Part shown: in pieces, positions 1 to 64,000 of the stretch | Position numbering within the stretch: the stretch's first letter is position 1 | How the letters are laid out: every line of letters begins with the position of its first letter | Origin: Eledone cirrhosa | Lineage: Eukaryota | DNA length: 64,000 nucleotides | NCBI GenBank assembly: GCA_964016885.1 | Contig: OZ024742.1 | Location: forward strand, 112,778,001-112,842,000 | Reading direction: 5' to 3' | The notes under the pieces: model-generated | What the model was told of the DNA's origin: nothing | The model's input: only the letters and a program-made list of their open reading frames with translations | The model's database searches: none | Made by a program: the position numbers and the translations under genes

Positions 1-1700
1 CAAACTGGCTGTCTGACATAACTAAGTATTTCCAGGATTCTTTCCAATGCTTTTAATTCAATGGAAATTCCTCACGTTCGTATATTTGCATTGTTGATCA
101 GCGGGCATTAAACAAGATTTTTAAAATAACATCAATATGTTTCGGGCTGTTTTCATGCTGAAGGTGTGACTTCATTTCCTAGCACAGGAGTATCCCATTT
201 TAATCATATATCGGATAAAGATCAGGTGGTATTTCTTTCCTTGGGGATGGTGTGAATCTATGATGACTAGAAACTTATTTACGAGATTAGTGTTGACATT
301 TAACGAGAAAAGGGGAGAAAACCAGATTTTAGTTTTTTTTCTAGTTATTTTTTCCTAATAGTGTTTTGGAAGTGACCTGGAGTGTAGGAAATAATCTTGG
401 AGAAACTGCTATTGCATATGTCAATATTATAGTATTCGTAAATGTTCGATATTTTGAAATGGCCTGGTTAGAAGAGAGGTTAGAAATCTGCTTGCTAATA
501 TTCTTAACTAGGGTTATAGAACGGTTAATGAGCGTGTGTACGGCGGTCTAGGTTTAAATATGAGAATTTAACACTAGTGAGTTCGGTGTATAAGTGAGGT
601 TTAGCCCAAGATCCCTAAAAGTGTGATTAAAACTTTCCTAAAAATGCCGTGCGTGTGGCCATTCATATGGCTGATAATGACAATACTATCCTCACGGTAT
701 ATACCCATCTGGAAACCCTGAAATTTCGTGTATAGGCTATCCAGGAAAAAGAGCTCCATGTAATCACAAATATCCGCGCTGCCAAACGCATATCTAAGAA
801 CACCAAAGCAGTCGTTTGTTGCCGAATTCTGTAACCACAGTCGGTCCAAGAGATACATATCCCTACATTTACTGGCGAATTCCAGCGCCCCATCAGGTGT
901 GTCAATGGATGTCGTTGGAAAAACGTCCACGATATCGAATTGGACGAATCTGGCTCTAACTGTATGCTTGAGGGAGTTAAACCAATATAGCAACGCTTGG
1001 CTATTTCGCATTGGTTAAACTGTTATTGTCTATTGATATTCCTATTCAAGTCTCACAGTAGTTTCTTACTGACTAGACCTAATTCTATCTTAGCAGGGTT
1101 AATACATGTACATGTCGGGATTGTTAGGAATTCATCGGCATGGTCATAGTGTTACACAAGCTTCTGTCTTCGCTGCGTATTCTAATCTATTTTCTATCCT
1201 CGTGGTAGTGGCGATGCATTTATCATTTTTTGTTAATAGGGTTATATGTGGTGAGTTCTACTTTTCAATATTTGGATCGATAGACTTGTTTAGTGATTTT
1301 CTGCGGGTGGTAGTATCGAGTACATAGAGGTTGTTAATTTCTCTCTGGTAGAACGAAATGTTAACTGGAAGATGGACAATTTTTACCTCCTTATTTAAAT
1401 AGTTTTGGAAAGGGGCAGAGTGTTTACCGAAGGTGTTGTTTGGTACTAGATTAATTAGAAAAAGAAACATGTCCATTTTCTTAGGTGGTTACTTTGTAGA
1501 TTTTAAGTAGAACGTATTCACAGTGCCAGATAATGTTCCACCAAACACCTATGCACTCCATCGAAGGCGTTTAATCAATGCATGGCTCTCTGTTGGGGAA
1601 CTTTCGAGTTAGTCCTGTTTGAAGGGGTCGGAATTTTCTTTAGAGAGTAGTCTATTTCGCAGAGATTTTCTAATGGATAGATTTGTGATTGTAGTATGAA
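1..1700 (-). mobile_element. Heavily decayed, near full-length Penelope-like element (RT plus start of GIY-YIG region), running off the window start
   Basis: Minus-strand translation across stops and frameshifts gives PLE motifs in the expected order: YSLKKIPTP (~1640), LIKRLRWSA (~1570), INPAKIELGLVSK (~1090), WFNSL..FVQFDIVDVFP and MGIYREDS (ORF 601-1011), KIWFSPLFSLNVNTNL..KFL and KMGYSC (~180-330). Confidence 0.75.
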
Positions 1701-2663
1701 CTTCGACCAAAACTCTATCTTTTAGACACGCACGGGAATTGTGTAGAGGATTGCAAGCAAACATAACATCGTAACCACTCCCACATATGTTATAATTTTC
1801 CTCTTCTCCCAATATCATTCAGCTTTATTAATAACGGAATTCGTAACAGATCCCACGGAAGAATTCCTATACTTTCGCAAAGGTTATATTTACATGAACA
1901 ATGGAATCGTTTGAAAAGAACGAATATACTTTTGTTGACAGCATCAGTATAAATTTACCTATGATGGTACAATAACGTGCAATGTATGAATTCAATTAGC
2001 TTTTGATATGTTATTGCAACGTGTTCGCATTCTTATGTAAAGCCCATTCATACTTAATCGTTTTGATGTTCTATATTTTATTCATTGCACAGAAAACACA
2101 CTTTCATATTGGTAATGGTTCTCAAAACTAACCACTTTGATTCTATCAGAAACGTGTAAATTGAAGCATTTTATTATTTGGAAATTGCAATGGAATCTAC
2201 AGGGAAACAACATTTTCTTCAATTTATGCTGTTAGTGTGATACTTGGACAAACTTGTATATGGTGCGTTAAAAGGTAAATATTGACAGTTGATACATTGG
2301 AAAGAAATCTACAAAATCGAAGTGTAAACAACAAAATATTTTAAAATATATCATAAGCGTTTTAGTAAGAACTGAGTTGAAATAATGATAGTGCTACAAA
2401 CCAATTGAAGAAAGGTGCTTGCATATGCATGATTATGTATAATTATTAAACAATTCATGCATGTAATAGAAGTATATACATATCTATATAGGTTTGAAAT
2501 AGTATTTGCACAAGTTTGTTAGGCAACACGTGGTTCCGAAGTTTGAGTTATTTATTGATCTGTTATTCCATTTGTTTGTTTCCTTAAATCTCATTTTGTA
2601 ATATGCTGTTAATGTTTAGTATTATATTGCACTATTTAGATTTAAATAAATAATTATTTTTAC

Positions 2664-2836
2664 TTTTGGCACAAGGCCAGCAATTACTCAGTGTATTACT
2701 GGTAGTTTATTTTATCGACCTGTAAGGATGAAAGGCAAAGTTAGCCTCGGCGGGATTTGAACTCAGAATGGCAAGGACCGTAACTCTATGCGTCAAAGCA
2801 TGGCGTCCGACCCTCTACCGATACTGCCAACCCACC
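2664..2836 (-). mobile_element. tRNA-derived CORE-type SINE
   Basis: Reverse strand reads TTGGCAGTATCGGTAGA (A-box-like), GAGTTCAAATCCC (B box), CCTTTCATCCTTACAGGTCGATAAAATAAACTACCAGT core and GGCCTTGTGCCAAAA tail; homologous to 46421-46620. Confidence 0.75.
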
Positions 2837-3515
2837 GTTATTCAGCATAAGTTTAACATGGATCTCTCAATACTATATATATATGTTTCAGTCCTTCAAT
2901 TTGTAGGTTATGGTTGAGTTAGCGATCAGTATAAGAGCTTTCTTTGCGGGGTGTGGGGCTCTTTGGTTCAGGTTTCTTTGTTTAGATTATAGTTCTTTTC
3001 GAGAGAGTTTAAAATTGGATGAATACATAATTACAATGCATGATTCCATGATTTTAACCAACAATCATATAGATATTTAATAGGAAATGTTTTCTTTTGT
3101 TAGTTAACTCGCACTTTAATATACACACAGTTAGTGGGTAGAATTTAGTTTATTTTGGGATTACTTTAAATGATTTCATGTAGTTGAATAACTGATCTAA
3201 TCATTTGTGGTTTGAAACGTCGAGGCGTATCGAGTGAGTACAGGTTGCAAATATATAAATATCAACCATTATGTAGCTTTCCTCCCTTAACATTATGTAG
3301 TTAATATTTGGTTATCCTTGTAGACGGGTATGATGTATGAACATTGTAGATTATGATGGGTTTAATGGTATGCACTGTATTTGTTTCGTGTCTGTATTTA
3401 TATACGGTCGAATTAGAGTAATTTTTTTGCTAATAATATAGGGAATATAACAGATATGTGTTTACAAAAATATGTACGTATGTCAGTGTGCGTAAATGAG
3501 TGTTTGTGGAAAATA

Positions 3516-3655
<140 letters not shown>

Positions 3656-4084
3656 GTGCGTGTTTCTCTTAGTATGTATGCCTACACATGCATACACGCA
3701 TACATTTTGCAAACACACAGTAACATACAGTATCTATGTTTGTATGTTTGGGTATAATTTTATGTCAATAGGTGTTGAATGTTCTTAGTAATTTAATATA
3801 TTATTTTCTTTTCTTAAATTTATTAAATTTACAGACTAACAAAAACTGCCTGTAGGGTCAAAATACAATATCAAATTTCTTTTCGTCAGATGTGTACGTT
3901 TTGAGGCAGCTATTGTTACAAACAAAATGAAATAAACAATTTAGCAATTCTTTAGAATATTTGCCTTACCTTCCAGTATTTTAATGTTTCTTTTTTTCTA
4001 TTTCCCAATTATTAGCTCCTCTCCCTCTCTCTTTATCTATATATCTCTTTTGCCATCACACATACAGACACATATACACATTTA

Positions 4085-4085
<1 letters not shown>

Positions 4086-4158
<73 letters not shown>

Positions 4159-4173
4159 CACAGACACACATGC

Positions 4174-4202
<29 letters not shown>
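4086..4202. repeat. Compound (CA)n(TA)n microsatellite
   Basis: Direct reading. Confidence 0.95.
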
Positions 4203-4206
<4 letters not shown>

Positions 4207-5029
4207 GATATATTATGCATTTTTTGTACACAATGTTGTGTATATTTAAATGCGAGAAAAGAAAGCAATACAAGTTGTAATATTAACTCTTTCGCTAAGT
4301 TCACTCTCTCACCTCTGTATTTCACTAAATGAATCATAAGCCGAATATTGGTGTATATTTGCTATTCAATATAGTGTTACAAAGAGAACTTCTGTTGTGC
4401 ACAACGCAGAATATATTAAACACCTTATATCTGTAGTGGTTAGGAAATCACTGACTCTTTATACGTAAGAAAGACTATTTAATAATCTCCCAGTGCCGTA
4501 TTATTATTATTTAAAAATCATGCAAAAGAGTCATTATGTAGGCGTTTCACCGTCTTTAATGAACCATTCATTTCGGAGATCTTTCCATCACTTAGATTAA
4601 TGCAAAGGTAATACACACATAGTCTCTGCTGGTGAGATGACGCTACTAATACTTTTGAACAGGGCACATACATGTTCACTTATATTGACGTGAATTTGTC
4701 TTAATTTCATACAAAATATGTTCGGAATAAATGAAAACTGTATCCGGCAAGATGTGATAAACAACGAATAAATTAGAAAAGTTCCCATAAGGATAGAATA
4801 ATCGTCGTAATAATGGTGTAGATAATTTAGCAAAACAGAGAAATAACAAGAACGAAAGCACCAAAGAGAGAGTCGCTCAATAAGATCCTAGACATTATTC
4901 GCTTAACGAGTTGGGTGAAGCACATGAAATCGTACCGTGGAAGCTATGTTTCCATTGTGAATATTATATATCAGTCGCAAACCAGCTAGAACGAGCAACG
5001 AAAATAAGTTTCTTTTTCAAGGACATAAC

Positions 5030-5105
5030 GTATCTCTCGGTCCGAGAATCAAACTCACAACCTAACGCTAGTGAATCAACTTCTATAATCACTCAGGTGC
5101 GCACC
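5030..5105 (-). mobile_element. Decayed tRNA-like SINE head
   Basis: Reverse strand TGAGTGATTA (A-box-like) ... GAGTTTGATTCTC (B-box-like) at tRNA spacing; degenerate. Confidence 0.4.
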
Positions 5106-5669
5106 TTCATAATAAACACTAAAGCAACAACATTAATTTTATCAGCTTGGGTTTAGAAACTGAAAACTACCACTGAAACCATTGCTTTCAAAATAATGTA
5201 CTATGAGAGCGTGTTTCAGATGCACATCAGAATGTACGTACATTAGAAGCCACCGAAAACGACATCGAAAGCGAAGTAAACTGTGGGTAGAAGACCAGGT
5301 ACAGTATGTGTTAAGTAGAAAAGGAATAGAAGGCGAAGTCCTGGTTTGCTTCAGTTGTTTTCGTGAGGGTGATGACGAGGAAGCAGATGCATTACTCCCA
5401 CAAAATAAACTCTATGTCATACGATCATCACTTGAATATATTGTTTTGCATACCACGTTATGTTATCAACAGAACTGAACGTTCAAAAATTGCATTAAAC
5501 TCAAATGTTGGAGTAATAACGGGAACATACGGTGGATTGATTGCTGTCTACCGTGGTTCCAGCTAATACTGCTATTGTATTTTATGATTATTTGCATTCT
5601 TAGCTACTGTGAATAATTTTAATTTTTGAAATGGTGGGTCATACATGTTGTTCGTGATATGCGTGGTAT

Positions 5670-6200
5670 GTTTCCGTCATTAATTTATTTCTTCTATTTT
5701 ATTGAGATTTCTTTTGATTACTTCGAATTTGTTTAATGTAATATCCTTGATGTTTCATTTTTGCAAATGAAACACGAATTTTATCCTTTAATATAAATGC
5801 CTGACTTGTACAGGATGCTTCATTTAATCGTGTATGGTATCAGTTTACACTTTATTTCCAATACTTGATTTGACAGTGCGGTTACCGTCTTCAGTTTTTG
5901 ATGCAATATGTGAATAGGTCCATTGTTCAAACCGGTCTTGTGTCTTACCCATATGTCGTTGTCTGCTGAGTGTATGGGTGGTATAATTCGTGTGAAGGTA
6001 GCTTTAAATACATTGCACCTGACATTGCATTTTTGAGGCAGAGATCGTCCATCTTCCCCTTGCATCACAGGTTTAAATTAGTTTCTCTTTTGTTTGTAAT
6101 CTTTACATTCATGAAAGATCCGCAGATGTTATTGATTTTTTTGCAGACCTTTATATTAAATGAATGAAGACGTTTTCATTTTGCCTAATTGATACATAAT
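5670..6200 (-). mobile_element. Decayed Penelope-like GIY-YIG endonuclease fragment
   Basis: Minus strand: CNVFKAT ... YMGKTQDRF ... TALSNQVLEIK ... YTIK*SIL ... CFICKNE ... LNKIEE, matching the PLE C-terminal motif order. Confidence 0.65.
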
Positions 6201-6914
6201 GCATAATACAGGGTTTGAAAACATATGATGAATAGCAAAATACAGAAAATTATGTATTTAAAGGATGTCCATGCAAAATATTACATCTCACCTCAGCATG
6301 GAAGTATACAGTCTCAGAACAACAAACCAACTCTAATGTTCATTCGCCTTAATCCGCTAAATATGTTTCAGATCTATATACATATCACACTACATCCAAA
6401 TAATGTTAAACTCAATAAGTTATATAAAAACATAACAGATACTACACACATTTAGCAAAACATTTATCATAATCCACCTTGATATAGGTTAAATACAACA
6501 ACCTATATAAATAATGCACACATTAATACACACTCATACAGGTACTCAAATACTCAACAAATACATATATGATGACACTGCAATATATAAAGAGAACTCT
6601 TTCACAACAATAACCCATATAACTATGGACAGAAAAACATAAATATACACATACTAATAACACAGACATGTAAACAATTACAATTACATTAAAAAGGTAA
6701 ACAAATTTATTTTTATATTAATATTACATCCCTTACAGTAGACGAGGGCTCGTATATTAAATCAGCCATCTACGTATTCACTGGCAGAAAAGCAGCACTG
6801 GCATATAATGTGTATATATGAGCGACGATTGATTAGACTTTGAAATCTTAGGAAGAAAGCAAATGATGCGAAATTATAACACAATAATAACAAAAACAAT
6901 AATACACACACGCT

Positions 6915-7022
<108 letters not shown>

Positions 7023-7523
7023 TGGACAAATAGATGAAATGAAACAATTGTATTGATAATATAATTTCACGGGCAAACGTTAAGGAATATAATATGTTTT
7101 GACATAAAAACGATATGGCAAGCCAAACCACCAAGTATAATTGGATCACAGTTGAAACTGTTAATATATTAAATAGAAATGAACGATTCCAAAGAACCAT
7201 TTTAAAACCACAACCGACAAAAGAGTGCAATACACATTCTAGGAATTATGATTGGCTCTGTCCATATGTCAAAAGTGTTTAGTTTATTGATCCATCAGAA
7301 AGACAAATCTATGCAAGTTATTGAAAGATGCTCTGGACATATTGTTCCCAAAAGGTAATACGTCATAGGGGATTCTACTCTTACTGACTCTATATCAACA
7401 TGAGAATTCATGGTAAATTGTGTCAGCTTCAAAGGAAATATTAACATGAGATAAGAGCAATTTACAAGTTTTCAGATAAACGCAACAGACACAAGGACAA
7501 AATCAGGAACTTGCAAAATCACT

Positions 7524-7579
<56 letters not shown>

Positions 7580-9649
7580 GTATATATATATGTGTATGCG
7601 CGCGTGCGTGTGTGTGTGTGTACATTAGGAACGTAGAATGTAGTCATATGTTAATATATGTATTTCTATACTATGCTTCTACAAATACTTAATCACATAG
7701 TCAAGTATACAAAGGCTCAGACATTTAAACAACCCAGATGATACAAAAAATCAGATAATGGTGATTTACTACATGACGAACATAAAGAGATATATAGTGG
7801 AAATATGTGCGTCTCTACACAAATAATTATGATAATAATATTGCATCGCTATGCATATTAGTTGAGAAAACTGGGTTAACCACAAAAGGAGTCGGAGAAA
7901 AATTTGACATAACATATCTGTCCACGTTTACCAGGAATAATTTACGAGATTTATTTAACTAACAATCATAGCTAAGAAAGATACGGGGGGCATATTAATC
8001 ACATTTCGAATGTTCTCTCCACTTCATATCTCAACCAGCATTTTATACATACATGTCCACAAACACAAACACACGCACACAGACACACATATATATATAT
8101 AAATATATATATATATACACACACACATCACACACAAACACACGTGCACGCTCCAAACACACTCACACATACACACACACATATATATATATACTGCAAT
8201 ATTTGCGGATAGTCATGTTGCCACAATTTTACCAATAAAATGATAGGCCCTATTTAAATTTCTTCTCGGTATAATCATTAGGTATTAGGTATTTCCTCAA
8301 ATATCTTTCGTCACACACATTCTCTGATCTCCTCAATGTCATTCATATGCATATATATGTGTCTGTATATTTCCATGTTTGCCTGCTAATGCAGACTTTT
8401 ATGCAAATGCTGTTCCGTAGTGTTTTGTAACATAATACGATATATTTCTGCATCAATATACATGGATATTTGTATATTCATATGAATGAACACATATAGA
8501 CGTATATGAATGCATCTTTCTTCGACTCTTTGTTTGTTATATATATATACCTCTTTGTTATATAAATATATATATAACTCCCCCTCTCTCTCTTTCTCTT
8601 CTTCTCTCTCACTCTAACCTTCTCTCCCTCTCTCTCTACCTCTTTCTCTCTATAAATATTTCTTCCTTAGAGGTATTTTACCCGGCTCATGTGATTTTGT
8701 CATTAAGGGCATATTACTGTTTTAATAGCTATTTATCACGTTTCAGTTTCTCAATTTTCTATACTAAATGTTCCCTCAACGCTTAGTCTTAATAACTCGA
8801 TATACCTAATTTTTGTTTACTTCAACCATCAGCTATGAATTTAGTGGCTTTCCACTTCGGAGGAATATTGAGGCCAGAGGCCGTCGAAACATTTAATAAA
8901 ATAACCAGCCGGTAACTCTTTCTGATATCTATCAATATATTCCACTAACAAAACCAAATAGTTTTCTCCCTACTAGTCTTTCCCCTGTCACGTTTTTATA
9001 GCACGAATGCAGCTGCAGCTATCACTTCCGCTTACCATCACTTCTTCCGCCGTAACAAAATAGATTTCTTTTTTCCGTAGAGGCAGGAAACTGTACGTTC
9101 GTTTTTCTTTTAAAATATTGGCCTACGTTTTTCGAATTGCGTAGTTCTCATTATATCTTTCCAACCAGTTACTGTGGACTTCATTGCCCTGTAATATATC
9201 CCATCCGAAGTAAAGGGTATTCATTATACTTACCTTGCTTGCAGTTGCGTAGTTCTAGATAACCCTGAAGCGAAAATCCATGTTCACTTGAGCAGTATTC
9301 CTAAACTACCCACTATCAATAATCGATGGGAAGCATGAGGGTCCGTTGGCAGCTTGTACTGTTTGTAAAGCAAGTTCTTTCTAATTGCTCACTTTAATGG
9401 TGTCATCCTCTTAGAGTCTGATATGCAAATGAGATAAGTTGCCTTGCGTGTGATCTAGTGAAAGGGAAAATAACATACCACTAACATCGAATCTTATCAG
9501 AAACCTGCTGGAAGGCTGTTTCGTTCTGATTACTGATCATGTAACAAAGACTAGCATTCAAGGGATATTTGCACTTCTCTATATATGCGTGTTTCCTCAT
9601 GCTTTTCTATAGTGTCGGTATTATTGATGGCATACTATTTATTATAATT

Positions 9650-10450
9650 GGCCTAGATAATCGGTATAAATGCGGAGTGATTGGCCAGTACTGTGTATCG
9701 CGGAGAAAGTATCTTATTTAGCAACTACTTCATTGGTATCCGAGTATTATGCGGAAATATCTTTTGCATAAATATGAGTGTGGATCAATCCTTTTTACGG
9801 AGTGTTTCTTTCTGACAAGTGGTTACAGAGCGTAGTGTTAACCCACCTCATCGTTACGAATTGTTATTTGAATAGGAGGTATGTCAGAACAATTGTGTGT
9901 TTACCTTTTAATGATACTCCGTCTTTTTAAACATTATACTTCAATAAGTGTTACGTGTTACTTTGTGAAAAATACTAGATTACATTGTTGCTGTATGTGG
10001 GCAATTGTTTTTGTATGTAAACAAATATATTCGTTTCTACATCAACGGCTCTTCTAACAATGGATTTTTACATCCTCAAACAGATTGTGTGCAGAATGTA
10101 GCTACTCTCTACAAACACTTCTCATACATGTTAACTGCAGCTGAAGCTTTGCTGAAGTCCCTTTCGTATGATAATGTTCTCATCCTTTGATTGTCTCAGC
10201 AGATGTTTGCTTGTCCATGCTATCGTAGTCGGTTGAATTGATCAATGAACAGGTTATGCATGATGGCTGCATAGCTTTTCAAATTAGATCTATTTGGATA
10301 GCTAACCATGCACCACCAATTGAGTGCCTTGGGCAAGTATTTTGGGGGATTTTGCAGGTGTACGTTGATGCAGGTATATAGCTCGTTGCCTGAATTCGTA
10401 TAGTATTTAATATATTGGACCATCATTCAATATGTATCCCGATCCTCATG
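9650..10450 (-). mobile_element. Very decayed LINE reverse transcriptase relic, RTE-like
   Basis: DFSKA (~10150) and RYFRIILGYQ..PIT (~9700-9770) on the minus strand; few motifs remain. Confidence 0.35.
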
Positions 10451-10731
10451 TAAATTGTCAATATTTTACAGGTTCATATTTTAACTGTCTTTTAAATTAT
10501 CAAATAAATTGATCGTAAAAAGAACGAGCCATTAATGACAATAACAACATGATCGTTGAGTTCAGGAGTATTGACATTTTTGTGACATTGTTGAGTTATT
10601 TGTGACAGCTAAAGAATATTAAACCACTTAGAATTTACGTGCTGCTGCATAGAAAAGGGAGACAATAAGCAGTATAATGTAATTCCAGCTAGACAGTACT
10701 AGTTAAAACTATAACTTGTAGTGTCTATAAC

Positions 10732-10808
10732 TTTGTACCGTCCTGTATTGTCCTGCACTGTCAATAATGTCTACTTTATGTAAACCCTTTGTGGTTAATA
10801 AAGAAATC
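10732..10808 (+). mobile_element. Tx1-family 3' UTR stub (extreme 5' truncation)
   Basis: Matches the last ~77 nt of the element at 17923-23838, ending AATAAAGAAATC before a degenerate (ATT)n. Confidence 0.9.
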
Positions 10809-10854
10809 ATTATTAATATTAATATTATTATTAATATTATTATTGTTGTTATTA

Positions 10855-11109
10855 CTCTTTGAGTTTCAGTCATTGATGTTAGTTAACTGGAAAGTTTGTT
10901 GAAATGAATATCAAGCCACTACCTGCAGCCTCAGATATTCAGGACGTATCGGAAGGTTCTTGCTGTTCCCAGCAAGCATGCCTTTTGAAGCGTACCTAAA
11001 AGCGTGAAGGGGCAAATTTTCTTTAACCATCCACGGAAACTTTTTGAGATAGTCCCTAGTGCGCCTATGACAATCGGGATCACTTTGACTTCATGGCAGT
11101 TCCAAATCC
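10855..11109 (-). mobile_element. Dong/R4 family A, 255-bp 3' stub
   Basis: Near identical to 11182-11436; flanked on both sides by (TTA)n. Confidence 0.92.
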
Positions 11110-11110
<1 letters not shown>

Positions 11111-11174
<64 letters not shown>

Positions 11175-11181
11175 GTTATTA
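11111..11181. repeat. (TTA)n target microsatellite
   Basis: Direct reading; lies between two Dong copies. Confidence 0.97.
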
Positions 11182-14100
11182 CTCTTTGAGTCTCAGTCCT
11201 TGATGTTAGTTAACTGGAAAGTTTGTTGAAATGAATATCAAGCCACTACCTGCAGCCTCAGATATTCAGGACGTATCGGAGGGTTCTTGCTGTTCCCAGC
11301 AAGCATGCCTTTTGTAGCGTTCCAAAAAGCGTGAAGGGGCCAATTTTCTTTAACCATCCCTGGAAACTTGTTTAGATAGTCCCTAGTGCGCCTATGACAA
11401 TCGGGATCATTTGACTTCATGGCAGTTCCAAATCCTCTTTACCTCCCACTTTAAGTCCTGGTATCGGTTAATTGTCTCCTTCTCCTTCTCTTTCACTCTC
11501 GTGTCGAATGGGCAGGCCACATCCACAATCAGGCACGATATTTTTTCTTTGTCCACAACCACAAGGTCAGGTCTATTTTGTTCCAGTTTCTTGTCCGTTT
11601 GTATCCTAAAATCCCACAGCACCTTCACCTGATTGTTTTCTATGACCGGCTCTGGCTTATGCCCATACCACTTCTCAGAATGTGGTAAATTGTTTCCTTT
11701 GCATAGGTGCCAGTGGATCACCTTGCCTATCATATCATGTCTCCAGCCCTTATAGTGAGTCTGGACTAGGTGTTTACACTCGGATACAACGTGAGCCACA
11801 GTCACCTCTCTCTCTCCACAGATCCTGCACATTGGGCTAGCCTCTTCCTTGTAAATGTGGTGTTTCAACCACTTCGTTTTGAGGGCCTGCTCCTGCGCAA
11901 CCATTAACATTCCTTCTGTAGCCTTTTTAAGGTCTCCTCTTTTCAACCAGTTCCATATCTGTGGATCTCTTAATTCAGTTTTCTCAAAGAAGGTACTATG
12001 AAGGGATTTTTCCTGAAGGCTGCTCTTCCTCCTTGATGTTATTTCCTCCTTGGACATCCCCTGGCCTATTGTTCCCTCCTTCAGTACAGTTCTGAGCATT
12101 GCTCCTTACTATCAGTCACGTATTTGTGTAGGTTGTTTTTCTCCATCTGAACACAGTCCTCTATGCTGATAAGACCTCTTCCACCCTCAGATCTCCTTGA
12201 GTAAAGTCTATCGACATCACTCATTTTTTGGAACATATTGTAGATAGTCAATAGCTTCCTAGTCTTCCTATCCATTTATTTTTGTTCAGCAACATTCCAT
12301 ATCAGAATTCCCGCACTGTACCTAATAATAGACACAGCTCGGGAATTTACTGCACTTATGGCATTGCTACTGTTCAGATCTGACTTTAATACGCTCCTTA
12401 CTCTCCGAAGGTATTCAGTTCTTATCAATTCCTTCATTTCTTTGTTCTTGATGTCATCAGCCTCCAAAACGCCCAAATACTTGTATCCTTCCTCAGAGTC
12501 AATTTCTTTTATCATCTCACCTGTTGATATCTGGATTCCGTTACTTCTGCTGAACTTACCCCTCCTCATCACAATGACTCCACACTTACTAATACCAAAT
12601 TGCATACATATATCAGTGCTGAAAATACGGACAGTGTCACAAGCACATCCAACTCCTTCTCACACTTCCCGAAGATCTTAAGATCGTCCATGAAGAGGAG
12701 GTGATTGATGGTAAGCCCTCCCTTTCCCAACCTGTATCCTGCGCTCACTTTTCGCAGTACACTGGTCAGGGACATCAGGGCAAGGACAAACAACAGAGGG
12801 GACAGACTATCTCCCTGGAAGATACCTCTCTTGATCTTCACGCTTGCCAAGGATTCTCCAGTTTGATGTTAACTCTGTTTTCCAGGACTTCATACTTGTG
12901 CCCAACAACTGCCTGATGTTTTCTGCCACCTTGAAGATCTCCAGGCTTTTGGTGATCCAAGAATGAGGCACCATGTCAAATGCCTTTTTGTAGTCTATCC
13001 ATCCCATGGCAACACCAGTGTGTCTCCTCTTGCAATTCCTCATTGCCATCTTATCAATAAGTAACTGGTCCTTTGTACCACGTGACTTCTTTCGACATCC
13101 TTTCTGTTCGTCCGGTAACAAGTTGTTTGTGTGGAGGTCATGGTAGATTTCCTCAGACATAATGCTTGTCGACAGTTTCCACATTACGGACAGACATGTG
13201 ATAGGTCTATAGTTGGTAACATCATTACCCTTGATTCGGTCTTTCATTACCAGAACTCTGATACCTTTTGTTAACCACTCTGGTATCTCACCTGCCATCA
13301 AGCAGTCATTGAACATGGTTGTCAGTTTCGGGTGGAGGGATGTTATGTTTTTAATCCAATACCCCTGCACACCATCTGGGCCAGGTGATTTCCAGTTGGT
13401 TAGTTTTTTGGCCTGCCCCTTAAGAGTTTCAACTGTGATACTTAAATCAGTTTGTTGGCATGCCTGTTCACTGATCTCCTTCTGTACTGTCTCAATCCAC
13501 ACTGCCTGGTCATTATGTTTAACATCCTGCTCCCATATTCCTCACTAGAATGTTTTAGTTTGTTCCGCCTCAGGGATCAAGTCGTTGCCTCTTTCTTTCC
13601 TTTCATGCTGTTCAACAGCATCTTCTGGTTGTTGTCGAACATGCAGTTCTGTCTATACTGGCTGACTCTGTTCACGTATCGCCTGATTTTTTGCACTCTT
13701 TGCTATAATGCGTTGCTTCAGTTCCTCTATGATAATATTTAGCTTTTTCCTCCTAGTTTTGTACTTTATTTCAAGTCTATTTTTAGTGTCTATGTTTTTA
13801 TTGTCCCATTCAATAGGGACTCAAGCTTTCCAATGTCATTTCTCATTTCCCTGATTTGACCACTCAGTCGTTTCTTCCACCAAGGCTCTGCTTTTTCTTG
13901 TCTGTTGTTTCCTCTCTCTTTTATACCAAGTTGTTTCCTCACCATATTTCCTGTTGCTTTGAGGATATTGTTGCAATGGTGAAGGCTCCTCGCCTCAAGG
14001 TATGGGATGACTTTGTTTACCTTAGCTGTTGTTTCTTTTAACTTTTTCCTGTCTACAAATCTTAGGTTCATAGGTCTCCCACTATCATTGTTCAATTCAT

Positions 14101-15026
14101 CTACCACTAAGTTTAGGATATCTACCAAATCTTGTCCTAGCCCGTCAGCATTCATCTCTTCAGTGGCCCTATCTCTGTTCCAGGTATTATTTATCTCACC
14201 ATTCAGATCATTGTCTGTTTCGGGTGGTTCCTCCGTTCTCTCGACCTCTTCACCTTCATTTCCCACTGGCTCGTTTGCCTGGCATACTCCACCCTCCATC
14301 TCCAAACTAATCCCTCTGCCCAGTTCTTCCAGATCCAGCTCGCTTATCCACCCATTAGTTCTTATTACCCGAGCCTGCCCGGCCAGTTTTTGTTCATCTA
14401 ATTTAAATGGACCAATCTCGTTCCAGATGTTATGCATCCTTTTCCTATAGCCTTTCTCCTTGGGGTTACTCTTCAGGTAACATTGCCTAACAGTTCTATT
14501 CAATTATTTCGTCCAGTTGGTTCTGGTCCCTTTCCATTTTCTTCTTCCTCCGAAAGCAGCAGTATTTGGTTGACAGCCAGGTCCCTGCTGCTGAGCCAGG
14601 GAGCACCTGTTGGCTGAGAGTCTGTCACATGACATTCTAGTCTCCATTTCACCGTTATTCGAACTGTTTAGGTTCGACATTTAAACACTTTTTCGAGGAT
14701 TGGCGAATGTATGGTTACATAACAACCGGTGAATTACTTGTCTCCGGTGGTTTCGTCACTCCACGTGACTTTTGTGTGGCTTTATCACGCTGCAGACGAA
14801 CCCAAACAAACAAACAATCAGGCAGAAAAAAACCCAAAATGAATGAGTATAGGTTTCATTGTAATGTACTGTTTGAATGTCTGACTTAATTTTTCCCTTC
14901 CCTTCTCTGTCCGTCCGTTTGTTTTTCTTTTCATTTTTATTTCCATTTACGTTTTTCGTTGTTGCTTTACTGCTTTGATTTTGATTTTTTAAAAACATTT
15001 TTTTTAAATTATTTTTAGTTATTTTT
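11182..15026 (-). mobile_element. Dong/R4-clade RLE non-LTR retrotransposon, family A, full-length but disabled (5' boundary uncertain between ~14830 and 15026)
   Basis: Single broken ORF with RT and RLE domains; ends in (TAA)n on the sense strand. Confidence 0.9.
11258..14680 (-). pseudogene. Family A RT-RLE polyprotein with several stops and frameshifts
   Basis: ATG at 14680 (MSNLNSS...); KSPGPDG, YRPITCL, DYKKAFD, FQGDSLSP, LFMDDLK, YKYLG, CRIC..H..SEC, RHD, RPDL..DVACP, ending YVLNI*. Confidence 0.9.
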
Positions 15027-15045
15027 TTATTATTATTATTATTAT

Positions 15046-17430
15046 TTGCATTTATCTTGCTTTATGTTCATACGAGTTATCACCAAGTCACAACCAGTGA
15101 CCTCAAGAGACAACAAGGTCCGCCATGTTCAAGAAAGAACATACATATTCACACATGCATCCTTAGTGTTTAGACTTGTGATGTACTTATATTGACAGGA
15201 TCTTCCTTAGTATATGGGCAGTTCCCATTAGTACTATCTTTTGTATTTCTCCTATACACCGGTTTCCTGGGATTTGCGATAAGTAGTCGTTAGACCCCTT
15301 AGGTATCATTCCCAGAGCGACTACAACCACTGGTATTGTTTTAGTTCTCAATTTCCACATTTTTCCAATTTCTATCTCCAGGTCCTTATACTTTCTCAAT
15401 TTTTCAAATGTTTTTATAGATACATTCTTGTCTATTGGAACAGATATATCAATTAGCAGGCATACCCTCCTTTGAAAGTCTTTCAATATTATATCAGGTC
15501 TATTTGCATCTATTTTTCGGTCTGTTTGGATGCTAAAGTTCCACACGATTGAGATGTGATCTTTTTCAAGTATGGGAGGTGGTTGATGCTCCCACCAATT
15601 CTTTTGATGGGGCAGGTCAAAATGCTTACACATTATCCAATGTATGTATTGTGCCGCTCTGTCATGCCTGTTTAGGTATTCGGTTGGAGCTATAGGACTG
15701 CACATTGAAATTATATGGTCAATGGTCTCTGGTTGTTTTTTGCATACACGGCATAATTGACTGCACCCATTTTTTATTATGTTGGCTTGGTAATTTTTTG
15801 TTGGCAGACACTGATCTTGTGCTAATATAATCAGTCCTTCAGTCTCCGATTTCAGTCCAGAGGATGCCAACCACTGATGGGTTAAAGTTTTGTCAACATC
15901 AGGATTGTTAGCTCGCTCTGGGTATTTTCCATACAGAGGCTTTTCTTGCCATTTCTTAGCCAGTTTTTGTAGCAGTTCTTTCTTTGCAGTTACTTTTACC
16001 TGCTTTGCTTTTTCTTTGTTTTCCATTTCAGCAGTAAATGGGACTTCTGAAATGTGTAGTCCATTACTGTATCGTTGTGCATCTTTTGTAATGGAATATG
16101 ATCTTTTGGTGCTTTCGTGTTTCAAAACGAGTTTGATCATCCAATAATGTGATTCCCTTAGATATGTGGATAATCCAATAGTTGCAGTTTTCAACGCAAT
16201 GTCTAACTGGATTAACCCACGTCTTCCTTCTTTCCTAGGGAGATATATTATATCTATGTCTGCCTTAGGGTGATGCATTCTGTGCATGGTTAAGAATTTT
16301 CGGATTTTTGTATCGAGCCTACGGATCTCTGTGCTTGACCAGTTGATGACATAGTAAATGTAGGTTACTACTGGTATGGCAAGCGTGTTTATGGCATCGA
16401 TCCTATTCCTTGCATTCAATTCCGTTCTTAAGATTGCTCTTACTCTGCGGTAACATTCCTTCCTTATCCTTTCCCTCATTGTCGAGTGCTTGATTCCATC
16501 TCCTTCACAAACACCTAGATATTTGTAAGTTTTTTCTTGATCAAGCTCTCTTATCACGTTCCCCCGATCATGATTAATGTCTGAACTCTTCAGCAGCTTT
16601 CCTCTGTGAACGTTGCTTTGGCGCATTTGTCTAGTGCAAACTCCATTTTAATGTCATCACTGAACCGCTCCACAGTGGATAATAGCCCTTGCAATTGTTC
16701 ATCATTTTTGGCAAATAGTTTCAGGTCATCCATGTAGAACAGGTGATTAATGGTTTTCTCATAGATTTTATATCCATGTTATGTTTCATTGAGCATTTTA
16801 CTTAATGATGTAAGTGCGATGCAGAATAAAAGCGGTGATAAAGAGTCAACCTGAAAAATTCCACAATTAATATTAACTTCTCCAGCTTCCAGTGATTTTG
16901 TTTCACTATTCAAAGGGAGTGTCGTTTTCCATGTCTTCATACTGAATGACAAAAATCTCCTGACAACGGGGGATATTTTGAAAATCTCTAAACATTTTTC
17001 AATACAACTGTGTGGCAAACTATTGAATGCTTTTTTACAATCTATCCAAGCAATCGATAGATTTTTGTGTCTATTATGACAATCTTCCAGTATCATTTTG
17101 TTAACCAAAAGCTGATCCTTACAGCCATATGAGCCTCGTTTACACCCTTTCTGTTCAATGGGAAATAGGTCATTTGTTATCAGGTGGTAATATGTGTATT
17201 CAGTTAGGACTGATAGTAAAATGTTATACATTGTGGTCAAGCAGGTTATCGGTCTGTAATTTTTGGGATTGTTTGTCTCATCATTCTTCGGTAGCAGGAA
17301 TGTAATGCCGTTAACTAGCCATGATGGTATCTTTTCTGGCTCCTTAACTATTTCATTGTAAAGTTTGGCTAACAGCTCATGAGACTCAGTGAAGGCATTC
17401 ATCCAAAAGTTTTGTATTTTGTCTTTTCCT
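15046..17430 (-). mobile_element. Dong/R4 family B, 5'-truncated and disabled
   Basis: ORFs 15187-16626 and 16779-17468: YRPITCL, FYMDDLK, CRVC..H..SMC, RHD, RPDI..DISVP, KLRKY; 3' end abuts (TTA)n at 15027-15045. Confidence 0.92.
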
Positions 17431-17433
17431 ATT

Positions 17434-17661
17434 TGGGAGAGGGCACTTGCCCTGGTGGTCATGGCCACTGTGGTCTTTTAATGGGCTTTCTCCACAAATG
17501 TCCCTCGGAAGTCTCCCCCCATATTGGGGAATTTTTCTTTGTTATTTTATTTCAACCTCTGTTTTTTTTACACGCAGAAATGCCCATTTGTACCGTCTTG
17601 TATTGTCCTGTACTGTCCTTATTGTCTACTTTATGTAAACCCTTGTGGTTAATAAAGAAAA

Positions 17662-17662
<1 letters not shown>
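17434..17662 (+). mobile_element. Tx1-family 3' UTR stub
   Basis: Matches 23594-23838; preceded by a single ATT and followed by (ATT)n. Confidence 0.9.
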
Positions 17663-17712
<50 letters not shown>

Positions 17713-17722
17713 AGTGCGCTTA

Positions 17723-17900
17723 CTCCACGAATGTCCCTCGGAAGTCTCCCCCGTATTAGGGAATTTTTCATTGTTATTTTTTTGTTACATCCTCTGTTTT
17801 TGTTTTTTACACGCAGAAATGCCCATTTGTACCGTCCTGTATTGTCCTGCACTGTCCTTAATGTCTAGTTTATGTAAACCCTTGTGGTTAATAAAGAAAG
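17723..17900 (+). mobile_element. Tx1-family 3' UTR stub
   Basis: Matches ~23650-23837; between (ATT)n tracts. Confidence 0.9.
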
Positions 17901-18131
17901 TATTATTATTATTATTATTATTGGCGACCTACGTAGGAAATCGTATTATCGTGAGCTCCGCAAAGGTTTGTTATTTCCGTTTGTTTAAACATTGCCATTT
18001 ATGGAAAATTTTATTGTAAACTGTTTATAAGCACACATACATTGTTTTCCGAAAAGGACACCCAAAAAGATTGGGGCCTTGTGCCCAAAATTTTAACTTT
18101 TATTATTATCCAAAAATTTCTTTGAAAAAAA

Positions 18132-19637
18132 ATGGCTAATTCCCCTCTGCACGAAGCAGCTGAAAGCCTTCCTCACAAAATAACACCTCACACCGACACC
18201 ACCATTGTAAATGTTACTACGTTTGCCAACACAAAAAAAAATATAAGCAGTAACAATATTTTAAATTTGTCTCAGGCAGACATTCATTTCCCGCCATTAC
18301 CAATGACTGCAGGTGTTAAACCCTCCACCACCACCACCACCGCGACAACCACCACCACCACCACCACCACCACCGCGACAACAGAAACAAAAGAAGAAAA
18401 AAATAAATTAACTCGTGACGTCGAAATGAAATCAAGCAAAATGGACTCTTCCCCACCAAAGACGACTGACGTCACCACCACCACAACTGAAAATAAAATT
18501 AATATCAACGATAGCAACAACAACAACAATGACATTATAAAACCGACCCTCAGTTTCGCCATCGTAGCAAAACAATTCGAAGCGTTCACGGTAACTCAAG
18601 AAGATTTAGAAAATGCCAAACAAATGGTAAAGAAAGATGGGTACAGGGTCAGCCTCCCCCCCCCACCTAATAAAATGGAGCATCGGCGCCTGTGCACCGT
18701 GTCGTATAGAACAATAAATGTAAAATCGCGCCGAGTGGAACGGGCATCCGAGTCCCAAATCCAAAAAGCTTTGGGACATGTGTGGGCAAGAAAAACCCAC
18801 ATCAGACGTGGGCAAAAGTATGGAACCGTGGATGTGTTCTTTGAAACACCAGAGGAGGCTAGAGAACACTCCATGGCCCCATTAAAAAGTGACGACCTCA
18901 CACTCGTCCCAAGCTATTGTGGCCAGAGACTCGTAAATATCAGGGTGACCCACGTTCCACCGGCCATCGAAATTCCCTGGCTAATAGCGGCTGTCCTCAC
19001 CGGCATCGAAGCCAACACGAAAATAATAGCAGTAGCAAAAGAAAAGCAGGAAAACTGGTCCGGATCTGGGATGGAGCTCCTGATCCAAGCGGACCAAAAA
19101 AGCATTGAGGAGATCCCAGAGGTAATAGACCTCACTGACGGCAGCCACCTCACGGTAATTGTCGAGGGCAGAAGACCTAGGTGTGTCGTTTGTGGTGAAG
19201 GAACCCACCTAAGGGCTTTCTGCCCTCAGGCTAGAAGGTTGAGGCCACCTCTCCTACCCACCCCAGTGACAAAACCATCAACACCACCAGTAGCAGAGAT
19301 GGCAGCAACAACTGTAGCAGCAACAACAGAAGCAACTATAACAGCAACAACCCCAGCAACAGTAGCAAAACCAACACCACTACCACCACCAGCAAAACCA
19401 ACACCACCACCACCCAACGCTTCAGAACTAGCACCAGCGCCTACACCATCCACCACACCACAACCAAAACTAACGGCTGTGGAGGATTTTCCACTCCCCG
19501 GCCTATCACAACTGGAGACAGATTGTGACGACGAGGAGTGGGAAACGATATCCGGAAAAAAAAAAGAAACCAAAAAAGAAAAAATGCTCTTCCTTCCCCC
19601 TCCAAAAACAAAATACAGAGGGAAACAAATAAACTAA
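18132..19637 (+). CDS. Tx1 ORF1 (gag-like nucleic-acid-binding protein), 501 aa
   Basis: Open frame with RRM-like segment (YGTVDVFF, VNIRVTHVP), zinc knuckle CVVCGEGTHLRAFC, Pro/Thr-rich linkers and the EEWETISGKKK motif. Confidence 0.85.
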   Translation: MANSPLHEAAESLPHKITPHTDTTIVNVTTFANTKKNISSNNILNLSQADIHFPPLPMTAGVKPSTTTTTATTTTTTTTTTATTETKEEKNKLTRDVEMKSSKMDSSPPKTTDVTTTTTENKININDSNNNNNDIIKPTLSFAIVAKQFEAFTVTQEDLENAKQMVKKDGYRVSLPPPPNKMEHRRLCTVSYRTINVKSRRVERASESQIQKALGHVWARKTHIRRGQKYGTVDVFFETPEEAREHSMAPLKSDDLTLVPSYCGQRLVNIRVTHVPPAIEIPWLIAAVLTGIEANTKIIAVAKEKQENWSGSGMELLIQADQKSIEEIPEVIDLTDGSHLTVIVEGRRPRCVVCGEGTHLRAFCPQARRLRPPLLPTPVTKPSTPPVAEMAATTVAATTEATITATTPATVAKPTPLPPPAKPTPPPPNASELAPAPTPSTTPQPKLTAVEDFPLPGLSQLETDCDDEEWETISGKKKETKKEKMLFLPPPKTKYRGKQIN

Positions 19638-20122
19638 GAAACAAAAAAGTTAGGACAGATATGCCACCATCCACACCAGCATCACCAACCCCATCAACCC
19701 AAACACCAACACCATCACCATCATCATCCCCAGCACCACCATCACCTACACCACAAAAGTCACCAAAAAGCGAAACAGAAACAAACCCACAACAAACGCA
19801 AACAAAACAAAACAACCAAAACGATACACACTACACAGCATTAAATTTGAACAACAAGCAATTATTACACTACATCAAACACAACACCAGCATCACAGAA
19901 AAAGACTACACAACAACCCCAAAATTCACACCACCTCCACACATACAAATCACTCGCATCACACAGAAAACGTACATGACACTAAAACAAAAATTCCCCA
20001 AAGACATCGGAGACTTCCGACAAGCACTCTCCAGGAGGATTTATAAGGACATCCTTCCTGGGGAGGCCACAAGCAGTGAAAAGGATGGAAAAGCCGTCCT
20101 TCCCCTACGAGAAGTAAGGTAA
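19538..20122 (+). CDS. Tx1 ORF1 C-terminal segment in the -1 frame (ORF1b; first ATG at 19660)
   Basis: Pro/Ser/Thr linker then a segment (LLHYI.HNTSITEK...LKQKFPKDIGDF) conserved in all four long copies; stops 34 nt before the ORF2 ATG. Confidence 0.6.
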   Translation: MGNDIRKKKRNQKRKNALPSPSKNKIQRETNKLRNKKVRTDMPPSTPASPTPSTQTPTPSPSSSPAPPSPTPQKSPKSETETNPQQTQTKQNNQNDTHYTALNLNNKQLLHYIKHNTSITEKDYTTTPKFTPPPHIQITRITQKTYMTLKQKFPKDIGDFRQALSRRIYKDILPGEATSSEKDGKAVLPLREVR

Positions 20123-20156
20123 GTGGTCTTTCCCATCTTTTCCACTCCTTTTCAAC

Positions 20157-23100
20157 ATGACCTCACTCAGAATAGGCAGCATAAATGCGCGTGGCTTGGG
20201 GTCGTCATGGAAGCAGGGCCACCTGCTCAACGACCTCAGGTCACTAAACATAGATGTAGTGGCCATCAGCGAGACCAGAATCTCCGAAGCACAGGCTTTC
20301 GCACCGATCTTCGGCGGCTAGGATGTGTACGCATCTCCCAGCCGTCCGGGATCGGGGGGAGGAGTTGCTGTGCTTTTTCGGAGAGGTTTGGATCTTGCCA
20401 TACGGGCCATCTTCCTGGACCCAGAAGGTAAGTTGGTGGTGCTGGACGTGACCAGCGGAGACGGGCAAGCTTTCAGGTTAGTGGCCGTCTATGCCCCGAC
20501 AGGAGCAGGGCGGCCTGATTTCTTCCGGCGTCTGGAGACCTTTCTTGGAACGTCCCGCTCTTTAGTGTTAGTGGGCGACTGGAACGGGATCTTAGATGCA
20601 CGCTGGGATTGTGTGGGATTAGTGGATAGGGAAGGAGGGTGCAAGAGTCTCACCAACCTGCTCAGACGTTTTGAACTGTCTGACAGGTACCGAATGGATT
20701 TCCCGAATGTACCAATGTGGACTTGGACAAATCGCATAGGGTCATCCAGATCATATCTAGATAGAGTATTTTGTAGGGAAATAGATAGGTCTAGCATAGG
20801 CTGTCCACAATTCAAGATAGTCAGCTACACGGACCACAAATTCGTGATCTGTGTGCTTGACTTAGATAGGCTTCATAGACGAGGACCCGGCTACTGGAAG
20901 CTAAACGCGTCCTTACCAGCGCGCAAGGCCTACAGAGACCGGATTAGCGAACTAGTTAAGCGGGCGTTGACGGGGGCCATCGTCAACAACAAGTGGTGGT
21001 TTGCTCTGAAAAGAGCAATTAGAATAGAGTCCATTAGGTTTAGTAAGACTTTAGCAATAGAGAAAAATAGAGCAGAGGGAGAATTAGTTAGAAAATTAGA
21101 TGAGGCGCTTAGCAAAGGCATCGCGACCGACGTACTTGCGGCGAAATTGGCCCTTGACCAATTCTTCAATGCAAAGCACGAAGGCTGCGTTGTCAGAGCT
21201 AGGGTGCGTGCTCTCAGACACGAGGGGACGAAAGCCGTTGAATGGGCCCGAGTGGCGGAGGCGCGTCGTGGCAGCAAAGCCACGATCCGGTCTTTGGTGG
21301 ACCACGACGGGCGCATGCTACTCGATCCCGGGCAAATGTGTGAAGCTTTTCAGCGACACTTCGCTCAACTGTTCGGGGGCAGTGGCGGGCCGGATCAAGG
21401 GATGGACTTTAGTGTCTACCTCGACGGACTGCCGCGGCTTTCGGCCACTGAGGCGGAGTGTTGCGAAAAGCCGATAACAACCGCTGAAGTACGGGATGCA
21501 ATGACTAGTTGCACAAGGGGCAAATCGCCTGGTTTGGATGGTCTGCCCTATGAACTTTACGTACAAATGCCAAACTTGTTCGGAGGCCTCTTGGCGGACG
21601 TCTACTGCAACTGGCAACAGAACGGGAGAATTCCCAGCTCTGTGAGCCGAGGAGCGGTGGCGCTGCGGAGAAAGGATCCGAACAAGGGGGATAACATAGA
21701 TAATTTTAGGCCCATAACTCTGCTAAACACAGAGTTCAAGATTTTGGCCAAGGTGCTAGCAAACAGGTTGGCGCTTGTCGTTGGTGGTCTGGTGGGAGAG
21801 GCACAGACATGCGCCATTCCCGACAGATCCATCCACGACAACCTCCACCTCATGCGATACATCGTAGAGAGGGTAGCTAGGGAACCTGGCACGGGTGGGT
21901 CTTTGATCAATTTAGATCAGTCGAAAGCCTTCGATAGGGTCGACCATCGTTACCTAACGGCAGTCGTGAGGGCGGCTGGCTTTGGGCCCGTCTTCAGAGG
22001 CTGGATCGCTGCCATGCACAGCGACGTCTGCTCTGTAGTGAGAGTGAACGGTCCTCTTTCGGAACCGTTCAACATCATGCGCTCGGTCCGCCAAGGATGT
22101 CCCCTCTCGTCCCTATTGTACGTATTGACTCTCGAGCCATTACTGCACAAACTGGAGACGTTGAGGGGGGTCCCGCGCGAACTAGGATGCGGAAGATCCG
22201 TGTCAGCATATGCCGACGATGTCACCGTAGTGGTGTCGAACGCCAAACACATCGAGGCGATCGGCACTACACTAAGAGAATACGAAGCGGTGACAGGAGC
22301 AATGATCAACCAGGAAAAGTCAGTGGGCCTGCAGCTCGGCACCTGGAGAGGCAGGTCCATGCCGTCCAACAGCGTCGTCTGGCGCTGGACGGACGGACCG
22401 GTTAAATTGCTAGGGGTCTGGTTCGGTACAGACCTCCAGACGGACAAAAACTGGGACGAGGTGACGAGCAGGGTGGCATCTCTCACCCAGAAATGGGCCG
22501 AGAGGAAGCTATCCCTGAAAGGTCGAGCGGAGGTGGCGAATGCGTACATCGCATCCGTCATCTACTACCGCCTGACCGTCGTACCTTGTCCTAAGCCCCG
22601 TTTGACTGCGCTGGAGCGTTTGCTCTTTCGCTTCTTGTGGAAGGGACGCGCTCCGATGGTCAGGCGGTCCATCTGCTGTCAACACCCGCTACGTGGAGGG
22701 CTGGGCATGCCGTGGCTGATGATGCGCAGACACGCGCTCAGGCTACGACATCTCCACCTCTTCCTCGACGGTGATCAGGTGTGGTCGCCGTTTGCAAGAC
22801 ACGTTTTTCCCCAGCTCGTCTCCTTGACGGAGCTGCAGTCCTGGGTCAAGCGAAGACCGAGAGGGAGCGCTTGGAGACTGGAATGTCTTCAGGCGCTCAC
22901 AGCCCTCGACCAATCGGGCAATGTGATCGGTGGAAACTCCACCTTGGCGTTCTATAGGGGATTAGTGGAGGGGAAGAGCGACGACGTACTTGGAGAAACT
23001 CTAGGCGTCGACGAAAATCAACTAGCCAATCTCTTCGGAAGGACTTTCGGGCCGGGGCCTATGGACAACTTCCAGAAATCCCTGGCCTGGCAGTGCTACC

Positions 23101-23576
23101 GAGGAGCTTTGCCAGTTCGGGATAAACTCTACAGGCATGGAGGTGCCGTCAGCCGGGCATGTCCGAGATGCGCGCAGGGCGACGAAACCGTCCTGCACGC
23201 ACTCGTCCAGTGTCCGAAAATTGCTGACTTGTGGGTTTATGTCGAACACCTGCTGTCGCGTTTAGGACGGATCCAGCTATCATCTGAGTCTATCGTGAGG
23301 ATTGCCCCGCCCTCCTCCTTTAGCCGGGAAGGGCAGGCAGTTTTTATCTGTCTGGTGGCCATGGCGAAAGAGATAGTATGGTGGACACGTTTGAAAGGGC
23401 TGAAGACGAGCACTTACCTCTTCGGTGATGCTCTGATTGACTTTTTCAAATTTCATTTGAAAAGGAAAATCAGAGTAGAGAAGGAAGTGCTCTCTTCCCA
23501 GCATTTTGTTGAAAGATGGGTGAGAGAAGCAAGAATGGCCCGAGTGAATGGGCCGACTCTGAGTATATATCTGTAA
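20157..23576 (+). pseudogene. Tx1 ORF2 (APE endonuclease, RT, CCHC), 1139 codons with one in-frame TAG at 20319-20321
   Basis: MTSLRIGSINARGL, ISETR, YAP, GDWN, SYLDRVF, TDH (APE); PGLDG, RPITLLN, DQSKAFDRV, RQGCPLS, YADD (RT); CPRC..ETVLHALVQC. Sister copies have TAC/TAT at the stop codon. Confidence 0.92.
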
Positions 23577-23836
23577 ACTAAAGGTGGAAAACTGGGAGAG
23601 GGCACTTGCCTTGGTGGTCAGGGTCATTGTGGCTTTTTACTGGGCTTTCTCCACAAATGTCCCTCCGAAGTCTCCCCCCTATTGGGGAATTTTTCATTGT
23701 TATTTTCATTGTTATTTTTGTTACATCCTCTGTTTTTGTTTTTTTACACGCAGAAATGCCCATTTGTACCGTCCTGCATTGTCCTGCACTGTCCTTAATG
23801 TCTACTTTATGTAAACCCTTGTGGTTAATAAAGAAA

Positions 23837-23838
<2 letters not shown>

Positions 23839-23876
<38 letters not shown>

Positions 23877-23890
23877 TATTATTATTATTA
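23839..23890. repeat. (TTA)n target microsatellite
   Basis: Between the Tx1 3' end and the Dong B 3' end. Confidence 0.97.
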
Positions 23891-26800
23891 CAGTTGGATT
23901 TATCTTGCTTTATCTTCATACGAGTTATCACCAAGTCACAACCAGTGACCTCAACAGACAACAAGGTCCGCCATGTTCAAGAAAGAACATACATACTCAC
24001 ACATGCATCTTTAGTGTTTAGACTTGTGATGTACTTATATTGACAGAATCTTCCTTAGTATATGGGCAGTTCCCATTAGTACTATCTTTTCTATTTCTCC
24101 TATACGCGGGTTTCCTGGGATTTGCGATAAGTAATCATTAGACCCCTTATGTATCATTCCCAGAGCGCCTACAACCACTGGTATTGTTTTAGTTCTCAAT
24201 TTCCACATATTTCTAATTTCTATCTCCATGTCCTTATACTTGCTCGATTTTTCAAAATGTTTTTATAGATACATTCTTGTCTATTGGAACGGACATATCA
24301 ATTATCAGGCAGACCCTCTTTTTAAAGTCCTTCGATATTATATCAGGTCTGTTTGCATCTATTTTTCGGTCTGTTTGGATGCTAACGTTCCACAAGATTG
24401 AGATGTGATCTTTTTCAAGTATGGGAGGTGGTTGATGCTCCCACCAATTCTTTTGATGGGGCAGGTCAATATGCTTACACATTATCCAATGTATGTATTG
24501 TGCAGCTCTGTCATGCCTGTTTAGGTATTCGGTTGGAGCTATAGGACTGCACATTGAAATGATATGGTCAATGGTCTCTGTTTGTTTTTTGAATAAAGAG
24601 GTATAATGGGCTGCATCCATTTTTTATTATGTTGGCTTGGTAATATTTTGTTGGCAGACACTGACCTTGTGTTGATATAATCAGTCCTTCAGTCTCCGAT
24701 TTCAGTCCAGAGGATGCCAACCACTGATGGGTTAAAGTTTTGTCAACATCAGGATTGTTAGCTCGCTCTGGGTATTTTCCATACAGAGGCTTTTCTTGCC
24801 ATTGCTTAGCCAGTTTCTGTAGCAGTTCGTTCTCTGCAGTTACTTTTACCTGCTTTGCTTTGTCTGTGTTTTCCATTTCAGCTGTAAATGGGACTTCTGA
24901 AATTTGTAGTCCATTACTGTATCTTTGTGCATATTTTGTAATGGAATATGATCTTTTGATGCATTCGTGTTTCAAAACGAGTTTGATCATCCAATCATGT
25001 GATTCCCTTAGATATGTAGATAATCCAATTGTTGCAGTTTTCAACGCAATGTCTAACTGGATTAACCCACGTCCTACTTCTTTCCTAGAGAGATATATTC
25101 TATCTATATCTGCCTTAGGGTGATGCATTCTGTGCATGGTTAAGAGTTTTCGAATTTTTGTATCGAGCCTACGGATCTCTGTGCTTGACCAGTTGATGAC
25201 ATTGTAACTGTAGGTTACTACTGGTATGGCAAGCGTGTTTATGGCATCGGTCCTATTCTTTGAATTCAATTCCGTTCTTAAGATTGCTCTTACTCTGCGG
25301 TAACATTCCTTCCTTATCCTTTCCCTCATTGTCGAGTGCTTGATTCCGTCTCCTTCACAAACACCTAGATATTTGTAAGTTTTTTCTTGATCAAGTTCTC
25401 TTATCACGTTCCCCCGATCAAGATTAATGTCTGAACTCTTCAGCAGCTTTCCTCTGTGAACGTTGCTTTGGCGCATTTGTCTAGTGCAAACTCCATTTTA
25501 ATGTCATCACTGAACCGCTCCACAGTGGATAATAGCCCTTGCAATTGTTCATCATTTTTGGCAAATAGTTTCAGGTCATCCATGTAGAACAGGTGATTAA
25601 TGGTTTTCTCATAGATTTTATATCCATGTTATGTTTCATTGAGCATTTTACTTAATGATGTAAGTGCGATGCAGAATAAAAGCGGTGATAAAGAGTCAAC
25701 CTGAAAAATTCCACAATTAATATTAACTTCTCCAGCTTCCAGTGATTTTGTTTCACTATTCAAAGGGAGTGTCGTTTTCCATGTCTTCATACTGAATGAC
25801 AAAAATCTCCTGACAACGGGGGATATTTTGAAAATCTCTAAACATTTTTCAATACAACTGTGTGGCAAACTATTGAATGCTTTTTTACAATCTATCCAAG
25901 CAATCGATAGATTTTTGTGTCTATTATGACAATCTTCCAGTATCATTTTGTTAACCAGAAGCTGATCCTTATAGCCATATGAGCCTCGTTTACACCCTTT
26001 CTGCTCAATGGGAAATAAGTCATTTGTTATCAGGTGGTCATATGTGTATTCAGTTAGTACTGATGTTAAAATTTTATACATTGTGGTCAAGCAAGTTATC
26101 AGTCTGTAATTTTTGGGATTGTTTGTCTCATCATTCTTCGGAATCAGGAATGTAATGCCGTTAACTAGCCATGATGGTATATTTTCTGGCTCCTTAACTA
26201 TTTCATTGTAAAGTTGGGCTAACAGCTCATGAGACTCTGCGAAGGCATTTATCCAAAAGTTTTGTATATTGTCTTTTCCTGAGGATTTCCATTTGCTGGT
26301 TTTTCTTAGAGCCAAGCGCAACTGTTCAACTGTTATATTTTCCCATATTTGTTCCTCAAGGTGAGCTGTATCTTTCATTTGTCTGTCTATCCATGGGGCA
26401 TGTATGCTATGAACTTTTTCTTCGGCTCAGATCTCTTCCCAGAATTCTTGCACTTCCTCCTTGGGTGGTATTGACTTAGCAGTTATTGTTGACTTACCAA
26501 TTTTTCTGTAGAAGTTTCTTTGGTTGTTTTTGAACATATTATTGTCCTTATAGAATCTTGATCGTTTTTCAAAGCGCCTTATACGAGCAGCTTTGGCCGA
26601 CACTTTTTGTTTGATTATTTCTATCAGCATGTCTATGTCACTTGTTGATTTTATTCTGTACTTTTTTTTCAATTTTCTAAGTATAGTTTGTTTAACATGT
26701 TCACCTACTTTATAGTTTGTTAACATTTCTATATCAGATCGGAGAAGGTTTATTTGGCGGTTGATGTTCTCTTGCCAAGTAGATTTCTTGTGGGAATTCC

Positions 26801-27846
26801 TTTGTTTTTTCATCTTCACTCCACATAAGTGAGTGGTGACTTTAGCCGATGCATAATAGAGATGATTTAAATCAGTAATGTTTAGTTTGTTTGTGATGAT
26901 AATGTTTTTGAGAATTATGTTAGTCTTGTGTATTATCTTTTGGTTCTGTTTGGAGTTCTGGATCTTAGGGTGGGTGTCTCGTTGCCCGATGTCAGATTCT
27001 TTCATTTTCATCCATTCGATCATAATTTCCTCCTTCAAGTTGGCAAATTCATTCTCATTCATTTCTTTATCATTTACGATCTCATTATTTTCCTTTGGAG
27101 TTTCATCTTGAGCATGCACTCCCTCCACTTTTTCGATCCTTTCTTTAATTTGTTCTGTTGCCAATGATTCCGCCCCAACCCTGGGATTCGAAGTGTTACA
27201 ATTTACCTCTTTTTCACTGACACATGTTTCATTTTCCCTTCGCTGACTTTGTGCTAATAGCTTGATCTGATCAATTTCTATATCAGTTAGTAACATTTTT
27301 CTTACAATATTTCTTCGTATATTGGCTAGTTTGTTGCTGTCAATATAGCCTCTGTTTTCGGGATGTTTCTTTTTCCAGTTGATATATGTCTGTTCTGTAT
27401 TCGATGTATTTGATGGGTAGTACATGGCAGTGTAGAAAGCCTCAAGGACATCTTTATTATCTTCCCTTGACCATTTTTCTCTCTCTTTCTTTGGATTTCT
27501 TGGTGGTGAGCATGGAGTGCCAACAGTAGGAGTATTCCGGTTATGGGAGGTCTCCAGCTCCGAAGTGATGGGAAGGTTTGAACCATTAGCTGATTTTTCG
27601 ACCCCAGTCTGGTTCCTCTCTGAGTGAAGCGGCCCTTTTTTACCCGGGTGACGGCCGATCCGGTATGATATTTTATCATTAGACATTTACTTTATTTTGT
27701 TGCGTTTTATCCTTATCCGCCAAGGGGTAATCATTTCGTGTTACCACTTTTAGAACGAGTGTCAACCAAGACTAGAGGGGTCGTTCTCCCCTAGAGACAC
27801 GGCTATTCCCCGCCGGCCGCCATCCCGGTATTTCTTGGTCACGGGG

Positions 27847-27848
<2 letters not shown>
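23891..27848 (-). mobile_element. Dong/R4 family B, full-length, disabled
   Basis: ~160-nt leader, ATG at 27686, ORF pieces 26427-27686, 25629-26378, 24568-25476, 24252-24620, 24035-24229; (TAA)n on both sides. Confidence 0.93.
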
Positions 27849-27883
<35 letters not shown>

Positions 27884-30800
27884 GGCGATCTACTTAGTAA
27901 ATCGTATTATCGTGAGCTCCGCAAAGATTTGTTATTCTCAGTTGTTTAAAAATGCCATTATTGGAAAATATTTATGGTTAAATTTATATAAGTGCACATA
28001 CATTGTTTTCTGAAAAGGACACTCAAAAAGATTGGGGCCTTGAGCCCAAAATTTAAACTTTCATAATTATTAAACAAAAGAAAAATGTCTTTGAAAAATC
28101 ATGGCCGACTCACAGCTGAACCCAGTAGCTGAGAGCCTTCGTCACAAACAAACACCTCACACCGACACCACCATTGTAAATATTACTACGTTTGCCAACA
28201 CTAAAAATATAAGCAGTAGCAATATTTAAATTTGTCTCAGGCAGACATTCATTTGCCGCCATTATCAATGACTGCAGGTGTTGAAGCCGCCACCCACCAC
28301 CACCACCACAGCGACAACAGAACCAAAAGGAAGACATAAATTATCTCGTGATATCGAAACGACTTCAGCCAAAATATACTCTTCCACACCAAGATAATCG
28401 AAATAGCGAAAGAAAAGCAGAAGAACAGGTCCGGATCTGGGATGGAGCTCCTGATCCAAGCGGACTAAAAAAGCATTGAGGAGATCCCAGAGGTAATAGA
28501 CCTCACTGACGGCAGCCACCTCACCGTAATCGTCGAGGGAAGAAGGCCTAGGTGTGTCGTTTGTGGTGAAGGAACCCACCTAATGGCTTTCTGCCCTCCG
28601 GCTAACAGGTTGAGGCCACCTCCCTTACCCACCCCAGTGAGTCAACCATCAACACCACCAGCAGCATAAATGGCAGCAACAACTATAGCAGCAACAACAG
28701 TATCAACTGGAACAGCAACAAAACCCAGCAACAGAAGCCAAACCAACACCACCACCACCCAACGCCCCAGAACTAGCACCAGCGCCTACACCATCCATCA
28801 CGCCACAACCAAAACCAACGCCTGTGGAGGATTTTCCACTCCCTGACCTATCACAATTGGAGACAGATTGTTACGACGAGGAGTGGGAAACGGTATCAGG
28901 AAATGAGAAAAAAAGAAACCCAAAAAGAAAAATTCTCTTCCCTCCCCCTCCAAAAACAAAATACAGAAGGTAACAAATAAACTATCAAACAAAAAAGTTA
29001 GGACAGATATGCCACCATCCACACCAGCCTCACCAACCCCATCACCACAAACACCAACACCATCACCATCATTAACCCCAACACCACCATCACCAACACC
29101 ACAAAAGTCACCAAAAAGCGTAACAGAAACAAACCCACAACAAACGCAAACAAAACAAAACAACCAAAACGATACACACTACACAGCATTACATTTGAAC
29201 AACAACCAATTATTACACTACATCCAACACAACACCAGCATCACAGAAAAAAACTACACAACAACCCAAAAGTTTACACCACCTCCACACATACAAATCA
29301 CTGGCATCACACAGAAAACGTACACGACACTAAAACAAAAATTCCCCAAAGACATCGGAGACTTCCGACAAACACTCTGCAGGAGGATTTATAAGGACAT
29401 CCTTCCAGAGGAGGCCACTACATCTATGTTTAGTGCCCTCAGGTCACTAAACATAGATGTAGTGGCCATCAGCGAGATCAAAATCTCCGAGGCACTGGCC
29501 GTCTCACCGATCTTCGGAGGCTACGATGTGTACGCATCTCCCAGCCGTCTGGAATCAGAGGGGGGGGGGGTCGCTGTGCTTTTTCGGGGAGGTTTTGATC
29601 TTGGCATACGGGCCATCTTCCCGAACCCAGAAGGTAAGTTGGTTGAGCTAGACATGACCAGCGGCGACGAGCAAGCCTTCAGTCTAGTGGCCGTCTATGC
29701 CCCGACAGGAGCAGGGCGGCCTGATTTCTGCCGGCGTCTGGAGACCTTTTTTGGAACGTCCCGCTCTTTAGTGTTAGTGGGCGACTGGAACGGGATCTTA
29801 GATGCTCGCTGGGACTGTGTGGGATTAGCGGATAGGGGTGGAGGGTGCAAGAGCCTCACCAACCTGCTCAGGCGTTTTGAACTGTCTGACAGGTACCGAT
29901 TGGATTTCACGAACGTGCCAATGTGGACTTGGACAAATCGCATAGTGTCATCCAGATCATATCTAGATAGAGTATTTTGTAGGGAAATAGATAGGTCTAG
30001 CATAGGCTGTCCACAATTCAAGATTAGTCAGCTACGCGGACCACAAATTCGGGATCTGTGTGCTTGACGTAGATAGGCTTCATAGACAAGGACCTGGTAC
30101 TGGAAGCTAAACGCGTCCTTACCAGCGCGCAAGGCCTACAGAGACAGGATTAGCAAACTAGTTAAGCGGGCATTGACGGGGGCCATCGTCAACAATAAGT
30201 GGTGGTTTGCTCTGAAAAGAGCAATTGAACAGAGTCCATTAGGTTTAGTAAGGCTTTAGCAATATAGAAAAATAGAACAGAGGGAGAATTAGTTAGAACA
30301 TTAGGCGAGGCGCTTAGCAAAGGCATCGCGACCGACGTACTTGCGGCGAAATTGGCCCTTGACCAATTCTTCAATGCAAATCACGAAGGCTGCGTTGTCA
30401 GAGCTAGGGTGCGTGCTCTCAGACACGAGGGAACGAAAACCGTTGAATGGGCCCGAGTGGCGGAGGCGCGTCGTGGCAACAAAGCCACTATCCGTTCTTT
30501 GGTGGTCCACGATGGGCACATGCTACTCGATCCCGGGAAAATATGTGAAGCTTTTCAGCGACAATTCGCTCAGTTTTTCGGGGGAAGCGGCGGGCCGGAT
30601 CGAGGGATGGACTTTAATGTCTACCTTTACGGACTGCCTCGGCTCTCGGCCACTGAGGCGGTGTGTTGCGAAAAGCCGATAACAGCCGCTGAAGTACGGG
30701 AAGCAATGACTAGCTGCACAAGGGGTGAATCGCCTGGTTTGGATGGTCTACCCTATGACCTTTACGGACAGCTGCCAGACTTGTTCGGAGGCCTCTTGGC

Positions 30801-32868
30801 GGACGTCTACTGCAACTGGCAACATAACGAGAGAATTTCCAGCTCTGTGAGCCGAGGAGCTGTGGCGCTGCTGAGAAAGCATCCGAATAAGGATGATAAC
30901 ATAGATAATTTTAGGCCCATAAATTTTCTAAACACAGAGTTCAAGATTTTGGCCAAAGAGGTTGGCGTTTGTCGTTGGTGGTCTGGTGGGAGAGGCGCAA
31001 CCTTCACCTCATCGATACATCGTAGAGAGGTTAGCTAAGGGAACCTGGGCGGGTGGGTCCTTGATCAATTTAGATCAGTCGAAAGCTTTCGATAGGGTCG
31101 ACCATCGTTACTTAGCCGTAGTCCTGAGTGCGGCTGGCTTTGGCCCGTCTTCAGAGGCTGGATCGCTGCCATGCACAGCACATCTGCTCTGTGGTGAGAG
31201 TGAACGGTCACCTTTCGGAACCGTTCAACATCATGCGCTCGGTCCGCGAAGGATGTCCTCTCTCGTCCCTCTTGTACGTATTGACTCTCGAGCCATTACT
31301 GCACAAACTGGAGACGTTGAGGGGGGGTCCCGCGCGAACTAGGATACGGAAGATCCGTGTCAGCATATGCGGACGTTGTCACCGTAGTGGTGTCGAACGC
31401 CAAACACATCGAGGCGATCCGCACTACACTAAGAGAATACGGTGGCAGGAGCAAAGATCAACCAGGAAATGTCAGTGGGCCTGCGCTCGGCACCTGGAGA
31501 GGCAGTTCCATGCCTTCCAATAGCGTGTCGGGCGCTGGACGGGCGGACCAGTTAAATTGTCTGGTTCGGTCCGGATCTCCAGACGGACAAATACTGGGAC
31601 GACGTACGAGCAGGGTGGCTTCTTTCATCCAGAAATGGGCGGAGAGGAAGCTATCCCTGAAAGGTCGAGCGGAGATTGCTAACGCGTATATCGCGTCCGT
31701 CATCTACAACCGCCTGACCGTCGTACCTTGTCCTAAGACCCGCCTGACTGTGCTGGAGCGTTTTCTCTTTCGCTTTTTGTGGAAGGGACGCGCTCCGATG
31801 GTCAGGCGATCCATCTGCTGTCAACAGCTGCTACGTGGAGGGCTGGGAATGCCGTGGCTGATGATGCGTAGACACGCGCTCAGGCTACAACATCTCCACC
31901 TCATTCTCGACGGTGATAAGGTGTGGTCTCCGTTTGCTAGACGCGTCTTTCCCCAGCTCGTCTCCTTGACGGAGCTGCAGTCCTGGGTCAAGCGAAGACC
32001 GAGCGCTTGGAGACTGGAATGTCTTCAGGCACACAGCCCTCAACCAATCGAGCAACGTGATCGGTGGAAAATCAACTAGCCAATCTCTTCGGAGGAACTT
32101 TCGGGCCGGGCCTCTGGACAACTTCCAGAAATCCCTGGCCTGGCAGTGCTACCGCGGAGCTGTGCCAGTTCGGGATAAACTCTACAGGAATGGAGGTGCC
32201 GTCAGCCGGGCATTTAAGAGATGCGCGCAGGGCGACGAAACCGTCCTGCATGCAATCGTCAGTGTCCGAGCATTGCTGACTTGTGGGCTTATGTCGAACA
32301 CCGTGTAGGACTGATCCAGCTATCAGCTGGGTCCATCGTGAGGATTTCCCCGCCCTCTTCCTTTAGTCGGGAAGGGCAGGCAGTTTTTATCTGCCTGGTG
32401 GCCATGGCGAAAGAGATAGTATGGTGGACACGTTCGAAAGGGCTGAAGACGAGCACTTACCTCTTCGGTGATGCCCTGATTAACTTTTTCAAATTTCATT
32501 TTAAAGGAAAATCAGAGTAGAGAGGGAAGTGTTCTCTTCCCCCCACTTTGTTGAAAGATGGGTGAGAGAAGCAAGAATGGCCCGATTGAATGGGCCTACT
32601 CTGAGTATGTGTCTGTAAATTAAAGGTGGAAAACTGGGAGAGGGCACTTGCCTTGGTGGTCAGAGTCATTGTGGCTTTTTAATGGGCTTTCTCCACGAAT
32701 GTCCCTCGGAAGTCTCCCCCCTATTGGGGAATTTTTTCATTGTTCTATTATTACATCCTCTGTATCTTGTTTTTTGCACTCAGAAATGCCCATTTGTTCC
32801 GCCCTGTATTGTCATGTACTGTCCTTAATGTCTACTTTATGTAAACCCTTGTGGTTAATAACGAAATC
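27884..32868 (+). mobile_element. Tx1 copy 2, both ends intact, internally deleted and frameshifted
   Basis: Collinear with 17923-23838; deletions near 28392, 29420 and 32070; (ATT)n on both sides. Confidence 0.93.
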
Positions 32869-32906
32869 ATTATTATTAGTATTATTGATATTTTTGTTAT
32901 TGTTAT

Positions 32907-32943
<37 letters not shown>

Positions 32944-32967
32944 TGTAGTAGTAGTAGCAGCAGCAGC

Positions 32968-33008
<41 letters not shown>

Positions 33009-33027
33009 CAGTAGCAGTAGCAGCAGC

Positions 33028-33071
<44 letters not shown>

Positions 33072-33090
33072 TAGTAGTTGCAGTGGTGAC
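32869..33090. repeat. Compound (TTA)n to (GTA)n/(GCA)n microsatellite
   Basis: Direct reading. Confidence 0.95.
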
Positions 33091-33267
33091 AGCAGCACCA
33101 GATTTCATAGTATTGCCTGTTATCAATGATCAATGCACTGGAGTGGACAATTGTGTGTGCCTTGGATAGAAGTAGTTGTGTTTTTTTTTATGTTATTCCA
33201 ATTGTATTGAGATTACTCTTCATAATATGTGTACAGCTCCTCGTATTGTTTATTTATGAATATATAT

Positions 33268-33300
<33 letters not shown>

Positions 33301-33303
<3 letters not shown>

Positions 33304-33825
33304 GGAAAAGAATGAAATGAAACTTCATTTCTCACTCTTAGTACAGCTGATACTTATATATAAGTATGTATACGTACATACATATATGTATACAGACGTA
33401 GAGTAGTATGTATATATATACGTACATGCACACATATATATATATGTACGTATAGGTTTACCGAACATTTATAATAATGTTCGGTTTGTCTGTAAACAAA
33501 CAGCCCGTATTAAGCCGTACATTGTTCGGCAACCATGGTTGACCTTTTGTTCAACACTGACAAAGGAATGATGAACTAGTTTCAATCGTATTAACTATCG
33601 TCAGCAGCTAGATGTTAGATGATTGAACATTTAAAAGTATATACTTTCCTTATGCATATTAACGGCTGAGCAGCCTAATTTGTATATCGAGGGAGTAAGT
33701 TGGCCGGGCTTACCGAAAACGATAAATGGAAAATAATGAAATGAAATTTCATTTCTCACTTTTGGTACGGCTGATACTTATAAGTATGTATACGTCTGTA
33801 TACATATATGTATGTACGTACATAT
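33301..33825 (-). mobile_element. Short non-coding repeat unit (~425 bp plus partial tandem copy) between (TA)n tracts; probable PLE pseudo-LTR
   Basis: 33301-33367 recurs at 33725-33788; 33358-33495 recurs inverted at 35680-35818; contains a minimal hammerhead-like motif at 33570-33608. Confidence 0.5.
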
Positions 33826-33847
33826 ATATATATATATATGTAGGTAC

Positions 33848-33878
<31 letters not shown>

Positions 33879-33990
33879 GGAACCAGTAAGACCCCGACAG
33901 CTGAGCTCAAGCCGTTTCGACGGCTAATTCTGGACTAAATGAAAATTTATCCTGGTATTTAAATAGCCGATCTTCTCAAGGGGTAATTCC
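33879..33990 (-). ncRNA. Type I hammerhead ribozyme, U3-A8 core variant
   Basis: ACCCC-UUGAGAA-stem II-GAAA-CGGC(UUGAGCUCA)GCU-GUC^GGGGU; predicted cleavage between 33896 and 33895. Confidence 0.75.
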
Positions 33991-35402
33991 ATATATGGTC
34001 AAAGTGATTGTCAAAAATCAGTAGTAATTTTGTGGTTGCAAATTAGTAGGGGAGATGGTGGCTAAACCTGCCAGTAGGAGAAAGAGGGGAGGGGGTGGAG
34101 TAGACCCAATCAAGCGTTGGTAGTGCCAGCTACAGCTGGGCATGAGGTCAAAGAAGATACAGGGGAGGGGGAGGGGGAGGAAGTCGGAACGGTAGGTAGA
34201 ACAATGGGGGGTAGAAATAGGAAAGAAAAAAAAAAAAAAAAAAATACTGAGAGTGAAGAAAGGCAAATAAGTGTAAAGAAAAGTAAAGTAAATTAAATTC
34301 TATGACCTAGGTGTCAGGCTATTGTTAGGCGAGAATAAAATAAAGAAAGAAAGAAAGAAGTAAAAAAATAAATAAATGAATAAATAAGGAAATAAGTAAG
34401 AGAACTAGGTGGGACGGTTAAGGCAAGGACCCTTTTAAGAGGTATAAGTACGTAAATGATACGGTGACGGGTCAACAAAAGGGGCCAAAATACTAAAGAG
34501 ACTACCACGAAATAAACAATAAAGGTTTCCATCCCGGGCCAGCAACGACCCAGTGCAGCAAAGTGAACTTGTACGAGATAATAATTCTGAGTCCCGAGAA
34601 AAATATATACTAATGCTAACTCTAAAAGATCTAAAACAAGCTACATGAAAGTTCGTACGAAATAAAGGTAGAATACGGAGAAATAAATTCAGAATCCACC
34701 CCGCCCAGAAGAAGAGCGAAGCAAGAAATACTGAAACGAAAAAATAAGGCATGTGCCACTAAGAAATATAGAGGGCACAGAGAATAGTGGGAGCGGTCGG
34801 AAAAAGGGGGAAAGTATCCGGGGTCTAAGCCAGCTGCTATAAAGGGCGGAGTCCGCCAAATCTATCAAAGACTAGGGGAGGGGGGTGGGGGTACTAAGGC
34901 TACATGGGGCCAAAGGGCAGCCTCGGGTGGGCGAGAAAAGACGCCGACAAAGGAGAAGAGCTGGGGTAGAAGGACAAAGAGGAGAGGGGGGAAGGAAATA
35001 AAGGAAGCGATAAAAGAATACAAAGAAGATCTTACGTCTTCCTTGGCAAGCAGGGGTTACCTATTGCAAAATCGGCAACTGGGGTGTTATAGCCCTAGTC
35101 TACCCCCCCGGGTCATTATGGGGTTTGAGGGCGAGGTAAGTCCTACGCAATCTATGTTTACATGCAGTAACCAGTTCATCTTTCTTGTTTAGGAGTTGGT
35201 CCGTCGAAAACAGCATTTGTAAAGTTTCCTCCGAGCATAAATTGCACGGACGGCGTCCTCCCGTGTAAGAATTGGCTCTGGACAGTAATCTCCAAGTGAG
35301 ATCATAGGTGATGTTGTTGTCCTTGAGGTCCCCACCATCTCCCCTACCAATTTGCAACCACAGAATTACTACTGATTTTTGACAATCACTTTGACCATAT
35401 AT

Positions 35403-35514
35403 GGAATTACCCCTTGAGAAGATCGGCTATTTAAATACCAGGATAAATTTTCATTTAGTCCAGAATTAGCCGTCGAAACGGCTTGAGCACAGCTGTCGGG
35501 GTCTTACTGGTTCC
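35403..35514 (+). ncRNA. Type I hammerhead ribozyme, U3-A8 core variant
   Basis: Stem I 35409-13/35498-502, core 35414-20, stem II 35421-29/35467-74, GAAA 35475-78, stem III 35478-82/35492-96, GUC^ at 35497. Confidence 0.75.
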
Positions 35515-35593
35515 TATTACCCACTCTACTACCTCAAGTATTGAGTACTTTGGTGCGTTATGGTCCACCTGGTTCCTTACCACATTTCCTTCG

Positions 35594-35657
<64 letters not shown>

Positions 35658-35812
35658 GTATGGGTTTACCGAACATTTATTACAGACAAACCGAGCATTA
35701 TAATAAATTTTCGGTAAACCCATACGTACATATATATATATATGTGTGCATGTATGTATATATATACATACTACTGTACGTCTGTATACATATATGTATG
35801 TTCGTATACATA

Positions 35813-36170
<358 letters not shown>

Positions 36171-36969
36171 TTGAAAGGTTTATGCATTTGTCTGTGTGTA
36201 GGTTTATCACTCCCAGGTCACCAAATATTGTGATGATTGTTTATGTTTTCGTAATACACTGTCGAGATATTTATTTCCACAGCTCTTTATATATGAATAA
36301 CATTTCCTTTTTATTGATTGATATATAGTCGTCTGGGTGGACGATTGGAACACATTATTTTCTTTTGTCGTCTTTCACTGTAATAAACGATCGGTTACAT
36401 TTGTTATCCCTATCTCTGTATTGGTATATGCTAGTGTACGATAGCTCTGAAACTCTTTAACACCTTTGTTTCTCGTATATGTAAAAAACCTTTTATTCTG
36501 TTGATATTTCGAAGTATTGGCCTAATATCTGTTTATATATGTTTATGAGTATCTTTTTTACTATTTCTGTTGAAGTTTTTTCTTTTCCTTTTTTATTCTA
36601 TTTTTATGTATTGGAGAGTGAATAATAACAATATTATAATAATATCAAAGTATTATTAATATTTGGCTGGTTTGCAATCAAACAGCCTCATAAACACTAT
36701 ATGTTAGATGATCAAATTCATCCTTTTTTTCTAGCGGTAGCTGAAAAAATAAAATCGACAATTGTTTCAGACTTTTGGGTCTCTATCGAGATTGTGTATT
36801 ATCGATATAGTTATCCATTCTCAAATGTATAGAACGGCTGATTGGTCTCATTTGCATACTGGGCGACCTTACGGCCGGCTTTTGGATAACTAAATGTATT
36901 CGCGAGTAAATAAAAATAGCAATGTTATAATAATATCAACATTTTATTAATATTTCGTTAAAATCCTCC

Positions 36970-37800
36970 TTGAAAATACTTCGTTTGGTGCGAACTTCGC
37001 CAAGAATATCTTCACAAGATGACAATTTTGTTCCTCAATTCTCCATGATATGGACCAGCATTTCCTTGATGCAATCTGTTACACCCTTAAGGTTGAGGCT
37101 TCCTTTAATCAAGAGTGGGGGACTCTGCTGGAGGCTTTCTTGTAATCTATGTATGCTATTGCCCAATTCCTTCGTTCATAATCTCTTTATCAATCAAAAA
37201 CCAGTCATTTGTTACCCTGGACCCTCTGCGACATCTTGTCTGCTCATGTGTGAGGGGATTCACCTCTTTGAAATGTTTGTATATCTTATTCCCAAGAATT
37301 ACAGTCAACAGTGTCAACATTTCGGCAGTCACGCTACTGGTCGGTAATTGATTGCTACATTTCCCTTCGCTTTGTTCTTCACTATCAGGATTATTCGAGA
37401 TATGGTCATCCAATTCTTTACATATCCCATTTGCAAGCTTTTGCTGAAGCGCTTTGCTATCCTATCATACATGCTGCTCATTTCTCTTACAAAAGTCCTG
37501 GAATCCTGTTAGTGCCAGGTTCCTTCCAGTTTGCCATTCCTGTAACAAAATGCGTGACATCACCAGATTAAATGCTGATATTATCTTCTGGCACTTTCTT
37601 GTTTAGTTGATGTCCTACTATTTGAAGCCAATCTGTCTCATTAATATGAGATGATATTCCCAAGATGTTGTTCCAAAATCCAATCGCCTTAATTGGATCA
37701 GAAATAGTATTCCCCGTTTTACATTTACCATAGAGTTCTTTATAAAACCGAGAAGGTTTGATAGAATTGCTGCTATTGATTTTCACAATTCCGCATCTTC
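36970..37800 (-). mobile_element. Old decayed Dong/R4-like RT fragment
   Basis: EQTRCRRGSRVTNDWFLIDKEIM and RFYKEL..FWNNI in minus-strand ORFs. Confidence 0.7.
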
Positions 37801-37997
37801 AAACTGCACCGTTTTTATTTTATATTAAATTGACTAATCGCTAAAATATAGCCTAGAGCTTCAAGATCATATTTTCTTGTTCAACGTCGCTCTTCCTTTA
37901 GAGGTCAGATAATAATAGTAATAGAAATTATAACAAAAATAACAATAATAACAGCAACAACAGCTACAACAACAATAATAATAACATTTTTTCTACT

Positions 37998-38113
37998 TTT
38001 GGCACAAGGCTAGTAATTTGAAGGGAGAGAGAAAGGTGATTATATCGACCCCAGTACGTTACTGGTGTTTTTTTTTATCTACGCCATAAGCATAAACGGG
38101 AAAGTTGACCTCT
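37998..38113 (-). mobile_element. CORE-type SINE 3' part
   Basis: TTTGGCACAAGGC...ATCGACCCCAGTAC..ACTGGT...AAAGTTGACCTC, as in 2664-2836. Confidence 0.65.
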
Positions 38114-38129
38114 ATGGATGACACTATAG

Positions 38130-39295
38130 ATGAGGATACTTCGACTCATGAACATATAGATCAGACAAATCTAACAAAACAATGATCATAGAAAGAAAAC
38201 CATTACTAATGTTGAGAGACGATGCAGAATGAACAACAACCAGAAAAAAACACACACAGCAACTAGAAATCAGGCTGTAAAGCAATAATTGAAGGGATGT
38301 AACCTGATATATCAGAATTAAATGGGAATATGTATGCCGCGGCAACGATAATCGAAGAGGACACAGCATTCAAGATAAACATCCTAGAATATACAAATTA
38401 ACAGAAATAAATTGAAATGATGAGTGGAGTAATATCGATCCTGGAAAAAATAGGTGCTGGGAAAATCGTCAAGTGAAGAAAAGGAAGAGAAGTGTGAGAG
38501 AAATCTAAAATAACTTTATAATCTGATATTCCTTCAACCCAAGAAATTCACATAACATAAAATACAGCTGAAAGCTCAGAGAATCATATTTGGAAAGCGA
38601 AAAAGCTTTTACAGGTAAAATAAACAGTTTATAGAAGATGCAAAAATGACTTAAAAGGAAATTGAGATACACACATTTCAAGTAAAGGAAACTCCTTTAA
38701 TTCATGAAATAGAATAATTCTAGATGTTATGGAGTCCAGACATGCTTCATAATGTGAATGCATAATGGATAACGAATATGGAATACAAGAATATTTTAGA
38801 AAAGCCGACTTGGCATTTCATAACTATGGAGTAACTGGAGTTGGCTCAAAAGAAAGACAACAAATGGAAATCCCCTGGGTCGATGAAATAAAGTACCAGT
38901 AATGTACTGGATAATTGCTGGCCTTGGGCCCAACGTCGAAACAATTAATATAGTGTCAATGTTCTGGATATTTTTTTCTAACTGCTACCCATGAAAGGTT
39001 GATAAAATGTTATAACGAATATATACAGCAAAACCATAAATCACCTGATGTATATAGATGACCGGAAGCAGTTTGCCAAACTGGAAATTTAATTAGAAGT
39101 ACTGCTGAAGAAAATTAAGGTATTAGGAAAATGCGCGAAAGCAATAGACAATAAAAGCAGAATGACACGCATACATGGAAATAGATGTGAATTCAGTGAT
39201 TAGGAAATTAGAAGAGGAACAAACTTACTAATATCTAGGGATCAATGAAGACCAAGGTATTCGGGACGCCAGGAAGGAAGAAAGATTCAGTTAGG
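38130..39295 (+). mobile_element. Old decayed Dong/R4 (family B-like) fragments interrupted by a SINE piece at ~38876-38935
   Basis: NKWKSP, INHLMYIDD and YLGINED remnants. Confidence 0.6.
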
Positions 39296-39311
39296 AATGC
39301 TAACTGAGTGT

Positions 39312-40270
39312 ATTGCTGATGACATCAATAATAATAAAATGAAAGAATTGATGAGATCGGAATACATAAGGAGAGTAAGGAACATACTAAAATCATATCT
39401 AAATAGTAGGAATGTCATAATTGCAGTAAATTCCCGAGCTGTGTCTATTATTTGGTACAGCACGGGAATTCTGAAATGGAATGTTACTGAACAAGAAGAA
39501 ATTGAAAGAAAGACTAGCAAACTAATGATGACCTACAGCATGTCCCAGAAGAGGGGTGATGTTGACAGATTCTTCTTAAAGAATTTTGAAGGTGGAAGAG
39601 GCATTATCAGTATAGAAGACTGTGTTCAGATGGAGAAGAGCAGACTTCACAAATATGTGTCTGAGAGTAGGGAGCCAATGCCCAAAATTGTACTGAAAGA
39701 CTAGAAAAGGGACAATGGGATGTCTAATAAGGAGGTAACAACAAAGAGGAAGAGCAACCTTCAGGAAAAATCTCAACATAGCACATTCTTTAAGAAAACA
39801 GAATTCAAAACGGAACAATTTATTACATTCTGAGAAGTTGTGATAAAAAAACGATGAAATTAAGATGTTATGGGATTTCAGGATACATACAAACAAGAAA
39901 TGAGAAAGCAATAGCCCTGAAATGGTTGTTTTTGACAAGGAAAGAATATCGTGCCTAATTATAGATGTAGCCTGCCCGTTTGACACAAAGAGTGCAAGAA
40001 AATGGGGAGAACATTTACAAGCATTTGCGACTGTCATGATATCAAGGTCATACCGATTTCCATAGGTGCACTAGGTACTATATCGAAGGGTTTTCAAACA
40101 TGGTTAAAGAACATTGGTCCACCCCCTTTTTTGGGAACACGTCAAAGGGCATGATTGCTGGGAACAACTAGAACCCTCCGATACGTCCTGAATATCTGAG
40201 GCTGAAGGTAGCCGCTTGATGTTCATTTGAACACACTTTCCAGTTAAATAACATCAGTGACTGAGACTCC
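39312..40270 (+). mobile_element. Older family A-like Dong 3' part with deletions
   Basis: ORF 39297-39704 (AVNSRAVSII..EGGRGIISIEDCVQME) and the family A 3' UTR. Confidence 0.85.
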
Positions 40271-40942
40271 GACAAAATAATACTAATATTTTGAGTTGCT
40301 AATTGCAAGAGTTAGAACATTTCAAATTGTTTTATCAATTTTTAAGTACAAATCAATTGAAAATGAAAGTGTTTTCTGTACCAAATATCTAGACAATTCT
40401 TTATTAGAAAACATGTTCTATACCTTTATGTTCTTGTAGATATTTCAAAACAATGATGCTTTCCCAAGTTCGTGTCAACATAGTCAGAAGTAATAACATA
40501 ATATATTACACAAATCGACCCGTTCTGCTCTGGAAAGCGGGTCCTAACGAAAGATGAATATGTAACACGGTTTAATATGTGGTTAGGTATACTAAGGGAA
40601 GAAGATACACAAAATAATGAATTGCTATAATATAAGTTAAAAAGCAAATATTGCTTTTAGAAATGTTCGATATCTTGAATACTCTCACTGTGGTTTATTA
40701 TTTTGTGCAGCTATATGCCATTTTACAAAGTAGGCTTTCAAATTGAGTATTATAGCCATAACCAATCATCTTTATACGGCAAAACAAATATATCAACATT
40801 TTGAAAATGCATGTTGTGATATAAATGATTTCTAGCATATTAACGACAATGCTGTGAATTGTCATCTGTTACATGTCTTCTGCCAAATATAGTAGGCAAG
40901 CATAGTGGTCATTTTAATTAAACTAGATATGGTAAGAAATAA

Positions 40943-40960
40943 CACACACACACACACACT

Positions 40961-41055
<95 letters not shown>
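40943..41055. repeat. (CA)n(TA)n microsatellite
   Basis: Direct reading. Confidence 0.97.
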
Positions 41056-41058
<3 letters not shown>

Positions 41059-41253
41059 AGAGGTGAGTATTATTTTAGCACAATAAATCCATGCAAATAT
41101 CGGATAAGTAGCACTCTACAGTTTGTAGGACTGGAGTATAAATAATATAAGATCAAAAGATGGTTAAAAGAGTTGCAAATATTTTATTTTGCGCATTGTT
41201 TTTGAAATGCGCACAATAAAATACTTGGAACTGTTTTAACCATCTTTTGATCT

Positions 41254-41261
<8 letters not shown>
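41056..41261. mobile_element. Small fold-back element with a one-sided tail in (TA)n
   Basis: Inverted arms 41142-41197 / 41206-41261; unpaired ~86 nt on the left. Confidence 0.6.
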
Positions 41262-41330
<69 letters not shown>

Positions 41331-41332
<2 letters not shown>

Positions 41333-42174
41333 AAAAAGTATGATCCCGACGGCAGAGCAGAAGCCGTTTCGACAGCTATTTCTGGACTAAATTATAATTT
41401 TTAGCCTGGTGAATAAATAGCCGAACTTTTCAAGGAGGTACTTCTTTATATGGGAAGATTGTAGTTGTCAAGGTGATTGGTTAAAATGTGTCTATCCTGG
41501 CATTTGGTTGGAGGTAGGGGTGGTTGAACTTGCATGTAGAACAATAGGGGAGTGACAGGAGCGGTCAAGCATTGAAAGTGATATGTATACAGCAGATGCT
41601 GAGGATAGAGTATGACGTGGAGGAGGGAGGTCATAGAATAGGTAAATCGAATGAGAGTAGGAGACAATAAAAGATAATAGAAAGAAATAAAAAAATATAT
41701 AAAAACAATATATATTTTTTATTTCTTTCTATTATCTTTTATTGTCTCCTACTCTCATTCGATTTACCTATTCTATGACCTCCCTCCTCCACGTCATACT
41801 CTATCCTCAGCATCTGCTGTATGCATATCACTTTCAACGCTTGACCGCTCCTGTCTCTCCCCTATTGTTCTACATGCAAGTTCAGCCACCCCTACCGCCC
41901 ACCAAATGCCACGATAGACTTATTTGTGTATACAACAAGTTTTAACCAATCCTCTTGACAACTACAATCTTCCCATATGAGGAAGTACCCCCGTGAAAAG
42001 TTCGGCTATTTATTCACCAGACTAACAATTCTAATTCTGTCCAGAAATAGCCGTCGAAACGTCTTCAGCTCTGCCCTCGGGGTCATACTTTTTCCTATTT
42101 CCCACTCTACTAGCCTAAGTATTGAGTACTCTTGTGCGTTATGGTCCATCTGGTTCCTTACCACAATTCCTGTG

Positions 42175-42175
<1 letters not shown>
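41331..42175. mobile_element. Fold-back PLE terminus (~370-bp arms, ~7-nt loop) with hammerhead copies at 41331-41446 (-) and 41980-42095 (+), in (TA)n
   Basis: Arms 41331-41701 / 41709-42095; termini homologous to 35403-35594. Confidence 0.85.
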
Positions 42176-44050
<1,875 letters not shown>

Positions 44051-46420
44051 AAGATTATTTGATCCTGGATCAATGAGTCTGCACAATACACTCCTCGAAC
44101 AGATGACCTAACTCCTTTCTCTTCTCTAGAGTTCTCACAGTCCATAAGTGCCGATTTTAATGGCCCTTCTGCAGGACAAGGCCGAGTTTTTATATGTTTC
44201 TGCTGTCTCAGGAACAGACCATCCATCGTCCACAGGCCTTTTCTATGGCTTTCAACGAGCAGAGTCATAACGGTCTGACTTCTCATTGTCAATGTAGGTA
44301 GAGGCTCTAGCTCTAGTCCTGTTAATTGTACTCTCCGTGGTTCTTTTCAGTGGTTGATAATACCTTATCGGTGTCACTTGAATAAGGAAATTAGTTAACA
44401 CATAATTGGAGCCCTGACACGTACTGCTGCTACGGCCGGGGCAGACCTGTGAGAGATGACAACTAAGTGTCAACTCCATATTCCCCACAGTTACTGACCC
44501 TCCGATTTGGAGCTTGTCATTTGATGTAGTTTGATAACATGCCAAATAAGTAACAAATATCTAGAGGTGTATAAATCCAGTAAAACTGAAATAAGTAACG
44601 TGCATAAATAAAATAAGCAACGTGACATCTAAAACACATTTTATATAAAACATGTTTTATAGCAAATATAGCAAAATATGTTTTATAGCAAATATAGGTG
44701 CATGCGAGAAGAGAAATATATAAAATATATGATGCCTTTCCAGAAAGTGTAATCTTCAATTTCTGAAATATTCATATCTATAACACCGAGTTCATATATA
44801 TGTTTAAGAAACGTTACACTGCATATGCCATTTACAGATGTATTCTTTAGTGTCATATAATAGCTGTTTTGGTCACTCTGCTTAATTTAAACGTAATGCA
44901 TGTATAGCTAAATATTGCGATCTTATTCATGACGGTATTTCAGATCTGAGAAGGATTTTAAGGTTATATGTAGAAAATTGAGCAACCACCATAGACGCAG
45001 TCTTAAAGGGTCATGTTTAGAATTGTTAATTGTTTGTCCAATGTGAAAACGCCTTGATTTGAAAGTTGCTTCACATACCCAACACCATGTAGTTGTTTCA
45101 GTTTTGTTTGACATCCAGAAAGCAAAACTACCCTATATTCTCCTGGCTAATTCAAAAGTGTATTCATTTTTATCAATTCCCTTTTGGCAATCATTGCCAT
45201 TTACACAAACATCAAGGAAGTGTTAACAAACACAACATCCCGAGCAACATTACGTGGAATAATATGTTTCCATTGAATCTTAATGGCACATCTGGAAATG
45301 TTAATAAGAGATTTAAACATGAGGTTGGTAAAGGTTATCTTGTATTTTATGGAAACACCATTATTCGTTCTATAGAAGATGGTAACACCGAGTATTTTTA
45401 TTTTATTTTATTTTTTTGTAGTTTGCTCCAAACATCGCCTCGCAGATTTGTCTAACCTAGATCGATATGAAAGCAAAATACATTAAACTTACAATGGCTG
45501 CATTACTGATAATAATAAACATTTGGATTATGATGTCAGCAAAAATGACAACGACAATCATGATGACAATGAAGATGAAAGAAGGCTCAGAAACAAAATA
45601 AAAGAAGTGCATACTATAACAGCCTCATGGGCATCCATTTTTCTATAGATTAATAATGTTCAGCATCATTTTGTTTTCAATATCAAGCCCATTAATTTCC
45701 TTGAAAATCGAACAGCATGCATTAAACAAGTTGTTGAAAACTTTCTAGCACATGGAACTGTGGAGACAGAATTAAATAAAAGAAGTATAACCACAAACTC
45801 TAAGTTATGAGGTGGCGTTGTAATTTATCACATAACCATGACAAGTTTAAAGCAAATGGAATTTTCAGAAAAAATATGATTGTGTAATATAAAACATGCC
45901 CGCAGTAAATTTTAACACAAACAAAACAAAATATTTCAAGACAAATATATTTAACATATTCCGTGGCGAAATCATAAAAAAATAAATAGAAAAAAGTAAT
46001 GTACAAACAATATTGACGCCAGCAAACATGAATAGAATTTCTGGTGTCACTTCATTCAAGAAAATATGGTTTACATTTAACTAATGAAAAAATAAGCACA
46101 TAAAAACTAGTATTCCCATATTCCATCGTAAGCAACACGCATGTTATAGCTTGCTTAATCAATGCATCTTTGTTTTATTTGAACAGGGTTCAACGTATCA
46201 ACATTAATTATTGTATATTGAAACAGGAATATTTAAGTAATCTAATGTACAGTTCAATGTGAATGCTTCAAGAAATTACAAACAAACTTTTCCTTTGCAT
46301 TGGAAATGAAGAATATAAAACATGCAATAGTGTGACAAAATACAACTGAATAATTTCTTCAAGAAATATAACACGCATAAATATCACTAAAACCAAAATA
46401 TTTTGAAACGAAATTGCTGA

Positions 46421-46620
46421 TTTGGCAGAGTCGTTAGAGTATCAGCTCAACTGATTTGCATTCTACTCTTTGATTATCTACGATCTGAGTTCAATTCCCA
46501 CAGAATTCAGATGTTCCTTTCTTCCTTACGGGGTCGGTGAAATAAAGTACCAGTCGCGCACTCGGGTCGATTTCATCGACTTTCCCCTCCCCCAAAATTG
46601 ATGGCATTGTGCCTAAATAA
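46421..46620 (+). mobile_element. tRNA-derived CORE-type SINE
   Basis: TTGGCAGAGTCGTTAG, GAGTTCAATTCCC, CCTTACGGGGTCGGTGAAATAAAGTACCAGT core, TTGTGCCTAAA tail. Confidence 0.8.
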
Positions 46621-46679
46621 GAAGCCATCAATATTTTATTAATTATTATTTTGTCCTCCCCCACAATTGATCTTAATTC

Positions 46680-48230
46680 CTGGTTTACTCAAGATAGTGG
46701 ACATGATCCAGTGGTCTTAGGTATCATTACGTTGTTTCCTACTATCAGTATATTTCACATACTTTTGGTTTTATCCTACCCGTTTCAAGCAAACGAGGTT
46801 TCTGTAACATTTTAATTCTAAGATTAATTTTTATTTTGTTTTTATCATTCTATCAAAATTATTTGTAATCGACTTCAAGACGTCAACGACTACTGATACC
46901 GCTTACCGCTTCCACCGTTCCCATTTTCTACTTTCCTGAAATGTCATACTTCAAGGGGCTGTAATTTGTGCAATGTTCTTCTTTTTTTCCTCCTTCGCGA
47001 GTAACAAATGGACAACCTGGATTATCCACTGACACATTTTGTTTTTCTCTTCGATTACAGGGATGTCTGGTCTATTATGATGTAGCCGTGTATCGGTTTG
47101 AATGAGCAAACCCTATAAAATCTTGCAGTTCTTCGACTCCAACACCATATCTAGTTGATGCATGTCTTACTTGTCAAATTACAACATCTCAAACATTAGC
47201 ATGTCTCACTTTCTCATATTCATTTTGAAAAGTGTCGTATACTATGATAATGTGTGCTACTGTTTCATTTACATGACCACACAAACAACACAGAAGAGAC
47301 GCAGCTTTTCCATTTACTGTCTTTCTAATGTTATTCGTGCAAATTACCTCATCTTGTTTTGCAATTACTCTATTTTCTTTTTCAAATACCCCATTTTAGC
47401 CAACCTCTAACATTTGTTGCTTTTCTGAACTGCACGTGTAGTGTCTTGCCCTAATATACAGTTTCATATTCATCTGTATCTCATTTTTACTTTTGCCACC
47501 AATGTTATTTCGAAACAAATATACTCTGTTACCGTACCATGGTAGACCCTTTCTAAGAGCATGCAAATACTTCTCCAACCCTTCCATTTCTATTCTAACA
47601 TAATCTTATAACCCGTTCAAGCCTTCACTTTCATTTGCTCTTTTCATATATAACCGGACCACATCTGCCTTGGGGAGATGTGCTCCATACATAGTCAATA
47701 GCTTCCTCACTTTGGGACCCAAAGCCTTTAACTCTGTCTTCATCTAACCTATGATGCCAGCACCATATCTAATGATATACATTGATCTTGAGGTGATAGT
47801 ACAGATAATATCATCACAGTTGATATTTTATTTTAATATTGTCTATAATCGTCGCACTATTCTTTGGTTGCCTGATCGTTCATCTCTTTATGTTTTATTT
47901 CTTCTGCTTCCAAGTTATTTATAGGCTGTTCCGTCTTCAATGCATTCCATCTACAATTACCCCTCCCTGAATACATTTTCATTTCTTCACAATCAGCATA
48001 AAACATTTCGACAATTCAAAATTCATCTTGATATGATCTTAAAATATCCTAACGGCATTTACCAAGCTGTCTATTTAATGTTCACTTTTTGCAAACAATT
48101 TAAGAACATCCTTTAGTACTTAAAATATATTTTTCTTTCTCAAAATCAGTATTGGTAGAATCATTCCTACCACAAAGAACAATCGTTACAAACTGCCTCA
48201 TTGGAATATCTAAAGCCTTATTTTCCCGTT
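46680..48230 (-). mobile_element. Old decayed Dong/R4-like element (other family)
   Basis: RKLLTMYGAHLPKADV.RLY (~47650-47710), IQTD..RP remnants (~47060-47105). Confidence 0.65.
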
Positions 48231-48357
48231 TCCTAATGTTTCATTGCGAGTGATTAGTTCAGACGATCACTGCTTCATACTCTCCACAATGAATTGTCTC
48301 ATTTTTATTGCTACTACAATCATTATTATTATTATTATTATTATTGTTATTGTTATT

Positions 48358-51300
48358 CCTTGAATCTCAGTCATTGATGTTGGTTAACTGGAAAGTCCGT
48401 TGGATTGAAAATCAAGCCACTACCTGCAGCCTCAGATATTCAGGACGTATCGGAGGGTTCTTGCCGTTCCAAGCAAGCATGCCTTTTGAAGCGTTCCAAA
48501 AAGCGTGAAGGGGCCGATTTTCTTTAACCATCCCTGGAAACCTTTGGAGATAGTCCCCAGTGCGCCTATGACAATCGGGATCACTTTGACTTCATGGCAG
48601 TTCCAAATCCTTTTCACCTCCCACTTTAGGTCCTGGTATCGGTTAATTTTCTCCCTCTCCTTCTCTTGCACTCTCGTGTCGAACGGGCAGGCCACATCCA
48701 CAATCAGGCACGATCTTTTTTCTTTGTCCACAACCACCAGGTCAGGTCTATTGTGTTCCAGTTTTTTGTCCGTCTGTATCCTAAAATCCCACAGCACCTT
48801 CACCTGACTGTTCTCCATCACCGCCTCTGGCCTATGCTCATACCATTTCTCAAAATGTGGTAGATTGTTTACTTTGCACAGGTGCCAGTGGATCACCCTG
48901 CCCATCACATCGTGTCTCCAGCCCTTATAGTGGGTCTGGGCTAGGTGTTTACACTCGGACACAATGTGAGCCACAGTCTCCTCTCTCTCTCCACAGATCC
49001 TGCACAGTGGGCTAGCCTCCTCCTTGTAGATATGGTGCTTCAACCACTTCGTTTTGAGGGCCTGCTCCTGCGCAGCCATTAGCATTCCTTCTGTAGCCTT
49101 TTTGAGGTCTCCTCTTCTCAACCAGTTCCATGTCTGTGGATCTCTAAATTCAGTTTTCTCAAAGAAGGTACTATGAAGGGATTTTCCCTTAAGGCTGCTC
49201 TTCCTCCTTGATGTTATTTCCTCCTTGGGTATCCCCTGGCCTACTGTCCCCTCCTTCAGTACAGCTCTGAGCATTGGCTCCTTACTATAGGTCACGTATT
49301 TGTATAGGTTGTTTTTCTCCATCTGAACACAGTCCTCTATGCTGATAAGACCTCTTCCACCCTCAGATCTCCTTAGGTAGAGTCTATCGACATCACTCCT
49401 CTTGTGGAACATGTTGTAGATAGTCAATAGCTTCCTAGTCTTCCTATCCATTTCTTTTTGTTCAGCAACATTCCATCTCAGAATTCCCGCACTGTACCTA
49501 ATAATAGACACAGCTCGGGAATTTACTGCGCTTATGGCATTTCTGCTGTTCAGATGTGACTTCAATACGCTCCTTACTCTCCGAATGTATTCAGTTCTTA
49601 ACAATTCCTTCATTTTTTTGTTCTTTATGCCATCAGCCTCCAGAACGCCCAAATACTTGTATCCTTCCTCAGAGTCAATTTCCTTTATCATCTCACCTGT
49701 TGGTATCTGGATCCCGTTACTTCTGCTCAACCTACCCCTCCTCATCACAATGACTCCACATTTACCAATACCAAACTGCATACATATATCACTGCTGAAA
49801 ATACGGACAGTGTCAACAAGCACATCCAACTCCTTCTCACTTTTCCCGAAGAGCTTAAGATCGTCCATGAAGAGGAGGTGATTGATGGTAAGCTCTCCCC
49901 TTCCCAACTTGTATCCTGCTCTCACTTTTCGCAGCATAATGGTCAAGGGCATCAGGGCAAGGACAAACAACAGAGGGGACAGGCTATCTCCCTGGAAGAT
50001 ACCTCTCTTGATCTTCACGCTTCCCAAGGATACTCCAGTTGATGTCAGCTCTGTCTCCCAGGACCCCATACTCCTGCCCAGCAACTGTCTGATGTTATCT
50101 GCCACCCTGAAGATCTCCAGGCTTTTGGTGATCCAGGAATGAGCACCATGTCAAATGCCTTTCTGTAGTCTATCCATCCCATGGCAAGATCAGTGTGTCT
50201 CCTCCTGCAATTCCCCATTACCATCTTATCAATAAGCAACTGGTCCTTTGTACCACGTGACTTCTTTCGACATCCTTTCTGTTCGTCCGGCAACAAGTTG
50301 TTTGTGTGGAGGTGATGGTAGATTTCCTCAGACACAATGCTCGTCAACAGTTTCCACATTACGGATAGACATGTGATAGGTCTATAGTTTGTAACATCAT
50401 TACCCTCGATTCGGTCTTTCATTATCAGAACTGTGGTACCTTTTGTCAACCACTCTGGCACCTCACCCGACACCAAGCAGTCATTGAACATGGCCGTCAG
50501 CTTCGGGTGGAGGGATGTTAAATGTTTAATCCAATACCCCTGCACACCATCTGGGCCTGGTGATTTCCAGTTGGTTAGTTTTTTGGCTTGCCCCTTAAGA
50601 GTTTCAACTGTGATACTCAAATCAGTCTGTTGCTGTGCCTGCTCACCGATCTCCCTCTGTACTGTCTCAATCCACCCTGCCTGGGCATTGTGTCTAACAT
50701 CCTGCTCCCATATTCCTCTCCAGAATGTTTTAGCTTGTTCCGCCCCAGGGATCAAGTCGTTGCCTCTTTCTTTCCCCTCAAGCTGTCCAAACAGCATCTT
50801 CTGGTTGTTGTCGAACATGCGGTTCTGTTTATACTGACTGACTCTGTTCTCGTATCGCCTGATTTTGGCACTCTTTGCTACAATGCGTTGCTTCAATTCC
50901 TCTATGATAATATTTAGCTTTTTACTCCTAGTTTTGTATTTTATTTCCAGTCTATTTTTAGTGCCTATGTTTTTTAGTGTCCCATTCAGTAGTGACTCAA
51001 GCTTTCCTATGTCATTTCTCATTTCCCCGATTTGCCCACTCAGTCGCTTCTTCCACCACGGCTCTGCTCTTTCTTGTCTGTTGTTTCCTCTCGCTTTTAT
51101 ACCAAGTAGTTTCCTCACCGTATTTGCTGTTGCTTTGAGGATATTGTTCCACTGGTGAAGACTCCTCGCCTCAAGGTATGGGATGACTTTGTTTACCTTA
51201 GCTGTTGTTTCTTTTAACTTTTTCCTGTCTACAAATCTTAGGTTCATAGGTCTCCCACTATCATTGTTCAACTCATCTACCACTAAATTTAGGATGTCAA

Positions 51301-51617
51301 CCGAATCTTGTCCTAGCCCGTCAGCATTCATCTCCTCAGTGGCCGTATCTCTGTTCCAGGTATTATTTATCTCAGTATTCAGATCATTGTCTGCTTCGGG
51401 TGGTTCCTCCGTTCTCAGGACCTCCTCACCTTCATTTCCCGCCGGCTCGCTTGTCTGGCATACTACACCCGCCATCTCCAAGCCATTCTCTCTGCTCAGT
51501 TCCTCCAGTTCCAGCTCGCTTATCCACCCATTAGTTCTTATTACCCGAGCCTGCCCGGCCAATTTTTGTTCATCTAATTTAAATAAACCAATCTCGTTCC
51601 AGATGTTATGCATCCGT

Positions 51618-51620
<3 letters not shown>
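48358..51620 (-). mobile_element. Dong/R4 family A, young copy, 5'-truncated, one frameshift
   Basis: ORFs 50045-51622 and 48432-50105 join by restoring one G at ~50143 (GAATGAGCACC versus GAATGAGGCACC at 12961); (TTA)n on both sides. Confidence 0.95.
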
Positions 51621-51659
<39 letters not shown>

Positions 51660-51822
51660 GTTATTTTTATTTTCTTTCATTCTTGTTTCTGATATATGCT
51701 GAGTGTCTTCCTGACACCTAGGGCAAATAAATTCACAGTGTGCATTGCTAAGCCAGTTAATACAGCACATTGATTATAATTAAAAAAGCAAATTATTATT
51801 ATTATTATATTTATTATTATTA

Positions 51823-52897
51823 CAGTTGCATTTATCTTGCTTTATGTTCATACGAGTTATCACCAAGTCACAACCAGTGACCTTTAGAGACAACATGCCT
51901 CTTTAGATGTTTAGACTTGTGATGTACTTATATTGACAGAATCTTCCTTAGTATATGGGCAGTTCCCATTAGTACCACATTTTGTATTTCTCCTATACGC
52001 GGGTTTCCTGGGATTTGCGATAAGTAATCATTAGACCCCTTAGGTATCATTCCTAGAGCGCCTACAACCACTGGTATTGTTTTAGGTCTCAATTTCCCCA
52101 TGTTTCCAATTTCTATCTCCAGGTCCTTATACTTGCTCAATTTTTCAGATGTTTTTATAGATACATTCTTGTCTATTGGAACAGATATATCAATTAGCAG
52201 GCATACCCTCCTTTGAAAGTCCTTCAATATTATATCAGGTCTATTTGCATCTATTTTTCGGTCTGTTTGGATGCTAAAGTTCCACAAGATTGAGATGTGA
52301 TCTTTTTCAAGTATGGGAGGTGGTTGATGCTCCCACCAATTCTTTTGATGGGGCAGGTCAAAATGCTTACACATTATCCAATGTATGCATTGTGCAGCTC
52401 TGTCATGCCTGTTTAGGTATCGGTTGGAGCTATAGGACTGCACATTGAAATTATATGATCAATAGACTCTGGTTGTTTTTTGCATACACGGCATAATGGG
52501 TTGCATCCATTTTTTATTATGTTGGTTTAGTCATTTTTTGTTGGCAGACACTGATCTTGTGCAGATATAATCAGTCCTTCAGTCTCCGATTTCATTCCAG
52601 AAGATGCCAACCACTGATGGGTTGAAGTTTTGTCAACATCAAGATTGTTAACGCTTTCTGGGTATTTTCCATACATAGGCTTTTCTTGCCATTTCTTGGC
52701 TAGTTTCTGTAGCAGTTCTTTCTTTGCAGTTACTTTTACCTGCTTTGCTTTTTCTGTGTTTTTCCTTTCAGCAGTAATTGGAACTTCTGGAATTTGTAGT
52801 CCATTACTGTATCTTTGTGCATCTTTTATAATGGAGTATGATCTTTTGATGCTTTCGTGTTTCAAAACGAGTTTGATCATCCAATCATGTGATTCCC

Positions 52898-52900
<3 letters not shown>
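51823..52900 (-). mobile_element. Dong/R4 family B, 5'-truncated
   Basis: RLE domain ORFs 51928-52443 and 52527-52949; (TTA)n on both sides with TTA microhomology at the 5' junction. Confidence 0.93.
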
Positions 52901-52941
<41 letters not shown>

Positions 52942-55699
52942 GGCGACATACGTAGGAAATGGTATGATCATGACCTCCGCAAAGGTTAGTTGTTTTTAGT
53001 TGTTTCAAATTCCCATTTATGGAAAATGTTTCTTGTTAAATGTTTATAAATTCATACATATTGATTTCGGGAAAGGACACTCAGCCCAAAATTTAAACTT
53101 TTATAATTACAAAAAATAATTTCTCTGAAAAATCATGGATTACTCACAGCCCCAGCAGGCTGACGGCCTTCCTCACAGACTAACACATCACACCAACACC
53201 ACCACTGTAAATATTACTACGTTTGCCAACACTAAAAATATAAGCAGTAACAATAATTGAGATTTGTCTCATGCAGACATTCATTTCCCGCCATTACCAA
53301 AAACTGCAGGTGTTAAAGCCGCCACCCCCACCATCACCACAGCGACAACAGAAACAAAAGAAAAGAATAAATTATTATCTCGTGACATCGAAATGGATTC
53401 ACCCATAATCGACACTTCCACACCGAACACCACTGACGCCACCACCACCACCACAACTGGAACTAAAATAGCAATAACAAAAATAACAAAAACCACAACA
53501 GCAACAACAACCATGAAAATAACAACAAAAACATCAACACCACCGCAAATGTGCCTTTTGCCAAAACAGCCAAGAAATGCGAAACAATCGAAGTAACTCA
53601 GGAGTAATTAAATGAAGCCAAGAGAATGGTAAATAAAGATGGGTATAGGGTCAGCATAGCCCCCACCCCACCTAATATCATCGAGCATCGGCGTCTAAGC
53701 ACCGTGTCTTATCGGACGATTAACACATCCGCGTCCCAAATCCAAAAAGCTTTGGGATATGCGTGGGCAAAAAAGCCCACACCAGACGTGGGCTGAAATA
53801 TGGAACCGTGGACGTGTTCTTTGGAACACCACAGGAGGCCAGAAGGAACTCCATGGCCCCATTAAGAAGCGACGACTTCACACTCGTCCCAAGCTATTGT
53901 GGCCAGAGACCCGTGAAGATCAGGGTGACCCACGTTCCACCGGCCATCGAAATTCTCTGGTTAATGGCGGCCGCCCTCGCCGGCATCGAGGCCAACACCA
54001 ACATAATTGAAATATCAAAAGAAAAGCTGGAGAACTGGTCCGGATCTGGGATGGAGCTCCTGATCCAAATGGACAATAAAAGAATTGAGGAAATCCCAGA
54101 GGTAATAGACCCCACAGACGGCAGCCACCTCACCGTAATCGTCGAGGGTAGAAAGCCTAGGTGTGTCGTTTGTGGTGAAGGCACCCACCTAAAGGCTTTC
54201 TGCATCAGTCTAAACAGTTGAGACCACCTCTCTATCCCACCCCACTGACACAACCATCAACACCACCAGCAGCAGAAATGGCAGCAACATCTGTAGCAGC
54301 AACAACAGAAGCAACTGTAACAACAAAAAACCCAGCAACAGTAGCAAAACCAACACCACCACCACCCACGGCGCCAGAACTAACACCAACGCCTCCACCA
54401 TCCACCCCGCCACAACCAAAACCAACTCCTGTGGAGCATTTTCCACTCCCGGTCCTATCGCAACTGGAGACAGATTATGACGACGAGGAGTGGCAAACTG
54501 TATCAGGTAAAAAGAAAAAAAAAAGAAGCCAAAAAAGAAAAAAAAATCCACTTACTCCCCCCTCAAAAAAATAAAATACAGAGGGAAACAAATAAACTAT
54601 CAATCAAACAAATTTAAGAGAGCTATGCAACCACCCACACCAGCATAACCAGCCCCATCACCCCAAACACCAACTCCATCACCAGCATTAACCCCACAAC
54701 CACCATCACCGACACCACAAAAATCCCCAAAAAGCGAAACAGAAACAAACCCACAACAAACGCAAACAAATCAACCAAAACGATAGACACAACACAGCAT
54801 TACATTTGAACAACAACCAATTATTACACTACATCCAACACAACACCAGCATCACAGAAAAGGACTACACAACACCCCACATTTTCACACAACCTCCACA
54901 CATACAAATCACTCGCATCACACATAATACGTTCACGGCACTAAAACAAAAGTTCCCCAAAGACATCGGAGACTTCCGACAAACACTCTCCAGGAGGATT
55001 TATAAGCACATCCTTCCGGAGGAGGCCACAAGCAGTGAACAAGGATGGACAAAACACCCTTCATCTACGAGAAGTAAGGTAAGTGGTCTTTCCCATCTTT
55101 TCCACTCCTTTTCAACATGACCTCACTTAGAATAGGCAGCATAAATGCGCGTGGCATGGGGTCATCATGGAAGCAGGGCCACCTGCTCAACGACCTCAGG
55201 TCACTAAACATAGATGTAGTGGCCCTCAGCGAGACCAGAATCTCCGAAGCACGGGCCTTCGCACCGATCTTCGGCGGCTATGATGTGTAGGCATCTCCCA
55301 TTCGTCCTGGATCGTGGGGAGGAGTTGCTGTGCTTTTTCGGAGAGGTTTGGATTTCGCCATACGGGCCATCTTCCTGGACCCAGAAGATGGGTTGGTGGT
55401 GCTGGACGTGACCAGCGGAGACGGACAAGCTTTGAGGCTAGTGGCCGTCTATGCCCCGACAGGAGCACGGCGTCTGGAGACCTTTCTTGGAACCTCCCGC
55501 TCTTTAGTGTTAGCGGGCGACTGGAACGGGTTCTTAAATGCACGATGGGCCTGTGTGGGATAAGCAGATAGGGGAGGAGGGTGCAAGAACCTCACTAACC
55601 TGATCAGGCGTTTTGAACTCTCTGACAGGTACCGATTGGATTTCCCGAATGTGCCAATGTGGACTTGGACAAATCGTATCGGGTCATCCATATCATATC
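52942..55699 (+). mobile_element. Tx1 copy 3, 5' half, decayed
   Basis: Starts ATT|GGCGACATAC; collinear with 17923-20757. Confidence 0.92.
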
Positions 55700-55770
55700 G
55701 GGACTTCTGAAATGTGTAGTCAATTACTGTATCTTTGTGCACCTTTTGTAATGGAGTATGATCTTTTGAT
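55700..55770 (-). mobile_element. 71-bp internal piece of Dong family B
   Basis: Matches 16040-16110. Confidence 0.85.
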
Positions 55771-55786
55771 CATACTCCATTACAAA

Positions 55787-58700
55787 GTGCTCCCTGGCTC
55801 AGCAGGAGGGACCTGGCTGTCATCCAAATACTGCTGGTTTTGGAGGAAGAAGAAGAAGGAAAGAGACAAGAACCAACCGAACGAAAGAATTGGATAGAAC
55901 TGTTATGCAATGTTACCTGAAGTGTAACCCCAAGGAAAAAGGCTATAGGAAACGGATGCATAACATCTGGAACGAGATTGGTCTATTTAAATTAGATGAA
56001 CAAAATTTGGCCGTGCAACTCTATTATCCATCCATTATCTAATGGATGGATAAGCTAGTTGGAACTGAAGGAACTGATTAGAGAGATTGTGTTGGAAATG
56101 GAGAGTGGAGTATGCGAGGCTAACGAACTAGTGGGAAATGAAGGTGAAGAGGTTGAGAGGTCGGAGGAAGCATCTGAAGCAGACAATGATCTGAATGCTG
56201 ACATAAATAACATCCGGAACAAAGATACGGCCATTGAGGAAATGAATGCTGACGGGCTAGGACAAGATTTGGTTGTAATCCTAAACTTAGTGGTAGATGA
56301 AATGAACAATGATAGCGGGACACCTATGAACCTGAGACTTGTAGACAGGAAAAAGTTAAAATAAACAACAGCTAAGATAAACGAAGTCATCTCATACCTT
56401 GAGGTGAGGAACCTTCACTAATGCAACAAAATCCTCAAAGCAACAGTAAATACGCTGAGGAAATTACTTGGCAAAAAAACGAGAGGAAACAACAAATAAC
56501 GAAGATCAAAACCTTGGTGGCAGAAACGACTGAATGGTCAAATCAGGGAAATGAGAAACGACATTGGAAAGCTTGAGTCCCTACTGAATCACTACAAAAA
56601 AATAGACTACTAAAAATAGACTGGAAATAAAGTAGAAAACTAGGAGGAAAAAAGGTAAATATTAAAAGGCAGGCCCAAAAGCTAACCAACTGGAAATCAC
56701 CAGGCCCAGATGGTGGGCAGGGATATTGGTTTAAAAACATAACATCCCTCAACCCGAAACTGACAACCATGATCAATGATTGCTTGATGTCGGGTGAGGT
56801 GCCAGAGTGGTTGACAAACGGTACCACAGTTCTCGTAATGAAACACCGAATCAAGGGTAATGATGTTGCCAACTATAGACCTATCACATGTCTGTCTGTA
56901 ATGTGGAAACTGTTAACAAGCATCGTGTTTGAGGAAATCTTCCATTACTCCACATAAACAACTTATTACCGGACGAACAGAAATACTGCCGAAAGAAGTC
57001 CCGTTGTACAAAGGACCAGTTACTTGTTGATAATATGGTAATAAGGAAGTGCAAGAGGAAACACGCTGGTCTTGCCATGGGATGGATAGACTACAAAAAG
57101 GCATTTGACATGGTACCTCATTCTTGGATAACCAAAAGCCTAGAGATCTTCAAGGTGGCAGATAACATCAGAAAGTTGTTGAGCAAAAGTATGAAGTCCT
57201 GGAAAACAGAGTTAACATCGGCTGTAGAATCCTTGGGAGACGTGAACATCAAGAGAGATATCTTCCAGGGAGATAGTTTGTCCCGTCTGTTGGTTGTCCT
57301 TGTCGTGATACCCCTGACCATTACACTGCGAAACGTGAGAGCAGGATAAAAGTTGGGAAAAGGAGAGCTTACCATCAATCACCTCATCTTCATGGACGAT
57401 CTTAAGCTATTCGGGAACAATGAGAGGGAGTTGGATGTGCTTGTTGACACTGTCCGTATTTTAATCAATGATTTATGTATGCAATTTGGTATTAGTAAGT
57501 GTGAAGTTCTAGTGATGAAGTGGGTAAATTGAGCAGAAGCAATGTAATCCAGGTACCAACGGGCGAGATAATAAAGGAAATTGACACTGAAGAAGGATTC
57601 AAATAATTAGGTGTTCTGGAAGCAGATGACATCAAGAACACACAAATAAAGTAATTGATCAGATCTGAGTAGATTCGGATAGTAAGAAGCATATTAAAAT
57701 CACATCTGAACAGTAGGAATGTCATAAGTGCAGTACATTCCAGAGCTGTGTCTATTATTAGGTACAGTCCGGGAATTCTGAAATGGAATGTTGCTGAACA
57801 AAATGAAAAGGGTAGGAAGAATAGGAAGCTATTGACTATCTACAGCATATTCTACAAGAGGAGTGATGTCGATAGAGTCTACTTAAGGAGATCTGAAGGT
57901 GGAAGATGTCTTATCAGCATAGAGGACTGTGTTCAGATGGATACCTAGACAAATACGTGACTTTCAGTAGGGAGCCAATGCTCAGAATTGTACTGAAGTG
58001 AAGGAGAGGACAATAGACCAGGGGATGTCCAAGGAGGAAATAACAGCAAGGAGGAAGAGCAACCTTTTATGAAAAATACCTTCATTGTACCTTCTGTGAG
58101 TAAAATGAATTTAGTGTGCCACAGACATGGAACTGGTTGAAAAGAGGAGACATTAAAAAGGCTTCATAAGAAATGCTAATTGCTGCGCAAGAGCAGTCCC
58201 TCAAAAAGAAGTGGGTGAAACACCATATTTACAAGGAGGAGGCTAGCCCACTGTGTAGGATCTGTGGAGTGAGAGAGAGGAGGCTGTGGCTCACATTGTA
58301 TCCGAGTGTAAACACCTAGCCCAGACTCACTATAAAGGCTGCAGACATGATGTGATGGGCACATAGATCCACTGGCACCTATGCAAAGTAAACAATCTAC
58401 CACATTCTGAGAAGTGGTATGAGCATAAGCCAGAGTCGGTGATAGTGCAGTGGGATTTTAGGATACAAACGGACAAGAAACTGGCACACAATAGACCTGA
58501 CCAGGTTTTGGACAAGGAAAAACGACCGTGCTTGCTTGTAGATGTAGCCTGCCCATTCGACACGAGAGTGCAAGAGAAGGAGAGGGAGAAAATTAACCGT
58601 TACCAGGTCTTAAAGTGGGAGGTAAAAAGGATTTGGAACTGCCATGAAGTCAAAGTGGTCCAGATAGTGATAGGCGGACTAGCAACTATCTCAAAGAGTT

Positions 58701-58898
58701 TCCAAGGATGGTTAAAGAAAATTAGTCCAGCCCCGCTTATTGGAACACACCAAAAGGCATGCGTATCGGAGGGTTCTTGCTGTTCCCAACAGCAAGAACC
58801 CTCCGATACGTTCTGAATATCTAGGATGCAGGTAGCGGCCTGATATTCATTTCAATAAAATTTCCAGTTGAATAACATCAATGACTGAGACTCATAGA
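55787..58898 (+). mobile_element. Dong/R4 family A, decayed, internal deletion near 56660
   Basis: Collinear with 11182-14605 on the opposite strand. Confidence 0.92.
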
Positions 58899-58999
58899 AC
58901 TATACTAGTAATTATAATACTAATAATTGTTTCTACATTAGGCACAAGGCCAGCAATTACCCAGTACATTACCCAGCAATTACCCAGTACATTACCCCG

Positions 59000-61704
59000 T
59001 CTAATGTTCTAACTGATTCTCCCTCTGCTCTCTTTTTACGCGTTTAGCTTCCAGTAGCCGGGTCCTCGTCTATGAAGCACATCTAAGTTAATCACACAGA
59101 TCACGAATTTGTGGTCCGTGTAGCTGACTATCTTGAATTGTGGACAGCCTATGCTAGACCTATCTATTTCCGTACAACATACTCTATCTAGATATGATCT
59201 GGATGACCCGGTACGATTTGTCCAAGTCCACATTGGCACATTCGGTAAATCCAATCGGTACCGGTCAGAGAGTTCAAAACGCCTGAGCAGGTTGGTGAGG
59301 CTCTTGCACCCTCCTCCCCTATCCGTTAATCCCACACAGTCCAAGCATGCATCTAAGATCCCGTTCCAGTCGCCCACTAAAGAGCGGGATGTTCTAAGAA
59401 AGGTCTCCAGTCGCCGGAAGAAATTAGGCCGCCCTGCTCCTGTCGGGGCATAGACGGCCACTAGCCTGAAAGCTTGCCCGCCTCAACTGGTCACGTCTGG
59501 CACCACCAACTTACCTTCGGGGTCCAGGAAGATGGCCCGTATGGAGAGAGCCAAACATCTCCGAAAAAGCACAGCAACTCCACCCCCCGATCCCGGACGG
59601 CTGGGAGATGCGTACGCATCGTAGCCGCCGAAGATCGGTGCGAAGGCCCGTGCTTCGGAGATTCTGGTCTCGCTGATGGCCACTAGATCTATGTATAGTG
59701 ACCTGAGTCGTTGAGCAGGTGGCTCTGCTTCCATGACAATCCGAAGCCACGCGCATTTATGCTGCCTATTCTGAGTGAGGTCATGTTGAAATGGAGTGGA
59801 AAAGATGGGATAGACCACTTACTTACTTCTCGTAGAGGAAGGATGTTTTGTCCATCCTTGTCACTACAAGTGGCCTCCTCCGGAAGGATGTGCTTATAAA
59901 TCCTCCTGGAGAGTGTTTGTCGGAAGTCTCCGATGTCTTTGGGAATTTTTGTTTTAGTGTCGTGTACGTTTATTGTGTGATGCGAGTGATTTGTATGTGT
60001 GGAGGCGGTGTGATCTTTTGTGTTGTTGTGTAGTCTTTTTCTGTGATGCTGGTGTTGTATTGGATGTAGTTTAATAATTGTTTGTTGTTAAAATTTACTG
60101 ATGTGTAGTGTGTATAGTTTTGGTTGTTTTGTTTGCGCTTGTTGTGGTTTGTTTCTGTTACGCTTTTCGGTGACTGTTGTGGTGTTGATGATCGTGGTGT
60201 TGGGCTTAATGATTGTGATGGTCTTGGTGCTTGTGGTGATGGGGTTGGTGCTGCTGGTGTGGATGGTGGCATATCTGTCCTAACTTTTTTGTTTGATAGT
60301 TTATTTGTTTCCCTCTGTATTTTGTTTTTTTGGGGGGAAGGAAGAGAATATTTTTTCTTTATTGGTTTCTTTTTTTCTTTTTTCCTGACACCGTTTCCCA
60401 CTCCTCGTCATCACAATCTGTCTCCAGTTGATGGTAGTGGAAAATCCTCAACAGATGTTGGTTTTGGTTGTGGCGTGGTGGATGGTGTAGGCGCTGGTGC
60501 TAGTTCTGGCGCGTTGGGTGGTGGAGGTGTTGGTTTTGCTACTGTTGCTGCGGTTGTTGTTGTTACAGTTGCTTCTGTTGTTGCTGCTACAGTTGTTGCT
60601 GCTATTTCTGCTGCTGGTGGCGTTGATAGTTGAGTCACTGGGGTGGGTAAGAGAGGTGGCCTCAAACTTTTAGCCTGAGGGCAGAAAGCCCTTAGGTGGG
60701 ATCCTTCACCACAGACGTCAAACCTAGGCCTTCTGCCCTCGACGATTACGGTGAGGTAGCTGCCGTCAGTGAGGTCTATTACCTCTAGGATCTACTCAAT
60801 GCTTTTATGGTCCGCTTGGATCAGGATCTCCATCCCAGATCCGGACCAGTTCGCCAGCTTTTCTTTCGCTATTTCGGTTATCTTGATGTTGGCCTCCATG
60901 CTGGCGAGGACGGCAGCCATTAGTCAGGGAATTTCGATAGCCGGTGGAACGTGGGTGACACTGATCTTCACGAGTCTCTAGCCAAAATAGCTTGGAACGA
61001 GTGTGTTGTCGTCACTTCTTAATGTCGCCATATAGTGTTTTCTGGCCTCCTCTTGTGTTTCAAATTACACTTCCACGGTTCCATACTTCAGCCCACGTCT
61101 GATGTGGGTTCTTTTTGCCCACACATGTCCCAACGCTTTTTGGATTTGCGACTCGGATGCCCGTTCCACTCGGCGCAATTTTATGTTAATTGTCCGATAA
61201 GACACGGTGCATAAGCGACGATGCTCCATTTTATTAGGTATGGGGGGTTAGGCTGACTCTGTACCCACCTTTCTTTACCATTCTTTTGGCATTTTGTAAT
61301 TCCTCCTGAGTTACCTGGATCGCTTCGCACGTTTTTGCTACTCTCGCAAAAGACAGGGTAGTTTTTTAATTTCATTGTTGTAGTTATCGTTTTTTTGTTA
61401 TTGTTAATTTTAGTTTCAGTTGTGTTGGTGGTGGCGTCAGTGGTGTTCGGTGTGGAAGAGTTCATTTTGGTTGAATTCATTTCGATATCACGACTAAATA
61501 TATTTTTTTCTTTTGTTTCTGTTGTCGCTGTGGTGGTGGTGGTGGTGGGGGTGGCGGCTTTAACACTTGCAATCATTGGTAATGGCGGGAAGTGAATGTC
61601 TGCCTGAGACAAATTTAAAATATTGCTACTGCTTATATTTTTAGTGTTGGCAAACGTAGTAATATTTACAGTCGTGGTGTCGGCCTGAGGTGTTAGTTTG
61701 TGAG
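59000..61704 (-). mobile_element. Tx1 copy 4, ORF1 plus APE region, decayed, both ends lost
   Basis: Reverse-complement match to ~18172-21100. Confidence 0.92.
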
Positions 61705-62912
61705 CGTATTAAAGTCACATCTGAACAGTAGGAATGCCATAAGTGCAGTAAATTCCCGAGCTGTATCTATTATTACGTACAGTGCGGGAATTCTGAAATG
61801 GAATGTTGCGGAACAAAAAATATGGATAGGAAGACTAGGAAGATATTGACTATCTACAACCTGTTCCACAAGAGGAGTGATGTCGATAGACTCTACTTAA
61901 GGAGATCTGAAGGTGGAAGAGGTCTTATCAGCATAGAGGACTGTGTTCAATTGGAGAAAAACAACCTTAACAAAGATACATGGCTAAAATTGAGGAGCAA
62001 ATGCTCAGAACTGTTCTGAAGGAGAGGACAATAGACCAAGGGATGTCCAAGGAAGAAATAACAACAAGGAGAAAGAGCAGCCTTCAGGAAAAATCCCTTC
62101 ATAGTACCTTCTTTGAGAAAACTGAATTCAGAGATCCACAGACATGGAACTGGTTGAGGAGACCTTAAAAAGGCTACTGAAGGAATGTTAATGGCTGTGC
62201 AAGAGCAGGCCCTCAAAACGAAGTGGTTGAAACACCATATTTACAAGGAAGAGGCTAGCCCACTGTGCAGGATCTGTGGATAGAGAGAGAAGACTGTGGC
62301 TCACATTGTATCCGATTGTAAACACCTAGCCCAGACCCACTATAAGGGCTGGAGACATGATGTGATGGGCAGGGTGATCCACTGGCACCTATGCAGAGTA
62401 AACAATTAACCACCTTCTGAGAAGTGGTATGAACATAAGCCAGAGTCGGTGATAAAAAACGATCAGCTGAGAGGGCTGTGGGATTTTAGGATACAGACGG
62501 AGTAGAAACTGGAACACATTAGACCTGACCAGGTGGTTTTGGACAAAGAAAAAAGATCGTACCTCATTGTGGATATGGCCTACCCATTCGACACGAGTGT
62601 GCAAGAGAAGGAGAGGGAGAAAATTAACCGATACCAGGACTTAAAGTGGGTGGTAAAAAGGATTTGGAACTGCCATGAGGTGAGAGTGGTCCCGATTGTC
62701 ATAGGCGAATTAGGTACTATCTCAAAAAGTTTCCATGGATGGTTAAAGAAAATTGGCCCCTTCACGCTTTTTGGAACGCTTCAAAAGGCATGCTTGCTGG
62801 GAACAGCAAGAGCCCTCCGATACGTCCTGAATATATGAGGCTGAAGGTAGTGGCTTGATATTCATTACAACAAACTCTCCAGTTAACGAACATCAATGAC
62901 TGAGACTCAAAG
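61702..62912 (+). mobile_element. Dong/R4 family A 3' part
   Basis: ORF 62533-62838 ending YVLNI* and 3' UTR followed by (TAA)n at 62916-62963. Confidence 0.93.
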
Positions 62913-62915
62913 AAC

Positions 62916-62962
<47 letters not shown>

Positions 62963-62965
<3 letters not shown>

Positions 62966-64000
62966 TGCCCTTGACCATTATGCTGCGAAAAGTGAGAGCA
63001 GGATACAAGTTGGGAAGGGGAGAGCTTACCATCAATCACCTCCTCTTCATGGACGATCTTAAGCTCTTCGGGAAAAGTGAGAAGGAGTTGGATGTGCTTG
63101 TTGACACTGTCCGTATTTTCAGCAGTGATATATGTATGCAGTTTGGTATTGGTAAATGTGGAGTCATTGTGATGAAGAGGGGTAGGTTGAGCAGAAGTAA
63201 CGGGATCCAGATACCAACAGGTGAGATGATAAAGGAAATTGACTCTGAGGAAGGATACAAGTATTTGGGCGTTCTGGAGGCTGATGACATAAAGAACAAA
63301 AAAATGAAGGAATTGTTAAGAACTGAATACATTCGGAGAGTAAGGAGCGTATTGAAGTCACATCTGAACAGCAGAAATGCCATAAGCGCAGTAAATTCCC
63401 GAGCTGTGTCTATTATTAGGTACAGTGCGGGAATTCTGAGATGGAATGTTGCTGAACAGAAAGAAATGGATAGGAAGACTAGGAAGCTATTGACTATCTA
63501 CAACATGTTCCACAAGAGGAGTGATGTCGATAGACTCTACCTAAGGAGATCTGAGGGTGGAAGAGGTCTTATCAGCATAGAGGACTGTGTTCAGATGGAG
63601 AAAAACAACCTATACAAATACGTGACCTATAGTAAGGAGCCAATGCTCAGAGCTGTACTGAACGAGGGGACAGTAGGCCAGGGGATGTCCAGGGAGGAAA
63701 TAACATCAAGGAGGAAGAGCAGCCTTAAGGGAAAACCCCTTCATAGTACCTTCTTTGAGAAAACTGAATTTAGAGATCCACAGACATGGAACTGGTTGAG
63801 AAGAGGAGACCTCAAAAAGGCTACAGAAGGAATGCTAATGGCTGCGCATGAGCAGGCCCTCGAAACGAAGTGGTTGAAGCACCATATCTACAAGGAGGAG
63901 GCCAGCCCACTGTGCAGGACGGTGGAGAGAGAGAGAATACTGTGGCTCACATTGTGTCCGAGTGTAAACACCTAGCCCAGACCCACTATAAGGGCTGGAG
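62963..64000 (+). mobile_element. Dong/R4 family A young copy, 5'-truncated, runs off the window end
   Basis: Begins directly after (TAA)n; ORF 62896-63975 almost identical to the corresponding part of 48432-50105. Confidence 0.95.

What the first reader, a model, noticed from the sequence alone, without database searches (positions are those of the whole stretch)
10732..32900. 22-kb array of three LINE families stacked in one microsatellite with strict opposite polarity
Seen: the order is Tx1 stub(+), DongA stub(-), DongA(-), DongB(-), Tx1 stub(+), Tx1 stub(+), Tx1(+), DongB(-), Tx1(+), separated almost only by (TTA)n (one spacer is a single ATT at 17431-33). Dong always reads along the TAA strand and Tx1 along the TTA strand. 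The rule also holds at 48322-55699 and, mirrored, at 55787-64000. Inference: one ancestral microsatellite acted as a self-renewing landing pad, with RLE and APE enzymes nicking opposite strands. The resulting convergent and divergent pairs could generate antisense RNA against each other, like a piRNA-cluster trap.
Basis: partly seen in the sequence, partly recalled or inferred. Interest (0 to 1): 0.75.

Follow-up and report, generated by a model that had tools for sequence, protein, structure and literature searches.

The report
Opposite-strand LINE nest in (TTA)n repeats
Two retrotransposon families with a restriction-like endonuclease and one with an AP-type endonuclease lie stacked in TTA/TAA repeats with fixed, opposite orientations, here and at hundreds of other places in this 3-Gb animal genome; this likely reflects each enzyme priming on its own strand of the same microsatellite, a striking but largely explicable extension of known site-specific LINEs.

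Summary
C (APE+RT, L1/Tx1-like) is always on +. A and B (RT+CCHC+restriction-like endonuclease, Dong-like) are always on -.

Sampled 3' ends are followed by family-specific tails: C by (ATT)n in 26 of 30, A by (AAT)n in 30 of 30, B by (AAT)n in 30 of 30. Full-length C 5' ends are preceded by (ATT)n in one phase in 30 of 30. Neighbours across a tract obey the polarity rule at 72 of 73 distinct junctions.

Whole-genome junction patterns give 259 C/A tail-to-tail pairs and 137 C-C tandems. Forbidden forms are nearly absent: one C/C locus, one A/A locus, and no A-then-C on one strand.

The best explanation is strand-specific, target-primed insertion into (TTA)n·(TAA)n, with each insertion adding a new tract. 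28 of 30 random long tracts touch an element end. Opposite-strand nicking is inferred, not shown. The piRNA-trap idea is untested.

(TAA)n targeting by Dong is known. A Tx1-like lineage on the complementary strand was not found in the papers I could search. Verdict: new variant of a known kind, moderate interest.

The parts
10732..10805 (+). C (Tx1-like) 3' stub, 74 nt, ending ..GGTTAATAAAGAAATC
10806..11109 (-). A (Dong-like) 3' stub with an imperfect shared tail tract (10806-10857); tail-to-tail with the C stub
11110..11185 (.). (TAT)n tract between the A stub and A
11124..14989 (-). A, near full length (about 45-70 nt short at the 5' end); RT + CCHC + RLE; ORF broken
14990..15045 (.). decayed (ATT)n tract, the tail of B
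15046..17430 (-). B (second Dong-like family), 5'-truncated at ref 1591; its 486-aa ORF holds the CCHC and RPD..D..K motifs
17431..17433 (.). single ATT between the 5' ends of B(-) and a C stub(+)
17434..17711 (+). C 3' stub plus (ATT)16 tail
17715..17922 (+). C 3' stub plus (ATT)7 tail
17923..23838 (+). C full length (5' end GGCGACCTACGTAG); ORF1 18126-19637; ORF2 20322-23576 (APE, RT, zf-RVT; N-terminal ~70 aa out of frame)
23839..23890 (.). (ATT)17 tract shared tail-to-tail by C(+) and B(-)
23891..27848 (-). B, nearly full length (about 22 nt short at the 5' end); candidate HDV-like fold at its 5' end (27740-27848)
27849..27883 (.). (TTA)11 tract between the 5' ends of B(-) and C(+)
27884..32906 (+). 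C copy with internal deletions and a decayed tail
32907..33078 (.). (AGT)57 microsatellite at the right edge of the array
48301..51671 (-). A (5'-truncated at ref 557) plus (ATT)17
51792..52941 (-). B 3' 1.1 kb plus a (TTA)14 tract
52920..55699 (+). C 5' part only (ref 7-2863); the 3' half is missing
55700..55785 (.). 71-nt B(-) scrap ending in an 18-nt perfect palindrome; polarity flips here
55787..58927 (+). A (ref 390-3842) with a decayed (AAT)n tail
58927..59037 (-). piece of the short (ATT)n-tailed family E, tail-to-tail with A(+)
59038..61704 (-). C part (ref 3016 to 278); 3' half missing
61702..64000 (+). two A copies in tandem (61702-62966 and 62963-64000) joined by (AAT)16; the array continues about 18 kb beyond the window

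Best explanation
[quoted passage not shown] SHOWN: family C has an AP-type endonuclease, RT and a C-terminal zinc knuckle. Its sense strand ends ..GGTTAATAAAGAAA-NN-(ATT)n, and its 5' end is joined to (ATT)n in one phase. SHOWN: families A and B share 36% aa identity. Both have RT, a CCHC knuckle and a PD-(D/E)xK motif, and A's modelled C-terminal half (B was not modelled) has an R2-like fold. Their sense strands end in (AAT)n. SHOWN: 5'-truncated copies abut tracts at arbitrary internal positions, so the tract is the target and not part of the transcript. INFERRED from target-primed reverse transcription: C's RNA tail (AUU)n would anneal to a nicked TAA strand, and A/B's (AAU)n tail to a nicked TTA strand. 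On any one tract the two classes must therefore face opposite ways. INFERRED: each insertion leaves a tract on both sides and adds its own tail, so targets multiply and nests grow. Later fold-backs, inversions and deletions would account for the polarity flips and the 3'-truncated copies.
For: Domains: Pfam APE, RVT_1 and zf-RVT in C ORF2. C's best solved relative is LINE-1 ORF2p at 2e-49, with the match running into the N-terminal (APE) region. A and B carry CCHC plus RPD..D..K. A relative of A best matches R2 proteins at 1.7e-29. The model of A's C-terminal half (pLDDT about 90 over residues 180-572) has R2 proteins as its top 7 fold hits, E 1e-17 to 6e-13, against LINE-1 ORF2p at about 3e-3. 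Abundance by exact end motifs: C 3' 6459, C 5' 2278, A 3' 3227, B 3' 3227. Tails in the first-30 samples: C 26 of 30 (ATT)n, A 30 of 30 (AAT)n, B 30 of 30 (AAT)n. C 5' ends are preceded by ..ATTATT|GGCG in 30 of 30. Neighbours across the tract: 79 of 120 samples were identifiable and 78 obey; after removing 6 junctions sampled from both sides, 72 of 73 obey. Whole-genome patterns with a 10-40 nt tract: C->tract<-A 259, C->tract->C 137, C->tract<-C 1 locus, A->tract<-A 1 locus, A->tract->C 0. Both homo-polar exceptions are terminal fold-back scraps of about 40 nt. In the C5 set all 5 A(-) and all 6 B(-) neighbours lie against the tract, most broken at internal points (A refs 2221, 1522, 2641, 3716; B refs 1662, 1504, 3375, 2279), the rest near their 5' ends. 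Of 30 random (ATT)>=8 tracts (24535 in the genome), 28 touch a recognised element end with the expected polarity. Literature passages read: Dong targets (TAA)n in insects, molluscs and cnidarians and has RT plus a REL-endonuclease (PMC3812793; PMC7998251). Tx1-clade elements are target-specific, including for microsatellites (PMC4494074). TRAS and SART insert in opposite orientation into one telomeric repeat (PMC10088271).
Against: No enzyme activity or nick position was measured, so the strand assignment rests on the TPRT model. No empty site or insertion polymorphism was seen. No relative's genome was available, and the short-read contigs laid are not locus-specific. The left edge of the array has no tract. 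Some junctions are not insertions: the palindromic joint at 55746-55785, 3'-truncated C copies, and an inverted C piece beyond the window. One sampled junction (L078) breaks the rule. The A stub and the adjacent A copy form a 327-bp, 1.9-copy tandem repeat at 94% identity, which could be a local duplication rather than two insertions. Clade names were not tested by phylogeny.
Confidence: 0.85

Rival explanations
1. The array grew mainly by local DNA-level duplication (unequal crossing-over or replication slippage between tracts and repeats), not by repeated insertion. The polarity would then be inherited from a few founder insertions.
For: TRF reports 10809-11435 as a 327-bp unit in 1.9 copies at 94% identity, and 17485-17922 as a 239-bp unit in 1.9 copies at 89%. 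Many C/A junctions genome-wide share one form, NN+(ATT)5+GTT, in about 17 of the 100 listed. Fold-back joints show that DNA-level rearrangement does occur in these nests.
Against: Members of supposed duplicate units differ in identity (B/B 95.5%, C/C about 90%) and in truncation points. Neighbours across tracts vary across 73 independent loci. 5'-truncated copies with their own tails are the hallmark of separate TPRT events. Junctions with the modal tract length carry different C-subfamily dinucleotides (GC, AC, TC, GT, AT), so they are not copies of one locus.
Confidence: 0.1
2. The array is an assembly artefact: repeats were mis-joined across microsatellites.
For: High-copy families (thousands of copies) and microsatellites are hard to assemble. 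No long reads were available, and the one contig seen at the left edge reaches only 29 nt into the C stub.
Against: The same architecture recurs at hundreds of loci with different partners and tract lengths. The window has no N. Copies within the array are 80-95% alike and so are distinguishable. A contig of 2595 nt with 0 differences from a run with the same species label covers 10640-10760.
Confidence: 0.02
3. The nest functions as a small-RNA (piRNA-type) source. Read-through across convergent and divergent pairs would give antisense RNA of each family. This is the first reader's functional idea, and it is not exclusive of the insertion model.
For: Geometry only: C(+) faces A/B(-) tail-to-tail at 259+ loci. 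Bombyx Dong is processed from a co-transcript by a 5' ribozyme (PMC3774820 passages). B's 5' end admits an HDV-like nested pseudoknot that 2 of 300 shuffles match. If real, B RNA would be made by read-through from upstream, which in this array is antisense C.
Against: No RNA evidence of any kind was examined. The pseudoknot descriptor was written after seeing the sequence. Rfam finds no ribozyme.
Confidence: 0.1

Closest known systems
Dong (R4/Dong clade; Bombyx mori, Anopheles, Biomphalaria, ostracods, cnidarians)
   Same: RT followed by a restriction-like endonuclease; insertion into (TAA)n with the sense strand reading TAA; tail of the same repeat (passages in PMC3812793, PMC7998251, PMC3774820). 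A and B show all of these.
   Different: Two families with only 36% aa identity coexist, with thousands of copies each, mostly in mixed nests with an unrelated APE lineage. RT phylogeny, the N-terminal Myb/SANT-like domain and the 5' ribozyme were not established here.
Microsatellite-specific Tx1-clade LINEs (Kibi on (TC)n, Koshi on (TTC)n, crocodilian Tx1 on (TTCC)n/(TTTC)n)
   Same: APE-RT-zinc-knuckle ORF2 of the L1/Tx1 type; strict insertion into one microsatellite; frequent tandem insertions (PMC4494074 passages and section 15). C shows APE+RT+zf-RVT and 30 of 30 5' junctions in (ATT)n.
   Different: The target is (TTA)n, which none of the passages I read lists. The tail is (ATT)n, not poly(A). 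It shares its target duplex with an RLE lineage on the other strand. Figure 3 and the supplementary figures of PMC4494074, Kojima & Fujiwara 2004 (not held) and Repbase could list such a family, and I could not see them.
TRAS and SART in (TTAGG)n telomeric repeats of Bombyx mori
   Same: Two LINE families insert into the same simple repeat in opposite orientation and build mixed arrays (PMC10088271 passage).
   Different: TRAS and SART belong to one clade (R1 per the passage; that both use APE-type endonucleases is recalled, not from a call), and their target is made by telomerase. Here the two classes use unrelated endonucleases, and the target is interstitial and is regenerated by the elements' own tails.
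R1 and R2 in 28S rDNA
   Same: An APE-type and an RLE-type LINE share one multicopy target (recalled; not read in a call).
   Different: They use different sites 74 bp apart and the same orientation as the rRNA gene (recalled). The target is a host gene, not a repeat made by the elements.

Membership tests
R4/Dong clade (families A and B) | RT followed by a C-terminal CCHC knuckle and a PD-(D/E)xK restriction-like endonuclease in one ORF | tested here: met
   Motifs CRICGx6VxHIVSxC..RPDLVVVD..IVDVACP..K in A, and the same in B. Relatives are single ORFs of about 1130 aa. R2 proteins are the best sequence and fold matches. Weak HSDR_N_2 hit, E 0.0036, below cut-off.
R4/Dong clade (families A and B) | Insertion into (TAA)n with the sense strand along TAA | tested here: met
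   30 of 30 A and 30 of 30 B 3' ends are followed by (AAT)n. Truncated 5' ends abut the tract. Full-length 5' ends lie next to (AAT)n in L095 and L106.
R4/Dong clade (families A and B) | RT phylogeny groups with Dong/R4 and not with R2, NeSL, CRE or HERO | not testable with these tools
   No named reference sequences could be fetched, and all 120 listed relatives lack an informative name (one is labelled only 'hypothetical protein').
R4/Dong clade (families A and B) | HDV-like self-cleaving ribozyme at the 5' end (shown for Bombyx Dong and Ascaris R4; PMC3774820) | tested here: inconclusive
   No Rfam hit at the gathering score or at E<=10. B's 5' end admits the nested double pseudoknot, matched by 2 of 300 shuffles, but the descriptor is post hoc. 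Nothing comparable was seen in A's AT-rich 5' end.
R4/Dong clade (families A and B) | N-terminal Myb/SANT-like domain without zinc fingers (PMC7998251) | not tested
   Pfam at E<=1 on a full-length relative shows no N-terminal domain. No profile-profile library was on hand.
Tx1 clade (family C) | Two ORFs; ORF2 with N-terminal APE, RT and a C-terminal zinc knuckle | tested here: met
   Exo_endo_phos, RVT_1 and zf-RVT. ORF1 of 503 aa lies upstream. LINE-1 ORF2p is the best solved match, 2e-49 over residues 13-800.
Tx1 clade (family C) | Sequence-specific insertion | tested here: met
   30 of 30 5' ends are joined to (ATT)n in one phase; 26 of 30 3' ends are followed by (ATT)n.
Tx1 clade (family C) | RT/EN phylogeny inside Tx1 rather than other L1-group lineages | tested here: inconclusive
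   The only hint is a coral protein automatically named 'Transposon TX1 uncharacterized 149 kDa protein', which scores 300 bits (32% id) against 171 bits for human ORF2p. No curated references were available.
piRNA cluster | Dense strand-specific or dual-strand small-RNA production in the germline | not testable with these tools
   No small-RNA or other RNA data were available to test this.

The most novel reading that the evidence does not exclude
Two unrelated LINE lineages (RLE-type Dong-like and APE-type Tx1-like) and their short non-autonomous partners form a guild that farms its own target. Every insertion by either class lays down a fresh (TTA)n·(TAA)n tract that both classes can use, one on each strand. 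The guild has therefore produced most of the about 24,500 long (TTA)n tracts in this genome and builds strand-polarised nests. In these nests the ribozyme-processed RLE elements are transcribed through antisense Tx1 copies, giving built-in antisense RNA.
Probability: 0.3. Interest if true: 0.65.

Novelty: new variant of a known kind. Interest (0 to 1): 0.45.

Why it matters
The nest gives a clean natural experiment on how endonuclease type and RNA-tail complementarity fix insertion strand. Two mechanistically different enzymes use the same trinucleotide duplex but opposite strands, and the genome-wide bookkeeping is near perfect (259 hetero-polar against 1+1 homo-polar tail-to-tail pairs). It also suggests that long (TTA)n microsatellites in this genome are largely a product of retrotransposon tails, and that unrelated elements can create targets for each other. 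That bears on microsatellite origins, on nest and cluster formation, and on the design of strand- and site-specific retrotransposon tools. None of this overturns current models. It extends known site-specific LINE biology (Dong, Kibi/Koshi, TRAS/SART).

Tried and rejected
- DNA (BLAST-type) search of the own genome with C's 3' UTR found nothing. The tool skips very common words, so I switched to exact patterns.
- The first junction pattern was over the tool's length limit. I shortened it.
- Rfam: no family at the gathering score in 9000-64000, nor in five loci holding families E and F. Nothing relevant at E<=10 at the A and B 5' ends.
- Sequencing runs: no RNA holder listed.
- The second read-laying run, on 10640-11105, showed only family-level cover. 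No piece bridged the tract, and no listed contig spanned the stretch. One contig reaches 29 nt into the C stub, short of the 31 needed to count as a bridge.
- Shares of words in other organisms' runs were small. Laying showed A's and C's 3' ends at 90-99% in three other organism labels, and I draw no habitat or host conclusion from that.
- The ESM Atlas gave only generic RT/APE clusters with no taxa.
- Earlier findings of this scan: nothing by place, words or sequence.
- Kojima & Fujiwara 2004 and Xiong & Eickbush 1993 are not held.
- I first read 14607-14991 as a foreign unit 'X'. I rejected this when BLAST showed it is contiguous A 5' UTR in L037, L083, L089 and L032.
- Covariation support for the B ribozyme candidate: copies are 96-99% alike, and the few changes are mostly disruptive, so this gives no test.
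- Literature searches for a (TTA)n/(TAA)n-specific Tx1-type element found none. Cephalopod repeat papers list Dong-R4 and L1-Tx1 as abundant and recently active, but the passages read say nothing on targets or polarity.

Full report
WHAT IS THERE

The window comes from a 3.0-Gb genome (contig C3, 112,778,001-112,842,000). Self-comparison and comparison with one reference copy per family resolve three repeat families.

- Family C is about 6.0 kb. Its ORF1 is 503 aa. Its ORF2 has Exo_endo_phos (APE), RVT_1 and zf-RVT domains.
- Family A is at least 3.9 kb and family B about 4.0 kb. Each has an RT followed by a CCHC knuckle and an RPD..D..K motif. They share 36% amino-acid identity over the C-terminal 476 residues.

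From 10732 to 32920 the order is: C stub(+), A stub(-), A(-), B(-), ATT, C stub(+), C stub(+), C(+), B(-), C(+). The spacers are (TTA)n-phase tracts of 3 to about 75 nt.

Another copy inside the window matches 20159 of 22189 nt of this stretch. The rest is A's 5' UTR, B's 5' half and a 70-nt piece of C. The first two are matched by copies elsewhere in the genome. The array therefore holds nothing but these elements and the microsatellite.

A second nest runs from 48301 to the window's end and about 18 kb beyond. It obeys the same rule up to 55699 and the mirrored rule after 55787.

ENZYME CLASSES

C's ORF2 best matches human LINE-1 ORF2p among solved structures (2e-49, residues 13-800, with the match running into the N-terminal (APE) region). 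It matches R2 proteins only at 4e-20.

A full-length relative of A (1158 aa, 69% identical) best matches R2 proteins (1.7e-29), against 3e-15 for ORF2p.

An AlphaFold model of A's C-terminal 572 residues was built on a 26-sequence alignment. Its pLDDT is about 90 over residues 180-572. Its top seven fold matches are R2 retrotransposon proteins (E 1e-17 to 6e-13, TM 0.52-0.60). ORF2p follows at about 3e-3, then small PD-(D/E)xK endonucleases.

GENOME-WIDE TEST OF THE RULE

Exact end motifs are very abundant:

| Motif | Copies |
|---|---|
| C 3' end | 6459 |
| C 5' end | 2278 |
| A 3' end | 3227 |
| B 3' end | 3227 |

For each motif I read the first 30 places along contig 1. These were not chosen on their flanks.

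- C 3' ends are followed by NN+(ATT)n in 26 of 30. The exceptions are one single ATT, one (ACT)n and two ATTATA.
- A 3' ends are followed by (AAT)n in 30 of 30.
- B 3' ends are followed by (AAT)n in 30 of 30.
- Full-length C 5' ends are preceded directly by (ATT)n, always in the phase ..ATTATT|GGCG, in 30 of 30.

The sequence beyond the tract could be assigned to A, B or C in 79 of the 120 samples, and 78 of these obey the rule. Six junctions had been sampled from both sides. That leaves 72 of 73 distinct junctions obeying, with a binomial probability of about 1e-20 under random orientation.

Whole-genome counts of two-ended patterns with a 10-40-nt tract say the same:

| Junction form | Status under the rule | Count |
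|---|---|---|
| C->tract<-A | allowed | 259 |
| C->tract->C | allowed | 137 |
| C->tract<-C | forbidden | 1 locus |
| A->tract<-A | forbidden | 1 locus |
| A->tract->C, same strand | forbidden | 0 |

Both homo-polar loci are fold-back scraps of about 40 nt at an element's end.

TARGET OR TAIL?

A tract at the 3' end could simply be the element's own tail. A tract at the 5' end of a full-length copy could have been carried in by read-through. The decisive point is that 5'-truncated copies also abut tracts.

- In the C5 set all 5 A(-) and all 6 B(-) neighbours lie against the tract. Most are broken at internal points (A refs 2221, 1522, 2641, 3716; B refs 1662, 1504, 3375, 2279) and the rest near their 5' ends.
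- In the window, the stubs at 10806-11109 and 17715-17922, and the truncated B at 51792-52900, do the same.

The elements therefore insert into pre-existing tracts.

Conversely, most tracts belong to elements. Of 24,535 left-anchored (ATT)>=8 tracts, I classified the first 30. Their immediate upstream flank was:

- the 3' end of a (+)-polar (ATT)n-tailed element in 19: C 2, a sister subfamily 3, short family E 6, short family F 8
- the broken 5' end of A(-) or B(-) in 6
- something else in 5

Their immediate downstream flank was:

- an A(-) 3' end in 9
- a B(-) 3' end in 1
- a C(+) 5' end in 2
- something else in 18

Only 2 of 30 tracts touch no recognised element.

MECHANISM (INFERRED)

In target-primed reverse transcription, the nicked DNA strand primes on the 3' end of the element's RNA. 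C's RNA ends in (AUU)n, so its primer must be the TAA strand. A's and B's RNAs end in (AAU)n, so their primer must be the TTA strand. Two classes that each use one strand of the same duplex must lie in opposite orientations on any tract. This is what is seen. The constant phase of C's 5' junction, and the whole-unit tracts in C-C and C-A junctions, suggest phase-specific cleavage. None of this was measured.

DEPARTURES FROM THE RULE

- The polarity flip at 55770-55787 lies at an 18-nt perfect palindrome that joins a 71-nt B(-) scrap to A(+).
- The C copies at 52920-55699 and 59038-61704 lack their 3' halves.
- Beyond the window there is a second flip, and an inverted C piece lies next to a C stub.
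- One sampled junction (L078) has a C(+) stub about 50 nt after an A(+) tail.

These look like later DNA-level rearrangements or fold-back events.

The A stub and the adjacent A copy form a 327-bp, 1.9-copy tandem at 94% identity, so some local duplication cannot be excluded. As the main driver it fits poorly. Identities and truncation points differ between would-be duplicate units, and partners vary among loci.

WHAT IS KNOWN

All of the following rests on passages read, not whole papers.

- Dong targets (TAA)n in Bombyx, Anopheles and Biomphalaria (PMC3812793), and in ostracods, 'most insects, mollusks and cnidarians'.
- R4/Dong elements carry RT plus a REL-endonuclease and a divergent N-terminal Myb-like domain (PMC7998251).
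- Bombyx Dong has a 5' HDV-like ribozyme that cleaves at the junction with upstream TAA repeats (PMC3774820).
- Tx1-clade elements are target-specific. Listed targets are Tx1D, U2, (TC)n, (TTC)n, (TTCC)n/(TTTC)n and several transposons (PMC4494074).
- TRAS and SART insert into the Bombyx telomeric repeat in opposite orientation (PMC10088271).

Five full-text searches found no description of an APE-type or Tx1-type element specific for (TTA)n/(TAA)n, nor of mixed Dong/Tx1 nests. Kojima & Fujiwara 2004 is not held. Repbase, and Figure 3 and the supplementary figures of PMC4494074, could not be seen and may list such a family.

Clade membership by phylogeny could not be tested. Relatives of A carry no informative name (one is labelled only 'hypothetical protein'). 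The only relevant name among C's relatives is an automatic 'Transposon TX1' label on a coral protein (32% identity, 300 bits).

SIDE RESULT

B's 5' end (27740-27848, minus strand) can form the nested double pseudoknot of HDV-like ribozymes:

- P1: CCCCGT / GCGGGG
- P2: ACCAAG / CTTGGT
- P3: CGG / CCG
- P4: within CTAGGGG..CCCCTCTAG
- J4/2: contains a C

Only 2 of 300 dinucleotide shuffles admit any such fold. I wrote the descriptor after seeing the sequence, Rfam finds nothing, and the copies are too alike for covariation. It remains a candidate only.

VERDICT

The core interpretation (shared microsatellite target, opposite strands, self-renewing tracts) is the best explanation at about 0.85. 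The strand-nicking step is inferred. The piRNA-trap function is untested.

Each ingredient has a precedent. What appears new is a Tx1-like lineage on the complementary strand of Dong's target, and the genome-scale, near-exceptionless polarity of the resulting mixed nests. I rate it a new variant of a known kind, with interest 0.45.

Noticed in passing
window 58927-59037; loci L031, L129, L131, L140, L144, L149, L152: Short family 'E', ending ..TGGCCTTGTGCCTAAAGTAGAAACA + (ATT)n. Its 3' end resembles C's, so it is possibly a SINE mobilised by C. It has the same polarity as C in 6 of 30 random tracts. One odd case is L012, where it lies reversed after a C tail. No Rfam/tRNA-type head was found.
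   Followed up: partly
loci L123, L126, L141, L142, L143, L146, L148, L150 (also upstream in L051, L052): Another (ATT)n-tailed family 'F', ending ..CCTGAGCACTGTACACAATAATTTC. It is the commonest flank of random long (ATT)n tracts (8 of 30). Not classified.
   Followed up: no
loci L039, L041, L044, L127, L145, L061, L084, L086: A sister Tx1-like subfamily with 3' end ..CCCTTGTGGCCAATAAATGAAATC + (ATT)n, about 75% identical to C in the 3' UTR. It has the same polarity rule.
   Followed up: partly
loci L092, L103, L105, L109, L070 (after the (AAT)n tails of B (L092, L103, L105, L109) and A (L070)); L032, L058 (reversed, before C): A recurrent unit starting AGGGAAGAAGACGCACGAGGTGACGGAGGTCATGAAATCGC directly after (AAT)n, in the A/B orientation. 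It is probably the 5' end of a further TAA-strand family.
   Followed up: no
window 27740-27848 (- strand); L095, L135, L075, L136, L058, L059, L070: Candidate HDV-like nested double pseudoknot at the 5' end of family B (2 of 300 shuffles match; post-hoc descriptor). Full-length copies carry about 22 nt more (AAAAAAAACAACAAAAAG) upstream of it.
   Followed up: partly
window 55746-55785: An 18-nt perfect palindrome with a 4-nt loop, exactly where the nest's polarity flips. This is a fold-back or inversion joint.
   Followed up: partly
window 32907-33078; locus L014: (AGT)57 directly continues the decayed (ATT)n tail of the last C copy. In L014 a C end is followed by (ACT)n. These may be single-base variants of the tail repeat that expanded.
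   Followed up: no
genome-wide list: C/A tail-to-tail junctions show a modal tract of NN+(ATT)5+GTT (about 17 of the 100 listed) with different NN. This may reflect a preferred minimal target length or insertion distance.
   Followed up: no
window 39315-40288: An old, diverged A-like copy (72-80% identity) on the + strand with a decayed AAT-type tail. It stands alone, outside the nests.
   Followed up: partly
window 33876-34061 and 35332-35517: 186-nt inverted repeat at 98% identity in a (TA)n-rich stretch between the nests. It may be the ends of a DNA transposon.
   Followed up: no
L153-L155 (window scale 64001-82541): The second nest continues about 18 kb past the window. It holds a full-length C(-) 95.8% identical to the window's C and a C stub 99.3% identical to it. 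It also shows a second polarity flip and a B-like family at 79-81% identity.
   Followed up: partly
L089 (1364-1457); L153-L155 (78796-79535): 5' ends of some A and C copies carry short inverted duplications of their own sequence, similar to twin-priming or fold-back products.
   Followed up: no
runs X4, X5, X8 laid on window 10640-11105: Contigs under three other organism labels hold A's 3' end, and two of them hold C's, at 90-99% identity. The families are therefore shared beyond this species label.
   Followed up: partly

Follow-up and report, generated by a model that had tools for sequence, protein, structure and literature searches.

Microsatellite-specific families of the Tx1 clade have been described as Kibi and Koshi and as the (TTCC)n- and (TTTC)n-specific elements of crocodilians (PMC4494074, PMC3812793). 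Like the LINE reported here, Kibi and Koshi of teleosts and the crocodilian Tx1 elements are APE-type LINEs of the L1 group that reside in microsatellites; their targets are (TC)n, (TTC)n, (TTCC)n and (TTTC)n, whereas the present family occupies (ATT)n. The mechanism of microsatellite targeting has been called not well understood (PMC3812793). Another target-preferring Tx1 group, Tx1-Mar of crocodilians, is accompanied by SINEU, a SINE with the same preference (PMC4494074); its target is a Mariner transposon, whereas in the present case it is a repeat array for the LINE and, it appears, a short core site for the SINE.

TAA repeats are the target of Dong (PMC3812793), a member of the R4 clade that resides in TAA microsatellites of silkworm, mosquito and snail; Dong-R4 elements are active in Octopus vulgaris. 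Dong is listed among the APE types in PMC3812793, and R4 among the RLE clades in PMC4640811. The likeness to the present family lies in the same duplex repeat, and R4-like elements occupy the very same arrays in this genome. Dong, however, has a single ORF with a C-terminal restriction-like endonuclease and is followed by (TAA)n, whereas the LINE described here has an N-terminal APE, two ORFs, target duplications and the opposite orientation.

For SART1Bm and R1Bm, two APE LINEs of the R1 clade, annealing of the RNA with the cut target DNA has been proposed, and SART1Bm needs three repeats (PMC7265360). They differ from the present LINE in clade and targets, and SART1Bm keeps a poly(A) tail, which the LINE lacks. 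The I factor and RTE-type LINEs, likewise of APE type, terminate in a short repeat, TAA for example (PMC3747384), but there the repeat is a 3' tail, whereas here both flanks are target. Mammalian-type L1 has a poly(A) tail and a TT/AAAA target; the LINE described here has neither.

Results and discussion

Anatomy of the LINE

The window analysed is a 64-kb stretch of DNA (positions 112,778,001-112,842,000 of OZ024742.1) from a genome of 3.0 Gb. Its features are compiled in Table 1, in which a colon marks the junction between flank and element.

Table 1. Elements and sequence features located in the window
Feature	Position	Strand	Remarks
77-bp 3' fragment	10732..10808	+	degenerate ATT at 3' side, none at 5' side
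5'-truncated LINE copy	17434..17662	+	5' end head to head against R4-like element, without ATT
5'-truncated copy	17716..17901	+	between two ATT arrays
5' (ATT)7 array	17902..17922	+	junction ATT:G; doubles as 3' flank of upstream truncated copy
Full-length LINE copy, subfamily A	17923..23838	+	5916 bp
Subfamily A 5' UTR	17923..18131	+	unrelated UTR in its place in subfamily B
ORF1	18132..20122	+	two frames, 18132-19637 and 19529-20122, split by frameshift
CX2CX4HX4C knuckle in ORF1	19182-19223	+	single knuckle, read from sequence
ORF2	20157..23576	+	APE endonuclease, RT, zf-RVT
Predicted betaB6-betaB5 hairpin loop of APE	20727..20750	+	TNRIGSSR; alignment to 1vyb, 2v0r, 2v0s
RT domain of ORF2	about 21687-22418	+	
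zf-RVT of ORF2	about 23076-23234	+	
3' UTR	23577..23838	+	262 bp; AATAAA at 23827-23832, end 6 nt beyond; without poly(A)
3' (ATT)17 array, then ACAGT	23839..23894	+	
Putative Dong/R4-like element	23890..27850	-	(TAA)n on both sides; arrays in common with two Tx1 copies
Older subfamily A copy	27884..32868	+	internal deletion; ATT at both ends
Older 5' half of a copy	52942..55699	+	preceded by (ATT)14
Copy without either end	59000..61704	-	neither break has ATT

The full-length copy shares 97-98% identity with 39 genomic copies, the best matches to its 5' end. An initial annotation had called it nearly intact, with a single nonsense codon in ORF2. That codon is indeed the one stop in ORF2 (TAG, 20319-20321; TAC in 86 of 91 motif matches, counted over all loci examined with repeats included), but the frameshift in ORF1, situated in an A10 run (19556-19565) that is A11 in 19 of 30 matched full copies, had been overlooked, and the copy is doubly broken. 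The sequence (ATT)nACAGT at its 3' side recurs at 17663-17715, and the pair likely represents a target duplication around 17716-23838. The fold of the last 111 nt of the element was not significant (z -1.0), and an Rfam scan of the window gave no match.

ORF2 matches the Pfam families PF03372, PF00078 and PF13966; its catalytic N, E, Y, D, N and D align with those of L1-EN, and TDH is present in the translation. The RT scored 115-117 bits with human L1 ORF2p and 59-80 bits with R2, in a library without I, CR1 and RTE references. 5' truncation, target duplications and occasional 5' inversion all occur in the family. With APE, RT and zinc-binding region all present, the sequence identifies the element as an APE-type non-LTR retrotransposon of the L1 group, and these domains and alignments, together with the 3' flanks of 93 sampled copies, support its earlier description as such a LINE without poly(A). 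An ORF1 with RNA-binding domains and a CCHC knuckle is a mark of the Tx1 clade. Pfam returned nothing above cut-off for the ORF1 of this element and a homologue search came back empty; its look-alikes in the Atlas are CCHC and ZCCHC3-type RNA-binding proteins (0.88-0.93).

Family size, subfamilies and intact copies

A pattern search of the genome found the exact 37-nt 3' end 5990 times. Two 5' halves are joined to one ORF2, that of the window copy defining subfamily A and the other subfamily B. Between the two, DNA similarity is undetectable over the 5' UTR and ORF1, the ORF1 proteins being 43% identical (390 aa); from just upstream of ORF2 onward, identity is 95%. ORF2 is intact in 18 of 39 full copies of A and 16 of 35 of B, and both ORFs in at least three and at least five of these, respectively, an undercount since an exact ORF1 start motif was demanded. 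One array holds five B units that are 99.5-100% identical. Near-identical sequence is present in sequencing runs of 17 organisms from 16 studies, with no RNA run among those listed, and nine contigs from one of these organisms run from the 3' end into ATT repeats. The family is recently amplified and very abundant.

Relatives and novelty

The nearest named protein, from Argonauta hians, is 73% identical over the RT, which makes an octopod host likely. A quickly computed RT tree comprised 52 rows, none of them Tx1L, Keno, Kibi, Koshi or Dewa; in it, the family forms a clade with P0002 and the Argonauta protein (SH-aLRT 100), and this clade joins 17 further proteins (100), apart from the fish and turtle proteins. 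The topology suggests an origin independent of the fish and turtle relatives, the sequences of Kibi and Koshi themselves standing outside the comparison. DNA of the sister group comes from one binned assembly, CAXXMW01, in which the LINE arrays are likely animal host DNA. The sister-clade elements show 40-41% identity over ORF2, are without poly(A) and are stacked head to tail, but (ATT)3 was found at none of their 36 distinct ends in CAXXMW01. Since the sister clade thus has both features and not the repeat, both probably came first, and use of ATT as target probably evolved later, in the octopod lineage, as judged from this one outside source.

The hairpin loop of APE has been tied to target choice (PMC1950540). 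The predicted loop of the present element has the length found in human L1, below that of the Tx1L graft (same alignment as in Table 1); 81 of about 98 readings within the family agree, making it near-invariant there, whereas it varies among sister-clade elements. Metagenome contigs yielded mostly distant relatives (25-36% identity), and no relative was found in viral contigs.

The repeat library of O. vulgaris contains 80 L1-Tx1 families, 13 of them recently active (PMC13282606), and close relatives of the present family may be among these; the word 'target' has no occurrence in the text and supplement available for that annotation (PMC13282606). A search of the literature, with Repbase and Dfam outside its scope, found no ATT- or AAT-specific Tx1 or L1 element. 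That the family is catalogued already seems somewhat unlikely; the element is of a familiar kind, the microsatellite-specific LINE, and ATT is a new target for it.

The ATT repeat as target

The initial annotation had read the three intact 5' ends in the window as (ATT)n followed by GGCGA (17923, 27884, 52942) and the five 3' ends as AATAA(A/C)GAAA-NN followed by (ATT)n (10808, 17662, 17900, 23838, 32868). All eight were re-read in agreement; the 3' end at 17900 can equally be read as GT followed by ATT at 17901, and the arrays behind 10808 and 32868 are degenerate. Missing from that account were three truncated 5' ends in the window without ATT (10732, 17434 and, on the minus strand, 61704).

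Tabulated genome-wide, in-phase (ATT)3 precedes 558 of 598 exact 5' ends of subfamily A (93%) and 1585 of 1628 of subfamily B (97%). In 560 kb of arbitrary genome, 453 of 159,956 sampled positions (0.28%) lie at most 12 nt from (ATT)3, so the ATT junctions, enriched about 300-fold over this background, are not due to chance. Of six 5' exceptions that were inspected, one was (ATT)2 and the other five were arrays with a single altered base. To sample copies without regard to their 5' flank, 93 of the first 100 3' ends listed were used, seven inner members of tandem stacks being left out. The script classed 57 of these copies as full-length and 36 as truncated; (ATT)3 stood on the 5' side of 56 and 14 of them, respectively. 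The 3' flank had (ATT)3 in 85 of the 93, the share of 3' ends followed by ATT being that of these sampled loci; it began with an A run in none, and (CTT)n stood at one flank in three only (L179, L181, L220). The 5' junction of the full-length copies has a fixed phase, TATT:G, in 53 of 57. A LINE is considered target-specific if one sequence type makes up more than 20% of its flanks (PMC4494074), a value that the family exceeds by a wide margin on both sides.

Irregularities of the target were found duplicated on both sides of the element in five cases among 128, three of them clean (L048, L172, L210); L185 also has a duplicated irregularity, by eye. Since short sites with duplicated irregularities hold at most two ATT units in the 3' flank, no long tail was added upon insertion. 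The loci L197 and L264, considered as 34- and 42-nt target duplications, were rejected as ambiguous, their arrays having repeated spacers. Interruptions near the 3' junction were without mirror on the 5' side in 10 of 13 cases, which would follow from a position outside the duplication or from a later origin. Among 30 loci, the two truncations observed start within arrays. Of the young copies in the arbitrary blocks, the two full-length ones carry ATT on either side, and the two truncated ones whose 5' junction could be seen have none at that junction.

When the truncated copies were sorted by hand, L231 proved to be full-length with an internal deletion, leaving 35. Fifteen begin in an array: the script had found 13, and hand-sorting added L164 and L262, of which L262 shows, by eye, a short 5' inversion. 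Another seven begin at a short stretch of ATT or at ATTA microhomology, with two pairs that are likely duplicates. The 5' junctions of the other 13 are without ATT: two lie in (CTT)n, one in (AAT)n, five inside an R4-like element head to head, two in other Tx1-like sequence, and three are without assignment. These junctions may reflect later deletions or target deletions.

Many copies stand in head-to-tail stacks, and DNA-level duplicates among the copies inflate the counts somewhat; since flanks differ across loci, such duplication cannot account for the 300-fold enrichment. The repeat is almost certainly a true target, and the genome-wide 5' flanks together with the duplicated irregularities support the earlier claim that ATT is more than a 3' tail.

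R4-like elements in the same arrays

Minus-strand ORFs of the window encode an RT and a C-terminal PD-(D/E)xK stretch matching R2 proteins, and a related ORF (48432-50150, minus strand) matches the R2 RT and the PD-(D/E)xK stretch as well. From these matches and their (TAA)n flanks, the elements appear to be Dong/R4-like. Next to their 3' ends, (TAA)3 was found in 16 of 18 cases; behind the 102 3' ends of the Tx1 lineage, ATT occurred 100 times and (AAT)3 never. Since the 3' ends run into ATT in one case and into (TAA)3 in the other, the LINE and the R4-like elements prime the first strand on opposite strands. The convergence on Dong's target that had been proposed for this LINE thus holds for the duplex repeat and not for the strand. 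In 65 arrays from the arbitrary blocks and the window, an R4-like 3' end adjoins 20, a Tx1 end 11 and a SINE-type end 10, the neighbours having been labelled by motif rules that gave one false SINE label.

A SINE with the tail motif of the lineage

An abundant 184-bp SINE with a weak tRNA-like head has 85 matches in the 560 kb, and 63 of 84 of its 3' ends begin with ATTAT. Non-simple duplications of at least 9 nt were found for 23 of 49 copies, as compared to 98 of 1443 shuffled pairs. A set of 19 non-tandem duplications measures 10-30 nt, mostly 10-19 nt; about six of them may be spurious, given their short spacing or location in an array. All 19 have C or T directly ahead of the site (background 62%, p 1.3e-4), and this is kept in all ten duplications spaced like a whole SINE, by eye. 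The preference lies on that side of the nick where the RNA has no means of selection; the SINE's own last base is A. Since the SINE inserts at isolated (C/T)ATTAT with duplications of 10-19 bp, the core site is likely short, 5-6 bp, and found mostly outside arrays. SINE 5' ends touch (ATT)3 in 10 of 51 cases, as against more than 90% for the LINE; with 397 of 2210 YATTAT sites (18%) lying within arrays, this contact is as expected from the supply of sites. Fragments of the LINE also insert at isolated ATTA(T) sites.

The tail motif of the SINE, GGCCTTGTGCC, stands exactly near sister-clade 3' ends; its likeness to the octopod LINE tails is weak, as 25 and 4 of 500 shuffles aligned equally well. 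The common tail motif makes a SINE-LINE partnership likely; the SINE may also owe its mobility to another family or to an older one.

Mechanism of targeting

We favour, at somewhat better than an even chance, a joint control in which an endonuclease nick at ATAAT/R would be sharpened to arrays by the pairing of read-through (AUU)n RNA. The endonuclease would nick the AAT strand at 5'-ATAAT/R-3' (T/A inside an array), and the RNA would run past AAUAAA into the donor flank, placing AUUAU or (AUU)n directly behind the element end. The read-through RNA would pair with the freed primer and be copied from a point ahead of any poly(A), the pairing fixing the orientation and letting long arrays beat isolated sites. 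A second nick about 10-19 nt downstream, evident for the SINE, would be made for the LINE as well, inside an array presumably at TT/A, giving the fixed junction ATT:G. Each insertion would duplicate part of the array and leave fresh sites, favouring head-to-tail stacks. Priming by L1 requires at least four matched bases, acting jointly with endonuclease choice (PMC3649969), and addition of a target-like AGG raised accurate priming by SART1Bm from 36% to 76% (PMC7265360). That the target is written largely by the LINE's own read-through RNA, each insertion programming the next, is a more tentative proposal, and one that we think somewhat unlikely.

The initial annotation had attributed recognition of the repeat to the APE. 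Targeting of arrays stands; the likely partner SINE, however, points to a core site of 5-6 bp that is found mostly outside arrays, and RNA-primer pairing would explain the pattern equally well or jointly. In its strict form, the APE alone would recognise an extended ATT/AAT repeat, by sequence or shape and on both strands, RNA pairing being incidental. The fixed phase at full-length 5' ends would agree with this, as would the near-invariant hairpin loop, which is different in a sister clade that does not use ATT, and nicking in vitro by the endonuclease of Tx1L is almost wholly confined to that element's own target (PMC1950540). However, isolated ATTA(T) sites have received both the SINE and fragments of the LINE, the loop has the length of that of L1 and not the longer one of Tx1L and TRAS1 (PMC1950540), and an L1-type preference for TTTT/AA (PMC2912911) favours the ATT strand, whereas the orientation is always the reverse. 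We therefore regard recognition by APE alone as rather improbable.

Selection by RNA-primer pairing alone, with a relaxed endonuclease that cuts at any T/A step, would make the target a self-perpetuating memory of the donor flank. It would explain the fixed orientation, the absent poly(A) and the difference between SINE and LINE together, but the C or T at position -1 in all 19 SINE sites is a preference outside the paired region, and we consider this reading decidedly improbable. Artefact readings, taken together, are highly improbable. One is that ATT is element-borne, comprising a 3' tail and a 5' leader acquired by read-through of tandem neighbours; the many head-to-tail copies make such leaders possible, and 13 of the 35 truncated copies are without 5' ATT. 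Against it, two unrelated 5' UTRs have the same flank, 15 truncated copies begin in arrays and seven more at short ATT sites, target irregularities are duplicated, and a test for an element-borne 5' leader gave no support (2 of 92, as compared to 7 of 1814 shuffles), making it extremely unlikely. Equally remote is the view that the pattern arose by selection after random insertion, or from a few founder loci through tandem duplication at the DNA level. In its favour, one array has a 250-bp spacer in triplicate and two identical units, and flanks are repeated in L007/L008, L185/L186, L281/L282 and L264/L271, but beyond the arrays the flanks of most loci differ, the pattern is strictest in the youngest copies, with 99% identity, and the enrichment over background is about 300-fold.

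Conclusions

The family bears on the question of how much of a LINE's aim comes from its endonuclease and how much from RNA-primer pairing. It offers built-in contrasts, namely thousands of young copies, naturally intact copies with ORF1 and ORF2, L048 among them, a single ORF2 joined to two kinds of 5' half, a likely partner SINE that exposes the short core site, an ATT-less sister clade, and an unrelated nuclease on the other strand of the same arrays. If the target is indeed written largely by the LINE's own RNA, one enzyme would show a 5-6 bp preference with SINE RNA and near-absolute use of arrays with its own (AUU)n RNA; the family would have arrived independently, by means of an APE and from the other strand, at Dong's microsatellite, and would constitute a natural RNA-retargetable integrator. 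For the genome itself, the finding accounts for the position of many ATT microsatellites, which lie at the ends of retroelements.

Full-length copies and tandem arrays

In a 93-copy sample chosen by the LINE 3' end and thus blind to the 5' flank, 57 copies reached the 5' end; this full-length share is uncommonly high among L1-group elements, as compared to the 16% that a passage of PMC2912911 gives for L1. Subfamily B, which has the same ORF2 as subfamily A (the subfamily of the main element) but a different 5' UTR and ORF1, is represented by an array of five units sharing 99.5-100% identity with each other. A 250-bp spacer occurs three times in this array, indicating that DNA-level duplication is also at work there. 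The CAXXMW01 record, the source of the sister-group DNA, includes many contigs (L290-L345, L352) with tandem arrays of a 6.5-kb LINE which ends without poly(A) and whose adjoining units lack a repeat spacer. The CAXXMW01 record is classed as a bacterial MAG; its LINE-array contigs are likely animal host DNA.

Location of the elements, junctions and arrays
Feature	Location	Strand	Remarks
Subfamily B array	L140-L143, G000:C1:234586001-234626000		five units, head-to-tail
LINE/R4-like head-to-head junctions	L192, L233, L246, L251, L254; window 17434		
Dong/R4-like elements	window 11407-14503, 15187-17477, 24568-27686, 48432-52458 (minus), 62887-63975		
SINE, 184 bp, tRNA-like	99481-99664 in the C4 block of L130-139	minus	84 more matches

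Other elements and junctions

The Dong/R4-like elements of the window belong to at least two families, and many copies, including 5'-truncated ones, are flanked by (TAA)n on either side. ATT arrays and R4-like 3' ends also compose a 327-bp near-tandem repeat (window 10809-11435). At the head-to-head junctions both partners are 5'-truncated and no array separates them; the orientation was opposite in 5/5 LINE/R4-like junctions, though R4-like DNA makes up about 4% of the arbitrary genome blocks sampled. Two LINE copies (L207 and L208, G000:C1:62859832-62859984) are arranged tail-to-tail, with an (ATT)n(AAT)n junction between them.

The abundant tRNA-like SINE, frequently found in tandem, inserts at (C/T)|ATTAT with duplications of 10-19 bp, and is a likely partner of the main element's LINE lineage. 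Additional distinct 5' ends follow ATT arrays at C1 -18077, -29661 and -38729, at C3 -7786, and in the 3' flanks of L060 and L213, several of them carrying a TCGTGAGCTC-like motif that subfamily A has too. A related type of 3' end is followed by (ATT)3 in 13 of 15 cases. The additional 5' ends probably represent further Tx1 families which share the ATT target.
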